A stretch of DNA of 64,000 nt from an uncultured Gemmatimonadales bacterium. GTDB taxonomy: Bacteria > Gemmatimonadota > Gemmatimonadetes > Gemmatimonadales > Gemmatimonadaceae. This document shows positions 1-64,000 of this stretch, piece by piece. Below the pieces are notes generated by a model. It saw nothing but the letters and a program-made list of their open reading frames with translations. It was not told the DNA's origin and did not search any database. The stretch's first letter is position 1; every line of letters begins with the position of its first letter. The translations under genes were made by a program, and so were the position numbers. The stretch lies in NCBI GenBank assembly GCA_963851265.1, contig CAWKNZ010000002.1, forward strand, positions 160,001 through 224,000, in the 5' to 3' direction.

Positions 1-360
1 CTCGGCGTCACCCTCTCGCAGTTCACGAAGCTGCCGAGTGGCGTCTACACGCGCGACGACACCGCCGGAACCGGGGCCGTGGCAGCCGTGGGAAAGGGTG
101 TGCAGGTGCAGTACACCGGCTGGCTCACGAACGGGAACAAGTTCGATTCGAGCCTCGACCGGAACGAGCCGTTCGCGTTCACGCTCGGTCAGGGCGAAGT
201 CATCCGGGGGTGGGATGAGGGGGTTGCCGGCATGAAGGTCGGGGGGACCCGTACGCTCGTCATCCCGCCAGGAATGGGATACGGCGGGACGGGGTCGCCG
301 CCCGACATCCCGCCCGACGCCGTGCTGGTGTTCCGGGTGAAGCTGCTCGGCGTACGGTAG
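1..360 (+). CDS. FKBP-type peptidyl-prolyl cis-trans isomerase (5' partial)
   Basis: Frame open from base 1; motifs [39 protein letters not shown]. Confidence 0.95.
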
Positions 361-520
361 GACGCGCGAAGACGCGCGGCGTACCACCGACGTCTGGGTG
401 CACGAAGCGGATGTGCCAAACTGGATTCTGAGGCGCGATCGGTCGATACATCCGAGGACTCGCCACGCATCGCAACCGCTGGGTGCGTCCCTTCGCCAGT
501 CTCAGTTCGCATCCGTCCGT

Positions 521-2398
521 ATGGCTCCGCCGTCCCGCCCCGACCACGTCCCGGCCGCTTCCGCGCCACTCACCATCCTCGCGGAGAGTCGCCGGCGCGC
601 CGACCACGGCTTCACGTGGGCTTTTGCCGGGCTGTTCGCGGTGCTGTGTGGGGTGGCGATGCTGTTCGGGAACTGGCCGCTCGTCCTGCTCGGTGGTGGG
701 GCGGTCTGCGGACTCGGCGCCGCAGTCACGCACTTCGCGGCCGGCGCCGGGGCCACGCGCCTGACGGTCGGTGTGCTGCTCATGGCCTGGTGCGCGCTGC
801 TCATCCAGGCAACGCACGGCGCCGTCGAGAGCCACTTCGCCATTTTCGTCCTGCTCGCCGTGCTCGTCGCGTACGATGACTGGTGCGTGCCGGTGGTCGC
901 GGCGGCAGCCATCGCCGTGCATCACGTGGTCGCCCACGCGCTCCAGCACGCCGGCATGTGGGGCGTTCAGGTCATGCAACACGGTGCGCCCTTCGCCGTC
1001 GTGGTCGTACACGCGGTATTCGTGGTCGTCGAAACCGGGGCCCTCGTCGTGTTGGCGCGGCGGATGGCGGCGCGCGCCACCGAGGCGCAACGGTTGTTCG
1101 ACGCCGCCGGTGCGGTCGCCGAAGGGAATCTCTCGGTCGAAATTGCGGGTAGCGGCGTTGCCGAGCGTTTTCGCGCCATGGTGGCCGGTCTCCGGGCGGT
1201 TCTGGCCGAGACGCGGGCCGTCGCCGGCGCCGCGCGAGGGGACAGCGCCGTGGGTGGTGACCACACGGACAACCCGCTGCCCGGCGACTTCGGCGTGATG
1301 GTGGCGGAATTGCGGGCGGCGATGGGCAGCCTCGCGCGGACGCAGCAGGCCGCGCGGGACGAGTCGGCGGCCAGCACGACGTTCATCTCCGACGTGGAGC
1401 GCGTCGTCGCGGGCCTCGCCGCCAAGGATCTCGGTGCCCGCGTGGCCGCCGGACACGCGCCGCGCTACGCCGCCCTCGGCGGGCGGCTGAACGACGCGCT
1501 CGGTGTGCTCGGCGCCGCGCTCGCCGACGTCCGTGCCGCCGCCGAGCAGATCGGCGACGCGGCGGCCCAGGTGGCGACGGGCAGCGACGATCTGGCGGCC
1601 GGCAACTCCGATCAGGCGAGCCGGATCGAGGCGGTGTCCGGACACGTGCAGCGGTTGGACGAAACGAGCCAGTCGTGCGCCACGATGGCCCGCACGTCGG
1701 CGGCTGCGGCCGGCTCGGCGCGCGAGAGCGCGGAAGCCGGCGTGGAGCGGATGCGCCGCCTCGAGGCTGCTGTGGACGAGATGGGAGCGGAGATGGACCG
1801 GACCGCCAAGATCATCCGCACCATCGACGAGATCGCGTTCCAGACGAACCTGCTCGCGCTCAACGCCGCCGTCGAGGCCGCGCGCGCGGGCGACGCCGGC
1901 CGCGGGTTCGCCGTCGTGGCCGAGGAGGTGCGTGCCCTCGCGCAGCGGAGCGCCGAGGCGGCACGGTCGACGTCCACGCTGTTGGAGGCGGCCGTCGCGC
2001 GCGCCAAGGGGTCGGCCGAGATGACTCGTGAGGCCGCGCAGCAGCTCGGCGACATGCGCCGACACGTCGACGCGGTCGCGGCGGACATGGACCACCTCGT
2101 CGAGCGCAGCGTCGCTCAGGAACGCGGCGTCGCGGAGGCGCGACGTGCCATCGAGCAGATGACCCAGCTTGTCCAGCGTTCGGCCGCCAACGCCGAAGAG
2201 TCGGCGAGCGCCGCGCAGGAGCTCGCGGCGCAGGCGAAAACACAGCTCGACGTCGTCGGAGCGTTCACGGTCGGTGCGACGGGCGCGTCGGTTGGGGGTC
2301 GTGCGGCGGGTGTGGCCGAAGCGCCGGTCGCCGTCGCCGGCCACGGGGCGATCGTCTTCCGCCCCGAACGTCGTCGGGGCACGTACGCGCCCAACTGA
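521..2398 (+). CDS. Methyl-accepting chemotaxis protein with multi-TM N-terminal sensor
   Basis: Signalling hairpin [43 protein letters not shown]; hydrophobic N-terminus; ATG at 521 preferred over the track start at 398. Confidence 0.93.
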
Positions 2399-2450
2399 CG
2401 AGGTCGCGGCCGCGCGGCGCGCCGGCTCGTCGCGGGCATAGATTTTCACG

Positions 2451-3071
2451 ATGCCTGCGTCCCCCGCTCCGCGCCCGCGCGTCCGGACCGTCGCGCCCGC
2501 CGCCGGCGCGCCGGCGGCGGGCGCGCCGCAACGCATTCTCGCGGCGGCGGCGGCGTGTGCCGGGCAGCAGGGAGTCGCCCAGGTCTCGCTGCAGACCGTG
2601 GCCGGCGTGGCGGGGGTGAGCAAGGCGCTCATTCACTACCACTTTCGCGACCGCGACGCGTTGCTCGCGCGGCTTGCCGACTGGCTGAGCGACGCCGTGG
2701 TCGCCGGCGAAGCCGCCGCGCTCGCCCACGCACCGCCCACGGGCGGGCTCGACGCGCTCTGGGAGTGGCTCGGCGGCGAACTCGCGAGCGGACACATTCG
2801 CGCGCTCGTCGACCTCGGACAGGAGCAGGGCGCCGCCGTCCGCGCGGCGGTGCGCCGCTCGCGCGAGGCGCGGCGCGCGCAAGCCACGCGGACGATCGAG
2901 TGGCTGTTTCAGGCCCTCTCGCTCACGCCGCGCCTGCCCGCGCCGCTCGTCGCCGACGTGACGGTGGCCTTCCTCGACGGGCTCGCGGGTGAAGCCACCA
3001 TCGAGCCCGAAGCGAACCACCGACTGCGCTTCGACGTGTTCTGGCTGTCCGTCCTCAACCTCGCGGAATGA
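2451..3071 (+). CDS. TetR/AcrR-family transcriptional regulator
   Basis: N-terminal HTH ILAAA...SLQTVAGVAGVSKALIHYHF.DRDALL. Confidence 0.9.
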   Translation: MPASPAPRPRVRTVAPAAGAPAAGAPQRILAAAAACAGQQGVAQVSLQTVAGVAGVSKALIHYHFRDRDALLARLADWLSDAVVAGEAAALAHAPPTGGLDALWEWLGGELASGHIRALVDLGQEQGAAVRAAVRRSREARRAQATRTIEWLFQALSLTPRLPAPLVADVTVAFLDGLAGEATIEPEANHRLRFDVFWLSVLNLAE

Positions 3072-3802
3072 GCGGCCCGCGGCAGCGCGAAGCGCACGCG
3101 ACCGCGCCGCGGACCGTTGGGCGGTGGGCGCGTCGGGGTGCGGTCAGGGTGGGCGGGCTCGCGGCGGTGGCGTGGGCGGGATCGCTCGCGGCCGTGTGGC
3201 TCGCGGCGCGGCAGGACGGCGCCGCGTCGATGCCGGGACCCGCGGCGGCGATCATCGTGCTCGGCGCGGCCCAGTACGACGGTCGCCCGTCCCCGGTGCT
3301 CCGCGCGCGGCTCGACCACGCGGTCGCGCTCTGGCGCGCGGGCGTCGCGCCACGCGTGATCGTGACCGGCGGACGGCGGGCGGGCGACCGCACCACCGAA
3401 GCCGCCGCGAGCCGCCGCTATGTGGTCGACCGCGGCGTCCCCGACTCGGCGGTGCTGCTGGAGAGCGAGGGGCAGACCACCGAGCAGTCGCTACGCGCGG
3501 CCGCCGTGCTGCTGCGCCAGCTGCAACGCACCGATCCGACGCGGACCGCGCCCGGCGGTGGCGGGGTACCGCGAGACACGTCGCCGGCGTACATGCCGGC
3601 GGTGCTCGTCAGCGACCCGTTCCACATGCTCCGTCTGCAGGTGCTCGCACGCCGCTACGGCATCACGGCCTACAGCTCGCCGACGCCCACCAGCCCGATC
3701 TCGGCCCGCCCTCGTCTCGCGTGGGCCTATCTGGTACGCGAGTCCGTCAAGGTGCCGTTCACCGTCCTGCTGCCTCCGTCCGTCCATGACCGCACGAATT
3801 AG
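3068..3802 (+). CDS. YdcF/DUF218-family protein
   Basis: IIVLGAAQYDGRPSPVLRARLDHA, IVTGG, TEA, VSDPFHMLR motifs; ATGA overlap with tetR. Confidence 0.88.
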   Translation: MSGPRQREAHATAPRTVGRWARRGAVRVGGLAAVAWAGSLAAVWLAARQDGAASMPGPAAAIIVLGAAQYDGRPSPVLRARLDHAVALWRAGVAPRVIVTGGRRAGDRTTEAAASRRYVVDRGVPDSAVLLESEGQTTEQSLRAAAVLLRQLQRTDPTRTAPGGGGVPRDTSPAYMPAVLVSDPFHMLRLQVLARRYGITAYSSPTPTSPISARPRLAWAYLVRESVKVPFTVLLPPSVHDRTN

Positions 3803-5225
3803 AAAGGGAGTGGTCCGAAAGGCGCTCGCGCTCGCCGCGCTGCTCGCGGCGGCGCCGGCCGCGCGCGCGCAGTCCGTGCCCGCGCTGCGCTTCGAGAAGT
3901 ACTCGCTGCCCAACGGGCTCGAGGTGATCCTGAGTGAGGACCACTCGGTGCCGCTCGTCGCGGTCGACACCTGGTACCACGTGGGCTCGGGAGACGAGAA
4001 GCCCGGGCGTACCGGCTTCGCGCACCTGTTCGAGCACATCATGTTCATGGGCTCGCAGCACGTGCCCGTGGGCTCGTTCGACCAGTGGCTCGAGGCGGCG
4101 GGGGGCAACAACAACGGCTCGACGACCGAGGACCGGACCAACTACTTCGAGTACATGCCGAGCAACGCGCTGCCCCTCGCGCTGTGGCTCGACGCCGACC
4201 GGATGGGGCACCTGCTGCCGACGATGGACCAGGCGAAGGTCGACCTGCAGCGCGACGTCGTGAAGAACGAGCGGCGGCAGCGCGTCGACAACGTGCCGTA
4301 CGGCCGCGCCGACGAGACGATCCGCGGCGCCCTCTACCCCGCCGGTCACCCGTACTCGTGGCCGGTGATCGGGTCGATGGCCGACCTGTCGGCCGCGACG
4401 CTGGACGACGTGCGGAATTTCTTCCGCACCTACTACGCGCCCAACAACGCCACGCTCGTGATCGCGGGGGACTTCGCGCCGGACTCGGCGAAGGCGTGGG
4501 TGCGGCAGTACTTCGGCGGCATCCCGCGCGGCCCGGCCCTCCCCGCGCGCCCCAACCCCGCGCGCGTGTCGCTCGCCCGCGACACGATGCTCGTGCTGGA
4601 GGACAAGGTGCAGCTGCCGCGCTTCTACTACACGTGGCCGACGGTGCGCCTGTTCACGGCCGACGACGCGCCGCTCGAGATCCTCGCCGACGTGCTCGCC
4701 GGCGACAAGAACTCGCGGCTGTACAAGCGGCTGGTGTACGAGCAGCAGACGGCGCAGGCGGTGGCGGCCTACCAGGACGGCAACCGCCTCGCGGGGGCGT
4801 TCACCCTGTCGGTGACGCCCAAGCCGGGGCAGGCGCCGGCGGCGCTGGCCGCCGCGGCGGACGAGGAGGTCGCGCGCCTGGCGCGCGAGGGCCCGACCGC
4901 GCGCGAACTCGAACGCGCCAAGAACTCCGTCCGTGTCACCTTCCTCGACCGACTCGCGAGCGTCAACAGCAAGGCCGACGTGCTCAACACCTACAACTAC
5001 CTCGCCGGCACGCCGGACTACGCGCGGCAGGACGCGGCCCGCTACGACGCGGTGACCGCGGCGGACGTGCAGCGCGTGGCGCGGCAGTACCTCGCGGCGC
5101 ACAAGGTGGTGCTCACCATCGTGCCCGTCGGGCGGCGATCGCTTGCGTTAGGCGGCGCGGCGGCGACGCTGGTGCCGGGCGCCGCGCCCGGGTCGGGCGC
5201 CGCGGCGAGCGGGGGGGCGCGCTGA
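3786..5225 (+). CDS. M16B zinc peptidase, catalytic subunit, with signal peptide
   Basis: HXXEH (HLFEH), NGSTTEDRTNY, VVKNERRQR; signal peptide ALALAALLAAAPAARA/Q; start could be GTG 3810. Confidence 0.93.
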   Translation: MTARIRKGVVRKALALAALLAAAPAARAQSVPALRFEKYSLPNGLEVILSEDHSVPLVAVDTWYHVGSGDEKPGRTGFAHLFEHIMFMGSQHVPVGSFDQWLEAAGGNNNGSTTEDRTNYFEYMPSNALPLALWLDADRMGHLLPTMDQAKVDLQRDVVKNERRQRVDNVPYGRADETIRGALYPAGHPYSWPVIGSMADLSAATLDDVRNFFRTYYAPNNATLVIAGDFAPDSAKAWVRQYFGGIPRGPALPARPNPARVSLARDTMLVLEDKVQLPRFYYTWPTVRLFTADDAPLEILADVLAGDKNSRLYKRLVYEQQTAQAVAAYQDGNRLAGAFTLSVTPKPGQAPAALAAAADEEVARLAREGPTARELERAKNSVRVTFLDRLASVNSKADVLNTYNYLAGTPDYARQDAARYDAVTAADVQRVARQYLAAHKVVLTIVPVGRRSLALGGAAATLVPGAAPGSGAAASGGAR

Positions 5226-6754
5226 TGCGCCGGCCCGCGCTCGCCTGCGCACCGCTCGCGGCCTTCGGGCTCGCGCTCGCCGCGGGGGCCGCGTCGGCCC
5301 CGGCGTTCGCGCAGGCGCCCGCCGCCGACGGCTTTCCGCCCACGCGTCCGACGCTCGGGGCGCCGAAGGCGCTCCACCTGCCGCCCGCGGCCGAGCGGCG
5401 GCTGCCTAACGGTCTGCGGGTCGTCGTCGTCGAGAAGCACGAGCTGCCGCTCGCGGACTTCGCGCTCGTCGTCGGCACGGGGACCGAGGCAGACCCGGCG
5501 GGGCGTGAAGGGCTCGCGACGATGACGGCCGCGCTGCTCGACGAGGGCACCGCGACGCGTTCGTCGCTCCAGATCGCCGACCAGGCCGCGTACCTGGGCG
5601 TGACGCTCCACACGCGCGCGGGGTGGGACGCGTCCGAGGTACTGCTGCACACGCCGACGGCGCAGACGGACAGCGCGCTCGCGCTGATGGCGGACGTGAC
5701 GACGCACCCGACCTTCCCCGTCGCGGAGCTCGACCGGCTGCGGAACGACCGGCTCACGGGGCTGTTGCAGCTGCGCGACCGCGCGCCGGCGATCGCGAGT
5801 CGCGCGTTCGCGCAGGCGGTGTTCGGCGCCGGGCACCCGTACGCGCGCCCCGCCGACGGCACCGAGGCGAGCACGCGCGCGCTCACGCGCGACGACGTGC
5901 AGCGCTTCTACGCCGGCGCGTGGCGCCCCGACAACGCGACGCTCGTCGTGGTGGGCGACGTCACGCCGGACGACGTCGCGCGGCGCGCGGAACGTGCGTT
6001 CGGCGCGTGGCGGGCGCCGGCCGGGGTGGCGCTCGCCGCGCCCGTCGTGCCGGCGGCGCCGAGCGCGGGCGTCGCGCGCGTGGTGCTGGTCGACAAGCCC
6101 GGCGCGCCGCAGTCGAGCGTGCGCATCGGGATGCCGGCCGCGGCGCGCGCGACGCCCGACTACTTCCCGCTCGTCGTGCTCAACACGGTGTTGGGCGGCA
6201 GCTTCGCGAGCCGCCTCAACCAGAACCTGCGCGAGACGCACGGCTACACGTACGGCGCGGAGTCGGCGTTCGACCTGCGCCGCGCGGCGGGGCCGTTCGT
6301 CTCGGGCGCCGAGGTGACGGCGACGAAGACGGATAGCGCGCTCGTCGAGTTCATGAAGGAGCTGCGCGCGGTGGGCGACACGGTGCCCGCGGCGGAGCTG
6401 GACAAGGCGAAGCGGTACCTCGTGTTGCAGATGCCCGGCGAGTTCGAGACGACCGGCGGGATCGCGGGGGGGCTGATTCCGGTGGTCACGTACGGGCTGC
6501 CGCTGGACTACTACAACGGCTACGCGGCGCGGGTGCAGGCGGTGACGCAGGCCGACGTGCAGCGGGTCGCGCGGCGGTACGTGGATCCGGCCCACCTGAC
6601 CATCGTGGTCGTCGGCGACCGGGCGTCGGTCGAGCCGCGGCTGCGCGCGCTGAATTTGGGGCCGGTCGAGATCCGGTCGGCGGCGGACGTGTTGGGGGCG
6701 AGCGCGGCGGTGCCGGCCGGCGCCGCGGGCGCGGGCGGGCCGTCGGCGCGGTAA
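5225..6754 (+). CDS. M16B peptidase, non-catalytic partner subunit, with signal peptide
   Basis: No HXXEH; SRLNQNLRETHGYTYG (R/Y pair); signal peptide ending AFA/Q; TGATG coupling to the previous gene. Confidence 0.9.
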   Translation: MRRPALACAPLAAFGLALAAGAASAPAFAQAPAADGFPPTRPTLGAPKALHLPPAAERRLPNGLRVVVVEKHELPLADFALVVGTGTEADPAGREGLATMTAALLDEGTATRSSLQIADQAAYLGVTLHTRAGWDASEVLLHTPTAQTDSALALMADVTTHPTFPVAELDRLRNDRLTGLLQLRDRAPAIASRAFAQAVFGAGHPYARPADGTEASTRALTRDDVQRFYAGAWRPDNATLVVVGDVTPDDVARRAERAFGAWRAPAGVALAAPVVPAAPSAGVARVVLVDKPGAPQSSVRIGMPAAARATPDYFPLVVLNTVLGGSFASRLNQNLRETHGYTYGAESAFDLRRAAGPFVSGAEVTATKTDSALVEFMKELRAVGDTVPAAELDKAKRYLVLQMPGEFETTGGIAGGLIPVVTYGLPLDYYNGYAARVQAVTQADVQRVARRYVDPAHLTIVVVGDRASVEPRLRALNLGPVEIRSAADVLGASAAVPAGAAGAGGPSAR

Positions 6755-6778
6755 CCGGGGCGCCCAACCGGGGCGCCC
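6753..6778. terminator. GGGCGCCC-N5-GGGCGCCC hairpin between convergent genes (13-bp tandem duplication)
   Basis: aaccggggcgccc twice; the palindromic GGGCGCCC copies can pair; no U-tract. Confidence 0.4.
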
Positions 6779-6793
6779 GCCCCGCGGATCGTC

Positions 6794-7159
6794 TCAGACC
6801 GAACCCCGTGCCCCCTGGGCCGCCCCGTCCAGCTCCCGCTCGAGTTCATCGGCCTTGATGTCGAAGTGCGAGGCCTCGTAGAGCACCCGGCCGTTCGCGA
6901 GCAGGATCGCCTGCGGCGACTCGTGCGTGACGCCGGCGCGCTCGGCGATGTCGCGCGAGAGGGTGCGTTGGGCGTTGACGTCGACGATCCAGACCGGCGC
7001 GTCGGGGCGGTCCTGGAGGAGCCGGCGGACTTCGACGACGGCGGCGGCCGCGATGGGGCAGCGGGTGCTGTGTTTGTAGACGAGCGCGAGCGGCGCGCCG
7101 AAGACGTCGTCCAACTGATTGGGCGCGGTGAGCGGGCGCGGAGCGGGGGAGTCGGCCAT
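6794..7159 (-). CDS. ytxJ: YtxJ/BrxC-family monothiol thioredoxin-like protein (bacilliredoxin-like)
   Basis: YKHSTRCPI monothiol motif and V.HESPQAIL, typical of YtxJ. Confidence 0.85.
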   Translation of the reverse strand: MADSPAPRPLTAPNQLDDVFGAPLALVYKHSTRCPIAAAAVVEVRRLLQDRPDAPVWIVDVNAQRTLSRDIAERAGVTHESPQAILLANGRVLYEASHFDIKADELERELDGAAQGARGSV

Positions 7160-7247
7160 CGCAGTACTCGGGGCTGAAGGGGAACCGTGTGTCTGGGTGG
7201 CACAACCCGTTCCCGCGACTCATCCGTTGCGTCATCTTTTCCGCATC

Positions 7248-8603
7248 ATGACAACTCCCGAGATCTCCGCGCTCGACATTCCGATCGAGACCTACACGCT
7301 GCCGAACGGGCTGTGCGTGTCGCTGTCCGAGGATCATTCCGCGCCCGTCGTCGCCGTCAACCTGTGGTATCACGTGGGGTCGGCCAACGAGCGCGCGGGG
7401 CGGACGGGGTTCGCCCACCTGTTCGAGCACATGCTCTTTCAGGGGTCAGCCAACGTGGGGGCGAACGAGCACTTCGAACTCGTCCAGCGCGCGGGGGGAA
7501 CGCTCAACGGCTCGACGTGGCTCGACCGGACGAACTACTTCGAGACGGTGCCGAGCAACCAGCTGGCGCTCGCGCTGTGGCTGGAGGCGGACCGGATGGC
7601 GCGCCTGCTGCCGGCGATGACGCAGGAGAAGCTGGACACGCAGCGCGACGTCGTGAAGAACGAGCGCCGGTGGAGCATGGACAACCAGCCGTACGGGACC
7701 TGGTGGGAGAAGCTCCCGGCGCTCGCGTACCCCGAGACGCATCCGTTCCACCACTCGCTCATCGGGTCGATGGCCGACCTCGACGCGGCGTCGCTGGAGG
7801 ACGTGCGGCAGTTCTTCGCGACGTACTACACGCCCGACAACGCGGTGCTCACCGTGGCCGGCGATTTCGAACCGGGCGAGGCGAAAGCGCTCATCGCGGA
7901 GCTGTACGGCCCGATCCCGCGCGGCGCGGGCAGGCCCCCGCTTCCGCCGATGGAGCTGCCGGCGACGTTCGGGCGGACGCTGCGCGAGGAGGTCGCCGAC
8001 GACGTGCAGCTGCCGCGCGTGTTCCTCGCGTTCCGGATCCCGCCTTTCGGGGCGGACGGGCACTACGTGGCCGAGATGGGGGCCGCGGTGCTGGGGATGC
8101 GGCAGGGCAGTCGGCTCGTGCGGGCGCTCGTCCGCGAGCAGCAGGTGGCGACCGACGTGCACGCGTTCACGTACGACCTGCCCAAGGGCGCCGACCTGCT
8201 CGTCATCGACGCGGTAGCGCGGCCGGGGGTGAGCGCGGCGCAGCTGGAGGCGGCGATCGCGGCCGAGGTCGATCGCGTGCGTACGGAGGGCGTTTCGGAA
8301 GCGGAGCTCGAGCGGGCGCGGGCGCTCGTCGAGAGCGGGTTCATCGTGGCGCTGCAGTCGGCGGGGGACCGGGCCGACCAGATCTCGCGCTTCGCGTGCT
8401 ACTTCGGCGACCCGACCCTCGTGAACGCGCAGGTGGCGCGGTATCAGGCGGTGACGGCCGAGCAGGTGACCGCGTTCGCCCGCGAGACGTTGGGGGAGGA
8501 CAACCGGGCGTACCTCGTGTACGTGCCGCGCGCCGGCGCGGACGAGGGCGCGCTCGACGCCGAAGTGCTCGGCACCGACGCGCTGACCGAGGTGATCGCG
8601 TGA
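7248..8603 (+). CDS. M16B zinc peptidase, catalytic subunit (no signal peptide)
   Basis: HLFEH, NGSTWLDRTNY, VVKNERR; starts MTTPEISALDIPIE with no hydrophobic leader. Confidence 0.93.
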   Translation: MTTPEISALDIPIETYTLPNGLCVSLSEDHSAPVVAVNLWYHVGSANERAGRTGFAHLFEHMLFQGSANVGANEHFELVQRAGGTLNGSTWLDRTNYFETVPSNQLALALWLEADRMARLLPAMTQEKLDTQRDVVKNERRWSMDNQPYGTWWEKLPALAYPETHPFHHSLIGSMADLDAASLEDVRQFFATYYTPDNAVLTVAGDFEPGEAKALIAELYGPIPRGAGRPPLPPMELPATFGRTLREEVADDVQLPRVFLAFRIPPFGADGHYVAEMGAAVLGMRQGSRLVRALVREQQVATDVHAFTYDLPKGADLLVIDAVARPGVSAAQLEAAIAAEVDRVRTEGVSEAELERARALVESGFIVALQSAGDRADQISRFACYFGDPTLVNAQVARYQAVTAEQVTAFARETLGEDNRAYLVYVPRAGADEGALDAEVLGTDALTEVIA

Positions 8604-9982
8604 CCGGCGTCGAGGCGAGCGAGGCACCACCGCGCCCGGATCCGGGCGAGCCGCGGCCCTACCACTTTCCGCATTTCGAGCGGCGGCAGCTGCCCAACGG
8701 GCTGCGGCTCGTGGTGGCGCCCGTGCACCGGCTGCCGCTCGTGAGCGTGGTGGTCGTGGTGGATGCGGGCGCGGCGAGCGATCCGGCGGGCAAGGAAGGG
8801 CTCGCCGTGCTCACGGCGCGCGCGCTGGTCGAGGGCACCGCGTCGATGGACGCCGTCGCGCTCGTCGAGCGCGTGGAAGGGCTCGGTTCTGCGCTCGACA
8901 GCGGGGCGGACTGGGACGCGGCGGTCGTCTCGCTCACCGCGCTCGCGCCCAAGCTGGCCGAAGCGTTCGAGGTACTGGCCGACGTCCTCGTGCGCCCGGC
9001 GTTCCCGGGGCGCGAGGTGGAGCGGCTGAAGGGCGAGCGGCTGGCCGAACTGCTCCACACGCGGTCGGACCCGCGCGGGCTGGCGGAGGAGGCGTTCGCG
9101 CGAGCGGTGTACGCGGCCGGGTCGCGGTACGCGCGCGCCGAGGCGGGGGGCGAGATGTCCGTGTCGGGGCTCACCGGCGCGGACGTGCGCGCGTTCCACG
9201 CGGCGCGCTACCAACCCGCGGCAACGACGGTGATCGTGGCCGGCGACGTCACGGTGGACGTGGCCGAGTCCCTCGTCGCGCGGACGCTCGGGGGCTGGAG
9301 CGGGGCGGCGGTGCCGGCGCTCGTGCCGGCCGACGCGCCCGGCGCGACCACGCGGCGCGTGCACCTCGTGCCGAAGGCGGACGCGGCGCAGAGCGAGGTG
9401 CGGCTCGGGCACGTCGGGGTGCCGCGAGCGACGCCGGACTACTTCCCGCTGCTCGTCATGAACAGCATCCTCGGCGGCCTGTTCAACTCGCGGGTCAACA
9501 TGAACCTGCGCGAGCGGCACGGCTACACGTACGGCGCGCGGTCGGGCTTCGACTGGCGGCGCGGGGCGGGGCCGTTCTCGGTGGACAGCGCCGTGGCGAG
9601 CGACGTGACCGTCGCGGCCGCTCGCGAGATGCTCACCGAGATCGACCGCATGCGCGAGGAGGCGGTGGGCGACGACGAGCTCTCGCTCGCGACGAGCTAC
9701 CTCGACGGCGTGTTCCCGATCCGCTACGAGACGACTGCCGCGATCGCGGGCGCGCTGGCGAGTGCGGTGGTGTACGGCCTGCCGGACGAGTACTTCGACG
9801 AGTATCGGGCACGCGTGCGCGGCGTGACGGCGGCAGCGGTGCAGGGGGTGGCGCGCGAGTATCTGCGCCCCGAGGCCCTGCAGCTGCTCGTCGTCGGCGA
9901 CCCGGCGGCGGTCCGCGAGCCGCTCGAGGCGCTGGGTTTCGGAGAACTCGTCGTGCACGACATCGACGCGGTGGTGCGCTGA
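8600..9982 (+). CDS. M16B peptidase, non-catalytic partner subunit (no signal peptide)
   Basis: No HXXEH; SRVNMNLRERHGYTYG; GTGA overlap with the upstream gene. Confidence 0.9.
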   Translation: MTGVEASEAPPRPDPGEPRPYHFPHFERRQLPNGLRLVVAPVHRLPLVSVVVVVDAGAASDPAGKEGLAVLTARALVEGTASMDAVALVERVEGLGSALDSGADWDAAVVSLTALAPKLAEAFEVLADVLVRPAFPGREVERLKGERLAELLHTRSDPRGLAEEAFARAVYAAGSRYARAEAGGEMSVSGLTGADVRAFHAARYQPAATTVIVAGDVTVDVAESLVARTLGGWSGAAVPALVPADAPGATTRRVHLVPKADAAQSEVRLGHVGVPRATPDYFPLLVMNSILGGLFNSRVNMNLRERHGYTYGARSGFDWRRGAGPFSVDSAVASDVTVAAAREMLTEIDRMREEAVGDDELSLATSYLDGVFPIRYETTAAIAGALASAVVYGLPDEYFDEYRARVRGVTAAAVQGVAREYLRPEALQLLVVGDPAAVREPLEALGFGELVVHDIDAVVR

Positions 9983-10569
9983 TGACGGCGCGCGCGGCGC
10001 CGCGTCCGGCGGCGCGTCCCGCGGCGCGTCCGGCGAGGCGTCCGGCGGGGACCAAGGCCCCCAAGGCCGGCGAGGTGCGTCAGGCGACGCTCGTCGACGG
10101 CACGCCGCTGCCGTTCGAGATCAGGCGGTCGGCGATCCAGGGGATGGGTGCGTTCGCCACGCGGCGGCTGCGCAAGGGGCAGCGGCTGGCGGAGTACGAG
10201 GGGGAGCACATCGACCAAGCCGAAGCGGATCGGCGGTACGCCGAGGCGGGCATGAGGCGGCACCACACGTTCCTGTTCACGCTCGACGAGGACGAGGTGA
10301 TCGACGGGAAGCGGGCGGGGAACGACTCGCGGTTCATCAACCACTCGTGCGAGCCCAACTGCGAGGCGTGGATCGACGGCGGGCGGATCTTCATCCACGC
10401 GTTGAAGAACATCCAGCCCGGGACCGAGCTCACGTACGACTATCAGTACGAACGGACCGAGGCGCACACGGCGGAGGACGAGCAGTTCTATGCATGCCGG
10501 TGTGGGACGCCGAGCTGTCGGGGGACGATCCTGGCGCCGCGGAAGAAGGGGAGGGGGCGAACGGCGTAG
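9982..10569 (+). CDS. SET-domain protein-lysine methyltransferase with post-SET
   Basis: G.GAFA, EYEGE, RFINHSCEPN, ELTYDY, post-SET CRCGTPSCRG. Confidence 0.93.
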   Translation: MTARAAPRPAARPAARPARRPAGTKAPKAGEVRQATLVDGTPLPFEIRRSAIQGMGAFATRRLRKGQRLAEYEGEHIDQAEADRRYAEAGMRRHHTFLFTLDEDEVIDGKRAGNDSRFINHSCEPNCEAWIDGGRIFIHALKNIQPGTELTYDYQYERTEAHTAEDEQFYACRCGTPSCRGTILAPRKKGRGRTA

Positions 10570-10706
10570 GTGACGAGGCAGGCGCTGGCCGGCGCACCGG
10601 GTGCGGGGGTCGGCTGGTGTCCGCGCCGGGAGGCGGGTCGCGGTACGATGGGTGCTCGGGACGGGGCGGTTTGCGTTAACACGTTCGTTCCTCTCGCGTC
10701 CACCTC

Positions 10707-11267
10707 ATGCCCGACCACGTCGAACCCGGAAAAGTCTCCTCGCAGCGCGTCTACACCGGTCGCATCGTGCACCTGGACGTCGACACGGTGCGTTTCCCCG
10801 ACGGGTCGACGGGGGAGCTGGAGATGTTCCGGCACCCGGGCGCGAGCGCGGTGGTGCCGTTCCTGTCGGACCCGGCGGGAGACGATCCGCAGGTGCTGCT
10901 GATCCGGCAGTACCGATATGCGACGGGAGGCTACCTGTGGGAGGTGCCCGCGGGTCGGTTGGAGCCGGGGGAGGATCCGGCGGTGTGTGCCGGACGCGAG
11001 CTGCAGGAAGAAACCGGATGCACGGCGGACCGTATTGAGCGGCTGACGACGATCTGGACCACGCCAGGTTTCTGCGACGAGCAGATCCACCTGTTCATGG
11101 CGACCGGGCTCACGCGCGGGGAGGCGCACCGCGAGAAGGACGAGTTCCTGACGGTGGAGCCGCGGGCGTTGTCGGAGGCGTTGACGATGATCGAGCGGGG
11201 AGAGATCCGGGACGGGAAGACGGTGTCGTCGCTGCTCTTCGTGGCCGGGTTTCGACTGGGGCGGTAA
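10707..11267 (+). CDS. NUDIX hydrolase (ADP-ribose pyrophosphatase-like)
   Basis: Nudix box G.LEPGEDPAVCAGRELQEETG; QYRY, TPGF, DGKT. Confidence 0.92.
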   Translation: MPDHVEPGKVSSQRVYTGRIVHLDVDTVRFPDGSTGELEMFRHPGASAVVPFLSDPAGDDPQVLLIRQYRYATGGYLWEVPAGRLEPGEDPAVCAGRELQEETGCTADRIERLTTIWTTPGFCDEQIHLFMATGLTRGEAHREKDEFLTVEPRALSEALTMIERGEIRDGKTVSSLLFVAGFRLGR

Positions 11268-11319
11268 TACTGCTACATGTACTAGACAGCAGAAGTGTCC
11301 TCGCGGGTGTCGCGTCGTG

Positions 11320-11348
11320 TGGACAACCGGACCGGCCGGGGCTAGATT
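11320..11348 (+). promoter_or_regulatory. Putative sigma70 promoter for the ECF sigma gene
   Basis: TGGACA-N17-TAGATT. Confidence 0.55.
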
Positions 11349-11507
11349 GGGGTTGGGGCATAAGGGGGTCGATCGCGTTGCGTGTCAACGAGTTGCACGC
11401 GACGCGGGGCTGACGCGTTGAAGGGCACGCAGGGTGCCGTTCACGCGGCCAGGGGACATCCGGACCGCTACGTCGCACGCAGGCGCAGGCATCTCGGGGG
11501 GACACAG

Positions 11508-12161
11508 ATGGCGGACGTCGCACTCAAGCGCGGGACCTCGCAGCTCACCGCCGCCCAGCAGGGCGCCGCGGTGCGCGAACAGCTGCGCACGATGGAGGAC
11601 GGCGACGTGGTCGCCAGCTTCCTCGGCGGCGAGGAGCGCGCGTTTCAGGAACTCGTGTCGCGGTACCAGACGCGGCTGCTGAATTTCATCTATCGCACGA
11701 TCGGCGACCGGGAGAAGGCGGAGGACCTCGTCCAGGAGGTGTTCATCCGCGTGTACCGTCACATCGGCCGCTTCGACCGCTCGAAGAAGTTTTCGACCTG
11801 GATCTACACGATTGCCAGCAACCTGGCGAAGAACGAGCTGCGCAATCGATCGCGCAATCCGCTCGTGCTCTTCCAGGCGATCAAGAAGACCAGCCAGGAG
11901 GACGACCGTCCGCTGCAGTTCGAGGATTCGGCGAGTCGGCCGGACGACCTCTACCGCAAGCGCCACCTGCGCGAGCTCGTCGAGGACAGCGTGGCCAAGC
12001 TGCCGGCGCACCACCGCGAGGTGTTCGTGCTGCGCGAGCTCGAAGGCAAGAGTTACGAGGAGATCGCCGAGATCACGAACACCAACCTCGGGACGGTCAA
12101 GTCGCGGCTGAACCGGGCGCGGAACAGCTTCGCGGATCTGATCGAGCCGAAGCTGCGGTAG
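11508..12161 (+). CDS. ECF RNA polymerase sigma factor (RpoE/SigW-like)
   Basis: Region 2 AEDLVQEVFIRVY...FSTWIYTIA.N; region 4 LRELEGKSYEEIA.....GTVKSRLNRAR. Confidence 0.95.
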   Translation: MADVALKRGTSQLTAAQQGAAVREQLRTMEDGDVVASFLGGEERAFQELVSRYQTRLLNFIYRTIGDREKAEDLVQEVFIRVYRHIGRFDRSKKFSTWIYTIASNLAKNELRNRSRNPLVLFQAIKKTSQEDDRPLQFEDSASRPDDLYRKRHLRELVEDSVAKLPAHHREVFVLRELEGKSYEEIAEITNTNLGTVKSRLNRARNSFADLIEPKLR

Positions 12162-12193
12162 ACGATCGCACGGCAGGACGACCAACGATCGTG

Positions 12194-12228
12194 GAGACGG
12201 GCGCCCGGGCAGGGCGCCCGTTTCGTTT
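12194..12228 (+). terminator. Intrinsic terminator after the ECF sigma gene
   Basis: Stem gagacgggcgccc / gggcgcccgtttc, 5-nt loop, T-rich tail. Confidence 0.7.
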
Positions 12229-12347
12229 GCGCGGCCCTCATGCGTCGGGGCACGCGGCGTGACCGTACGTGACCGTACATGAACATCCGGAACCCGCGGG
12301 GGGCGGAGCGGGTACCGGACGCCGATGTCATTCACCGCTGCCCCGTC

Positions 12348-13136
12348 ATGGACTGCACCGACTTTCGCCGGCATCACCTCGCGTACCTAGACGACACCCT
12401 GCCGGGTGACGTGCTCGTGGCGGCGGAGCGGCACCGCGTCGAGTGTGCCGCGTGCGGCGCGCACGACACGCTCGTGCGGCGGTCGCTCCTCCTCGCGCGC
12501 AACCTGCCGAGCATCGAGCCGTCGGCGGACTTCACGGCGCGTCTGGACGCGAGGCTGCGCGAGGTGCGCGCCGAAGGACGCGCGGACGTGAAAGAGCTGG
12601 CGTGGGCGGAGGCGCGCTGGAACGGGGCGGCGTGGTACGAGCGCCTGGTGCAAGACGCCGGGGGGTGGGGGCGGCAGGCGGTTGGCGCGGCGGTGGTGCT
12701 CGCGGCCGTCTCGGCCGGGTACGCGATGGGCGGCGGCCGCGACGGCACGCGCGAGCCCGCGACGGGCGCCGGGGCGGTCGCGGCGCCGCCGCCCGCCGCG
12801 TCGACGTTGGGCGCGCGCGCGGCGGACGGCGGCACCGTGTTAGGCGCGGCCGTGGTGGCGGCGCCGGCCGGGATCGCGGCGCACGCGGCGCGGCGCCGGG
12901 ACGGCACCCGGGCGACGGTCGACCCGTCGACCGTCGCCCGCGACGCCGAGGACCTCAACCCGCCCGCCTACATCCCGCTGCCGGCGGGCGCGGTCGAGGC
13001 GAGCGCGCTGCTCGGGCCGGCGTCGGCCGGGATCCCGGTGTGGCCGGCAGCCCTGCTCGCCGGTGAGGCGCCGTTCCAGCTGCGGGCGGCGGGACGCGGC
13101 GCGCCGTCGTTGCGCGTGGTCGGACTGTCGCACTAG
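12348..13136 (+). CDS. Zinc-binding (zf-HC2/ZAS) membrane anti-sigma factor
   Basis: MDC..F....AYLD..L...HRVECAAC (HxxxCxxC); one TM helix; downstream of the ECF sigma. Confidence 0.85.
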   Translation: MDCTDFRRHHLAYLDDTLPGDVLVAAERHRVECAACGAHDTLVRRSLLLARNLPSIEPSADFTARLDARLREVRAEGRADVKELAWAEARWNGAAWYERLVQDAGGWGRQAVGAAVVLAAVSAGYAMGGGRDGTREPATGAGAVAAPPPAASTLGARAADGGTVLGAAVVAAPAGIAAHAARRRDGTRATVDPSTVARDAEDLNPPAYIPLPAGAVEASALLGPASAGIPVWPAALLAGEAPFQLRAAGRGAPSLRVVGLSH

Positions 13137-13496
13137 GTCGCGCCGACCGCCTGGAACCGCGGGGCACGGCGCGACGCGCGCGCGACGACGCCCAGGTCTG
13201 ATCGGACCCCCGGTCCCCTGCGCCGCGCCCGGCGCCTAACAGCAGGCAGCGGGACGCTGGGTGCGCGGCGCGTGACGGAACCGGCACGCCGGCGCCCGGT
13301 GGACGGCAGCGCTCGGCGGGACGGGCCGCGCGTACGGCAGCCGGCGGACGCGGGACTGCTCGGACCTCGCGTGCCCTGGCGGCCGCGCCCGCAGGCGTGG
13401 GCTTGGACCTCGTCCGCGGTACCTTTCGCGCCAGCCCGCGCCCCCGGCTCGCGATCGCGCGCCCGGCCCCGCTGCCCTCACCCCGCACCCGCCCGC

Positions 13497-15119
13497 ATGT
13501 ACCGCATCCTCGTGACCGACGACGTCGACCGCGACGGGCTCGCGCTGCTCGCCGCCGACCCGCGCCTGCAGGTGGACGAAGTGCCCACACTCCCGGCCGC
13601 GGCGTTGCTCGAGCGGATCGGTGGGTACGACGCGATCGTCGGCCGGAGCGCCACGAAGATCTCGCCCGAGTTGCTCGAAGCGGGGACGCGACTGAAGGTG
13701 GTCGGCCGCGCCGGGGTGGGCGTCGACAACGTGGCGATGGACGTGGCGACGTCGCTGGGGGTGGCGGTGATCAACGCGCCCGCGGGCAACACGGTCGCGG
13801 TGGCGGAGCTGTTCTTCGGCACGGTGCTCGGGCTCTTGCGGGAACTGCCGCGCGCGGACGCTGCGATGCGCGCGGGGCGCTGGGACCGCGCGAGCTTTCT
13901 GGGTGCGGAGCTCAAGGGGCGCACGATCGGCATCGTGGGGCTCGGGCGCATCGGGGGCGAGGTGTCGGCGCGGGCGCACGCGTTCGGCGCGGAGGTGGTC
14001 GCGTTCGACCCGTACGTGGCCGACGGCCGCTTCGCCGCGCTGCGGGTGCGCCGGGCGGCGACGCTCGACCTGCTGGCCGAGGAGGCGGACGTGCTGACGG
14101 TTCACACGCCGCTCACCGACGAGACGCGCGGGCTGGTGGGGCGGCGCGAGCTGGGGCGGCTCAAGCCGGGGTCGATCGTCGTGAACATGGCGCGGGGCGG
14201 GATCATCGACGAGGCGGCGCTGCTCGCGGTGCTGCAGGACGGGCTGCCCGGCGGCGGCGCGCTGCGCGGCGCGGTGCTCGACGTGTACGCGAGCGAGCCG
14301 CCGCCGCCGGAGCACCCGTTCCGGCACCTGCCTAACGTGTTCCTGACGCCGCACCTGGGCGCCAACACGGCCGAGGCGCAGCGGAACGTGGCGGTGGACG
14401 TGTGCGCCGCGGTGCGCGACGCGCTCGTGTCGGGCGAGCTGTCGCGGTCGATGAACGTGGCCGGCGCGGACGGGGCGGGCGGGTCGTGGGCCGCGCTCGG
14501 GCCGGCGATGCTGGTGGCGCGCCGCGCGGCCGCGGTGGCGCGCGCGGTGCTCGCCGACCTCGGCGTGCGCGCGGTGCAGCGGCTCACGCTGCGGGCGGGG
14601 GCGGGGCTCGCCGCGGGCCGTGAGGCCCTGCTGGGCGCGGCGGCGCTCGGCGCGGTCGAGGGCGTGGTGGAGCAGGAGCGGCTGAACCTGATCAACGCGC
14701 GCGCGGTGGCCGCGGGGCGCGGGCTGGAGCTGGCCGCGGGCGAGAGCGAGGCGCTCGCGCCCAACGCGATCGAGGTGTCGGTGCGCGGCGCGATGCAGGA
14801 GCTCACCGTGGCCGGCATCGCGCCCGCCGACGGGAGCCCGCGCCTGACGCGCATCGGGGCGTTCCCGGTGGACGTGAACCCGCGGCAGACGCTGCTCGTG
14901 CTCACCAACCGCGACGTGCCGGGCGTGATCGGGCGCGTCGGCACCCTGTTAGGCACCGCGGGCGTGAACATCGCCGAGTACCACCAGGCGCGGCTGGCGC
15001 AGGGGGGCGAGGCGCTGGCCGTGATCGCCGTGGACGGCGTGGTCGGGGAGGCGGTGCGCGAGGCGCTCCGCGACCTGCCCGAGGTGCACGGCGCGGCGGT
15101 GTCGACCTACCGTGGGTGA
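13497..15119 (+). CDS. serA: D-3-phosphoglycerate dehydrogenase
   Basis: RAGVGVDNV, GLGRIG, HTPLT.ET, N.ARGG, TPHLGA; C-terminal ACT domain (NRDVPGVIG). Confidence 0.93.
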   Translation: MYRILVTDDVDRDGLALLAADPRLQVDEVPTLPAAALLERIGGYDAIVGRSATKISPELLEAGTRLKVVGRAGVGVDNVAMDVATSLGVAVINAPAGNTVAVAELFFGTVLGLLRELPRADAAMRAGRWDRASFLGAELKGRTIGIVGLGRIGGEVSARAHAFGAEVVAFDPYVADGRFAALRVRRAATLDLLAEEADVLTVHTPLTDETRGLVGRRELGRLKPGSIVVNMARGGIIDEAALLAVLQDGLPGGGALRGAVLDVYASEPPPPEHPFRHLPNVFLTPHLGANTAEAQRNVAVDVCAAVRDALVSGELSRSMNVAGADGAGGSWAALGPAMLVARRAAAVARAVLADLGVRAVQRLTLRAGAGLAAGREALLGAAALGAVEGVVEQERLNLINARAVAAGRGLELAAGESEALAPNAIEVSVRGAMQELTVAGIAPADGSPRLTRIGAFPVDVNPRQTLLVLTNRDVPGVIGRVGTLLGTAGVNIAEYHQARLAQGGEALAVIAVDGVVGEAVREALRDLPEVHGAAVSTYRG

Positions 15120-15588
15120 CGCGCGCGCTCCCGACTTCTTGACCTCCGATTCCGTGCATCACACCCCGGGTTTTCTCCGCTTCGTCGACGCCGTGCGCCC
15201 CCGCGTGCGCGAGGTCTCGGTGCCCGACGCGCGGGCGCGCATGGCCGCGGGCGCCCGCCTCCTCGACGTGCGCGAGGACGACGAGTGGGCCGTCGGCCAC
15301 GCCGCGGGCGCCGAGCACCTGGGCCGCGGCGTGCTGGAGCGCGACGTCGAGACGCGCGTGCCCGACCCGGGTACCGAGCTGCTGCTGTACTGCGGCGGCG
15401 GGTACCGCTCGGCGCTCGCCGTCGACACGCTCCAGCGTATGGGCTACACGAACGTCTTCTCGGTCGAAGGCGGGTGGCGCGGCTGGCACGCCGCGGGCGC
15501 ACCCATCGTCGGCGAGCCGCCCGCGCCCGAGCCGCCCGAGCCGCCCGCCGCTCCGGGGCCTGCAGTTCCGTCGCCCGCCGCTCCGTGA
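15112..15588 (+). CDS. Rhodanese-like sulfurtransferase
   Basis: LDVREDDEW..GH, LYCGGGYRS, EGGWRGW; true start may be GTG 15154. Confidence 0.88.
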   Translation: MGDARAPDFLTSDSVHHTPGFLRFVDAVRPRVREVSVPDARARMAAGARLLDVREDDEWAVGHAAGAEHLGRGVLERDVETRVPDPGTELLLYCGGGYRSALAVDTLQRMGYTNVFSVEGGWRGWHAAGAPIVGEPPAPEPPEPPAAPGPAVPSPAAP

Positions 15589-15608
15589 CTTCTGACCCCA
15601 ACCGTCGC

Positions 15609-15935
15609 ATGAGCGCCGACCGGCCTTCCGATCCGCACCTCGTGCCCGCGTGGCTGCTGGGCCGCTGGCGGCTGCTGCGCGCGGAGCCCGGGCTCGACTT
15701 CGCGCCGGGCGTGGCGATGGAATTCCTCACCGGTGGACGGCTGCGCTACTCGTTCGACGTCGGCGAGCGCACGCAGGTGCTGGCACTCGTCTATCAAGTG
15801 GAGGGCAACGTGCTGCGCACCGACAACCCGCGCGCGCCGCACGCGGTCGAGACGCACTACCGCCTGGGAGAGGCCGGGGTGCTCGAGTTCGACTTCTCGG
15901 GCGTGCGCGCGTGGTTCGTGAAGGAGAGCGTCTGA
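15609..15935 (+). CDS. Hypothetical protein (small beta-rich domain)
   Basis: Coding-like codon usage from ATG 15609; LLGRWRLLRA..., ends RAWFVKE; no family recognised. Confidence 0.7.
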   Translation: MSADRPSDPHLVPAWLLGRWRLLRAEPGLDFAPGVAMEFLTGGRLRYSFDVGERTQVLALVYQVEGNVLRTDNPRAPHAVETHYRLGEAGVLEFDFSGVRAWFVKESV

Positions 15936-15951
15936 TACCCAACCGTTTGCC

Positions 15952-15980
15952 TTGACGCGCGCGCCCGTGATGCGTAGCGT
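15952..15980 (+). promoter_or_regulatory. Putative sigma70 promoter upstream of the MATE leader
   Basis: TTGACG-N17-TAGCGT. Confidence 0.6.
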
Positions 15981-16059
15981 GGCGGACCGCCGCGCGCACG
16001 TACCCGAGACCGTACGGGGCACGATCCCGCGCCCACCGCTCCGCGCCCTTCCACCGCCG

Positions 16060-16161
16060 ATGCGCCTCCCACTCACTGCCGTCACCCCCGCCGCCCGGCG
16101 CATCGCGCCGGCGTGGGGAGGCGCGCGCCCGACCGTCGTGGTCGTCGCGGCGGGCGCATGA
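16060..16161 (+). CDS. Putative 33-aa leader peptide (uORF) of the MATE gene
   Basis: ATG..TGA (MRLPLTAVTPAARRIAPAWGGARPTVVVVAAGA) between the promoter and a terminator-like hairpin. Confidence 0.4.
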   Translation: MRLPLTAVTPAARRIAPAWGGARPTVVVVAAGA

Positions 16162-16221
16162 GGAGGCTGCACAGGGACTAGCGCGCGCGCCACCCGGCCG
16201 CCGCCGGCGCGCCACACGCGC

Positions 16222-16285
16222 CGCGAGACGCCTCACCTGTGCCCGACCGGCCGGTGGGGCGTTTCGCGTTCATCCCTTTCTCTTG
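16222..16285 (+). terminator. Attenuator/terminator-like hairpin in the MATE 5' leader
   Basis: 16-bp stem 16222-16237 / 16253-16268 (2 G-U) followed by TTCATCCCTTTCTCTT. Confidence 0.6.
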
Positions 16286-16302
16286 TCCGCACGGAGCGGC
16301 GC

Positions 16303-17784
16303 ATGCCCGGTATAGAAGAACCGATCGACCTGAGCGCGACCACTTCCGCCCCGCGTTCGGCCGCGGAGGCGCCGCGGCCGCAGTCCACCCCGCCGCCCGT
16401 GCCCGGCTTCTGGGCGTCGGTGCGCGAGGCGCTCGCCGGCAGCCACCAGGACTTCACCGCCGGCCCGTTAGGCCGTGCGATCCTGCTGCTCGCCGTCCCG
16501 ATGGTGCTCGAGATGGCGATGGAGAGCGTGTTCGCGGTCACCGACGCGTACTTCGTCGGCCGGCTCGGCGCCGACGCGCTCGCCACCGTCGGCCTCACCG
16601 AGTCGATGCTCGCCGTGGTCTACGCGCTCGCCATGGGACTCGGCGTGGGCGCGACGGCGGTGGTCGCGCGGCGCGTGGGCGAGAAGGACCCCGCCGGCGC
16701 GGCGCGCGCGGCCGCGACGGCGGTGGCCATCGGCGTCGCGCTCTCGCTCGTGCTCGGCGCGGCGGGCGCGGTGCTCGCCCCGCGGCTGCTCGCCCTCATG
16801 GGCGCGCCGGCGGGCGTGCTCGCCACCGGCACCGGGTACGCGCGCATCATGCTCGGCGGTGAGGCCAGCATCATCCTGCTCTTCGTGGCCAACGCGATCT
16901 TCCGCGGCGCGGGCGACGCGGCGATCGCGATGCGGACGCTCTGGCTGGCCAACGCGATCAACATCGTGCTCGGGCCGCTGCTCATCTTCGGCCCGGGCCC
17001 GTTCCCGGCGCTCGGCGTGACCGGCGCGGCCGTCGCGACGACGATCGGCCGCAGCACGGGTGCGCTCTACGCCCTCTGGCGGCTCACGCGCCCGACGAGC
17101 CGCGTGCACGTCGCGCGGCGCGACTTCGCCGTCGACCGTGCGGTGGTCCGCCGGATCGTGGACGTGGCCGGCGCGGCCGCCGCGCAGTCGATGATCGGGA
17201 CGGCGAGCTGGATCGGGCTCGTGCGCGTGGTCGCCACCTTCGGCGCGACGGCGCTCGCCGGCTACACGATCACGATGCGCGTGATCGTCTTCGCCATCCT
17301 CCCCGCCTTCGGGATGAGCAACGCCGCGGCGACGCTCGTCGGCCAGGCGTTAGGCGCGCGCGACCCGGGGCGCGCCGAGCGTGCGGTGTGGACGACGGGG
17401 CACTACAACGCGGCGTTCCTCGGCGTGCTCAGCCTGCTGTTCGTGTTCGCCGCGCCGGCGCTCGTCGGCGTGTTCACGCACGACCCCGGCGTGCTGCGCT
17501 ACGGCGCCGACGGGCTGCGCGTGGTCGCCGCGGGGTTCGTGCTGTACGCGTACGGCCTCGTGCTCACGGCCGCGTTCAACGGGGCGGGCGACACGCGGAC
17601 GCCGACGGTGCTCAACCTCGTCGTGTTCTGGCTGTTCGAGATCCCCGTGGCGTACGTGCTCGCGCGGACGCTCGGGATGGGGCCGCACGGGGTGTTCGTG
17701 GCGATCGCGCTCGCGTTCTCGCTGCTGGCGGTGGCGAGTGCGGCCGTGTTTCGGCGCGGCCGGTGGAAGCGGAGCGTGGTGTGA
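16303..17784 (+). CDS. MATE-family efflux transporter
   Basis: About 12 TM; LAVPMVLEM.MES.F...D..FV..LG, FRGAGD, NIVL.P.LIFG, FNGAGDT.TP. Confidence 0.93.
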   Translation: MPGIEEPIDLSATTSAPRSAAEAPRPQSTPPPVPGFWASVREALAGSHQDFTAGPLGRAILLLAVPMVLEMAMESVFAVTDAYFVGRLGADALATVGLTESMLAVVYALAMGLGVGATAVVARRVGEKDPAGAARAAATAVAIGVALSLVLGAAGAVLAPRLLALMGAPAGVLATGTGYARIMLGGEASIILLFVANAIFRGAGDAAIAMRTLWLANAINIVLGPLLIFGPGPFPALGVTGAAVATTIGRSTGALYALWRLTRPTSRVHVARRDFAVDRAVVRRIVDVAGAAAAQSMIGTASWIGLVRVVATFGATALAGYTITMRVIVFAILPAFGMSNAAATLVGQALGARDPGRAERAVWTTGHYNAAFLGVLSLLFVFAAPALVGVFTHDPGVLRYGADGLRVVAAGFVLYAYGLVLTAAFNGAGDTRTPTVLNLVVFWLFEIPVAYVLARTLGMGPHGVFVAIALAFSLLAVASAAVFRRGRWKRSVV

Positions 17785-17832
17785 CCGCGGCGCGGGGCGT
17801 GCGGGCCGGACGCCACCCCGCGCCTCGCGCGC

Positions 17833-19116
17833 TCACCTCCCCACGCGCCCCATACTCGTCACGAACCCGGCGTACAGCGCGTGCGGCTGCGGTCCGACGA
17901 TCGGGACGATGGTCCCGAAATCCATCTCCAGCTCCGGCCGCACCACGAACGTCGGACCGGTGAGCACGGCGACGATGGGCGCGTTTCCCGCGGGCCCGTG
18001 CGTGCCGGGGTAGCCGTACATCTCGAGTGCCCAGCCGAGCGCGCCGCGCACGGGGATGCCGGCAGCCGCGGCCCAGAGCGTCGAGGTCCTGGGCGCGCGC
18101 GTGCCGTTGCCGGTGCGCCACGTCGCGCCGACGTTGAGGTCGAGGCTGGCGGCGCCGACCGTGCGGGAGTTGATGAGCGTGAGGCTCGCGTCGGTGGTGC
18201 CGGTCCCGCGCGCGCCGCCGGTGGGAAGCTTGATTGCGGGCAGGAGGGCTACGTCCTGCAAGAGCGGGCGGTCCTCGCTCACGCGCCACTTGAGCGAGAC
18301 CGCGGCGTCGCCGAGTCCGAACGGCGTGCCCGTCGCGCCGGCGGTGGGGAGCTGCAGGCCGAGCTGGGTGTGCGGCCCGAGGCCGATCTTGAGCAGCGAC
18401 GGCACCGACACGAGGTGCGTGCCGTCGCCCGGCGCGTCGCGCTCGAACCCGCTCTCGACCTCGGCGTAGCCTGGCGCCACGGTGCCGGCGTGCGTCGCCA
18501 CGCTCGGGCGTTCGGGCTGGACGGCGCGCGGGTGGAAGGCGCCGCCCGGCGCCACGTCGCCCGGCGCCACGCCGGCCGCGCCCGATGCGCTGCCGGCGGC
18601 GCTGCCGGCGGCGTCGGGCGGTGCGGGCGGGGGTGCGGGGGGCGGCGCGGAGGGCCGCGCGGCAGCTGGCGCGCCGCCTGGCACGGGCGCAGGAGCGCCG
18701 GAGGGCGCGAGGCGCTCCTGCAGCACGCGCACGCCGGTGTGGTGCTGTCCCGCGTAGCCGCGCAGCACGAGGCGGCGGTGCGGCGGTGTGCCGGGTGCCC
18801 GGACCGTGTCGAGCGCGAATGCCGTGCACGACGCCGCGTCGCGTCCGGGGCGCCGGACGAAGCAGAGCGCGGGCGCGCCGGCGTTGGTCCGGCCTAACGA
18901 CCAGCGGCCGAAGTAGCGACGCTCCATGCGGGCGCGGCCGTCGGCCCCGACGCGCACCCGCACGAGCGCGTCGGCGCCGTCCGCGGCGAGCACCCACACG
19001 CTCGTGTCGCCCGGGACGGTCTTGGCGACGTCGACCCACTCGCCGGAAATGGCCGGAGGTGCAGCGGCGTGAGGAGAGGGCACGGGTGGGTAGAGGTGGG
19101 GATGAGATCGCACCAC
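17833..19116 (-). CDS. Hypothetical protein: unknown N-domain, Pro/Ala linker, outer-membrane 'transporter' (MetA-pathway-like) barrel
   Basis: C-terminal part PERPSVATHAGTV.PG..EVESG, LLKIGL, GLGD..VSLKW, KLPTG; start uncertain. Confidence 0.6.
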   Translation of the reverse strand: MVRSHPHLYPPVPSPHAAAPPAISGEWVDVAKTVPGDTSVWVLAADGADALVRVRVGADGRARMERRYFGRWSLGRTNAGAPALCFVRRPGRDAASCTAFALDTVRAPGTPPHRRLVLRGYAGQHHTGVRVLQERLAPSGAPAPVPGGAPAAARPSAPPPAPPPAPPDAAGSAAGSASGAAGVAPGDVAPGGAFHPRAVQPERPSVATHAGTVAPGYAEVESGFERDAPGDGTHLVSVPSLLKIGLGPHTQLGLQLPTAGATGTPFGLGDAAVSLKWRVSEDRPLLQDVALLPAIKLPTGGARGTGTTDASLTLINSRTVGAASLDLNVGATWRTGNGTRAPRTSTLWAAAAGIPVRGALGWALEMYGYPGTHGPAGNAPIVAVLTGPTFVVRPELEMDFGTIVPIVGPQPHALYAGFVTSMGRVGR

Positions 19117-19163
19117 GAGCGCCCGATCGGCAATGCGACGCCGACCACGCCGAGCGGGCGACG

Positions 19164-20234
19164 CTAGCGTCGCGGACTCACGTTGCCGCCGTCGGCGACG
19201 ACGCGCCAGACGCCGTCGCGGCCGCGGCGCCAGACGGTGAGGTACTTGGAATAGGATACGCCCGCGCTCGCCGCGCTCACCGTGGCGGTTCCCACGGTCA
19301 TCCCGAGATCACCGCTTCCGGCCGCGTCGGCCAGCGCGGGCGTCCACACGAGTGCGCCGGGCCCGAGCGCACCGAGCAACGCGCCCGCGGCTGCGGGCCC
19401 GCACGTCATCGCCGCGGCGCCGCTCAGCACGAGCCCGTCGGGCGCGAGGGCGGCGGCGAACGCCGGCCCCGCGCCGTCGCGGGCCGATCGCGCCGCGAAG
19501 GCCGAATCTGCGCTGCGCAGTTCGCGCTCCCCCAACGCCCTGTGCTCGGGCGTGGACTCGGCGCCTGCGGCCGGCGCGTCGCACGGAGGCGCGAGCCGCG
19601 CGGCGCCGGCCGCCCCGCGCGCGAGCACCCACGCCGCGACGTGCCACGCGCCGGCGGGCGTGCGGCGCCAGTACGCGAGGTATCGAGCCGGGAGCACCGA
19701 GTCGCCGTCTGCCGACGCGCCGTAGCCCAGTGTGTACCCGCGCAGGCCGTCGCCCGAGAGCTCGGCGAGTGCGGGTTGCCAGCGCAGCATGCGGCGTGGC
19801 GCGTCGGGGAGGGCGCGCAACAGCGATTCGGCGGCGGCGCGCCCGCGCACGATCGGCGCGCCCGGGTAGAGGAGCACCACGTCGCGGTCGAGCGCCGTCG
19901 GGAACCCGACCGTGAGGGAGCGCGCGCTGCGGGCGGCGTGAGCGCGGTCGGCGGCGAGCAGCGAGGCCCGCCCGGCCGCGCGCGCCGGCGACGGCGCTCG
20001 CGCAGTCGGCCCTGGTGTCGACGCCGGTGCCGGTTGTGCTCCCAGGAGCGACCCGCCGACGAGCCAGGCCGCGACGCACTCGCCCAGCAGCGCCCGCCCG
20101 AACGCTCTTACGGAGGTGCTCGTCAACGTCCTCATCGAGGCGCGCGCTGGGGCCACGAACCTGCCAGCCGCGAGCGGGCGCGCTGCAGACGCGCGGGTCA
20201 CGTGGTCGTCGGGTGTGACGGGAGAACCATGCAT
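19164..20234 (-). CDS. Tandem DUF4440/SnoaL (NTF2-like) domain protein
   Basis: Two repeats of W.P..A..S.DG..GYT.G...Y...WRR..DG.W.V; start uncertain (possibly about 20135). Confidence 0.8.
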   Translation of the reverse strand: MHGSPVTPDDHVTRASAARPLAAGRFVAPARASMRTLTSTSVRAFGRALLGECVAAWLVGGSLLGAQPAPASTPGPTARAPSPARAAGRASLLAADRAHAARSARSLTVGFPTALDRDVVLLYPGAPIVRGRAAAESLLRALPDAPRRMLRWQPALAELSGDGLRGYTLGYGASADGDSVLPARYLAYWRRTPAGAWHVAAWVLARGAAGAARLAPPCDAPAAGAESTPEHRALGERELRSADSAFAARSARDGAGPAFAAALAPDGLVLSGAAAMTCGPAAAGALLGALGPGALVWTPALADAAGSGDLGMTVGTATVSAASAGVSYSKYLTVWRRGRDGVWRVVADGGNVSPRR

Positions 20235-20494
20235 CAGATGGCCATGCGCTCAGAAGGCGGCCCCGCGGAGCGGGAGTGCGTCAAGCCCGATCGCGGGCGG
20301 TCTGCGGTCGTGCGTGCGACGCGGCAGCGGAGCACTCTTGCGCGCCGCGTGGCAGGACCGCAATGTGATGGCGGGGGTGACGCGCGGAACCTGGATGCGC
20401 CGCATGGGGTGGCGCGCTCAGCGGGCCGGGCGCGGGGCCGTGCGCGGAGTCGCGCCGTGGGACGCCGCCCCCAGCTGAAGCGGAGGGGAGCATC

Positions 20495-21169
20495 ATGTGG
20501 CTCAAGTTGCTCGAGTCGCGTCACGCCCGTGTGGTCACCGGGTGGGCACTCATCGCGAGCATTGGCGTGCACACGACGGGCGTCGCGGCCACGTGGCTGC
20601 GGCAGGCGACGGGAGGGCACGAGCCGCCGCCCGAAGGTCCGATCTCGATTCGCTACCTCCTGCCGCTCGATCACGTCGCGCACGAGGTCGGCGAGCGCAT
20701 CCAGTGGGTCGCGCCGGGCACGGGTACGACCGGCTACGTGCGCGGCACGGCGCCCGCGCGCGCCAGCTCGACCGACGGAGACGACGCGCCACCACCCGTG
20801 GCCACCTCGCCGGCCCCGGTTCAGCAGGGCGACGTGCCCGACGAGACGCGCCTCTTTTCGGTCGAGGACGTCGACACCGCGGCGACGCGCGACCCGGCGA
20901 GTGACGGCCCGCGCTACCCGATCGAGCTGCGCGACAAGGGCGTGCAGGGCGAGGTGCTCGTCGAGTTCGCGGTCGATACGGCGGGGCGTGCCGACACGAC
21001 CACGTTCACCGTGGTCGAGACCACGCACCCGCTCTTCACGAACGCCGTGCGCGACGCGCTGCCGTTGATGCGGTTCACGCCCGCGGTCGCGCACGGGCAT
21101 CACGTGCGGCAGCTCGTCCGCCTGCCGATGAAGTTCCGCCTGATGATGGCCGAGAAGACGGCGACCTAG
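20495..21169 (+). CDS. TonB-family energy transducer (TonB C-terminal domain)
   Basis: N-terminal TM with SIGVH (SxxxH); PRYP..LR..GVQGEVLVEFAVD..G, F.PA...G..V. Confidence 0.85.
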   Translation: MWLKLLESRHARVVTGWALIASIGVHTTGVAATWLRQATGGHEPPPEGPISIRYLLPLDHVAHEVGERIQWVAPGTGTTGYVRGTAPARASSTDGDDAPPPVATSPAPVQQGDVPDETRLFSVEDVDTAATRDPASDGPRYPIELRDKGVQGEVLVEFAVDTAGRADTTTFTVVETTHPLFTNAVRDALPLMRFTPAVAHGHHVRQLVRLPMKFRLMMAEKTAT

Positions 21170-22062
21170 GCGGGCGGCTCGGCCATCATCCCCATCGCGT
21201 GGTAGCCCTTGTCCACGTAGATGGTCGCGCCGGTGATGCCGCTCGCGAGGTCCGACGCGAGAAAGGCGGCGACCCCGCCCACCTCCTCCGCACGGGTGGG
21301 CTCGGGGAGCGGCGTGTTCGCGGCGGCGTAGCGCACCATGCGGTCGATGATCCCGATGGCGCTTGCCGCGCGGCTGGCGAGCGGACCGGCCGAGATGGTG
21401 TTGATGCGCACGCCGTACTTGCGGCCCGCTTCGTAGGCGAGGAGGCGCGTGTCGCTCTCGAGCGCGGCCTTGGCGCTCGACATACCGCCGCCGTATCCGG
21501 GCACCGCGCGCTCGCTGGCGAGGTAGGTGAGCGAGGCGAACGAGCCGCCCGGCCGGAGCAGGGGGGCCATGCGCTGCACCATGCTCACGAGCGAGTACGC
21601 GCTGGTGCTGACCGCGGCGAGGTAGCCGGCGCGGCTCGTTTCGAGGAGCGGGTTCTTGACTTCGGGCCCGTTGGCGAGCGAGTGGACGACGACGTCGAGC
21701 GGCCGCTCGCCGAAGTCGGCGACGAGCTGGTCGGCGACGCCCTGCACGGAGAAGTCGCCGGTCTCCTTGTACCGCTTGGAGTCGCGCACCTCGGCCGGCG
21801 CGTCGGCCAGCGTGTCGTACATCGCGTCGAGCGGGTAGATGCGCTCGAAGGCGAGCTGTGAGCCGTCGGCCATGCGGCGCGACTCGTCCATCTTGCCGCG
21901 CTCGAGGAGGTTGCGGAAGATGGTGAGCGCCGGCGGCCACGTGGCCACGCACACGGTGGCGCCGGCCGCGGCGAGCGCCTTCGCGATGGCGAAGCCGTAG
22001 CCGTTGTCGTCGGCGACGCCCGCGACGAGGGCGCGCCGTCCGGAGAGGTCGATGGGGAGCAT
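21166..22062 (-). CDS. fabI: Enoyl-ACP reductase (long plant/Chlamydia-type FabI)
   Basis: GVADDNGYGFAIA, HSLANGPEV, YGGGMSSAKAALESD, NTISAGPL.SRAA. Confidence 0.93.
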   Translation of the reverse strand: MLPIDLSGRRALVAGVADDNGYGFAIAKALAAAGATVCVATWPPALTIFRNLLERGKMDESRRMADGSQLAFERIYPLDAMYDTLADAPAEVRDSKRYKETGDFSVQGVADQLVADFGERPLDVVVHSLANGPEVKNPLLETSRAGYLAAVSTSAYSLVSMVQRMAPLLRPGGSFASLTYLASERAVPGYGGGMSSAKAALESDTRLLAYEAGRKYGVRINTISAGPLASRAASAIGIIDRMVRYAAANTPLPEPTRAEEVGGVAAFLASDLASGITGATIYVDKGYHAMGMMAEPPA

Positions 22063-22340
22063 GGAGCGCAAGATAAGCGCAGCGCGCGCGCTGCTCCGCA
22101 CGCCTCAGCACGCTTCGCGAACGGGTTCGGTCACGTTCGAGAACGTTCGGTCTTGTAAGCGACTGCGTTGCGAATAGCAAGCGCATTCGCCGCAGAGAAG
22201 TGCGTAAATTGATTGGGTTGCGAACGGAGTTGCGAGGTCCCGCGCGTGTGCCAGCGCATGCGGCCGCTGCCGTTCGGTACCCGGCACACGGATCACGGGG
22301 CGACGGGCCGAGTTCTGCGCCGATGTGACGCGTTGCGCGC

Positions 22341-22369
22341 TTGACGGGTGTTACTCGCGGCGGTACGGT
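22341..22369 (+). promoter_or_regulatory. Putative sigma70 promoter of the lacI-susC-susD operon
   Basis: TTGACG-N17-TACGGT. Confidence 0.6.
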
Positions 22370-22452
22370 TGACCGCGCTCGAAACGGATCAAACGTCTCC
22401 GAACGTGTTCGATCCGTGCCGATCGGCGTGCCCGTCTCCGTCGCCCTTTTGC

Positions 22453-23532
22453 ATGCCTTCCAAGCGCGCCACGATCACCGACGTCGCCACCCGCGCTGGC
22501 GTCTCGAAAGCGACTGTGTCTGCCGTCCTCAACGCCTCCGCCCCGGTCCGGAGCGACACCCGCGACCGGGTGTTGCACGCCGTCGAGTTCCTCGACTACC
22601 GGCCGGGAACGGGCATGGGGGCCGCCGCGGCACGCGCCGGCACGCGCCGCACGGTGCGCAGCATCGGCCTGCTCATCAAGGAGGCCGACAACCCGTACTA
22701 CGCGTCGGTGGTGACCGGCGCGCGGGCGGCGGCGACGGGGCGCGGCTACACGCTGCTCGTCGCCAGCTCGGAGGGCGAGTACGCGAGCGAGCGGCGCGCG
22801 GTCGAATTGCTGCACGGCAAGGACTGCGACGGGCTGCTCGTCGCCCCGGTGCTCGACGACGAGGTCGACCTGTCGCACCTCTTCGAGCTCAAGCGGCGCA
22901 ACTATCCGTTCGTACTGCTGGAGGAGGTGCGGGGCGTGCCCGCCAGCCTCGTGGACGTCGACAACGTGCGCGGCGCGTGCGCCGCGGCCGCGCACCTCAT
23001 CGCGCTCGGCCACACCCGCATCGTCCACTTCGCCGGCCCCAACTACTCGACGCACACGCACGAGCGCGTCAACGGCGTGCGGCGCGCGTGCAGCGCGTCA
23101 TCGGTCGCGTTCACCGACGCGTGCGTCGTTCCCGCGGGCGCCCACCTCGAGGACGGCTACCGCGCGGCGCTGGCCTACTTCCGGGAGCTCGCGCCCGCGG
23201 AGCGTCCGACCGGCCTCACGTGCTACAACGACCTGATCGCGGTGGGGGTCTGCCGCGCGCTCGCGGAACTCGGCATCCGCGTGCCGGACGACATGTCGGT
23301 GGTCGGGTTCGACGACATCCCGCTCCTCGAGTACCTCCCGGTGCCGCTCACGTCGGTGCGGGTGCCCACGCACGAGATGGGGCGCCTCGCCACGGAGCTG
23401 TTGATCGCGCAGGTGGAGGCTGCCGTGCCGCCCGCGCCCCAGAAGCACTTTCTCGACGCCCCACTCATCGTGCGCGCCTCGTCGCGCGCGCCCGCGGGCG
23501 CCGCTCCCCGGCGCGGTGGCACGAATGCCTGA
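22453..23532 (+). CDS. LacI-family transcriptional regulator
   Basis: ATITDVATRAGVSKATVSAVLN; YND.IA.G; SVVGFDD; PLTSV. Confidence 0.95.
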   Translation: MPSKRATITDVATRAGVSKATVSAVLNASAPVRSDTRDRVLHAVEFLDYRPGTGMGAAAARAGTRRTVRSIGLLIKEADNPYYASVVTGARAAATGRGYTLLVASSEGEYASERRAVELLHGKDCDGLLVAPVLDDEVDLSHLFELKRRNYPFVLLEEVRGVPASLVDVDNVRGACAAAAHLIALGHTRIVHFAGPNYSTHTHERVNGVRRACSASSVAFTDACVVPAGAHLEDGYRAALAYFRELAPAERPTGLTCYNDLIAVGVCRALAELGIRVPDDMSVVGFDDIPLLEYLPVPLTSVRVPTHEMGRLATELLIAQVEAAVPPAPQKHFLDAPLIVRASSRAPAGAAPRRGGTNA

Positions 23533-23596
23533 CGCACCCCGCGTCACCGGCACCGCGCTCCGCGCCCGTCGTTCTCACCCCAGCGAGGATTCTCGC

Positions 23597-26500
23597 GTGT
23601 CTTACTCCCCCGGCCGCCGTCGGCGGCGCGCCCGTCCGGGCACTCCTCTCGCCGCCGCACGCGCCGCCAGCCGGCTCAGCGCGGTCATCGCGCTCGCGCT
23701 TCTGCCGGGCGCGTTGCTCGTCGTGCCGGCGCACGACGTCGCCGCGCAGCAGCCCGCGCAGAACACGGGCCGCATCGCCGGGACCGTGCTCGGCACGGCC
23801 AACGCGCCGGTCAGCGACGTCCAGGTGGTCGTGACCACCGCGGGCGGCGCACGCCTGGGCGGTATCACCAACGCGCAGGGGCGCTACAACATCGGCGGCG
23901 TGCCCGTCGGGACGGTGACGGTCCGCACCCAGCGGATCGGCTTCCAGCCGCGCACGCAGACGGTGGCCGTCACGGCCGGCCAGGTGAGCACGCTCGACTT
24001 TCAGCTCGTCGCCGCGGTGGCGCAACTGGCGCCGGTGCAGGTCGGCTACACGAACGAGGCGCAGTCTCGTGTGACCGGCGCCGTCGCGACCGTCACCGGG
24101 AACCAAGTCCAGGACCAGAAGGTCGCCACGATCGAGGAGGCGATTCGCGGCCGCGTGCCGGGCGTTCAGGTCGAAGCGGGCGGTCAGCCCGGACGACCCG
24201 CCGCGATCACGATCCGCGGCCCGTCGAGCCTGGGGAACACCTCGCCCCTGTACGTCGTGGACGGCATGTACGTCGGGAATCAGAACCCGAACATCAATCC
24301 GGACGACATCGCGACCTTCACCGTCCTCAAGGACGCTTCGGCGGCCGCGCAGTACGGCTCGCAGGCGTCGAGCGGCGTCATCGTGATCACGACGCGGCGC
24401 GGGCAGGCGGGGCAGAACCAGTTCTCGGCCAACGCCTACTACGGGTTCCAGTCGATCCCGAAAACGCTGCCGATGGCCGGGACCGCCGAGTTCCAGAGCG
24501 TGTTCGATACGGCGTACGCGCGCGCGGGGATCACCCCGCCGACCGGGGTCACGACGCCCACGTCGGTCAACACCGACTGGCAGTCCGCGGTGATGAAGAC
24601 CGGGGCGATCCAGAACTACAACGCGCAGGCGTCTGGTGGGACGCCCAACGCGAGCTACCTGATCAGCGGCTCGGTGCTGAACCAGGACGGCACGATCATC
24701 AACACCAACTTCCGCCGGGCGAGCCTCCGGGTGAACTCGGACGCGACGCGCGGGCGGATCCACGTCGGCGAGAACCTCGCCGTTTCGCAGGCGCGCCAGC
24801 AGAACTTTCCGAACGGCATCTTCGGCGGCACGGAGCTGCCGCTGATCGACGTCGTGCTGCTGCCGCCGACGATCCCGGTGCGGGACCCCAACAACCCGAG
24901 CGGCTACGGCTACGGCAGCCTGGCGACGCCCAACTACGGCACGAACCCGGTCGCGGCAGCCCAGTCCAACTACAACGTCTACCGCGCGAACGCGGTGATC
25001 GGCTCGGCGTTCGCCGAGGCCAACCTGTTCGCGGGCCTCAAGTACCGCCTCAACGTCGGCGTGAACTACGCGGACTCGGGCAACACGGTGTGGAACAGCA
25101 GCAATCAGCTGCGCTACCTCACGCCGGTGCTCACGGGCGCGTTCCTGCGGCAGTCGTACCCGCGGTCGCAGCAGCTGCTGTACGAAAACCTGCTGACCTA
25201 CGACGGCACGTTCGGCGGGACGGACCACCGGCTCACGGCCGTGGCGGGGCAGACCTCGCAGAACAACACCTACCAGCAGCTGACGGCGTACCGCCAGGGG
25301 TTTACGAACGAGTCGTTGCAGCAGATCTCGGCGGGGTCGAGCACCGGCAGTAGCAACGACGGCTTCACGATCCCCGTGCGCGAGAATTCGCTGCTCGCGC
25401 GCGCGACGTACTCGTTCCGCGACCGCTACCTGGCGACGGGGACCGTGCGCCGCGACTGCTCGTCGCTGTTCAGCCCGGCCAACCGCTGCGGCGTGTTCGG
25501 CTCGGGCTCGCTCGGCTACGTGGTGAGCGACGAGCAGTTCTTCAAGGCGATCCCGCTGATCGGCGGCGCCGACCTGTTCAAGCTCCGCGTCAGCACCGGC
25601 GTCCTCGGCGGCCAGGCGCTCAACCCGTTCCAGTACATCCCGGTCGTCAGCCAGAACATCAACTACTTCTTCAACGGCACGATCACGTCGGGCGCGATCC
25701 AGCAGGCGCTGATCAACGAGAACCTGCGTTGGCAGCGCAACCGCAACACCGACGTCGGTTTCGACCTCGGGCTGCTGAACAACACGCTCAACATCACGGC
25801 CGACTACTACCAGGCGACGCTCGACCAGTTGCTGGTGCAGACGTCGATCCCGCCCGACCTCGGCTCGAGCGCCAACCCGACGGTCAACGCGGGGCGCGCG
25901 CGCAACGCGGGCTTCGAGCTCGGCGCCACGCACCAACTGCGGCGCGGCGACTTCCGCCTCAACACGACGCTCTCGGTGACGACGCTCGCCAACCGCGTGC
26001 TGTCGCTCGGCAACGGCGGCCAGCCGCTCTTCGCCGGGTTCGGCGGCGTCGCCCGGACGACGGTCGGCCAGCCGATCGGCGAGTTCTACCTGCTCAGGAA
26101 CTGCGGGCTGTTCCAGAGCGCCGCCGCGGTGCAGGGCCACACGTCGAGCGTCAACGGCAAGGCGGTGGTGCTGCAGCCGGGCGCGCAGCCGGGCGACGTG
26201 TGCTACCAAGACGTGAACGGCGACGGCGTGATCGACAACAGCGACCGCGTGAACGCGGGGACGCCGTTCCCGAAGCTGCAGACCGGGCTCTTCCTCAACT
26301 CGTCGTTCAAGTCGTTCGACGTCGGGGTGAATCTGCGCGGCTCGTTCGGCAACAAGATTTACAACGTGGTGCGGTTCAACACCGAGAACACGAGCGGCCT
26401 GCAGAACATCCAGTCGGGGCTGGACTTCTGGTCGCAGACGAACACGAGCGGGACGGTCCCGCGCGCGGTCTTCGGGACCGCCGGCGCGGCGAACTTCAAC

Positions 26501-26782
26501 CCGCTGAACGACATGTTCCTGGAGAGCGGCAACTTCGTGCGCGTCCAGAACATTGTGCTCGGGTACACGCTGCCGGCCGCGGTGACGCAGCAGCTGCGGC
26601 TGAACACGACGGCGCGGCCGCGGATCTACGTGAACGTGCAGAACGTCGCCACGATCACGAAGTACAAGGGGTTCGACCCCGAGGTCGTCGGGTTCGGCGA
26701 CCCGCTCGCCCGCGGCGTGGACGACGGGTTCATTTACCCCAACCCGCGCACCGTCACGTTCGGCTTCGACGTCCGCTTTTGA
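23597..26782 (+). CDS. susC: SusC/RagA-family TonB-dependent outer-membrane transporter
   Basis: Carboxypeptidase-like N-domain, PLYVVDG, NPDDI....VLKDASAAAQYGS.ASSGVIVITT, terminal YPNPRTVTFGFDVRF; GAGGA before GTG 23597. Confidence 0.95.
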   Translation: MSYSPGRRRRRARPGTPLAAARAASRLSAVIALALLPGALLVVPAHDVAAQQPAQNTGRIAGTVLGTANAPVSDVQVVVTTAGGARLGGITNAQGRYNIGGVPVGTVTVRTQRIGFQPRTQTVAVTAGQVSTLDFQLVAAVAQLAPVQVGYTNEAQSRVTGAVATVTGNQVQDQKVATIEEAIRGRVPGVQVEAGGQPGRPAAITIRGPSSLGNTSPLYVVDGMYVGNQNPNINPDDIATFTVLKDASAAAQYGSQASSGVIVITTRRGQAGQNQFSANAYYGFQSIPKTLPMAGTAEFQSVFDTAYARAGITPPTGVTTPTSVNTDWQSAVMKTGAIQNYNAQASGGTPNASYLISGSVLNQDGTIINTNFRRASLRVNSDATRGRIHVGENLAVSQARQQNFPNGIFGGTELPLIDVVLLPPTIPVRDPNNPSGYGYGSLATPNYGTNPVAAAQSNYNVYRANAVIGSAFAEANLFAGLKYRLNVGVNYADSGNTVWNSSNQLRYLTPVLTGAFLRQSYPRSQQLLYENLLTYDGTFGGTDHRLTAVAGQTSQNNTYQQLTAYRQGFTNESLQQISAGSSTGSSNDGFTIPVRENSLLARATYSFRDRYLATGTVRRDCSSLFSPANRCGVFGSGSLGYVVSDEQFFKAIPLIGGADLFKLRVSTGVLGGQALNPFQYIPVVSQNINYFFNGTITSGAIQQALINENLRWQRNRNTDVGFDLGLLNNTLNITADYYQATLDQLLVQTSIPPDLGSSANPTVNAGRARNAGFELGATHQLRRGDFRLNTTLSVTTLANRVLSLGNGGQPLFAGFGGVARTTVGQPIGEFYLLRNCGLFQSAAAVQGHTSSVNGKAVVLQPGAQPGDVCYQDVNGDGVIDNSDRVNAGTPFPKLQTGLFLNSSFKSFDVGVNLRGSFGNKIYNVVRFNTENTSGLQNIQSGLDFWSQTNTSGTVPRAVFGTAGAANFNPLNDMFLESGNFVRVQNIVLGYTLPAAVTQQLRLNTTARPRIYVNVQNVATITKYKGFDPEVVGFGDPLARGVDDGFIYPNPRTVTFGFDVRF

Positions 26783-26811
26783 GGCGCACCTCGGCCCGCC
26801 CTCAACGCCCC

Positions 26812-26840
26812 GTCCGGGCGCCGCACCCCGGCGCCCGGAC
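26812..26840. repeat. 12-bp inverted repeat between susC and susD
   Basis: gtccgggcgccg-caccc-cggcgcccggac. Confidence 0.6.
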
Positions 26841-26862
26841 CTACGCCTAACCGTCACCTTCG

Positions 26863-28407
26863 ATGCTTTCCCGCCTCATCCCGCCGGCGTTCCGCCGCGC
26901 CGGGCGCACCGCGATCACCGGCGCCGCCGCGGTCGCGGCGGTCCTCGGCGCGGCCGCCTGCAAGAACGACGTCAACATCACGAACCCCAACACCGTCACC
27001 GTCCAGACGTACTGGAAGAGCGCGACCGACGCGCAGGCCGGCCTCACGGCGACGTACAACACGCTCGGCTACCTGGGGACGTTCCTCAGGTGGCAGGGCT
27101 TCTCGTACGACATCCGGTCGGACGAGGGGACGAGCTTCAGCCCGTGGAACGACCTGCAGAACTTCTGCAAGTTCGTGTTCTCGTCGTACGACTTCGACGT
27201 GAACCGCGACACGTTCAACGACACGTACACGCTGCTGAGCCGCGCCAACCAGGTGGTCGCCCACGTGCCGGCGATCAGCATGGACACGGCGATGCGCAGC
27301 CAGATCGTCGCCGAGGCCAAGTTCCTGCGCGGGCTCGGCTACTTCCACATCGTGACGCTGTTCGGGCCTAACGCGCCGCTGATCACCGACACGGTCACCA
27401 TCACCACGCGCGCGGCGAGTTCGGACAGCGCGACGATGTTCGCGCAGATCGAGAAGGACTTCAGCGACGCGGCCGCGGTGCTGCCGAAGCAGACGATGAT
27501 CCAGTCGGGCGGCCACGCGACCGCGGGGGCCGCGCAGGGCATGCTCGGCAAGACGCTGCTGCAGGAGCGCAAGTGGACGCAGGCCGCCGCGGCGCTGCTG
27601 CCGATCGTCAACGGCCAGCTCGGCGGCTTCGCGCTGGAGGCGGGCCCGGCCGGGTACGCGCGGCTCTTCACCAACGCGGCGAACCTCAACAGCAACGAGT
27701 CGCTGTTCGAAGTGCAGATGGGCAACCCGACCCTCGCGGCCGCCAACGGCATCAACGGGCTCAACGTGTCGAAGATGATCGGCGCCTGCGGGCCGAGCTA
27801 CTGCGACGGGCGCCCGACGGTGTGGTTCTACCGGCAGTTCCTGCTCGACTCGACCGCGGACCGCAAGGTCGACCCGCGGCTCGACGTGACGCTCTTCCGC
27901 TACAAGGGCGACACGACGACGGTCTACGCGCAGACGTGGAAGCAGCGATACGGCAGCGACACGTCCACAGTCTACTTCAAGAAGTACGGCGAGTATTACA
28001 CCGGCTCGACGGACCAGGTCTGGGACGCGCAGATCAACTTCAAGGTGCTGCGCTACGCGGACGTGCTGCTCATGTACGCCGAGGCGCAGAACGAGCTCGG
28101 GAACACGGCCGCCGCGCTCCCGTACGTGAACCAGGTCCGCGCGCGCGTCAACCTCCTGCCGCTGTCGTCCGGGCTCTCGCAGAGCGCGATGCGCGCGGCG
28201 ATCCTCAAGGAGCGGCTGCTGGAGTTCGGGCTCGAGAGCCAGCGCTGGCTGGACCTCGGACGGCAGAACCTCTTCTCCGACGTGCCGACGCTGACCGCGC
28301 ACGACGCCGACTTCAAGAACTTCGTGTACCCGAAGTCGGTGCTCCTGCCGATCCCGCAGAACGAGATCAACCTGAATCCGAGCGTGAAGCAGAACCCGGG
28401 CTGGTAA
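26863..28407 (+). CDS. susD: SusD/RagB-family glycan-binding lipoprotein
   Basis: Lipobox LGAAAC; EAKFLRG..YF, LRYADVLLMYAEA, ERLLEFGLE..RWLDL, PIPQ.EI..NP...QNPGW. Confidence 0.95.
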   Translation: MLSRLIPPAFRRAGRTAITGAAAVAAVLGAAACKNDVNITNPNTVTVQTYWKSATDAQAGLTATYNTLGYLGTFLRWQGFSYDIRSDEGTSFSPWNDLQNFCKFVFSSYDFDVNRDTFNDTYTLLSRANQVVAHVPAISMDTAMRSQIVAEAKFLRGLGYFHIVTLFGPNAPLITDTVTITTRAASSDSATMFAQIEKDFSDAAAVLPKQTMIQSGGHATAGAAQGMLGKTLLQERKWTQAAAALLPIVNGQLGGFALEAGPAGYARLFTNAANLNSNESLFEVQMGNPTLAAANGINGLNVSKMIGACGPSYCDGRPTVWFYRQFLLDSTADRKVDPRLDVTLFRYKGDTTTVYAQTWKQRYGSDTSTVYFKKYGEYYTGSTDQVWDAQINFKVLRYADVLLMYAEAQNELGNTAAALPYVNQVRARVNLLPLSSGLSQSAMRAAILKERLLEFGLESQRWLDLGRQNLFSDVPTLTAHDADFKNFVYPKSVLLPIPQNEINLNPSVKQNPGW

Positions 28408-28416
28408 TCGCCGGGG

Positions 28417-28463
28417 CGCGCGACGGGGCGGGCGCCACGCGCGGGCGCCCGCCCCGTCGCGCG
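28417..28463. repeat. Perfect 20-bp inverted repeat after susD (mRNA-stabilising or partial terminator)
   Basis: cgcgcgacggggcgggcgcc-N7-ggcgcccgccccgtcgcgcg. Confidence 0.7.
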
Positions 28464-28511
28464 TCCTACCTGGGGCACGCGCCCCGACCCGCCCGTCCCC
28501 CGACCCTTCTC

Positions 28512-29630
28512 ATGCGCCCTTCTTCTGCGTTGCGCGCCCGAGCCGCCGTCGCCGCGGCCGCGGCGTGCGCGTCGGCCGCCTGCGCCCGCAACACCCCCGC
28601 CGTCCGCCCCGCGCCGTCGGCGACGGCGTCGGGGGCGTGTTCGTTCACCAACCCCGTGATGCGCGGCGCCGACCCGTCGATCCTGCGCGCGGGCGGGTCG
28701 TACTACCTCGTGCAGTCGCGCGACACGGCGATCGTCGTGTACCAGGCCGCGCGGCTCGAAGACCTCGGCCGCGCGCGTCCGGTGCGCGTGTGGACGCCGC
28801 CCGACACCGGCTGGAACCACACGAACATCTGGGCGCCCGAACTCGTCCACCTCGACGGGCGGTGGTACATCTACTACGCCGCGGCGCACCGGCAGGGGCA
28901 GCCGTTCGTCGACCAGCGCACGGGCGTGCTGCGCAGCGTGGGCGACAGCCCGCTCGGCCCGTACGAGGACATGGGCCAGCTCTACACCGGCGACGGCCCC
29001 GCGCCGGCCGGGGGCCCGAGCCGGGCGCGGCCGAGCGTCTGGGCGATCGACATGACCGTGGGGCGCGTCAACGGGCAGCTCTACGCCGTCTGGTCGGGGT
29101 GGGAGCGACCCGCGGCGATCGACAAGACGCCGCAGCTGCTCTACATCGCGCCGATGTCGAGTCCGACGGCGGTCGCCGGACCGCGGCGCGTGCTGTCCGC
29201 GCCTAACGCGCCGTGGGAGCGCGGGCCCGAGCTCGACCTGCAGGAAGGCCCGGAGTTCCTCCAGCACGGCGCCGACACGTTTCTCGTCTACTCGACGCGC
29301 GACTCGTGGCTGCCGACCTACGAGCTGGGCATGCTGCGCTACAAGGGCGGCGGGGCCGACCCGACCGACTCGGCGAGCTGGACGAAGAGCGCCGGGCCCG
29401 TGTTCGCGTCCGGCAACGGCGTGATCGGGACGGGGCACAACACGTTCACGCTATCGCCGGACGGGCGCCAGGACTGGCTCGTGTACCACGCCAAGGCCGG
29501 GAACGAGCCGGGGTGGCGGCGCGACGTCCACATGCAGCCGTTCGGGTGGCGGGCGGACGGGGCGCCGGACTTCGGGACGCCGGTGCCTAACGGAACGCCG
29601 GTCGCCGCGCCGTCGGGCGAGTGCGGGTGA
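28512..29630 (+). CDS. GH43 alpha-L-arabinofuranosidase-like lipoprotein
   Basis: NP....ADP, IWAPEL..LDGRWYIYY, WAID, QEGP, GHN.F..SPDG..DWLVYHA; lipobox-like ASAAC. Confidence 0.9.
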   Translation: MRPSSALRARAAVAAAAACASAACARNTPAVRPAPSATASGACSFTNPVMRGADPSILRAGGSYYLVQSRDTAIVVYQAARLEDLGRARPVRVWTPPDTGWNHTNIWAPELVHLDGRWYIYYAAAHRQGQPFVDQRTGVLRSVGDSPLGPYEDMGQLYTGDGPAPAGGPSRARPSVWAIDMTVGRVNGQLYAVWSGWERPAAIDKTPQLLYIAPMSSPTAVAGPRRVLSAPNAPWERGPELDLQEGPEFLQHGADTFLVYSTRDSWLPTYELGMLRYKGGGADPTDSASWTKSAGPVFASGNGVIGTGHNTFTLSPDGRQDWLVYHAKAGNEPGWRRDVHMQPFGWRADGAPDFGTPVPNGTPVAAPSGECG

Positions 29631-29652
29631 AGCGCGCGGATCGGCCGCCGCG

Positions 29653-29811
29653 TCAGAACAGCGTGTAGATGAACGGCGCGAGCGCCGACCCCTGCGCGAA
29701 CGCGATCACGAGCCCCACGGCGAGGAGCACGAGCACGAGCGGCAGCAGCCAGAGCTTCTTCCGCGCGCGCATGAACGCCCAGAGTTCGGCGGGCAGGGAC
29801 GGTTGCGGCAC
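29653..29811 (-). CDS. DUF5989/SxtK-like 52-aa single-TM peptide ending FIYTLF (not in ORF track)
   Basis: GTG..TGA reads VPQPSLPAELWAFMRARKKLWLLPLVLVLLAVGLVIAFAQGSALAPFIYTLF; W.FM..RKK.WL.P and APFIYTLF are DUF5989 hallmarks. Confidence 0.9.
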   Translation of the reverse strand: MPQPSLPAELWAFMRARKKLWLLPLVLVLLAVGLVIAFAQGSALAPFIYTLF

Positions 29812-29915
29812 GCGCGGAATCGACCAGGGCGGGGGTGAGCACCGGGCGAACGGCCTCCGCCGTTCGCCCCCGCAAGGCTAACGCGGGACGGGTCGGCCGG
29901 CCATCGGCGCCGGGT

Positions 29916-30323
29916 TCAGAACTGCCGCCGGAGGTCGCTCTGCCGCGCTCCCGGCGGCCGCTCCACCCAGAACGACGCGGCACCGCGCGGCCGCCCGAGC
30001 GAGCGCCGCCCGGCGATGCGCATGACGAGGCCGAACGGGGTGAACACGCCGAAGTAGATCACGCCGAGGAAGATGGGCGTGGTCACGCGCGAGACGGCGT
30101 GCGCGAGCCCCATCCAGGCGACGTATACGGGGCCGAGGCGTGCCGGCACGGCGAGACCGGCGACCAGAAGCGCGCCGCCGAGCACGCCGAACGCGGCCGC
30201 GGCCGTCGCGCGCCCGCGCCACGCGCCGGCGGCGCCCAACACGACGAACGCGCCGCCGACGGCGAGCGCGAACCGGCGCAGCTCGCGCGTCGTCGGCGCG
30301 GGGGCGTCGGCGGGTCCGGTCAC
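29916..30323 (-). CDS. SxtJ-family membrane protein
   Basis: LRRF, P..L.P....WM, IYF..FTP.G...R..G, terminal RQF; follows the carbamoyltransferase. Confidence 0.85.
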   Translation of the reverse strand: MTGPADAPAPTTRELRRFALAVGGAFVVLGAAGAWRGRATAAAAFGVLGGALLVAGLAVPARLGPVYVAWMGLAHAVSRVTTPIFLGVIYFGVFTPFGLVMRIAGRRSLGRPRGAASFWVERPPGARQSDLRRQF

Positions 30324-30332
30324 GGCTCCACG

Positions 30333-32162
30333 TCAGTCGAGCGCGAGCGCGGCGGGCGCAGCGTGCGCCGCGTCGCTCGCGGCGTCGTGCGCCGCCCAGC
30401 CCGGCTGCGCGGCACGTTCCAGCACGTAAGGCCCGAGCACGAGCACATCCATGCGCGTGTCGCGGAAGCAGCGGATCGCGTCGGCGGGCGTGCAGACGAT
30501 CGGCTCGCCGCGCACGTTGAAGCTCGTGTTCACCAGGACGGGGCACCCGGTGCGCGCCTCGAACGCGGTGAGCAGCGCGTGGAAGGCCGGGTCGACGTCG
30601 GCGCGCACCGTCTGGACGCGCGCCGAGCCGTCGACGTGGGTGACCGCGGGCACGGCACCGCGGTGCGCGTCGCGCACGGGAGCGACGACGAGCATGTACG
30701 GCGCGTCGCGGTCGACCGCGAACCACTCGGCCGCGCGCTCGGCGCGCACGCTCGGCGCGAACGGGCGGAAGCTCTCGCGGAACTTGATGGCGCGGTTGAG
30801 GCGCGACTGCATCTCGGGGCGGCGCGGGTCGGCGAGGATGGAGCGGGCGCCCAACGCGCGCGGCCCGAACTCCATCCGCCCCTGGAACCACCCTACGACG
30901 GCGCCGTCCGCCAGCCGGTCGGCGACGCGCGCCGCGAGCGCCTCCGCGGGCACGCGCGCGTGCGCGACGCCCGCCGCGTGAAGGGCGGCCTCGATCGCGG
31001 CGTCGTCGAACGCGGGGCCGAGACGGGCGCCGCGCATGGCGTCCGTCGGTGCCCCGTCGGCGGCGCGCGCGACGCGGCGCGCGCCGCCGAGCGCGCGGTG
31101 CCACGCGAGTGCGGCGGCACCGAGCGCGCCGCCCGCGTCGCCCGCCGCGGGCTGGATCCACACGTCGCGGAACGGGCCTTCGCGCAGCACGCGCCCGTTG
31201 GCGACCGCGTTGAGCGCCACCCCGCCCGCCATGCACAACCGGTCGAGCCCCGTGAGCCGGTGCGCGGTGCGCGCCATGCGCAGCACGACCTCCTCGCACG
31301 CGTGCTGCACCGAGCGCGCGAGGTCGAAGTGACGCTGCTCGAGGGGCCCCTCGGGGGCGCGCGGCGGGCCGCCGAACAGGGCGTGGAACGCGCCGCTCGT
31401 CATCGTGAGCCCGCTCACGTACCCGAAGTAGCGCCGGTCGAGCGCGAACGAACCGTCGTCGCGCAGGCGCATCAGGCGCGACAGGATCAGGTCCGCGTAG
31501 CGCGGCTCGCCGTAGGGCGCGAGGCCCATGACCTTGTACTCGCCCGAGTTGACCCTGAACCCGAGGTAGGACGTAAACGCCGAGTAGAGGAGTCCTAACG
31601 AATCGGGGAAGTGCAGCTCCGCGAGCAGCTCCAGTTCTGCGCTCCGCCCCACGCCGATCGCCGCGGTCGCCCACTCGCCGACGCCGTCGACCGTGAGCAC
31701 CGCGGCCTCGTCGAACGGCGACGGGTAGAACGCGCTCGCCGCGTGCGACTCGTGGTGCTCGGCGTAGAGGAGCTCTCCGTCGTACGGGACGCCGGCGCCC
31801 GCGAGCGTGCCTAACGCGTGCCGCAACGCGCGGTCGGTGAAGAGCTTCTCCTTGACCCAGAGCGGCCCCGCCTTGAGGAACGAGCGGAATCCGCGCGGCG
31901 CGACCGCGAGGTAGGTCTCGAGCAGGCGGTCGAACTTGAGGAGCGGCTTGTCGTAGAACGCGACCGCCGCGAGGTCGGCGACCGCGACGCCGGCTTCGGC
32001 CAGGCAGTAGGCGGCGGCCCGCGCCGGGAATGCGGCGTCGCCCTTGATCCGTGTGAAGCGCTCCTCCTGCGCCGCGGCGACGATCTCACCGTCGCGGAGC
32101 AGGCACGCGGCCGAATCGTGGTAGTAGGCCGAGAGGCCGAGGACGCAGCGCGGGGCGTGCAC
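30333..32162 (-). CDS. O-carbamoyltransferase (NodU/CmcH/TobZ/SxtI family)
   Basis: LGLSAYYHDSAA, QEERF.R.K, EHHESHAASAF, DGVGE, GEYKVMGLAPYG, EFGPRALG.RS, KFRESFRPFAP, NTSFNVRGEP. Confidence 0.95.
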   Translation of the reverse strand: MHAPRCVLGLSAYYHDSAACLLRDGEIVAAAQEERFTRIKGDAAFPARAAAYCLAEAGVAVADLAAVAFYDKPLLKFDRLLETYLAVAPRGFRSFLKAGPLWVKEKLFTDRALRHALGTLAGAGVPYDGELLYAEHHESHAASAFYPSPFDEAAVLTVDGVGEWATAAIGVGRSAELELLAELHFPDSLGLLYSAFTSYLGFRVNSGEYKVMGLAPYGEPRYADLILSRLMRLRDDGSFALDRRYFGYVSGLTMTSGAFHALFGGPPRAPEGPLEQRHFDLARSVQHACEEVVLRMARTAHRLTGLDRLCMAGGVALNAVANGRVLREGPFRDVWIQPAAGDAGGALGAAALAWHRALGGARRVARAADGAPTDAMRGARLGPAFDDAAIEAALHAAGVAHARVPAEALAARVADRLADGAVVGWFQGRMEFGPRALGARSILADPRRPEMQSRLNRAIKFRESFRPFAPSVRAERAAEWFAVDRDAPYMLVVAPVRDAHRGAVPAVTHVDGSARVQTVRADVDPAFHALLTAFEARTGCPVLVNTSFNVRGEPIVCTPADAIRCFRDTRMDVLVLGPYVLERAAQPGWAAHDAASDAAHAAPAALALD

Positions 32163-32179
32163 GCCGGTGTCGGCCCGCG

Positions 32180-34240
32180 TCAGGCCGGGGGGACGCGCTG
32201 GGCGAGGTCGGCCGCGCGCGGGTCGCCGGGGGCGGCGCGCCGGAGTGCGCCGAGCGCCGCGCGCGCCTTGTCGTACTGCTCCAGCAGCGTGTACGCGACG
32301 GCGAGGTTGTAGAGCCGCGTCGCGTCCGCCGTCGCACTCGTGATGCCGGGCGCCCGCCCCGATTCGAGGATCGGGAGCGCGCGGGCGGCGGTGACGGTGA
32401 GCGCGGCCTTCCGATCGTCCGGCGCAAGCTGCGCGGCGCGCGCGAGGGCCGCGAGCGCGGCGGTCCGGTCGCCGGCCTGGAGCGCGAGCAGCCCCGCGAG
32501 CCGGAACCCTTCGGGGGTCTCGCGCCGCGCGTTCGCGCGCTGCGCGTACGCGAGCGCCTCGGTGGGGCGGTGCGCGGCCGCCGCCAGTTGCGCGGCGTCG
32601 AGCCACGGCTGTGGCGAGTACCGGAACTCCTGCGCCATCACGCGCGACACGGCGAGGGCGCGCGTCGTGTCGCCGGCGCGCGCGTATTGCAGGCGCAGCG
32701 CGTCCGTGGCCGGCGCCCACTGCGTCTGGCCCAACACGAGCGCGCGCGCGAGCGCCTCGACCTGCGTGCGCGGCCGGAGCGTGTCGACGGCCGGGATCAC
32801 GACCGCGCCGCGCGGCTGGAAGGGCCAGCCCGACACCAGGCGGTCGGTGCGGAGTGCGCCCACGGCCGAATCGACCGCCGTCACCGGGACGTCGGCGACG
32901 GCCGGCGCGGCCGCCGGCGCACTCGCGGGCAGGCCGCGGGCGCGCAGCGCGTCGTAGAACGCGCGGGCGATGGTCGCGTAGCCGTCGACGTTCGGGTGCA
33001 GGTGTTCGAGGATGAGCGAGTGCCCGGGGATGCCGCCCGGCGAGGCGCGTTCGACGGCGGCCTGCGATTCGACGACCGTGGCGCCGTGCGCGGCGGCCTG
33101 CTCGCGGATCACCGCGTTCAGGGCTTCGGGCGCGCGGAAGCGCAGCTCATCGTCCTCCTTGGCGGCGCGGTACTCCGGGCGTGCGCCCGTCGTGTCGCCT
33201 CGCGCCTCGAGCAGCCGGGCGAGCGCGTAGTGGGCGTCGGCGCGGCCTGCGTCGATGGCGAGCGACGCGCGGACCGCGCGCTCCGACGCCGCCGTGTCGC
33301 CCCGGCGGAGCGCGGCTACGGCGGCGTCGGCGCTGCGCTGCCAGGCCGCCGTGTCGCTGCCGGGGGTGAACCCGCTGACGAACGGCGGCTGGTCGCGTTC
33401 GTTGCTGACGAGCGTGCCGACGAACACCGGGACCCCCGCGGCCTGGTACTTCGCGAGGAGCGCGCCGAGGTTGGCGCGGAACTGCGCGACCCCCGCCGCG
33501 TACCGGGCGGAGCCTAACGCGACGTGCTGGTCGCCCGCCATCAGCGCCATCACCGACCGCGGCGCGTCGGCGGGGCCGCCGGTCGGCCCGTCCGGCGGCC
33601 CGCCCGCCCCGCGCACGCCGCCGAGCGCGTTCTCCACGAGCTGCACGAGCCGCAGGTGGCGCAGGGCGAGGTACGCGCGCACGAGCGCGGGCGAGCGGCC
33701 GAGCGGTCCGGCCGCGCCGGCGCCGAACACGCCGTAGTACTCGTTGTGCCCCGTGTAGATGAGCACCGCGTCGGGGTGCTCGGCGAGGATGGCGTCGGCC
33801 TGGTCGAGCAGGACGTAGGAGCTGACGGCCGTGAAGGCGGTGTTCACCACCTCGACGCCGCGGCCCGGGACGTCGCGCTGCAGCCACGCCTCGAGGATGC
33901 GCGACGGCGCCGCGCCGTGGAGGTAGGGGAACCCTTCCGCGGAGCTCTCTCCCTGGAAGAAGACGCGGAAGGTCCCGGCCGGCTTCGCGGCGCGGAAGAA
34001 GTCGGTGTGGGGCGTGGGGACGAAGGCGCCGCGGAAGTACCGCCGGGCCGCGTCGGGGTTGCTGAAGCGGTAGTCCGGTTGCGGCCCGTACGCGCTGAAG
34101 AGCGGGTAGTCGCCGCCGTACCCGCCGGCGCGCAGCCCGAGCTCGAGCAGCGCCAGGAGCAGCCACGGGAGGGCGAGCGTGAGGACGACGAGGAGCGCGC
34201 GCTGGCGGGGGCTCGGCAGGGCGGCGACGGCCGCGGACAT
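32180..34240 (-). CDS. Membrane-anchored SGNH/GDSL-like protein with TPR repeats
   Basis: N-terminal TM (LELGLR..GYG); SGNH blocks GES (FFQGESSAEG), GHNE, EHLHPN; TPR-like helices internally and at the C-terminus. Confidence 0.8.
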   Translation of the reverse strand: MSAAVAALPSPRQRALLVVLTLALPWLLLALLELGLRAGGYGGDYPLFSAYGPQPDYRFSNPDAARRYFRGAFVPTPHTDFFRAAKPAGTFRVFFQGESSAEGFPYLHGAAPSRILEAWLQRDVPGRGVEVVNTAFTAVSSYVLLDQADAILAEHPDAVLIYTGHNEYYGVFGAGAAGPLGRSPALVRAYLALRHLRLVQLVENALGGVRGAGGPPDGPTGGPADAPRSVMALMAGDQHVALGSARYAAGVAQFRANLGALLAKYQAAGVPVFVGTLVSNERDQPPFVSGFTPGSDTAAWQRSADAAVAALRRGDTAASERAVRASLAIDAGRADAHYALARLLEARGDTTGARPEYRAAKEDDELRFRAPEALNAVIREQAAAHGATVVESQAAVERASPGGIPGHSLILEHLHPNVDGYATIARAFYDALRARGLPASAPAAAPAVADVPVTAVDSAVGALRTDRLVSGWPFQPRGAVVIPAVDTLRPRTQVEALARALVLGQTQWAPATDALRLQYARAGDTTRALAVSRVMAQEFRYSPQPWLDAAQLAAAAHRPTEALAYAQRANARRETPEGFRLAGLLALQAGDRTAALAALARAAQLAPDDRKAALTVTAARALPILESGRAPGITSATADATRLYNLAVAYTLLEQYDKARAALGALRRAAPGDPRAADLAQRVPPA

Positions 34241-34443
34241 CGACGAACGGGAGCGGCGTAGCGGAGGGGCGGGACGCCGCGGGCACGCGCCCGCGGGGGA
34301 GCCGCAAGCTAACGCCGCCCCGGGCGTGACGGTCGTCGTGTCGGCGTGTTGATTGGCTGCGGACGGCAGTTCCCGGTTCGGCCACCCCGTGCCGAGCGGG
34401 TGCGGCCGCGCACACCCTCTCGCGCGCACACCATCTCGGGCGA

Positions 34444-37350
34444 ATGCCGAATCGAGCCACGCGCCTCCGCGCCACGCGCGCACGGGCCCTGTCCGCGGCC
34501 TCCGCGCTCCTCGCGACCCTCGCCGGCGCGGCGGCGCCGTCCGCGGCGCGCGCACAGCAGCCGGCCGCCGCGCCCCGCGCCGACACGGTCCCCCTCCCCG
34601 AGCACCCGCGCCCCGACTTCATGCGCGCGGAGTGGGTGAACCTGAACGGCCGCTGGCAGTTCGCGTTCGACCGGGCCGACGCGGGGGTGCGCGACGGCTG
34701 GTACCGGCCTAACGGACCCATGCCCGCGGCGCACCGCGTGCTCGTGCCGTTCTCGTGGGCCGCGCCCGCGTCGGGGGTCGGGGCCGACAGCGCGGACGTG
34801 GGCTGGTACGCGCGGAGCGTGACCGTGCCGGCCGCGTGGCGCGGGCGGCGCGTGTTCCTCGTCGTCGGCGCGTCGGACTGGCGCACGTCGGCGTGGCTCG
34901 ACGGCGAATCGCTCGGCACGCACGAGGGCGGCTACACGCCGTTCTCGATGGAGCTGACGCGCCACGCGCGCGCCGGCGACGCGCAGCGCCTCGTGCTGCG
35001 GGTGGACGACGCGCCGCGCCCCTTCCGGCTCGACGGCAAGCAGGGCTACGGCAACGTGCGCGGGCCGTGGCAGACCGTGTACCTCGAGGCGCGCGGCGAC
35101 GCGCCGCTCGAGTGGGTGCACTTCACCCCCGACGTGGCGAACGGCCGCGTGGCGGTCGAGGCGAAGCTGCTGGAGCCCGCGCCGCGCGCGCTCACCTTCT
35201 CGCTGGCCTTCCGCGACACGAGCGTGCGCGCCGTGTCGCGCCCCGTCGCGCGCGGCGCGACCACGGTGCGCTTCGAGGTCCCGGTCCCCCGCGCGCGGCT
35301 CTGGCGGCCCGAGGACCCGTACCTGTACGAAGCGACGGCCACGTTAGGCGCGCCCGGGGTGGCCGCGGACCGCGTCGAGACGTATTTCGGGATGCGCACC
35401 GTCTCGGTGGTGGACCTGCCGGGGACCAACATCCCCTACGTCGCGCTCAACGGGAAGCCGCTGTACCTGGAACTCGCGCTCGACCAGGCGTACCACCCGA
35501 CCGGGTACTACACCTTCCCCACCGACAGCGTGCTGCGCGACGAGATCCTGCGCGCGCGGCAGATCGGGCTCACGGGGCTGCGCGAGCACATCAAGATCGA
35601 GGCGCCCCGCAAGCTCTACTGGGCCGACCGGCTGGGCGTGCTCATCATGGCCGACGTGCCCAACTGGTGGGGCCCGCCCGACTCGGCCGCCTTCCGCGGG
35701 CACGAGGCGGCGATGCGCGGGATGATCGCCCGCGACTACAACCACCCGAGCGTGTTCGCGTGGATCCCGTTCAACGAGTCGTGGGGGCTCACCACGCAGG
35801 TCGCGGGGAAGGGCGTGTACCTCCCCGAGACGCAGGCCAAGGTGTCGAGCGTGCAGCAGCTCGCGAAGCGCCTCGACCCGACCCGCCTCGTCGAGGACCA
35901 GTCGCCGTGCTGCGGCCGCTGGCACACGACCACCGACCTCAACTCGTGGCACGAGTACCTGCCCGGCTGGAAGTGGGCGTCGTACATGGACCGGGTGAGC
36001 GACAGCACGTTTCGGGGCTCGCCGTGGCACTTCCTCGGCGGCAGGCGACAGGCCGGGCAGCCGATGATGAACTCGGAATTCGGCAACGTCTGGGGCTACG
36101 AGGGGAGTACGGGCGACGTCGACTGGAGCTGGGACTACCACCGCGCGATCGACGCGTTCCGGCGGCACCCGAAGCTCGCGGGGTGGCTCTACACCGAGCA
36201 CTCGGACGTGATCAACGAGTGGAACGGGTACTGGCGTTTCGACCGCTCGCCGAAGGAGACGGGGGTCGGCGACCTCGTGCCGGGGATGACGCTCGCCGAC
36301 TTCCACGCGCCGCTCTACGTGGCGGTGGGCGACTCGGAGCTGGCGCGCACCGCGCGCGCGGGGGAGCGCGTCTCGGTGCCGCTCTACGCCTCGTTCCTGT
36401 CCGGCACCGCGGCGTACGGCGACTCGCTCGTGCTGCGCACCGAGCTGTGGGGGTGGAACGCGTTGGGCGAGCGCAAGGTGTGGGCGACGTCCGCGCGGCG
36501 CGTGCCCTACCGCCCGTGGATGAGCGCCCCGCTCGCGCCGCTCGAGGTGACGATGCCGGACGAGCCCGCGGTGGCGGTGCTCGCCACGCGGCTGGAGGAC
36601 GCGAGCGGCACGGTGCTGCACCACAACTTCGCGACCTACGTGGTCGAGGGGGCGGCCCCGTCGTCCGCGACGCTCGCCGACGGGCGCCGCGTGCGCGTGG
36701 CGAGCGTGCCGGCCGCGCAACTCGCCGGCGGGCGGTGGTCGCAGAAGCAGTGGCCGGTGATGGGCGGGCTCAAGATGGACGGCGCGGGGAGCGGCTACTT
36801 CGAGTACCGCATCCCGTGGCCCGCCGGGCTCGCGGCGGCGGATGTGGCCGGGGCGACGTTCCTCGTCGAGGCGTCGAGCAAGCGGCTGTTGGGCAAGGAC
36901 CGCGACAGCACGGTGCGCGGCGACGGCGACTACATGCGCGGCGGCGGGCTGCAGGACCCGGGCAAGAACCCCAACGCCTACCCGATGACGGGCACCGCGA
37001 AGTGGCCGAGCGCGGTGACGGTGCGCGCGAACGGGGTGGACGCGGGGCGGGTGGAGCTCGCGGACGACCCGGCCGACAGCCGCGGGGTGCTCAGCTGGCA
37101 CGCGCAGCTGCACGACGGGCACCTGCACGAGGCCGGGTCGTACGGGCAGCTCGTGCGCGTGGCGCTGCCGCCCGAGGCGGTGGCGCGGGCGGCCCGGGAG
37201 GGCGCGGTGACCGTGCGGCTGGAGGTGGACGAGGCGCTGCCGGGCGGGCTGGCGATCTACGGCCGGCAGTTCGGTCGGTACCCGGTGGACCCGACGGTGC
37301 TCTTCGTGTTGCGCGACGGCGCGGCGGCGCGGACGGCCGGCGCACGATGA
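34444..37350 (+). CDS. GH2-family glycoside hydrolase, secreted
   Basis: EHPRPDF.R..W.NLNG.WQF, HEGGYTPF, LDQ.Y, REHIKIE, RDYNHPS...W..FNESWG; signal peptide. Confidence 0.88.
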   Translation: MPNRATRLRATRARALSAASALLATLAGAAAPSAARAQQPAAAPRADTVPLPEHPRPDFMRAEWVNLNGRWQFAFDRADAGVRDGWYRPNGPMPAAHRVLVPFSWAAPASGVGADSADVGWYARSVTVPAAWRGRRVFLVVGASDWRTSAWLDGESLGTHEGGYTPFSMELTRHARAGDAQRLVLRVDDAPRPFRLDGKQGYGNVRGPWQTVYLEARGDAPLEWVHFTPDVANGRVAVEAKLLEPAPRALTFSLAFRDTSVRAVSRPVARGATTVRFEVPVPRARLWRPEDPYLYEATATLGAPGVAADRVETYFGMRTVSVVDLPGTNIPYVALNGKPLYLELALDQAYHPTGYYTFPTDSVLRDEILRARQIGLTGLREHIKIEAPRKLYWADRLGVLIMADVPNWWGPPDSAAFRGHEAAMRGMIARDYNHPSVFAWIPFNESWGLTTQVAGKGVYLPETQAKVSSVQQLAKRLDPTRLVEDQSPCCGRWHTTTDLNSWHEYLPGWKWASYMDRVSDSTFRGSPWHFLGGRRQAGQPMMNSEFGNVWGYEGSTGDVDWSWDYHRAIDAFRRHPKLAGWLYTEHSDVINEWNGYWRFDRSPKETGVGDLVPGMTLADFHAPLYVAVGDSELARTARAGERVSVPLYASFLSGTAAYGDSLVLRTELWGWNALGERKVWATSARRVPYRPWMSAPLAPLEVTMPDEPAVAVLATRLEDASGTVLHHNFATYVVEGAAPSSATLADGRRVRVASVPAAQLAGGRWSQKQWPVMGGLKMDGAGSGYFEYRIPWPAGLAAADVAGATFLVEASSKRLLGKDRDSTVRGDGDYMRGGGLQDPGKNPNAYPMTGTAKWPSAVTVRANGVDAGRVELADDPADSRGVLSWHAQLHDGHLHEAGSYGQLVRVALPPEAVARAAREGAVTVRLEVDEALPGGLAIYGRQFGRYPVDPTVLFVLRDGAAARTAGAR

Positions 37351-38834
37351 CGCGGCCGGCGCGGGTCGGGGGCGGTGCGGTCGGGGCCGTGCTGGCCGCG
37401 GCGCTCCTCGGTACGCCCGGCCCCGCCCCGGCGCAGGGAGCGCCGCCCGGGGCGGCGCCGCCCGCGCCGCGCTACGCCGCGACCTGGGCCTCGCTCGACG
37501 GCCGCCCGGTGCCGGCGTGGTACGACAGCGCCAAGTTCGGGATCTTCATTCACTGGGGCGTCTACTCGGTCCCCGCGTGGGCCCCGACGGGACCGGACGT
37601 GCCGGTGTACGAGAAATATGCGGAGTGGTACGAACGGCGCGTGCGCGAGGACAGCGCGCGGGGCGGGCCGTTCTGGCGCTTCCACGCGCGCGTGTACGGC
37701 GCGGGCACGCCGTACGCGGCGTTCGCGCCGCAGTTCCGGGCCGAGCTGTGGGACGCGGGCGAGTGGGCCGAGCTGTTCGCACGCAGCGGGGCGCGGTACG
37801 TGGTGCTCACCTCGAAGCACCACGACGGCTTCGCGCTCTGGCCGAGCGCGGAGAGCCCGGGGTGGAACAGCGCGGCCGTGGGGCCGCGGCGCGACGTCGC
37901 CGGCGAGCTCGCGGCCGCCGTGCGCGCGCGCGGCCTGCGGATGGGCTTCTACTACTCGCTCTACGAGTGGTACCACCCGCTCTACACGGCCGACACCACT
38001 GCGGCCGGCGCGGCCCGGCTGCGGCGCTACGTCGACGCGCACATGCTCCCGCAGCTGCGCGACCTCGTGACGCGATACTGCCCCGCGGTGCTCTGGACCG
38101 ACGGCGAGTGGGAGCACCCGAGCGCCGCGTGGCGGAGCCCCGAGTTCCTCGCCTGGCTCTTCAACGAGGGGCCTAACGGCGCCGAGGTCGTCGTGAACGA
38201 CCGCTGGGGCGCGGAGACGCGCGGCCGCCACGGCGGCTTCTACACGAGCGAGTACGCCGTCGAGAAGTTGCCGTCCGGCGACGGCGGCGCGGCGGTGCAC
38301 AAGTGGGAGGAGACGCGCGGCGTCGGGGGCTCGTTCGGCTACAACCGCGCCGAAGCGTTGGGCGACTACCGCACGGGGCGCGAACTCGTGCACCTGCTGG
38401 TCGAGACGGTGGCGCGCGGCGGCAACCTGCTGCTCGACGTGGGCCCGACGGCGGACGGCCGCGTGCCGGTGGTCATGCAGCAGCGGCTGGCCGACGTGGG
38501 CGGCTGGCTGCGGACCAACGGCGAGGCGATCTACGGCACGCGGCGCTGGCGCGTGAGCGCCGACACGGGGGCGGGGGTGGGCGGCGGGGCGCCCGCGGTG
38601 CGCTACACCGCGCGCGGCGACACCGTGTACGCCGTCGCGCTCGAGTACCCGGCGGGGGAGCTGGTGCTCGCGGCACCGCGCGCGGGTCCTGGCGCGGCGG
38701 TGTCGCTCGTCGGGTACGGCGGGCCGCTCCGCTGGCGCGTCGAGGGCGGCCGGCTCCGGGTGGCGGTGCCCGCGCTTTCGCCCGACGGCCCGCTGCGGCA
38801 CGCGTACGTCTTCCGGCTCACGGGGGTCTCGTGA
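37347..38834 (+). CDS. GH29 alpha-L-fucosidase
   Basis: WY..AKFGIFIHWGVYSVP, YAEWY, TSKHHDGF, LWTDGEW, NDRWG, GGNLLL.VGP, NGEAIYGTR. Confidence 0.93.
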   Translation: MTRPARVGGGAVGAVLAAALLGTPGPAPAQGAPPGAAPPAPRYAATWASLDGRPVPAWYDSAKFGIFIHWGVYSVPAWAPTGPDVPVYEKYAEWYERRVREDSARGGPFWRFHARVYGAGTPYAAFAPQFRAELWDAGEWAELFARSGARYVVLTSKHHDGFALWPSAESPGWNSAAVGPRRDVAGELAAAVRARGLRMGFYYSLYEWYHPLYTADTTAAGAARLRRYVDAHMLPQLRDLVTRYCPAVLWTDGEWEHPSAAWRSPEFLAWLFNEGPNGAEVVVNDRWGAETRGRHGGFYTSEYAVEKLPSGDGGAAVHKWEETRGVGGSFGYNRAEALGDYRTGRELVHLLVETVARGGNLLLDVGPTADGRVPVVMQQRLADVGGWLRTNGEAIYGTRRWRVSADTGAGVGGGAPAVRYTARGDTVYAVALEYPAGELVLAAPRAGPGAAVSLVGYGGPLRWRVEGGRLRVAVPALSPDGPLRHAYVFRLTGVS

Positions 38835-38883
38835 GCGCGCCGCGCGCAACGTTGTTTTCCGTCCCACGTCCGGAGTGTGCCTC

Positions 38884-40926
38884 GTGAATCGACGCCGTTT
38901 CGTTCAGTCCGCGGCGGCCGGCCTCGCGGCCGCCGCGCTCCCCGGCGTCGCGGAGGCCGCCGGCACGGCCGGAGCGCCCGGCACCGCCGGGGCGCCCGGC
39001 GTCGCCGGCGTCCACTTCGGCCGCGCCCCGCTCGCCGCGGTACCCTACGCGCCGCTTCCGTTAGGCGCGGTGCGCGCCCGCGGCTGGCTCGCCGAACAGC
39101 TCCGGCTGATGGCCGACGGCCTCGCCGGCCACCTCGACGAGCGCTACCCGCTCGTCGGCCCCGACAACGCCTGGCTGGGCGGCGCGGGCGACACGTGGGA
39201 ACGCGGCCCGTACTGGCTCGACGGGCTCGTCCCCCTCGCGCACACGCTCGGCGACGAGGACGGCGCGCGGCGCGCGGCGCTGGTCGCCAAGGCGCGGCCG
39301 TGGGTCGAGCACGCGCTCGCCTCGCAGCGCGCCGACGGCTACTTCGGCCCGCCGGACGACGCCGGACGCGGGCGCGACGCCGACGGCGTGCAGCGCGCGA
39401 ACTCCGCCGACTGGTGGCCGCGGATGGTGATGCTCAAGGTGCTCCAGCAGCACCACGAGGCCGCCGGCGACCCGCGCGTGCCGCCGTTCATGGCGCGCTA
39501 CTTCGCGTACCAGCGCGCGCGGCTGCCCGAGACGCCGCTGAATCACTGGACGCAGTGGGCGCAGCACCGCGGCGGGGAGAACCAGGCGAGTGCGCTCTGG
39601 CTCTACGACCGCACGGGCGACCCCGCGCTGCTCGACCTCGCGCGGCTGCTGCAGGCGCAGACCTCCGACTGGACGGACGGCTTCGCGCACGAGCAGCCGC
39701 CGTCGACGCACGGCGTGAACGTGGCGATGGGCGTGAAGCAGCCCGCGGTGGCCTACCTGCTCGACGGCGACCCGCACCGGCTGGACGCCGTAGACCGCGG
39801 GCTCGCGTTCCTCCGGCGCGACCACGGGCAGGTGACCGGGATGTTCTCGGGGGACGAGCCGCTGCACGGCACCGACCCGCTGCAGGGCACCGAGCTGTGC
39901 ACGGTCGTCGAGCTGATGTTCTCGCTCGAGACGCTCGTGCGCGTGACGGGGGGCGTGGCGCACGCCGACCACCTGGAGCGCGTCGCCTACAACGCGCTGC
40001 CCGCGCAGGTCATGCGCGACTACACCGCGCGGCAGTACTACCAGCAGCCCAACCAGGTGGTGGTGGACCGCGACGACAGTCACTACGTGCAGCAGCACGA
40101 CGGCACCTCGCAGCTCATGGGGCTGCTCACCGGCTACCCGTGCTGCACGGTGAACATGCACCAGGGGTGGCCGAAGTTCGTGCACGCGCTGTGGCTCGCG
40201 AGCCGCGACGGCGGGCTCGCGGCGATGACGTACGGGCCGAGCGTGGCGCGCGTGACCGTGGGCGGGGTGCCGGTCGAGGTGGAGCAGGCGACGGCCTACC
40301 CGTTCGAGGACGACGTGCGCGTGGTGGTGCGCCCGGCGCGGCCGGTCGCCTTTCCGCTGCACCTGCGGGTGCCGGCGTGGGCGGAGGGGGCGTCGGTGCG
40401 GGTGAACGGCGCGCCGGGGCCGGAGGCGGTGCCGGGGCGCGTGGTGCGGGTGGCGCGCACGTGGCGGGCGGGCGACGTGGTCCAGCTGCGGCTGCCGGCA
40501 CGCGTGCGGACGAGCGCGTGGCACAAGGGGCTCGCCGGCGTGGAGCGCGGGCCGCTCGTCTACGCGCTGCCGGTGGGCGAGGACTGGCGGCGGATCGGCG
40601 AGCAGGGGGGCGTGCCGACCTACGAGGTGCACCCGACGACGCCGTGGAACTACGCGCTGGTCGCGGGCGCGCCGATGCGCGTCGAGCGGCCCGCGCCTAA
40701 CGGGCGGCCGGGTGCGGTGCCGCTGCGGCCGTGGACGGCCGCGGCCGCGCCGCTCGCGGTGGTGGCCGCGGGGCGGCGGGTGCCCGGGTGGCGGCGCTAC
40801 GCGTCCGTGGACGGCACGCTGCCGTACAGCCCCGTCGCGACGGCCGAGCCCGCGGAGGCGTTGCGGCTGGTGCCGTACGGGTGCACGACGCTGCGGCTGT
40901 CGGAGTTCCCGGTGGCCGCGGGCTAG
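38884..40926 (+). CDS. GH127/GH146-family beta-L-arabinofuranosidase-like protein, Tat-exported
   Basis: Twin-arginine NRRRFV; WERGPYWLDG, HGVN, GDE, ELC.VVE, YPCC..N..QGWPK. Confidence 0.88.
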   Translation: MNRRRFVQSAAAGLAAAALPGVAEAAGTAGAPGTAGAPGVAGVHFGRAPLAAVPYAPLPLGAVRARGWLAEQLRLMADGLAGHLDERYPLVGPDNAWLGGAGDTWERGPYWLDGLVPLAHTLGDEDGARRAALVAKARPWVEHALASQRADGYFGPPDDAGRGRDADGVQRANSADWWPRMVMLKVLQQHHEAAGDPRVPPFMARYFAYQRARLPETPLNHWTQWAQHRGGENQASALWLYDRTGDPALLDLARLLQAQTSDWTDGFAHEQPPSTHGVNVAMGVKQPAVAYLLDGDPHRLDAVDRGLAFLRRDHGQVTGMFSGDEPLHGTDPLQGTELCTVVELMFSLETLVRVTGGVAHADHLERVAYNALPAQVMRDYTARQYYQQPNQVVVDRDDSHYVQQHDGTSQLMGLLTGYPCCTVNMHQGWPKFVHALWLASRDGGLAAMTYGPSVARVTVGGVPVEVEQATAYPFEDDVRVVVRPARPVAFPLHLRVPAWAEGASVRVNGAPGPEAVPGRVVRVARTWRAGDVVQLRLPARVRTSAWHKGLAGVERGPLVYALPVGEDWRRIGEQGGVPTYEVHPTTPWNYALVAGAPMRVERPAPNGRPGAVPLRPWTAAAAPLAVVAAGRRVPGWRRYASVDGTLPYSPVATAEPAEALRLVPYGCTTLRLSEFPVAAG

Positions 40927-40951
40927 CGCCCGCGCCGCGGCGCGCGAACCC

Positions 40952-40980
40952 TTTACGCGTCCCGGTCCGTCGTGTAGCGT
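40952..40980 (+). promoter_or_regulatory. Putative sigma70 promoter of the arabinose ABC-araB-araD-abf operon
   Basis: TTTACG-N17-TAGCGT. Confidence 0.55.
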
Positions 40981-40997
40981 GGCCTCACGCCGTCCGG

Positions 40998-41013
40998 GTG
41001 TAAGCGCTTACAC
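40998..41013. promoter_or_regulatory. LacI-type operator (perfect palindrome GTGTAAGCGCTTACAC)
   Basis: 16-bp perfect palindrome with TGTAAGCGCTTACA core, just downstream of the -10. Confidence 0.8.
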
Positions 41014-41090
41014 GCCCGCCCGCCGACACGCGCCCGCGGGCTCGGCGGTACGCCGCGGCGCCCCCTTCCGCCCTCTCACGTGGCCCCCGC

Positions 41091-42095
41091 GTGAACTCGA
41101 CCACCGCCGCGCCGGCCGCCGCGCCCGCGGCCGCGCCCGCGGCCGGCGCGCTCCGCCGCCTCCTGGCCGTGCGCGAGGCCGGCGTGCTCGGCGCGCTGAT
41201 CGTGCTCTGCGTCCTGCTGTCGTTCGCCAGCCCCTATTTCTTCACGTTGCGCAACATATTCAACGTGCTGCAGGGGATGAGCACGATCGGGATCATGGCG
41301 GTCGGGATGACGATGGTGCTCGTGTCGGGCGGGCTCGACCTCTCGGTGGGCTCGGTGCTCGCCGTGGGCGCGGTGGTCACGGCGCGCCTGATGACCTACG
41401 CGGGGCTCGACCCGTGGCTCGCCGTGCTGTGCGGCCTCGGCTCGGGGGTCGCGTTCGGGCTCGTCAACGGGTTGCTCGTCACGCGGCTCGGCATCGTGCC
41501 CTTCATCACGACGCTCGGCACGCTCAGCATCGGCCGCGGGCTCACCTTCCTGCTCGCGAGCGGCGGCGCGGGCACGGTCGCGAGCAACGTGCCGATGCGC
41601 GACGCGGGCGTGGGCTTCCTCGGGGCCGGCTACGTCGGCCCCGTGCCGATGCCGGTGATCATCATGCTCGCCCTCGTCGCCCTCGCCGCGGTGTTCCTCG
41701 CCAACACCGTGCTCGGCCGGCAGATCTACGCGGTGGGCAGCAACCCGCGCGCGGCCCGCCTGTCGGGCGTGGCGGTGGGGCGCGTGCAGCTCTTCACGTA
41801 CGTGCTCACCGGCGGCCTCGCGGCGCTCGCCGGCGTGGTCAGCGCGGGGCTCCTGTCGACCGCGTCGACCAACGCCGGCGAGGGTGTCGAACTCGACGTG
41901 ATCGCGGCCGCGGTGATCGGCGGCACGAGCCTGCAGGGCGGCGAGGGGAGCGTGGTGGGCACGCTGTTCGGCGCCGCGATCATGGCCGTCGTGCGCAACG
42001 CGTTCGTCCTCCTCGGCCTGCCGCTGCACTTCCAGACGATGATCATCGGCGCGGTGATCCTGCTCGCCGTCGGCCTCGACCGGCGCCGCCGCTGA
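41091..42095 (+). CDS. Monosaccharide ABC transporter permease (RbsC-like)
   Basis: GGLDLSVGS, PFITTLG, GR.IYAVG.N..AARLSG, ELDVIAAAVIGGTSL.GG.G. Confidence 0.93.
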   Translation: MNSTTAAPAAAPAAAPAAGALRRLLAVREAGVLGALIVLCVLLSFASPYFFTLRNIFNVLQGMSTIGIMAVGMTMVLVSGGLDLSVGSVLAVGAVVTARLMTYAGLDPWLAVLCGLGSGVAFGLVNGLLVTRLGIVPFITTLGTLSIGRGLTFLLASGGAGTVASNVPMRDAGVGFLGAGYVGPVPMPVIIMLALVALAAVFLANTVLGRQIYAVGSNPRAARLSGVAVGRVQLFTYVLTGGLAALAGVVSAGLLSTASTNAGEGVELDVIAAAVIGGTSLQGGEGSVVGTLFGAAIMAVVRNAFVLLGLPLHFQTMIIGAVILLAVGLDRRRR

Positions 42096-42147
42096 CCGCC
42101 GGACCGTCGACTCCGCCCCTTCCCACTCCGCCCCGTCTCGCTCGCCG

Positions 42148-43218
42148 ATGCCTGCTCCCGACCGTCCGCTCGTCGCCGTCGTCGCCGCCCTCACCTTCGC
42201 CGCGGCCGCCGCGGGCGCGTGCAGCAAGGGGCCGCCGGGCGGCGCCGGCGCCGCGGCGTCCGGCCGCCCCGCCAACGCGCCCGCGTTCGCGTCGACGGTC
42301 GTGGCCCCCGACGAAGGCACGGTGCGGCCCGTGGCGCAGGCGCCCAAGCGGCCGCTCCGCATCGCGGTGCTCGGGCTCGAGAGCAGCCAGTTCTGGATCC
42401 CGGTGAAGACGGGGCTCGCGCGCGCCAACAAGGAGCTGCAGGGGCGCGCGACGGCGGAGTGGATCGTCCCGGGCAACGTGCACACGGCCGACGTGTTCGG
42501 CCGCGCGATCGACGCCGCCGTCGCCAAGCAGTACGACGCGATCGCGACGATCGCCGGCGACGCGGGCGTGGCGGCGTACATCGACCGCGCCGTGGCCGCC
42601 GGCGTGCCCGTGGCGACGTTCAACTCCGAGACCGACACGCCCAACCAGCGGCTGTTCTTCGTCGGCGCCGACAGCTACGCGCAGGGCAAGGCGGCCGGCG
42701 AGCTGATGTGCAAGGCGGTCGGGCCTAACGGCAAGGTCGGCGTCATCACCGGCTTCTTCTCGGTCGAGGCGCACGCGGCGCGCGTGAAGGGCTTCGAGGA
42801 CGCGCTCAAGGCGGGCTGCCCGAACGCGGCGGTGGTCGGCCGCGTCGAGAACCGGGACAAGGCCGACGTCGCCTACCAGGAGGCGAAGGACTTCATGACC
42901 GCGCACGCGGACCTCGGCGGCATCATCGCGACCGCCGGGTCGCCGTTCGGCGCGGCGCGCGCGATCGAGGAGGCGGGCAAGGCGGGCAAGGTGCACATGA
43001 TCTCGTTCGACGCGGTGGACGAGACGCTGGACTACGTGGACAAGGGCGTGATCGACGCGACGATCGGGCAGGACCCCGACGCGCAGGGGCACGACCCGAC
43101 GGTCCGCCTCTACAACTACATCGTCGCCGGCCAGCTGCCGCCGGCGGGGCGCCTCGCCACGCGCGCCGACGTGATCACGAAGGCCAACGCGTCCAAGTAC
43201 CGCATCCCCAAGGCCTGA
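42148..43218 (+). CDS. Monosaccharide ABC transporter substrate-binding lipoprotein
   Basis: Lipobox AAGAC; RbsB-like fold (GVPVATFN, FVGAD.Y.QG, R..GF, FD, TIGQDP). Confidence 0.9.
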   Translation: MPAPDRPLVAVVAALTFAAAAAGACSKGPPGGAGAAASGRPANAPAFASTVVAPDEGTVRPVAQAPKRPLRIAVLGLESSQFWIPVKTGLARANKELQGRATAEWIVPGNVHTADVFGRAIDAAVAKQYDAIATIAGDAGVAAYIDRAVAAGVPVATFNSETDTPNQRLFFVGADSYAQGKAAGELMCKAVGPNGKVGVITGFFSVEAHAARVKGFEDALKAGCPNAAVVGRVENRDKADVAYQEAKDFMTAHADLGGIIATAGSPFGAARAIEEAGKAGKVHMISFDAVDETLDYVDKGVIDATIGQDPDAQGHDPTVRLYNYIVAGQLPPAGRLATRADVITKANASKYRIPKA

Positions 43219-43230
43219 GCGCGCCCCGCG

Positions 43231-44808
43231 ATGTCGAACGCCCCGGCGACGCCGCCGCTCCTCGACGCGGTCGGCGTGCACAAGCGCTACGGCGGGGTGC
43301 ACGCGCTGCGCGGCGTGAACCTCGACGTCCGCGCCGGCGAGGCGCACGCGCTCTGCGGCGAGAACGGCGCGGGCAAGAGCACGCTCATCAACGTGCTCGC
43401 CGGCGCGGTGCGCCGCGACGAGGGGCGCGTGGTGTTCGGCGGGCGCGAGGTCGACTTCCGCACGCCCTCGGAGTCGCAGGCCGCGGGCATCGCGGTCATC
43501 CACCAGGAGCTCGCCACGATTCCCGCGCTCTCGGTGGCGGAGAACCTGTTCATGGGGCGGCTGCCCACGCGGGGCCGCCTGCTCGACCGGCGCACGATGC
43601 ACGAGCGGGCGCGCGCGCTCGTCGCCGACGTCGGCCTCGCGGTGGACCCGCGCACGCCGGTCCGCGACCTGAGCCTGAGCAACCAGCAGCTCGTCGAGAT
43701 CGCCAAGGCGCTCTCGCAGCAGGCGCGGCTCATCATCATGGACGAGCCCTCGGCGTCGCTCACCGAGCACGAGACGCAGCACCTGCTCGACCTCGTGCGG
43801 CGGCTGCGGTCGCAGGGGGTGGCGATCCTCTACGTGTCGCACCGGCTGCACGAGGTGTTCGCCGTGTGCGACCGCATCACCGTGTTTCGCGACGGCGCTT
43901 CCGTGCGCACGGTCGACACCGCCGACGTCACGCCAGCGGCGGTCGTCGGACTGATGGTGGGGCGCGAACTCGCGGCCGCCGCGGCGCACCACGAGGCGCA
44001 CGCGGCGGGCGAGGCGGTGCTCGAGGTGCGCGGTCTCAGCACCCGTCGGGGCGCGGGACGCGGCGGCGCGACGCGAGGCCGCGCGACGCGAGGCGGCACG
44101 ACCGGCGACGGTGGCTCGGTGCCGCTCGACGACGTGAGCCTGACGGTGCGCCGCGGCGAGATCGTCGGCATGGCGGGCCTCGTCGGCGCGGGGCGCTCCG
44201 AGGTGGCGCGCGCGATCTTCGGCGCCGACCCCTTCGAAGCGGGGGAGATCCGCCTCGCGGGCCGGCCCGTGCGCTTCCGGTCGCCGGCGGACGCGATCGC
44301 GGCGGGCGTCGGCATGGTGCCCGAGGACCGCAAGGGGCTCGCCCTCTTCCTCGACAAGCCGGTGCGCTGGAGCGTGTCGATGGCCACCCTCCCCACGTTA
44401 GGCCGGGGCGGCGTCATCGCGCTCGGGCGCGAGCGCGCGCTGGCCGAGGACTACGTGCGGCGGCTGCGCGTGCGGACCCCGGGGATCGAGGCGCCGGTGC
44501 GCTCGCTCTCCGGCGGCAACCAGCAGAAGACGGTGCTCGCGCGCTGGCTCGCGACCGGCCCCAGACTGCTCATCCTCGACGAGCCGACGCACGGGGTGGA
44601 CGTCGGGGCCAAGGCGGAGATCTACGAACTGGTGCGGTCGCTCGCGCGCGAGGGGATCGCGATCCTCCTCATCTCGTCCGAGTTGCCCGAGGTGCTCGAC
44701 CTGAGCGACCGCATCGTCGTGATGCGCGGCGGCCGGGTGGCCGCGACGCTGGGCCGCGCCGAGGCCGACGAGCGGACGGTGATGCTGCACGCCACGGGGA
44801 CCGAATGA
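43231..44808 (+). CDS. Monosaccharide ABC transporter ATP-binding protein (RbsA-like)
   Basis: GENGAGKST, IMDEP, GLVGAGRSE, LSGGNQQK, LDEPT.GVDVGAK. Confidence 0.95.
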   Translation: MSNAPATPPLLDAVGVHKRYGGVHALRGVNLDVRAGEAHALCGENGAGKSTLINVLAGAVRRDEGRVVFGGREVDFRTPSESQAAGIAVIHQELATIPALSVAENLFMGRLPTRGRLLDRRTMHERARALVADVGLAVDPRTPVRDLSLSNQQLVEIAKALSQQARLIIMDEPSASLTEHETQHLLDLVRRLRSQGVAILYVSHRLHEVFAVCDRITVFRDGASVRTVDTADVTPAAVVGLMVGRELAAAAAHHEAHAAGEAVLEVRGLSTRRGAGRGGATRGRATRGGTTGDGGSVPLDDVSLTVRRGEIVGMAGLVGAGRSEVARAIFGADPFEAGEIRLAGRPVRFRSPADAIAAGVGMVPEDRKGLALFLDKPVRWSVSMATLPTLGRGGVIALGRERALAEDYVRRLRVRTPGIEAPVRSLSGGNQQKTVLARWLATGPRLLILDEPTHGVDVGAKAEIYELVRSLAREGIAILLISSELPEVLDLSDRIVVMRGGRVAATLGRAEADERTVMLHATGTE

Positions 44809-46643
44809 CGGCGACGCACGACGCCCACGACGCATCCCGCTACGCGGTCGGGGTCGACTACGGCACCAACTCGGTGCGCGCGCTCGTCGTCGACGTGCGG
44901 ACGGGAGAGGAGCTGGGCACGGGGGTGTTCGACTACCCGTCGGGCGCGCGCGGCATCCTGCTCGACCCCGACGACCCCGAGCTCGCGCGGCAGAACCCGC
45001 GGGACTACCTCGACGGGCTGGAGCAGAGCGTGCGCGCGGCGCTCGCCACGGCCGCGCGGCGCGGCGGGTTCGACGCGGCGCGCGTGGTCGGCGTCGGCGT
45101 CGACACCACGGGTTCGACGCCGATCCCGGTCGACGCAAACGGGCGCCCGCTCGGCCTGGACGAGCGCTTCCGCGGCCGCATGGCGGCGCAGGTGTGGCTG
45201 TGGAAGGACCACACGTCGCACGCGGAGGCCGCACGCCTCACGGAGGTCGCGGCCGCCCAACGCCCGCACTACCTCGCCAAGTGCGGCGGCCGCTACAGCT
45301 CGGAGTGGTTCTGGGCGAAGATCCTGCGCTGCGCGCGGACCGACCCCGAGGTGTTCGACGCCGCGCACACGTGGGTCGAGCACGCGGACTGGATCCCGGC
45401 CGTGCTGACGGGCACCGAGCGGCCGGACCAGCTGCGCCGCGGGATCTGCGCCGCCGGGCACAAGGCGATGTACCACGCCGACTGGGGCGGCTACCCGGAC
45501 GAGGCGTTCGTCGCCGCGCTCGACCCGCGGCTGGTGCGCGTGCGGCGCACGCTGCCCGAGCGCACGTACAGCGTGGCCGAGCCCGCGGGGCGCCTCACGG
45601 ACGCGTGGGCGGCGCGGCTCGGGCTGCCCGCGGGGATCCCGGTCGCGGTCGGGGCGTTCGACGCGCACCTCGGCGCGGTGGGCGCGGGCATCCGCGAGGG
45701 AACGCTCGTCAAGATCATCGGGACCTCGACGTGCGACCTCATGATCGCGCCGTTGGGGCGCGGCGTCGCCGACGTCCCGGGGCTCTGCGGCATCGTGCCC
45801 GAGAGCGTGCTCCCGGGCGCGTACGGGCTCGAGGCCGGGCAGAGCGCGGTGGGCGACATCTTCGGCTGGCTCGTCGACACGGTGCGGCCGGCCAACCAGG
45901 GCCACGCGGAGCTGACCGCGGACGCCGCGCGGCTCGCGCCGGGCGAGAGCGGCGTGCTCGCGCTCGACTGGTGGAACGGCAACCGCACGGTGCTCGTCGA
46001 CCAGCGCCTCACGGGTCTCATGCTCGGCCTCACGCTCCACACCACGCCCGCGGAGATGTACCGCGCGCTCGTCGAGGCCACGGCGTTCGGCGCGCGCGTG
46101 ATCATGGAGCGCTACGAGGAGTACGGCGTTCCCGTCGCGCGCATCGTGAACTGCGGCGGCATCGCGGAGAAGAACCCGTTCGTGATGCAGATCTACGCCG
46201 ACGTGATGGGGCGCCCGGTGCAGATCTCGCGCTCCGCGCAGACCTGTGCGTTAGGCTCGGCGGTGGCGGGGGCCGTGGTCGCGGGGGTGGACGCGGGCGG
46301 GCACGCCGACTTTACCCGGGCCGCGGCGGCGATGACCGGCGTGCGCGACGAGGTGTTCACGCCCGTCCCGGCGCACCAGGCGATCTACGACCGCCTGTAC
46401 GCGCTGTACCGCCGGCTGCACGACGCGTTCGGCCTGCCGGACGGCCTGCCGGACGGGGGGGCGTCCGGGGGTGCGGGCGGCGACATGTACGGCGTGATGA
46501 AGGCGCTGCTCGACGTGCGCGACGCCGCCCTGCGCGGCGCCGGCGCGGACGCGCAGCGCGACGCGCGGCTGGCCGACGCCGATCGGTCGCCGACGGACGG
46601 CGCCGAGGCGCCGGCGCACGCCCACGCCGGGACGGAGGGCTGA
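44805..46643 (+). CDS. araB: L-ribulokinase
   Basis: GVDYGTNSVRA, GVDTTGSTP, WKDHT, YSSEWFWAK, AAGHKA, EAGQSAVGD, NGNRT. Confidence 0.93.
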   Translation: MTATHDAHDASRYAVGVDYGTNSVRALVVDVRTGEELGTGVFDYPSGARGILLDPDDPELARQNPRDYLDGLEQSVRAALATAARRGGFDAARVVGVGVDTTGSTPIPVDANGRPLGLDERFRGRMAAQVWLWKDHTSHAEAARLTEVAAAQRPHYLAKCGGRYSSEWFWAKILRCARTDPEVFDAAHTWVEHADWIPAVLTGTERPDQLRRGICAAGHKAMYHADWGGYPDEAFVAALDPRLVRVRRTLPERTYSVAEPAGRLTDAWAARLGLPAGIPVAVGAFDAHLGAVGAGIREGTLVKIIGTSTCDLMIAPLGRGVADVPGLCGIVPESVLPGAYGLEAGQSAVGDIFGWLVDTVRPANQGHAELTADAARLAPGESGVLALDWWNGNRTVLVDQRLTGLMLGLTLHTTPAEMYRALVEATAFGARVIMERYEEYGVPVARIVNCGGIAEKNPFVMQIYADVMGRPVQISRSAQTCALGSAVAGAVVAGVDAGGHADFTRAAAAMTGVRDEVFTPVPAHQAIYDRLYALYRRLHDAFGLPDGLPDGGASGGAGGDMYGVMKALLDVRDAALRGAGADAQRDARLADADRSPTDGAEAPAHAHAGTEG

Positions 46644-46644
46644 C

Positions 46645-47358
46645 GTGGCGCACGAGGCGCTGAAGGAGGCCGTCTGGCGCGCGAACCTCGACCTCGTCGC
46701 GTCGGGGCTCGTCGTGCTGACGTGGGGCAACGTGAGCGGCGCGGACCGGACCGCCAACGGCGGCGAGGGCGTGATGGCGATCAAGCCGAGCGGCGTGGCG
46801 TACGAGGCGATGCGGCCGGAGGACATGGTCGTGGTCTCGCTCGCGTCGGGCGAGGTCGTGGACGGCGCGCTGCGGCCGTCGTCCGACACGCCGACGCACC
46901 GCCACCTCTACCGGCAGTGGCCAGCGTTAGGCGGCGTGACGCACACGCACAGCCCGCACGCGGTGAGCTGGGCGCAGGCCGAGCGCGACGTGCCGTGCTT
47001 CGGGACGACGCACGCCGACCACTTCTACGGCCCGGTGCCGACCACGCGCCGCCTGCGCGACGACGAGGTGCGCGGCGCGTACGAGCACAACACCGGGGTC
47101 GTGATCGCGGAGTGCTTCCGCGAGCGCGGCCTGGATCCCGTGGCCGTGCCGGGCGTGCTGGTGGCCGGGCACGGGCCGTTCGCGTGGGGCGCGTCGCCGC
47201 GCGACGCGGTGGACAACGCGATCGCGCTCGAGTCGGTCGCGCACATGGCGCTCAACACGCTGCGGCTGAACCCGGACGCGCCGGGGATCGACCAGGTGTT
47301 GCTCGACAAGCACTACCTGCGCAAGCACGGCGCGGGCGCGTACTACGGGCAGGGCTGA
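46645..47358 (+). CDS. araD: L-ribulose-5-phosphate 4-epimerase
   Basis: TWGNVS, IKPSG, PSSDTPTH, HTHS, GTTHAD.F.G, KHG..AYYGQ. Confidence 0.95.
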   Translation: MAHEALKEAVWRANLDLVASGLVVLTWGNVSGADRTANGGEGVMAIKPSGVAYEAMRPEDMVVVSLASGEVVDGALRPSSDTPTHRHLYRQWPALGGVTHTHSPHAVSWAQAERDVPCFGTTHADHFYGPVPTTRRLRDDEVRGAYEHNTGVVIAECFRERGLDPVAVPGVLVAGHGPFAWGASPRDAVDNAIALESVAHMALNTLRLNPDAPGIDQVLLDKHYLRKHGAGAYYGQG

Positions 47359-47458
47359 CGTCCGGCGCGCCGCGCGGAACGACGGTGGCTCCGCCCGTCG
47401 CTCATCCTCCTCGATCGCTCCCTCGATCGATCCCCCACCGCTCTCTCGACCGCTCCCC

Positions 47459-49015
47459 GTGCTCCGCCGACTCCTCGCCGCCGCCCTCCTCGCCCTCGGC
47501 GTCGCCGCCCGCCCCGCCGCCGCGCAGGCGCCCGCCGCGACCGACACCCGCCTCGTGATCGACGCCGACCTCGGCCGCGACACGATCAGCCGCCACGTGT
47601 ACGGCCAGTTCGCCGAGCACCTCGGCCGCGACATCTACGACGGCGTGTGGACGAAGGCGGGTGGCGGCCCGTGGCACCTGCGAGACGACGTGATCCAGGC
47701 GCTGCGGAAGATCGAGGTGCCCAACGTGCGCTGGCCGGGCGGCTGCTACGCCGACTACTACCACTGGCGCGACGGCGTGGGCCCCGCGGCGCGGCGCCCC
47801 AAGATGGTCAACACCGTGTGGGGCAACGCGGTCGAGGACAACAGCTTCGGCACGCACGAGTACATGGAGCTCGTCCGCCGGCTCGGCGCCGAGCCGTGGG
47901 TGGTGGGGAACGTCGGCACCGGGAGCCCGCGCGAGATGGCCGAGTGGTGGGAGTACGTCAACCACCCCGGCGGCAGCACGGTGAGCGCGGAGCGCGCCGC
48001 GAACGGCCACCCCGCGCCGTTCAACGTGCGGCGCTGGGGCGTGGGCAACGAGAGCTGGGGGTGCGGCGGCGAGATGCGGCCGGAGTTCTACGCCGACCAG
48101 TTCAAGCGGTTCGCGACCTTCCTGCGGCCGTTCAACGACTCGACGCACGTGTTCCGCATCGCGACCGGGCCCAACGTCGACGACTACAACTGGACCGACG
48201 TGGTGATGCGCGACGCCGGGCGCATGATCGACGGGCTCGACATGCACTACTACACGCTGGCCGGCACGTGGGCGCACAAGGGGTCGGCGACGCGGTTCGG
48301 CGAGCGCGAGTACTTCACGACCATGCAGCGCGCGCTGCACATGGACGAACTCGTGACGCGGCACGCGGCGGTCATGGACCGGTACGACCCGCAGAAGCGC
48401 GTGGCGCTCATCGTCGGCGAGTGGGGGATGTGGCACGACGTGGAGCCGGGCACCAACCCCGGCTTCCTCTACCAGCAGAGCACCCTGCGCGACGCGATGG
48501 TCGCGGCGGCCACGCTCGACATCTTCAACCGCCACGCCGACCGCGTGCGCGGGGCGAACATCGCGCAGATGGTGAACGTGCTGCAGGCGATGGTGCTGAC
48601 GCGCGGACCGCAGATGCTGCTCACGCCGACCTACCACGTGTTCGAGATGTACACGGTGCACCACGACGCGGTGTCGCTCCCCATCGCGGTGGGCGACGCG
48701 GGGCACTACGCGTTCGGCGGGGATTCGATCCCGGCCGTGAGCGCGTCGGCGTCGCGCGACCGGCGGGGCGTGGTGCACGTGACGATGAGCAACCTGGACC
48801 CCAACCGCGCGCGCACCGTGAGCGCCGAACTGCGCGGGGTGCGCGTGAGCGCGGCGACCGGGCGGATCCTCACCGCGCCGACGATCGCGGGCTACAACAC
48901 GTTCGAGCAGCCCGACGCGGTGCGTCCGGCGGCGTTCACCGGCGCGCAGGTCGCCGACGGGCGGCTCACCGTGGCGCTGCCGCCGCGGTCGGTGGTCGTG
49001 CTGGAGCTGCGGTGA
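47459..49015 (+). CDS. abfA: GH51 alpha-L-arabinofuranosidase
   Basis: YGQFAEHLG..IY.G, RWPGGC.AD.YHW.DG, GNE.WGCGG, EWG.W, ANIAQMVNVLQ; signal peptide. Confidence 0.95.
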   Translation: MLRRLLAAALLALGVAARPAAAQAPAATDTRLVIDADLGRDTISRHVYGQFAEHLGRDIYDGVWTKAGGGPWHLRDDVIQALRKIEVPNVRWPGGCYADYYHWRDGVGPAARRPKMVNTVWGNAVEDNSFGTHEYMELVRRLGAEPWVVGNVGTGSPREMAEWWEYVNHPGGSTVSAERAANGHPAPFNVRRWGVGNESWGCGGEMRPEFYADQFKRFATFLRPFNDSTHVFRIATGPNVDDYNWTDVVMRDAGRMIDGLDMHYYTLAGTWAHKGSATRFGEREYFTTMQRALHMDELVTRHAAVMDRYDPQKRVALIVGEWGMWHDVEPGTNPGFLYQQSTLRDAMVAAATLDIFNRHADRVRGANIAQMVNVLQAMVLTRGPQMLLTPTYHVFEMYTVHHDAVSLPIAVGDAGHYAFGGDSIPAVSASASRDRRGVVHVTMSNLDPNRARTVSAELRGVRVSAATGRILTAPTIAGYNTFEQPDAVRPAAFTGAQVADGRLTVALPPRSVVVLELR

Positions 49016-49053
49016 CGCGCGGCACCCGTTAGACGCACGCGGCGCGCGCCGGC

Positions 49054-50031
49054 GTGACGCTCGACGCGGTGGCGAGGCGGGCCGGCGTCTCGACGGCGAC
49101 GGCCTCGCGCGTGCTCAACGGCGCGGGCGGCGTCCGGCCGGGCACGCGCGAGGCCGTGCTGCGCGCGGCCGAGGCGCTCAATTACACGCCCAACCTCAAC
49201 GCGCGCGCCCTCGCCGGGGCGCAGCCGCGCACGCTCGGCGTGGTGGTGTCCAACATCGCCAACCCGTTCTTCCTGGACATCTTCCGCGGCGTCGAGGCCG
49301 GCGCGCGCGCGCGCGGCTACGACGTGATCGTCGCGAACACGGACTACGAGCCCGACCGGCTCGCGTCGAGCGTCGCCGCGATGCTCGGCCGCCGCGTGGC
49401 GGGACTCGCGCTCGTCGTCTCCGAGACGGTCCCGCCGGTGGTCGGCGCGCTCGCCGCCAAGGGCAGCCCGGTGGTGCTCTACGACGGCGGGTCACACCGC
49501 ATGCGCGGCGTGCCCAACATCCGCGCCGACTACCGTGGCGGCATGGCGCGCATCGTCGAATACCTGCACGGGCTGGGGCACCGGCGCATGGCGTTCATCG
49601 GGCACCATTCGCGCCTGGGGCCGCTGCACGACCGCCGGCGGGCGTTCGTGGCCGCGGCCGCGGAGTACGCGCCGCGCGTGCGCGTGATGACGGTCGACAG
49701 CACGGACGGGATGGCCGGCGGGCGCGACGGCATCCGGCACGTGCTCGACGTGGGCTTCCGGCCGACGGCGGTGGCGTGCGTCAACGACCTCATGGCGTTG
49801 GGCGTGCTGCACGAGCTGCACGCGAGGCGGATCGCGGTGCCCGGCGAGGTGGCGGTGACGGGGTTCGACAACATCGCGCTCGCGGAGTTCGCGTATCCGC
49901 CGTTGACGACGGCGGACGTGCCGCGAGGGGTGATCGGCGAGTTGATCTGCGACGCGCTGCTGGACGGCGAGGGCGGAGAGGTGGTGGTCGAGACGCCGCT
50001 GGTGGTGAGGGAGTCGACGCGTCCGTCGTAG
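49054..50031 (+). CDS. LacI-family transcriptional regulator
   Basis: TLDAVARRAGVSTATASRVLN; NPFF; NDLMALG; GFDN; PPLTT. Confidence 0.93.
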   Translation: MTLDAVARRAGVSTATASRVLNGAGGVRPGTREAVLRAAEALNYTPNLNARALAGAQPRTLGVVVSNIANPFFLDIFRGVEAGARARGYDVIVANTDYEPDRLASSVAAMLGRRVAGLALVVSETVPPVVGALAAKGSPVVLYDGGSHRMRGVPNIRADYRGGMARIVEYLHGLGHRRMAFIGHHSRLGPLHDRRRAFVAAAAEYAPRVRVMTVDSTDGMAGGRDGIRHVLDVGFRPTAVACVNDLMALGVLHELHARRIAVPGEVAVTGFDNIALAEFAYPPLTTADVPRGVIGELICDALLDGEGGEVVVETPLVVRESTRPS

Positions 50032-50052
50032 CGTTCGCCGCGCCGCGGCCCT

Positions 50053-50571
50053 TTACCGCAACAGCCCTTCTGCACACGCCTCCCGTACCGCGACCACCGT
50101 CGCCCGGGGAGGGAGCTGCGCCCCGATGGCGTTCGTCGTGAACGCCGAGACGATCCCGCTCAGCGTGTCCCGCCCCGCGGGCGAGGCGAGCAGACGGTAC
50201 CCGCCGCCGCCCGTGGACCAGATCACGCTCACCGCCTGCCGGCCGTCGGCCGTCCAGGCAGACGGGAAGACCGGCGACGACGAGGAGGACTCGCGGGCGA
50301 GGTTGGGTCGCACCGGGTAGATCGGCGTCCCGCTGGTGCTATCGGGCTCGCCCACGAGGCGGATGTGCAGCGGCAGGCCCGCCGGGAACCCTCCTCCGCC
50401 GAACGGCCCGCGCGACCAGCGGCCGAGCGTGAGCGCGTAGCAGCCCGCGAGACGGCCGATCGCGCCGCGCGACACCGCACCGCCCGACGGCAGCCCCACC
50501 GTCCGCCCCGCGCATGCGCCGGCCGCCGCGCCGGCGCCCGCGCACGCGACCGCCAGGAGCGCTGCCTCCAT
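50053..50571 (-). CDS. Hypothetical lipoprotein
   Basis: Ala-rich leader with AAGAC lipobox; fills the gap after sua5; no family recognised. Confidence 0.6.
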   Translation of the reverse strand: MEAALLAVACAGAGAAAGACAGRTVGLPSGGAVSRGAIGRLAGCYALTLGRWSRGPFGGGGFPAGLPLHIRLVGEPDSTSGTPIYPVRPNLARESSSSSPVFPSAWTADGRQAVSVIWSTGGGGYRLLASPAGRDTLSGIVSAFTTNAIGAQLPPRATVVAVREACAEGLLR

Positions 50572-50579
50572 GCGGGCCC

Positions 50580-51638
50580 TCACGCCGCCGCCCGCGCGAT
50601 TCGGTCGCGCACCCCCGCCCACGCCGGCGTGTCGGGCGGGCGCTCGACCAGCGCCACGTCGCAGCCCGCGGCGTCGAGCGCGTGGAGCGCCGCGTAGAGC
50701 CGGCTCGCGTAGCCCGCCGGGTCCGCGGGGAGCACGTCGACGAGGTCGGGCGGGGCGCCCGACGCGTCACTCCACGGCGCGAGCAGCAGTGCGCCCGCGC
50801 GCGCGCCCGGGTGGCCGGGCCGCCACGCGGCGAGCCGTGCGGCCGCGTCGCGCCGCCGCCCCTGGTCGAACGCCCAGACCGCCGCGCGCGGCGCGTAGTG
50901 GCGCGCGACCATCCCCGGCGCGAGGCGGGGCGCGTCGGGCGCCGCGTCGTCGGCGGCCGGCGCCGGCGCGAGCGTGGTGCCTAACGCAGCCTCCAGGCGC
51001 GCGGGGTCGAGCGTGCCCGGCCGCAGCAGGCGCGGCGGCCCGTCGCCGCGCGCGACGCCGGTGAGGTCGACCACCGTGCTCTCGATGCCCACCGCCGTCG
51101 GGCCGCCGTCGAGCACGAGGTCGACGCGCGAGCCGAGCGCGCGGACGACGTGCGCGGCGGTGGTCGGCGACAGCTCCGTGTAGCGGTTGGCGCTCGGCGC
51201 CGCCACCGGGACGCCGGCGGCGCGCACGAGCGCGAGCGCCACCGGGTGCGCCGGCACGCGCACGGCGACCGCCGGGAGGCCGGCGGTGAGGGCGTCGGGC
51301 ACGTGGGCGCGCTTGGGCAGCACGAGCGTGAGGGGGCCGGGCCAGAACGCGGCGGCGAGGCGGTCGGCGGCGTCGGGCCAGCGGGTGACCAGGGCGCGGG
51401 CGTCGGCCGCGTCGGCGACGTGGGCGATCACCGGGTTGAAGCTCGGGCGCCCCTTGGCGGCGAAGATCCCGCGCACCGCGTCGGCGTCGAGCGCGTTGGC
51501 GCCGAGTCCGTAGACGGTCTCGGTGGGGAAGGCGACGAGCCGGCCGGCACGGAGGAGGGCCGCGGCGCGCGCCAGGGCGGCGGTCGCGGCGGGCGCGTCG
51601 AGGGCGGTGGGATCGACGGCGAGGACGGGCGGCGACAT
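50580..51638 (-). CDS. sua5: L-threonylcarbamoyladenylate synthase (Sua5-type TsaC)
   Basis: VAFPTETVYGLGA, KGRPS.NP.I.H, FWPGPLT, APSAN, GIESTVVD, PGM...HYAP plus SUA5 C-domain. Confidence 0.95.
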   Translation of the reverse strand: MSPPVLAVDPTALDAPAATAALARAAALLRAGRLVAFPTETVYGLGANALDADAVRGIFAAKGRPSFNPVIAHVADAADARALVTRWPDAADRLAAAFWPGPLTLVLPKRAHVPDALTAGLPAVAVRVPAHPVALALVRAAGVPVAAPSANRYTELSPTTAAHVVRALGSRVDLVLDGGPTAVGIESTVVDLTGVARGDGPPRLLRPGTLDPARLEAALGTTLAPAPAADDAAPDAPRLAPGMVARHYAPRAAVWAFDQGRRRDAAARLAAWRPGHPGARAGALLLAPWSDASGAPPDLVDVLPADPAGYASRLYAALHALDAAGCDVALVERPPDTPAWAGVRDRIARAAA

Positions 51639-51746
51639 GGTGGGGAAGGTAGGGCGACTGCGGGGCGCGGGGCGCCTCACCCTTGACACCCGCCGGTCCC
51701 GGCGGGACGTTCCGCGCGCCGCTCCCCCGTACCCCAGGAGCAACAA

Positions 51747-54738
51747 ATGACACAGAGCTTTCTTCGTCGGCGGGCGCCGCAGGCTGCCTACGCCATCCTC
51801 ACCGCCGCGCTGCTGCCCGGGGTCGCAGCTGCGCAGACGGCCACCGGAAACGTGCGCGGGTACGTCACCGCCGCCGCCGGCGCGCCCGTCCCCGACGCGC
51901 AGGTGGTCGCGCGCGAGCTCACGACCAACGCGCGCCGCACCACGACGACCAACGCGAGCGGGTTCTACTTCCTCGGCGGCCTCAGACCGGGCCGCTACGA
52001 GATCGCGGTCCGCCGCATCGGCCTCGCGCCGCAGCTCCGGCAGGTCTCGGTCGGCATCGCCGAGACGAGCGACATCAACGTGTCGACGGCGGAGACCGCC
52101 GTGCAGCTGACGTCGGTGCAGGTGACGGCGAACGCGACCGCGACGCAGACGACGCGCACGTCCGAGGTCGGCGCGAGCATCACGCGCGACCAGGTCGCCA
52201 ACCTGCCCAACTTCGAGCGCAACATCCTCGACCTGGCCAAGCTGGTGCCGGGCGTGACGGCGACGGCCGTCAACAGCACCGACAAGACGTTCGCCGCGGG
52301 CGGGCAGCCCCCCGACGCGGTCAACGTGTACGTCGACGGCGCCTCGTACAAGAGCGACGTGCTCTCGGGCGGCACGGCGGGGCAGAACTCGAGCAAGGGC
52401 AACCCGTTCCCGCAGGGCGCGATCCAGGAGCTTCGGGTCCTCACGCAGAACTACAAGGCGGAGTACCAGAAGGCGTCGAGCGCGATCATCCTCGCCAACA
52501 CGCGCAGCGGGACCAACGAGACCACGTTCGACGGCTTCGCGAACGGCATCGGCTACGGCTACGCGGCGCGCGACGCCTACGGGGCGCAGCAGAACTTCGG
52601 CAAGCCGCAGTTCCGGCGGCTGCAGGCCGGCGGCGCGCTCGGCGGCCCGATCGTGCGCGACAAGCTGTTCTACTTCCTCGACTACGAGGGCAACTTCCGC
52701 GACGACCCGGCGTACGTGACGCTCGGCGGCGTCAAGCCGCCGGCCTCGCTCGCCTCGGTGCTCACGCCGTACATCGGGCAGTACCAGCAGTCGTTCCGCG
52801 AGCACCTCGGCGTCGCCAAGCTCACGTACGTGCAGAGCGAGAAGAGCACGATCGACGCCTCGTTCAACCTGCGCCACGACAAGGATTTCCGGGACTTCGG
52901 CGGGCCGGGGCAGGGCGCCTACTCGCGCGCGACCAACCTGCCGATCCAGGTCTACACGGGCATCCTCAACTGGAAGTACGCGGGCAACCATTACGTCAAC
53001 GAGGCGCAGTTCAGCCCCCAGCAGTACCTCTGGCAGGCGGGCGCGGTGAACCTGACGACGCCCGGGCAGATCTTCAACGGCGTGCTGGACATCGGCGGCG
53101 AGGGCGGCCTACCAGCGCTTCACGCAGAACCGGTTCTCGTTCCGCGACGACCTCACGCGCTCGGGCGTGCAGGCCGCGGGCGACCACGTCTTCAAGTTCG
53201 GCGCGAACGTCGACCTGCTCGGCTACCACGCCGACAAGGACCTCGCCCACAACCCGCTGTTCATCTACGACAACAGCAACAACTTCGCGAACCCGATCTC
53301 GGTGACGTTCGGCGGCGGCAACCCGACGATCAAGACCACCAACCAGCAGTTCGGGGCGTACGCGCAGGACGACTGGTCGGTGAGCAAGCGCCTCACGCTC
53401 AACCTCGGGCTGCGCTGGGACACCGAGACGAACCCGATCAACAACAGCTACGCCGCGCCCGCGGCGCTGGCCGACTCGCTCCGCGGCCCGCTCACCTCGA
53501 AGCTCTACGTGCTGCGCCCGAACGCGAGGAGCACCAGCACGACCACGGTCTTCGACACCGTCAACGTCGCGCAGGAACTCGGCGGCATCAACCGCTTCAT
53601 CGGCGGGGGGCGGAGCAGCCGGCCGATCTACCTCAAGGCCGTGCAGCCGCGCGTCGGCTTCTCGTACGACGCCAGCGCGCGCGGCGACAACAGCACGGTG
53701 TTCTTCGGCGGCGGCGGCATCTACTACGACCGCCAGAACTGGAACACCTTCTACGACGAGCAGTACCGCCGGCAGTACGGGCAGTACACGGTGCAGTTCA
53801 AGAACGCCTGCACGACGTCCGTCGGCTGCACCGCCTGGAACCCGCAGTACCTCTCGAACCCCGCGACGCTCCGGAACCTCGTCGGCACCACGGGCGTCCC
53901 CGAGGTGTTCCTCGTCGCCAACGACCTCAAGCCACCGCGCACGACGCAGGCGAGCTTCGGCATCCGCCAGGCGGTCGGCGCGACGCAGGTGTCGGTGTCG
54001 TACAACGGGGTCTTCGGAAGCAACATCACCAACTACGTCCGAGCCAGCGAATTCGGAGCACTCGGCCCCAATTACGCCACGGCCTTCCTCACGGACGACC
54101 GCGTCAAGACGCGCTACAACGCGCTGCAGGTGCAGATCGACCGCCCGCTGCGCGCGACCGCGCGCTTCGGCGGGAGCATCGCCTACACGCTCTCCAAGTC
54201 CGAGGAGCAGGGGAACGCGAGCGACATCTTCTGGTTCTTCGACAACCGCTACCCGACCGTCGCGGACCTGCCGTGGTACCCGGCCAACGGCGACCAGCGG
54301 CACCAGATCGTCGCCAACGGGATCGCGCGCGTGCCGGGCGGCTTCCTCCTCAGCGCGATCGTCACGCTCGGGACCGGGATCACCACCTTCGCCACCGACG
54401 CGAGCCAGGGGAGCGGGCCGTACCAGCAGCGCACGTACGTCTTCTCGCCCCCGACGCGCGCGTTCTTCGGCCTCGGCCGCGTGTTCGCGAACCAGAACCT
54501 GGACCTGCGCGGGGAGAAAGACCTGCCCCTCCGCAGCGGACAGCGCGTCGGCGTGCTCCTCGACCTCTACAACGCGTTCAACTCGGCGAACTTCGGCTGC
54601 TACAACACGTACATCGCCCCGCTGAGCGGGTCCCCGAACACCGGCTACGGCACCCCGGGATGCGCCGCCCCGGGCCGCCGCCTCCAGATCGGCCTGCGCT
54701 ACGGCTTCAACACGAACACCGCGGGCGACCCGCGGTGA
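51747..54738 (+). pseudogene. TonB-dependent receptor (carboxypeptidase-regulatory N-domain) with a frameshift near 53101-53107
   Basis: Frame of 51747 is receptor-like up to IGGEG; continuation AYQRFTQNRFSFRDDLT...YAQDDW...LNLGLRWD...GRRLQIGLRYGF is in the +1 frame; removing one G joins them. Confidence 0.85.
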
Positions 54739-56213
54739 GGCGTTGGATGGCGGCGGCGTGCCTGTTCGGGTGCGCCGCCGGGCGGGTCGCCGCCCAACCG
54801 GCGGTGGCCCAGCCGGCCGCCGCCCAGCCCACCGCCGCCCAGCCCACCGCCGAACGCGCCTTCGCCGACACCCTCGCCCGCCGCACCTTCGACTGGTTCT
54901 GGGAGACCACCGACCCCGTCCGGGGGCTCACCCCGGACCGCTGGCCCACCCGGACCTTCTCCAGCATCGCCGCCGTCGGGTTCGCCCTCACGGCCTACCC
55001 GATCGGCGTCGAGCGCGGCTGGATCTCGCGCGACTCGGCGCGCGCGCGCACCCTCACCACGCTGCGGTTCTTCTGGACCGCCCCGCAGGGCCCCGACGCG
55101 CAGGGGACTGCGGGCTACCGCGGCTTCTTCTACCACTTCCTCGACGTGCGGACCGGCCGCCGCTTCGGCCGCGTCGAGCTGTCGACCATCGACACCGCGC
55201 TGCTGTTAGGCGGCGTCCTGTTCTGCCGCGAGTACTTCGACCGCGCCGGCGACCCCGGCGAGCGCGAGATCCGCGCGCTCGCCGACTCGATCTACCGCCG
55301 CGTCGACTGGCGCTGGGCGCAGGACGCCCGCCCGCTCGTCGCGATGGGGTGGCGCCCCGACTCCGCGCGGGGCCAGAACGCGCGCGGCTTCATCACGAGC
55401 AGCTGGTTCGGCTACACCGAGGCGATGCTCCTCTACGCCCTCGCCCTCGGCTCGCCCACGCACCCGGTCGACCCCGCGGCGTGGGGCGCGTGGACCCGCA
55501 CGTACCAGTGGAACACCTTCCGCGGCCAGCGCTACGTGCAGTTCGCGCCGCTCTTCGGTCACCAGTACTCGCACGTCTGGATCGACTTCCGCGGCGTCCG
55601 CGACGCGTACATGCGCGGGCGCGCGGCGGACGACCCGGGGCTCGACTACTTCGAGAACTCGCGCCGCGCGACGCTCGCGCAGCGCGCCTACGCGACGGCC
55701 GACCCGTCGGGGTGGACGGGCTACGGGCCCGACGCGTGGGGGCTCACCGCGAGCGACGGACCGCTGGACTCCACGTTCGCCGTCGGTGGCCGCGTGCGCA
55801 CCTTCCACACGTACTGGGCCCGCGGCGCGGGCACCGACGAACTGAACGACGACGGCACGCTCGCCCCCACCGCGGTCGGCGGCAGCGTGCCGTTCGCCCC
55901 CGAGGTCGCACTCCCCACGCTCCTCGCCATGCGGCGCACGTACGGCGATCCCCTGTTCGGGCGGTACGGCTTCGTCGACGCGTTCAACCCGACGCTCCGC
56001 GACGCCGCGCTCCCCGTCCGGCAGGGCCGCGTCGTGCCCGGCGTGGGGTGGTTCGACACCGACTACCTCGGCATCGACCAGGGGCCCATCGTGGCCATGC
56101 TCGAGAACCATCGCTCGGGCCTCGTGTGGCGGCTGATGCGCAAGAGCCCGTACGTTGTGCGCGGGCTGTGTCGGGCGGGATTCACGGGCGGCTGGCTGGA
56201 GGGGAAGTGCTGA
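54735..56213 (+). CDS. Glucoamylase-family/DUF3131 protein (GH144 endo-beta-1,2-glucanase-like)
   Basis: GL.PDR, SIAAVGF.L, GFFYHF, ELSTIDTALL, GPLF-like APLFGHQYSH, WGLTA.DG, GIDQGP; GTGA overlap with the receptor stop. Confidence 0.88.
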   Translation: MRRWMAAACLFGCAAGRVAAQPAVAQPAAAQPTAAQPTAERAFADTLARRTFDWFWETTDPVRGLTPDRWPTRTFSSIAAVGFALTAYPIGVERGWISRDSARARTLTTLRFFWTAPQGPDAQGTAGYRGFFYHFLDVRTGRRFGRVELSTIDTALLLGGVLFCREYFDRAGDPGEREIRALADSIYRRVDWRWAQDARPLVAMGWRPDSARGQNARGFITSSWFGYTEAMLLYALALGSPTHPVDPAAWGAWTRTYQWNTFRGQRYVQFAPLFGHQYSHVWIDFRGVRDAYMRGRAADDPGLDYFENSRRATLAQRAYATADPSGWTGYGPDAWGLTASDGPLDSTFAVGGRVRTFHTYWARGAGTDELNDDGTLAPTAVGGSVPFAPEVALPTLLAMRRTYGDPLFGRYGFVDAFNPTLRDAALPVRQGRVVPGVGWFDTDYLGIDQGPIVAMLENHRSGLVWRLMRKSPYVVRGLCRAGFTGGWLEGKC

Positions 56214-56242
56214 GCGTCTACCCTGAGCGGACAACACATCGC

Positions 56243-58585
56243 ATGACGAACGGACGGTGGCGTGCCATCTCGAGCGCCGCCGCGCTCACGCTCGGTCTCG
56301 TGGCCCTGGCCGCGCCCCGAGCACACGCCCAACGCCGCACGGTCTCGCCCGCCCGCGCGTCGCGTATCGCCGACTCCGTGCTCGCGCTGCTCTCGCTCGA
56401 CGAGAAGGTCGGCCAGCTCGTGCAGTCGCCGGGCGGCCGCGACCAGACCGGCCCCACCGCCCCGACGGGCGGCGAGGACGCGGTGCGCGCGGGGCGCGTG
56501 GGCTCGTTCCTCAGCTTCTGGGGCGCGGACGCCACGCGGCGCGTGCAGCGCGTGGCCGTCGAACAATCGCCGCACCACGTCCCGCTGCTCTTCGCGATGG
56601 ACGTGATCCACGGCTTCCGCACGATCTTCCCGCAGCCGCTGGCCGAGGCGGCGGCGTTCGACCCCGCGGTCGCCCAGCGCGCCGCGCGCGCCGCGGCCGT
56701 CGAGGCCAGCGCGGCCGGCATCCACTGGACGTTCGCGCCGATGGTCGACATCGCGCGCGACCCGCGCTGGGGGCGCGTGGTCGAGGGCGCGGGCGAGGAC
56801 CCGTACCTCGGCGCGCGCCTGGCGGAGGCGCGCGTCCGCGGCTTCCAGGGCGACAGCGGGTTCACGGCCCCCACCGCGCTGATGGCCACCGCCAAGCACT
56901 TCGTCGGCTACGGCACCACCGAAGGGGGCCGCGACTACAACACCGGCGAGATCGGCGAGCGCACGCTGTGGGACGTGTACCTGCCGCCCTTCGAGGCCGC
57001 GGCGCGCGCGGGCGTGGCGACCTTCATGGCCGGCTTCAGCGCCGTCGACGGCACGCCGCCGCACGCGAGCCACTGGCTGCTCACCGACGTGCTGCGCGAC
57101 CGCTGGCGCTTCGGCGGGCTCGTCGTGAGCGACTGGGACGGCGTCGGCGAGCTGATCCCCCACGGCGTCGCGGCCACGCGCGCCGACGCGGCCACGCGCG
57201 CCATCACCGCCGGCGTCGACGTCGACATGTCGGACAACGTCTACGCCACCGACCTCGCCGCGCTCGTGCGCGCCGGGCGCGTGCCGCAGGCGAGCGTCGA
57301 TTCGGCCGTGCACCGCGTGCTGCGCGCCAAGGCGCTGCTCGGCCTCTTCGACGACCCGTACCGCGGCGTGACCGCCGAGCGCGAGCGGCGTGACGTGCTC
57401 GCCCCCGCGCACCGCGCGCTCGCCCGGCAGGGCGGGCGCGAGTCGGTCGTGCTGCTCGAGAACCGCCCGGTCTCCGCTGGCGGCGCCCCCACGCTGCCGC
57501 TGTCGAAGGCGGTCCGCTCGCTCGCCGTGATCGGCCCGCTCGCCGACGACCGGCGCTCGTCGTTAGGCAACTGGCTGCTGGCCGCGGAAGACGCCGACGC
57601 GGTGACCGTGCTCGCCGGGCTCCGCGCCGCGCTCCCGGGCGCGCGCGTGTCGTACCTCCGCGCCATGTCGGCCGACACCGTCGACGGGCGCGTCGGGCCG
57701 GGGATCGACAGCGCCGTCGCGCTCGTGCGCGCCGCCGACGCCACCGTGCTCGTGATCGGCGAGCGCGAGAACATGAGCGGCGAGGCGTCCAGCCGCACCA
57801 CGCTCGACCTGCCCGGCGCGCAGCTCGCGCTCGCGCAGGCCGTGGTGCGCGCGGCGCGCGCGGCGGGCAAGCCGGCCGCGGTGGTGCTCATGAACGGGCG
57901 CCCGCTCTCGACGCCCTGGCTCGCCGACAGCGCGGGCGCGGTGGTCGAGTCGTGGTTCCTCGGCGTGGAGCACGGCAACGCGGTCGCCGACGTGCTCCTG
58001 GGCGAGTACAACCCCGCGGGGCGGCTGCCGATCACGGTGCCGCGCGCCGTGGGGCAGGTGCCCATCTACTACAACCACTTCAACACCGGCCGCCCCGAGA
58101 ACCTCGCCGACCATTTCACGAGCCGGTACCTCGACCTGGCGTCGACGCCGCTCTACCCGTTCGGGTACGGGCTCAGCTACACGACGTTCGCCTACCGCGC
58201 GCTGCGCCCGTCGGCAGCGTCGGTGCGCTTCACCGGGCCGCGCGACACGCTGGGCGTGTCGTTCGAGGTGACCAACACCGGCGCGCGCGCGGGCGACGAG
58301 GTCGTGCAGCTCTACGTGCGCGACGACGTGGCGAGCGTGGTGCGCCCGGTGCGCGAGCTGAAGCGGTTCGCGCGCGTGTCGCTGCGGCCGGGCGAGACGC
58401 GCCTCGTGCGCTTCACCCTGACCGCCGACGACCTCGCGTTCTACGGCCTCGACCTGCGGCGCGTGGTCGAGCCGGGCACGTTCACGCTCTGGGCGGGCGG
58501 AAGCTCGGCCGCCGCGCTCGAAGCGAAGTTCGCGGTCACGGGCGACACGCTCGTCCTCGCGCCCGCGCCGCCGCGGTATCGATGA
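56243..58585 (+). CDS. bglX: GH3 beta-glucosidase (BglX-like), secreted
   Basis: DVIHG, FAPMVDIARDPRWGR..EG.GEDP, KHF, VSDW, SGEA.SR, PFGYGLSYT, FnIII C-domain. Confidence 0.93.
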   Translation: MTNGRWRAISSAAALTLGLVALAAPRAHAQRRTVSPARASRIADSVLALLSLDEKVGQLVQSPGGRDQTGPTAPTGGEDAVRAGRVGSFLSFWGADATRRVQRVAVEQSPHHVPLLFAMDVIHGFRTIFPQPLAEAAAFDPAVAQRAARAAAVEASAAGIHWTFAPMVDIARDPRWGRVVEGAGEDPYLGARLAEARVRGFQGDSGFTAPTALMATAKHFVGYGTTEGGRDYNTGEIGERTLWDVYLPPFEAAARAGVATFMAGFSAVDGTPPHASHWLLTDVLRDRWRFGGLVVSDWDGVGELIPHGVAATRADAATRAITAGVDVDMSDNVYATDLAALVRAGRVPQASVDSAVHRVLRAKALLGLFDDPYRGVTAERERRDVLAPAHRALARQGGRESVVLLENRPVSAGGAPTLPLSKAVRSLAVIGPLADDRRSSLGNWLLAAEDADAVTVLAGLRAALPGARVSYLRAMSADTVDGRVGPGIDSAVALVRAADATVLVIGERENMSGEASSRTTLDLPGAQLALAQAVVRAARAAGKPAAVVLMNGRPLSTPWLADSAGAVVESWFLGVEHGNAVADVLLGEYNPAGRLPITVPRAVGQVPIYYNHFNTGRPENLADHFTSRYLDLASTPLYPFGYGLSYTTFAYRALRPSAASVRFTGPRDTLGVSFEVTNTGARAGDEVVQLYVRDDVASVVRPVRELKRFARVSLRPGETRLVRFTLTADDLAFYGLDLRRVVEPGTFTLWAGGSSAAALEAKFAVTGDTLVLAPAPPRYR

Positions 58586-59907
58586 CCGCGCGGCAGGGCG
58601 CGACGCCGGCCGCGTGCCGCGCGCGCGTCGCGCGCCTCGCGCCGGCCGCCCTCCTCGCACTGCTCGCCTGCGCCGGGCCGGACGCCCCGCCCGTCGAGGT
58701 CCGCTTCTGGGCGTTGGGCACCGAAGGCGAGAGCGTCGGGCCGCTCGTCCGCGAGTTCGAGCGCGCCCACCCGGGCGCGCGCGTCCGCCTGCAGCAGCTC
58801 CCGTTTTCCGCGGCGCACGAGAAGCTCGTCACCGCCGTCGTCGGTGACGCCACGCCCGACGTCGCGCAGCTCGGCAACACCTGGGTCTCCGAGTTCGTCG
58901 CCCTCCGCGCGCTCGCGCCGCTCGACACCCCCCTCGCCCGGTCGGCCGTGGTCGACCGCGCCGACTACTTCGCCGGCGAGTGGACGCCCAACGTCGTCGA
59001 CGGGCGCACGTACGGCGTGCCGTGGTACGTCGACACCCGCCTGCTCTTCTACCGCTCCGACCTGCTCGCGCGCGCCGGCGTGGCGCGCGCGCCCGAGAGT
59101 TGGGCGGAGTGGCGGGACGCCATGCGCCGCGTGCGCCGCGTGCAGCCGGCGGGCGGATCGCCCGCGCTCCTGCCGACCAACGAGATCGAGACGCCCGTGA
59201 TCGTCCTGCAGCAGAGCGGCGCGCCGCTGCTGCGCGACGGCGACACGCGCGGCAACTTCCGCGACCCGCGCGTGCGCGCCGCGTTCGCCTGGTACGTCGG
59301 CCTGTTCCGCGAAGGGTTGGCCCCGCCCATCTCGACCACGCAGGTCAGCAACATCACGCAGGAGGTCGCGGCCGGGCGGTACGCGATGTACGTCACCGGG
59401 CCGTGGAACGTCGCCGACTTCCGCCACTGGATGCCCGACACCGTGCCCGGCGCCGTCGCGCGCTGGGCCACCGCCGCGATGCCCGGCCCGACGGGCGCGG
59501 CGAGCGGCACGTCGCTCCCCGGCGGGTCGAGCCTCGTGCTCTTTCGCGGGCCCGGGCACGATGACCCCGCGCGGCAGGCGCTCGCCTGGCAGTTCGTCGA
59601 GTTCCTCAGCACGCGCGCGGCGCAGGCGAGCTTCGCCCGGCTGAGCGGCGACCTGCCCGCGCGCGCGAGTGCGTGGGCCGACGCCGGGGTCGCCGGCGAC
59701 GCGAAGTTCGCGCCCTTCGCCACGCAGCTCCGGCGCCTCACCCCCGTGCCGCGCGTCCCCGAGTGGGAGGCGATCGCGGAGCGCGTCGCGCAGTCCGTCG
59801 AGCGCGCCGGGCGCGGCGACGCGACCGTCGACGACGCGCTCCGCGCGCTCGACGCCGACGTCGACGCGATCCTCGAGAAGCGGCGTTGGCTGCGCACGCG
59901 CCAGTGA
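58582..59907 (+). CDS. Oligosaccharide ABC transporter substrate-binding lipoprotein
   Basis: Lipobox LLAC; PDVAQLGNTW, YGVPWYVDTR..FYR.D, GPWN, GGSSL. Confidence 0.9.
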   Translation: MTARQGATPAACRARVARLAPAALLALLACAGPDAPPVEVRFWALGTEGESVGPLVREFERAHPGARVRLQQLPFSAAHEKLVTAVVGDATPDVAQLGNTWVSEFVALRALAPLDTPLARSAVVDRADYFAGEWTPNVVDGRTYGVPWYVDTRLLFYRSDLLARAGVARAPESWAEWRDAMRRVRRVQPAGGSPALLPTNEIETPVIVLQQSGAPLLRDGDTRGNFRDPRVRAAFAWYVGLFREGLAPPISTTQVSNITQEVAAGRYAMYVTGPWNVADFRHWMPDTVPGAVARWATAAMPGPTGAASGTSLPGGSSLVLFRGPGHDDPARQALAWQFVEFLSTRAAQASFARLSGDLPARASAWADAGVAGDAKFAPFATQLRRLTPVPRVPEWEAIAERVAQSVERAGRGDATVDDALRALDADVDAILEKRRWLRTRQ

Positions 59908-60839
59908 GCGTGGGCGCGGGAGCGCCGGTCGGCGCGCGCGCGGGCGCGGGCTGGTGGTTCGTCGCCCCGGCGCTCCTGCTGCTGGCCGTGTTCTTCGTGC
60001 TGCCGGTGCTCGCCGGACTCGCGCTCAGCCTCACCGACTTCGACCTGTACGCCATCGCCGACCCCGCGGCCGTGCGCTTCGTGGGGCTGCGCAACTACGC
60101 GCGCCTGCTCGCCGACCCGCTCTTCCGCACCGCGCTCGGCAACACGCTCTACTTCGCGGCCGTGGGCGGGCCACTCACCGTCGCCGCGTCGCTCGGCGCC
60201 GCGCTGCTCGTCAACGGGCGGCTCGTGCGGTGGAAGACGTTCTGGCGGACGGTGTTCTTCACGCCCTTCGTGACCACGCTCGTCGCCGTCGCCATCGTCT
60301 GGCGCTACCTCTACCACCCGCAGTACGGGCTGCTCAACTATGCGTTGGGCGCGGTCGGGATCCCGCCCGTCGACTGGCTCGGCGATCCACGCTGGGCGAT
60401 GCCGGCGATCATCCTGCTCGCGGTGTGGAAGAACTTCGGCTACAACATGCTGATCTTCGTCGCGGGGCTGCAGGCGATCCCGGCGGAGTTGTACGAGGCG
60501 GCCGCGCTCGACGGCGCCACGGCGTGGCAGCGCTTCCGCCACGTCACCCTCCCCGGGCTCGCGCCGACGACGCTGCTCGTCGCGGTCGTGACCATGATCG
60601 GCTACTTCCAGCTCTTCGCGGAGCCCTACGCGATGACGGCGGGCGGGCCGCTGCGGAGCACGACGAGCGTCGTGCTGCTGATGTACGAGGAGGGCTTCCG
60701 CTGGTGGCGCATGGGGAACGCGGCCGCGATCGCGTTCCTGCTGTTCGCGCTCGTCGTCGCGTGCGCGCTCGCGCAGCACGGGTTGCAGCGCGCCTTCCAG
60801 CGCGCGTCGTCCCGCCCGCCCGAACGTCCGGCGGCGTGA
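59904..60839 (+). CDS. Carbohydrate ABC transporter permease (MalF-like)
   Basis: FVGL.NY, WK.FGYNM..F.AGLQ.IP..LYEAA.LDGA (EAA loop). Confidence 0.93.
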
Positions 60840-61674
60840 CGCCGGCCCCGCCGCCGTTCGCCCGCGTGCGGTTCGCCCGCGTGCTGCTCGCCGGCGCGCT
60901 CGCCGCCTGCGGCGCGGCCGCGCTCCTCCCGATGCTCTGGATGCTGGCCGCGTCGTTCATGCGGCCCGGCGAGGCCACCACCTACCCGCCGCACCTCCTG
61001 CCCCGCGCGCCCACGCTCGAGCACTACCGCGCGCTCTTCACCCGCCTGTCGTTAGGCCGCTACGCCCTCAACGGCTTCGTCGTCGCGGCGCTCGTCACCG
61101 GGCTCTCGCTGTTCGTCAACGCGGCCGCGGGGTACGCCTTCGCCAAGCTGCGCTTCCGCGGGCGCGACGGGCTGTTCGGCCTGCTCGGCACGGCGCTCGT
61201 CGTGCCGGCGCAGGTCGCGATGCTGCCGCTCTTCCTGGAGCTCAAGGCGCTGCACCTCGTCAACACGTACGCGGGCGTGGTCGTCCCCGCGCTCGCGAGC
61301 ATCTTCGGCATCTTCCTCGTGCGGCAGTACGCGCTCGCGCTCCCCGACGACCTGCTCGACGCGGCGCGCATCGACGGCGCGGGGGAGGGGCGCGTGTTCT
61401 GGAGCATCGTGCTGCCGGCCATCCGCCCGGTGCTCGCGACGCTCAGCATCTGGACCTTCCTCTCGACCTGGAACGACTTCCTCTGGCCGCTCGTCGTGCT
61501 CACCGACGACCGCCGCTACACGCTCCCGGTCGCCCTCGCGGGCCTGCTCGGCGAGCACGCCCAACAGACGGAGCTGATGATGGCCGGCTCCGTGCTCACG
61601 CTGCTGCCGGTGCTGGTGGTCTTCCTCGCGCTGCAGCGTTACTACATCGAAGGCGTGACCGCGGGGAGCGTGAA

Positions 61675-61678
<4 letters not shown>
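60836..61678 (+). CDS. Carbohydrate ABC transporter permease (MalG-like)
   Basis: [31 protein letters not shown]...GSVK. Confidence 0.93.
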
Positions 61679-62852
<1,174 letters not shown>

Positions 62853-62856
<4 letters not shown>

Positions 62857-64000
62857 GCGCCGGCCGCGCCGCGCCGGGGCGCCCCGTCGTAGACCCGCGG
62901 CAGGTCGACCACGAACGTACTCCCCTCGCCGAGGGTGCTCGTGACGCTCACGTCGCCGCCGAGCAGCCACGTCAGCTGCCGCACGATGCTGAGGCCGAGC
63001 CCCGTGCCCGCGGCCGGGCGCGTGGTCGGCTGCAGGCTGGCCCCGCCCGACACCTGGACGAACGGTTCGAACACCCGCGCCAGCTGCTCCGGCGGGATCC
63101 CGATGCCGGTGTCGCGCACGGTGATCCGCAGCCACTCGCCGGCCGGCGAGTCGGCCACGCACGTCTCGACCACCACCCGCCCGTGGTCGGTGAACTTGAC
63201 CGCGTTGCCGACGAGGTTGGTGACGATCTGGCGCACCTTGCGCTCGTCGCTCACGACGTCGACGCCGGCGGCCGGCCCCTCCTGCGCGAGCGCGAGCTGC
63301 TTGCGGGCGGCGAGCGGCGCGGTGATGTCGAGCACCTGCGCGACCGTGGCGGCCGCGTCGAAGGGCGCGGGCACGACCACCTCCTTGCCCGACTGCGCCC
63401 GCGCGAAGCCGAGCAGGTTCTCGATGGTGTCGAGCAGGTGTCCGCCGGCCGTCTGCACGCGGCGCACGTACTCGTGCTGCCGCGGCGCGAGCGGGCCCGC
63501 GATCTCCGCGCCTAACAGGTCGGAGAAGCCGAGGATCGCCTGGAGCGGCGTGCGCAGCTCGTGCGAGACCACGGCGAGGAAGTCGTCCTTCGCGCGGTTC
63601 GCGTCCTCGGCGAGCCGCCGCGACTCCTCGGCGTCCGCGCGCGCCCGCTCGGCCTCGCGCCGCGCCTCGGCCTCGGCCGCGCGCGCGCGTTCGGCGGCGG
63701 CGTGCGCCGCACGCTCGCCGTAGTACAGCCGGGCCTGGGCCAGCGCCCGAGCGAGCCGCCCCGCCGCCGCCCGCAGCATCACCTGCTCGCTCGGCACCAG
63801 GCGGCGCGGCTCCGTCCACCCCACGAGCAGCATTCCGTGCACGCGCCCCATGTACCGCGCCGGTACGGCCGCGAGCGCCTGGACCCCCAGTGCATCGACC
63901 GTGGGGCGGAGCGCCGGGTAGCGCTCGACCAGACTCGCGCGGCTTCCGAAATGGAGCACGCGTTCGGTACGGGCTGCCTCGCTCACCGGACACGCCGCGG
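62853..64000 (-). CDS. GAF-domain sensor histidine kinase (5' partial)
   Basis: H-box SHELRTPL, N-box [28 protein letters not shown]-like segment upstream; appears to run off the window. Confidence 0.92.

What the first reader, a model, noticed from the sequence alone, without database searches (positions are those of the whole stretch)
5147..63516. Dispersed (Y)GTTAGGC motif written into genes through rare codons, on both strands
Seen by manual count: 30 exact copies (14 plus, 16 minus, about one per 2 kb) and 4 GTTAG variants (29876, 31593, 34307, 49028). Of about 35 TTAG/CTAA tetramers found, 34 are GTTAG. Eighteen copies read G-TTA-GGC (Leu-Gly using the very rare TTA codon). Nine read G-CCT-AAC (Pro-Asn using rare CCT), which is the same DNA word in reverse. 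Two are intergenic. One (62852) supplies the stops of two convergent genes (TAG and TAA). A rough zero-order expectation at about 73% GC is 5-6 copies, and lower given TA avoidance. Inference: the signal acts at DNA level, not in translation. It has no strand bias here, unlike Chi/KOPS, and is non-palindromic, unlike HIP1. Candidates are an uptake-sequence-like tag, a nucleoid-protein site, or a methylation/modification target. I know of no description of it.
Basis: partly seen in the sequence, partly recalled or inferred. Interest (0 to 1): 0.8.

Follow-up and report, generated by a model that had tools for sequence, protein, structure and literature searches.

The report
Genome-wide GTTAGGC word in Gemmatimonadaceae
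This soil bacterium and about a third of its family keep one exact 7-9 letter DNA word written thousands of times into genes, stop codons and spacers against their own codon habits, which means some unknown protein reads the DNA itself, most likely as a kin tag for DNA exchange like those of Neisseria and Haemophilus.

Summary
The window has 30 GTTAGGC against 2.5 expected, and 34 of 35 TTAG lie in GTTAG.

The word is genome-wide: 1,762 copies, the top 7-mer and 8-mer, consensus Y-GTTAGGC-R. It holds 993 of 1,279 TTA codons. It acts on DNA. Both orientations, spacers and stop codons are enriched. I found no replication polarity. New copies arise by substitution. Copies are kept between species at 61-69%, against 25% for controls.

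In 121 family genomes the spread is bimodal: 38 enriched, 76 depleted. Outside the family, one of 119 sampled genomes reaches 2.5x. The cultured Gemmatirosa kalamazoonensis KBS708 carries the word on both megaplasmids. Its published methylome shows no methylation of it.

Evidence weighs against Chi, methylation or VSP repair, insertion, translation and an origin exclusion zone. The word equals this genome's own integron attC core, but integrase presence does not track enrichment.

The best reading is a DUS/USS-like transfer tag spread by molecular drive (about 0.4). The reader protein is unknown. Competence genes are present but do not discriminate.

This scan reported the same word before, in other windows of this genome and in another Gemmatimonadaceae genome.

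The parts
5147..5153 (+). word copy, G-TTA-GGC (Leu-Gly) in M16 peptidase gene 3810-5225
5404..5410 (-). word copy, read G-CCT-AAC (Pro-Asn) by + gene 5225-6754
12839..12845 (+). word copy, G-TTA-GGC in gene 12279-13136
13234..13240 (-). word copy, intergenic
14330..14336 (-). word copy, G-CCT-AAC in serA-like gene 13497-15119
14948..14954 (+). word copy, G-TTA-GGC in serA-like gene
16467..16473 (+). word copy, G-TTA-GGC in MatE gene 16399-17784
17349..17355 (+). word copy, G-TTA-GGC in MatE gene
18892..18898 (-). word copy, G-TTA-GGC in - gene 17833-18999
26845..26851 (-). word copy, intergenic between SusC-like and SusD-like genes
27366..27372 (-). word copy, G-CCT-AAC in SusD-like gene 26863-28407
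29201..29207 (-). word copy, G-CCT-AAC in GH43 gene 28530-29630
29585..29591 (-). word copy, G-CCT-AAC in GH43 gene
31809..31815 (-). word copy, G-TTA-GGC in - carbamoyltransferase gene 30333-32162
33512..33518 (-). word copy, G-TTA-GGC in - gene 32180-34240
34707..34713 (-). word copy, G-CCT-AAC in GH2 gene 34444-37350
35343..35349 (+). word copy, G-TTA-GGC in GH2 gene
38171..38177 (-). word copy, G-CCT-AAC in fucosidase gene 37347-38834
39060..39066 (+). word copy, G-TTA-GGC in GH127 gene; kept in all 4 aligned genus-mate stretches
40695..40701 (-). word copy, G-CCT-AAC in GH127 gene; kept in G002 and G003
42723..42729 (-). word copy, G-CCT-AAC; G004 has GCCCAAC and G001 an unrelated sequence at the same place, no indel
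44397..44403 (+). word copy, G-TTA-GGC; G003 has GTTGGGC, G004 CCTGCGC, G001 GCTGAGT, no indel
46250..46256 (+). word copy, G-TTA-GGC; G004 has GTTGGGC
46926..46932 (+). word copy, G-TTA-GGC; absent in G002 and G004 by substitution
50979..50985 (-). word copy, G-TTA-GGC in - gene 50580-51638
55205..55211 (+). word copy, G-TTA-GGC in gene 54747-56213
57562..57568 (+). word copy, G-TTA-GGC in gene 56243-58585
61051..61057 (+). word copy, G-TTA-GGC in gene 60836-61678
62852..62858 (+). word copy supplying the TAG stop of + gene 61675-62856 and the TAA stop of the convergent - gene 62853-64349
63510..63516 (-). word copy, G-TTA-GGC in - gene 62853-64349

Best explanation
Y-GTTAGGC-R is a double-stranded DNA recognition word. 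An as yet unidentified sequence-specific protein, present in part of the Gemmatimonadaceae, reads it. Under this reading, alleles that carry the word are passed on by recombination more often than alleles that lack it. This molecular drive, as proposed for the USS of Pasteurellaceae and the DUS of Neisseriaceae, writes the word wherever protein coding tolerates it. The tolerated places are mainly synonymous Leu-Gly (G-TTA-GGC), Pro-Asn on the other strand, TAG/TAA stop codons and spacers. Shown here: the word is real, exact and genome-wide; it is read at DNA level, arises by substitution, is actively maintained and still turns over; it is limited to part of one family. Inferred: that transfer bias, and not per-site selection for some other binding function, is what maintains it. 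Also inferred is which protein reads it.
For: Abundance and sharpness:
- G000 holds 1,762 copies, 885 on one strand and 877 on the other.
- The word is the top-ranked 7-mer, and CGTTAGGC the top 8-mer, under Markov orders 1-3, at 11-18x and 17-28x.
- One-letter variants that keep the TA are not enriched, at 8-118 copies each. The only variants above expectation are those that replace the A of the TA core or T1 with G: GTTGGGC 2.5x, GTTCGGC 1.8x, GGTAGGC 1.55x.

DNA-level reading:
- Slot occupancy is 12.6% of xxG-Leu-Gly, 17.4% of xxG-Pro-Asn and 8.3% of xGC-Leu-Thr.
- Words supply 78 TAG and 108 TAA stop codons.
- 291 copies are intergenic. In co-directional spacers 81 match and 76 oppose the gene direction.
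- The flank logo is the same in 216 fully intergenic copies.

Maintenance and turnover:
- G-TTA-GGC is kept in G002 at 153/221 (69%) and in G001 at 46/75 (61%).
- Any 7-mer in the same codon phase is kept at 25%, and G-CTS-GGC at 27%.
- Intergenic words are kept at 14/26.
- About 10% of slots that are empty in G000 carry the word in G002.
- Sites that differ between species differ by substitution, mostly synonymous Leu codons, not by indels.

Likeness to USS/DUS:
- Both orientations are used, and the spread is Poisson-like at 3.8 per 10 kb.
- Density in convergent spacers is three times the genome average.
- Five inverted word pairs form hairpins, three of them between convergent genes.
- Both megaplasmids of G. 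kalamazoonensis KBS708 carry the word at high density.
- A 45-kb block that looks imported carries no word at all.

Machinery:
- ComEC is found in 38/38 enriched genomes.
- A conserved comEA-pilB-pilT-pilC cluster, DprA and pilin genes are present.
Against: - No discriminating receptor was found. ComEC (69/76), ComEA-like proteins, PilT, DprA and pilins are also present in depleted genomes.
- The ComEA proteins of the discordant genus-mates G061 and G114 look alike.
- The ComP_DUS family has no match in G000. Its only match over the cut-off among 121 genomes is in a depleted genome.
- To my knowledge natural transformation has never been shown in this phylum. No paper holds both 'Gemmatimonad' and 'DNA uptake sequence'.
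- USS are reported to favour frames that use preferred codons (PMC2817400, abstract). This word sits on the rarest codons.
- Only 16.5% of copies are intergenic and few lie in hairpins. About half of DUES are reported to lie in terminators (bioRxiv 2025.10.24.684340, abstract).
- The trait is patchy even within genera: G061 has 3,896 copies and G114 has 66. A depleted genome has no alternative 'dialect'.
- Word density is the same in C2 DNA that aligns to G002 and in DNA that does not, 0.34 per kb in both.
- A word-free 45-kb block entered the genome, so entry of DNA is not strictly word-dependent.
- Antisense coding copies are kept no better than controls: 8/37 against 32% for G-CCS-AAC.
- The transfer model alone does not explain why the word equals the integron attC core.
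Confidence: 0.4

Rival explanations
1. The word is the binding site of an abundant sequence-specific chromosomal protein, for example one acting in nucleoid organisation or segregation, or a 'self' marker for a defence system. Ordinary selection would keep each copy.
For: - The match is exact over 7-9 bp, with flank preferences that are the same in coding and non-coding DNA.
- Conservation is strong in genes, spacers and stop codons.
- The word is as dense on megaplasmids as elsewhere.
- The spread along the genome is Poisson-like.
Against: - No candidate protein was found.
- The one spatial clue, a 45-kb word-free zone around gidA-parAB-mnmE in G000, is not shared by G001, G004, G012, G052 or G061. 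It looks like an imported block.
- Two thirds of the family do without the word, so the function cannot be essential.
- Per-site selection would have to beat codon bias and GC pressure at thousands of sites.
Confidence: 0.25
2. The words are integron-type recombination boxes. A tyrosine recombinase of the IntI family, or a paralogue of it, would bind them as double-stranded attI/attG-like R boxes. They would serve as landing or excision sites for gene cassettes, or as decoys.
For: - G000's own cassette array (C10:188.9-215 kb) has attC sites built as GCCTAACGCC...CGTTAGGC. These are the same word with the same C at -1.
- The word fits the integron R' consensus GTTRRRY, whose crossover lies after the G (PMC12901181, passages).
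- IntI inserts cassettes at genomic GWT sites. Hot spots carry CRGM at +6 to +9 (bioRxiv 2022.09.11.507474, passages). The word's C at +6 and R at +7 agree with this in part.
- Integron arrays with the same core occur in depleted relatives.
Against: - A near-full IntI is found in 21/38 enriched and 40/76 depleted genomes (Fisher p 0.84).
- The most enriched genus, g9, has only IntI fragments or none.
- G000's own intI is split.
- Dispersed words are single boxes without a partner.
- Gains are substitutions, not 6-bp or cassette insertions.
- Most copies lie inside genes, where cassette insertion would be harmful.
- MAG assemblies may miss integrons, so 'not necessary' is less firm than 'not sufficient'.
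Confidence: 0.12
3. The word is a Chi-like signal that regulates a helicase-nuclease such as RecBCD or AddAB.
For: The word is a short, asymmetric, over-represented oligomer. In the 880 kb flanking the inferred terminus of C2, 184 of 272 copies lie on the leading strand.
Against: - Gene orientation explains that skew: 607 genes are co-directional and 148 head-on.
- Slot occupancy does not differ by replication direction. Leu-Gly is 13.1% against 9.5% (p 0.11), and Pro-Asn differs in the same direction, not the opposite one. Intergenic copies split 12 to 11.
- RecC is found in only 14/121 genomes, 4/38 enriched and 10/76 depleted, and not in G000, G001, G004 or G012.
- AddAB-type nuclease pairs occur in G000, G009 and G114. 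None was found in the strongly enriched G012 and G061.
Confidence: 0.04
4. The word is a methylation or modification target, enriched by a linked repair bias (HIP1-like or VSP-like).
For: The word is an exact short motif. HIP1 in cyanobacteria is linked to methyltransferases (recalled, not checked here).
Against: - The SMRT methylome of KBS708, whose plasmids are full of the word, lists only RGATCY, ATGCAC and CCAGN7TCA (PMC3974934, whole text).
- No Vsr and no C5-methyltransferase family match was found in G000, G012 or G061.
- A one-position repair bias cannot raise a word 30-100x over the family baseline. This last point is inference.
Confidence: 0.03
5. The signal is translational: TTA-GGC would act as a regulatory rare-codon pair, in the manner of bldA.
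For: 993 of 1,279 TTA codons lie in the word. A single tRNA-Leu(taa) gene exists.
Against: - Antisense copies are 9x over the codon shuffle.
- Intergenic copies and copies at stop codons are also enriched.
- The word requires the G before and the GGC after the codon, plus flanking preferences that persist in non-coding DNA.
Confidence: 0.02

Closest known systems
DNA uptake sequences: USS of Pasteurellaceae and DUS of Neisseriaceae
   Same: Both are thousands of exact copies of a short asymmetric word on both strands. Both are written into genes as well as spacers, shared by related genera and conserved at orthologous sites yet turning over. Some copies form inverted pairs in hairpins between convergent genes. 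Copy numbers are of the same order: 1,471, 765 and 1,892 in the three genomes of PMC2817400.
   Different: No uptake preference or receptor is known here. ComP_DUS is not found. Only part of the family carries the word and there are no dialects. The word sits on the rarest codons instead of preferred ones. 83% of copies lie in genes or stop codons. The core is 7 bp, against 9-12 bp.
Integron recombination core (R' GTTRRRY and R'' RYYYAAC of attC, R box of attI)
   Same: The letters are identical to the R' and R'' boxes of this genome's own attC sites, including the C before the G. The word fits the published consensus.
   Different: The dispersed words are single boxes without the folded attC partner. 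Their abundance does not follow integrase presence. They arise by point substitution.
Chi sites (RecBCD/AddAB)
   Same: Both are short, asymmetric, over-represented words.
   Different: No replication polarity remains once gene direction is taken into account. RecC is not found in G000, and no RecBCD or AddAB signature is found in two strongly enriched genomes.
HIP1 of cyanobacteria
   Same: Both are hyper-abundant octamer-scale words of unknown function inside genes.
   Different: HIP1 is palindromic and linked to methyltransferases (recalled). This word is asymmetric and is not among the methylated motifs of KBS708.

Membership tests
DNA uptake sequences (USS/DUS) | Hyper-abundant exact short word, equal on both strands, genome-wide | tested here: met
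   1,762 copies (885/877), top 7-mer and 8-mer
DNA uptake sequences (USS/DUS) | Competent cells take up DNA with the word in preference | not testable with these tools
   Needs uptake assays in a cultured strain such as KBS708
DNA uptake sequences (USS/DUS) | Competence machinery encoded | tested here: met
   ComEC in 38/38 enriched genomes. A comEA-pilB-pilT-pilC cluster, DprA and pilin genes are present. They are also present in depleted genomes.
DNA uptake sequences (USS/DUS) | Known receptor type (ComP minor pilin of Neisseria) | tested here: not met
   PF16732 has no match in G000. One of 121 genomes is over the cut-off, and that genome is depleted.
DNA uptake sequences (USS/DUS) | Many copies as inverted pairs in terminators | tested here: inconclusive
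   Only five hairpin pairs were found. Density in convergent spacers is 3x the genome mean.
Chi sites | Orientation bias relative to replication, independent of genes | tested here: not met
   Slot occupancy and intergenic copies show no polarity in 880 kb around the inferred terminus.
Chi sites | RecBCD or AddAB present wherever the word is enriched | tested here: not met
   RecC in 4/38 enriched genomes. No PDDEXK_1 pair in G012 or G061.
Methylation-linked words (HIP1-like, VSP-driven) | The word is a methyltransferase target | tested here: not met
   The KBS708 SMRT methylome lacks it. No PF00145 or PF03852 match in G000, G012 or G061. m5C by another enzyme class is not excluded.
Integron recombination sites | Sequence of the R box | tested here: met
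   Identical to the attC R' and R'' boxes of the G000 array. Fits GTTRRRY.
Integron recombination sites | Paired boxes that fold (attC), or a position next to intI (attI) | tested here: not met
   Dispersed copies are single. Close pairs number 46 of 1,762 at 200 bp or less, many of them in the array.
Integron recombination sites | Dependence on an integron integrase | tested here: not met
   21/38 against 40/76, p 0.84.
KOPS / polar architecture words | Strand skew that switches at origin and terminus | tested here: not met

The most novel reading that the evidence does not exclude
Part of the Gemmatimonadaceae has a DNA uptake (or transfer) specificity tuned to the integron attC core, C-GTTAGGC. 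If so, this would be the first uptake sequence outside the Proteobacteria. Every gene cassette carries two copies of the word, so such cells would harvest cassette DNA from their surroundings in preference and feed it to their chromosomal integrons. Transformation has been shown to supply cassettes in Vibrio cholerae (PMC12614218, abstract). The same bias would then spread the word through the cells' own genomes by molecular drive.
Probability: 0.15. Interest if true: 0.95.

Novelty: new variant of a known kind. Interest (0 to 1): 0.8.

Why it matters
Only two bacterial families are known to tag their DNA with uptake sequences, and words such as HIP1 are still unexplained. Here a third, unrelated lineage of abundant soil bacteria carries a tag as dense as those, written against strong codon and GC pressure. 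The word is also the integron recombination core. That raises a testable link between DNA exchange and gene-cassette capture. A cultured, finished-genome strain with published SMRT data (Gemmatirosa kalamazoonensis KBS708) carries the word, so experiments are possible now. In practice, the word marks native DNA of these lineages in metagenomes and explains most of their TTA codons.

Tried and rejected
- Maximal-order Markov ranking hid the word, because its sub-words carry the signal. I used lower orders instead.
- Origin exclusion zone: the largest word-free gap holds gidA-parAB-mnmE. Five other enriched genomes have normal word density around parB, so I rejected the idea.
- Methylation or VSP repair: rejected.
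- ComEC, ComEA, PilT, DprA and pilin counts are present in carriers and non-carriers alike. The ComEA sequences of the discordant pair look alike.
- ComP_DUS: nothing.
- 'Dialects': a 400-kb sample of the depleted G063 has no hyper-abundant word. Its top words reach 2.4-4.5x and are of codon type.
- A dif-like full site built from two words: only terminator-like hairpins were found, and no generic dif match on C2.
- Outgroup polarisation of gains and losses failed. The 400 kb fetched from G001 aligned to other contigs, leaving only 13.8 kb of three-way overlap.
- Core versus non-aligned DNA showed no density difference. The 'foreign DNA lacks words' point therefore rests on the GC trend and on the one 45-kb block.
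- A protein search of the plasmid collection gave nothing useful.
- Four accession look-ups were not on record.
- An unbiased gene-content comparison of carriers and non-carriers could not be run with the fetch limits.

Full report
**Observation.** The window holds 30 exact GTTAGGC (14 +, 16 -). The mean of 100 dinucleotide-preserving shuffles is 2.53 and the largest is 7. It holds 35 TTAG/CTAA tetramers, fewer than the 52 expected, and 30 of them lie in the word. The four variants all read CGTTAG, and only the copy at 3799 does not. There are 18 G-TTA-GGC, 9 G-CCT-AAC and 2 intergenic copies. One more copy, at 62852, gives the TAG stop of one gene and the TAA stop of the convergent gene.

**Genome-wide picture.** The window is G000:C2:160001-224000 of a 4.60-Mb, 12-contig, 73% G+C assembly.
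- The genome has 1,762 copies, 885 on one strand and 877 on the other. Of 2,470 TTAG/CTAA tetramers, 2,173 are GTTAG.
- GTTAGGC is the most over-represented 7-mer under Markov orders 1, 2 and 3 (expected 160, 96 and 127). CGTTAGGC is the top 8-mer, with 1,396 copies against 50-82 expected.
- The logo adds C (79%) or T (14%) before the word. After it come G or A (76%) and almost never T. The same preferences hold in 216 copies that are fully intergenic with their flanks. The unit read is therefore about 9 bp, Y-GTTAGGC-R.
- One-letter variants that keep the TA are not enriched, at 8-118 copies each. The only variants above expectation replace the A of the TA core or T1 with G. GTTGGGC has 1,393 copies against 558 expected, GTTCGGC is at 1.8x and GGTAGGC at 1.55x.
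- Copies are spread like a Poisson process (mean 3.82 per 10 kb, variance 3.83). They become denser as local G+C rises (rho 0.38), which is the opposite of what composition predicts.

**Relation to coding.**
- 993 copies read G-TTA-GGC in sense. That is 993 of all 1,279 TTA codons.
- 197 read G-CCT-AAC and 71 read GC-CTA-AC on the other strand. 24 read GTT-AGG-C.
- 78 supply TAG stops and 108 supply TAA stops. 291 are intergenic.
- The 3:1 excess of sense copies reflects supply of sites. Occupancy is 12.6% of xxG-Leu-Gly slots, 17.4% of xxG-Pro-Asn and 8.3% of xGC-Leu-Thr, but only 0.7% of Val-Arg-C.
- Shuffling synonymous codons within each gene predicts 42 sense and 29 antisense copies, against 1,017 and 268 observed.
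- tRNA-Leu(taa) and tRNA-Pro(ggg) genes exist.
- In spacers between co-directional genes, 81 words match the gene direction and 76 oppose it. Density is 1.15 per kb in convergent spacers, 0.48 in co-directional and 0.36 in divergent ones. The genome mean is 0.38.
- Five inverted pairs form hairpins: C2:11211, C2:116118, C7:567607, C7:601246 and C8:177681. Three of them (C2:11211, C7:567607, C8:177681) lie between convergent genes.
- All of this places the signal on double-stranded DNA, not in translation.

**Replication.** GC skew is weak. Cumulative skew and gene orientation both peak near 1.357 Mb of C2, which I take as the terminus. In the 880 kb around it, 184 words lie on the leading strand and 88 on the lagging strand. 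However, 607 genes are co-directional and 148 head-on. Leu-Gly slots are filled at 13.1% in co-directional genes and 9.5% in head-on genes (p 0.11). Pro-Asn slots are filled at 13.2% and 10.9%, a difference in the same direction and not the opposite one. Intergenic copies split 12 to 11. I find no intrinsic polarity.

**Evolution.** I aligned 960 kb of G000 to the genus-mate G002. Identity is 81.5% overall and 67% at third codon positions.
- Sense words are kept exactly at 153/221 (69%), or 86% where the slot survives.
- Any 7-mer in the same phase is kept at 25%, G-CTS-GGC at 27% and G-TTG-GGC at 2/36.
- Intergenic words are kept at 14/26, TAG-stop words at 10/12 and TAA-stop words at 6/13.
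- Antisense G-CCT-AAC words are kept at only 8/37 (22%). The control G-CCS-AAC is 32%. Against sense words the Fisher test gives p = 6e-8. Spacer copies of both orientations are conserved, so I read this as a higher cost of the antisense coding forms. I do not read it as strand-specific function.
- A second pair, G000 and G001 over 288 kb, repeats the result: 46/75, 4/18 and 25.6%.
- Turnover is active. In the first 300 kb, 58 sense words are shared, 33 are G000-only and 82 are G002-only. The alternative states are mostly GTTGGGC, GCTCGGC and GCTGGGC, which are synonymous Leu codons.
- About 10% of slots empty in G000 hold the word in G002.
- No indels mark gains, so the words are not inserted.

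**Distribution.** Record titles of close SerA relatives place the genome in the Gemmatimonadaceae. The best named relative is Roseisolibacter sp. H3M3-2 at 76% amino-acid identity.
- I counted CGTTAGGC against its reversed control in 121 family genomes of 68 genera. The ratio is bimodal: 38 genomes at 2x or more (up to 33x and 6,360 copies), 76 at 0.5x or less, and 7 between.
- Genera are mostly uniform. Exceptions include G061 (3,896) against G114 (66), and G094 against G031.
- In a phylum sample of 151 genomes and 12 families, only one of the 119 genomes outside this family reaches 2.5x (G249).
- These tallies include the unpublished genomes G011, G047, G093, G177 and G206.
- A 400-kb sample of the depleted G063 has no hyper-abundant word of any kind. 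The trait is therefore presence or absence, not dialects.
- Enriched genomes span 60-74% G+C, so the word is not a side effect of extreme G+C.
- The cultured type strain Gemmatirosa kalamazoonensis KBS708 carries the word. Four 50-kb stretches of plasmid 1 (NZ_CP007129.1) hold 148 copies against 5 controls, and 148 of 160 TTAG lie in the word, with the same flanks. The first 50 kb of plasmid 2 hold 25 against 1.

**Tests of mechanisms.**
- *Methylation.* The KBS708 genome paper, read in full, reports three m6A motifs (RGATCY, ATGCAC, CCAGN7TCA) and nothing on this word (PMC3974934). No Vsr or C5-methyltransferase family match was found in G000, G012 or G061.
- *Chi.* No polarity was found (see Replication). 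RecC occurs in 14/121 genomes, 4/38 enriched and 10/76 depleted, and not in G000. AddAB-type nuclease pairs occur in G000, G009 and G114 but not in G012 or G061.
- *Integron.* Following a lead from earlier notes of this scan, I found that G000 has a cassette array at C10:188.9-215 kb. Its attC sites are GCCTAACGCC...CGTTAGGC, 96-121 bp long, with IS481, IS1182 and IS110 elements among them. Its intI is split on C6. The word thus equals this genome's own R' and R'' boxes and fits the consensus GTTRRRY/RYYYAAC (PMC12901181, passages). However, a near-full IntI occurs in 21/38 enriched and 40/76 depleted genomes (p 0.84). Depleted genomes have arrays with the same core. IntI is therefore not sufficient and probably not necessary.
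- *Competence.* ComEC is found in 114/121 genomes. All 38 enriched genomes have it, and the 7 without it are all depleted (p 0.09). ComEA-like genes occur in 118/121 genomes and sit in a conserved comEA-pilB-pilT-pilC cluster. PilT, DprA and 7-9 pilin signatures occur in carriers and non-carriers alike. The ComEA proteins of G061 and G114 look alike. ComP_DUS is not found. The machinery for uptake is there, but nothing I tested explains who carries the word.
- *Origin exclusion.* The largest word-free gap (C1:182,876-227,962, where about 17 copies are expected) holds gidA, parA, parB and mnmE at normal G+C. Five other carriers have 23-98 words in the 80 kb around parB. The G000 block is 73-83% identical to G004 and G001, mostly below 80%. 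The flanks are more mixed, 72-89%, with the longer stretches at 82-89%. I read the block as a diverged allele imported without words. It is not a functional zone.

**Reading.** A sequence-specific reader of double-stranded Y-GTTAGGC-R must exist in carriers. The force that keeps the word is strong enough to override codon bias and GC pressure. It has also created hundreds of copies since closely related species split. The known process that does this is transfer-biased molecular drive, as proposed for USS and DUS (PMC2817400 and bioRxiv 2025.10.24.684340, abstracts).

I hold this at about 0.4, for four reasons. The receptor is unknown, and the codon and terminator patterns differ from USS/DUS. 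The trait is patchy. The word's identity with the integron core is too exact to ignore.

A reading that joins the two is an uptake specificity tuned to attC cores. Published work makes it plausible: transformation feeds cassettes to a chromosomal integron (PMC12614218, abstract). I tested none of it here.

**Novelty.** A whole-word search of the paper library for GTTAGGC, GCCTAAC, CGTTAGGC and GCCTAACG found two papers, neither on a genome-wide word. 'Gemmatimonad' together with 'DNA uptake sequence' found none. Earlier notes of this scan describe the same word in other windows of this genome and in another Gemmatimonadaceae genome. I tested their main claims independently. My additions are:
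- the family-wide bimodality with association tests;
- the conservation and turnover measurements;
- the negative results for Chi, methylation and the origin zone;
- the presence of the word in KBS708, read alongside its methylome.

Noticed in passing
G000:C10:188,900-215,025 (L011, L012) and G000:C6:1-6,100 (L215): There is a chromosomal integron cassette array with at least 12 attC-like sites and small genes on the - strand. IS481 and IS1182 elements and two identical IS110-family elements, flanked by the word, interrupt it. The intI gene on C6 is split into residues 2-265 and 260-313, about 2 kb apart.
   Followed up: partly
G000:C1:182,876-227,962: A 45-kb block around gidA-parAB-mnmE has no word. 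It is about 5-10 points more diverged from genus-mates than its flanks. It looks like a homologous replacement of an origin-proximal core region by DNA from a word-poor donor.
   Followed up: partly
window 22516-49015: A polysaccharide utilisation locus. It holds a LacI-type regulator, a SusC/SusD pair, GH43, GH2, alpha-L-fucosidase, GH127, a sugar ABC transporter, an FGGY kinase, a class II aldolase and an arabinofuranosidase.
   Followed up: no
window 3810-9982: Four M16 (insulinase-type) peptidase genes lie as two tandem pairs. No word occurs between 5,410 and 12,839.
   Followed up: no
G000:C7:759,400-764,500 (L186) and the same cluster in G061, G114, G009, G012: A conserved comEA-pilB-pilT-pilC gene cluster occurs across the family. 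It suggests a DNA uptake apparatus tied to type IV pilus ATPases.
   Followed up: partly
G000 genome-wide: Words built round AGCGCT or AGC...GCT (for example AGGCGCT, AAGCGCT, AGCGGCT) top the maximal-order Markov ranking of 7-mers at 1.9-2.7x. I have no explanation.
   Followed up: no
G063 (400-kb sample, L192-L211): In this word-free relative, which has RecC, the top words are GGTGGTG and TGCTGGTG at 2.4-3.2x. These resemble the E. coli Chi core.
   Followed up: no
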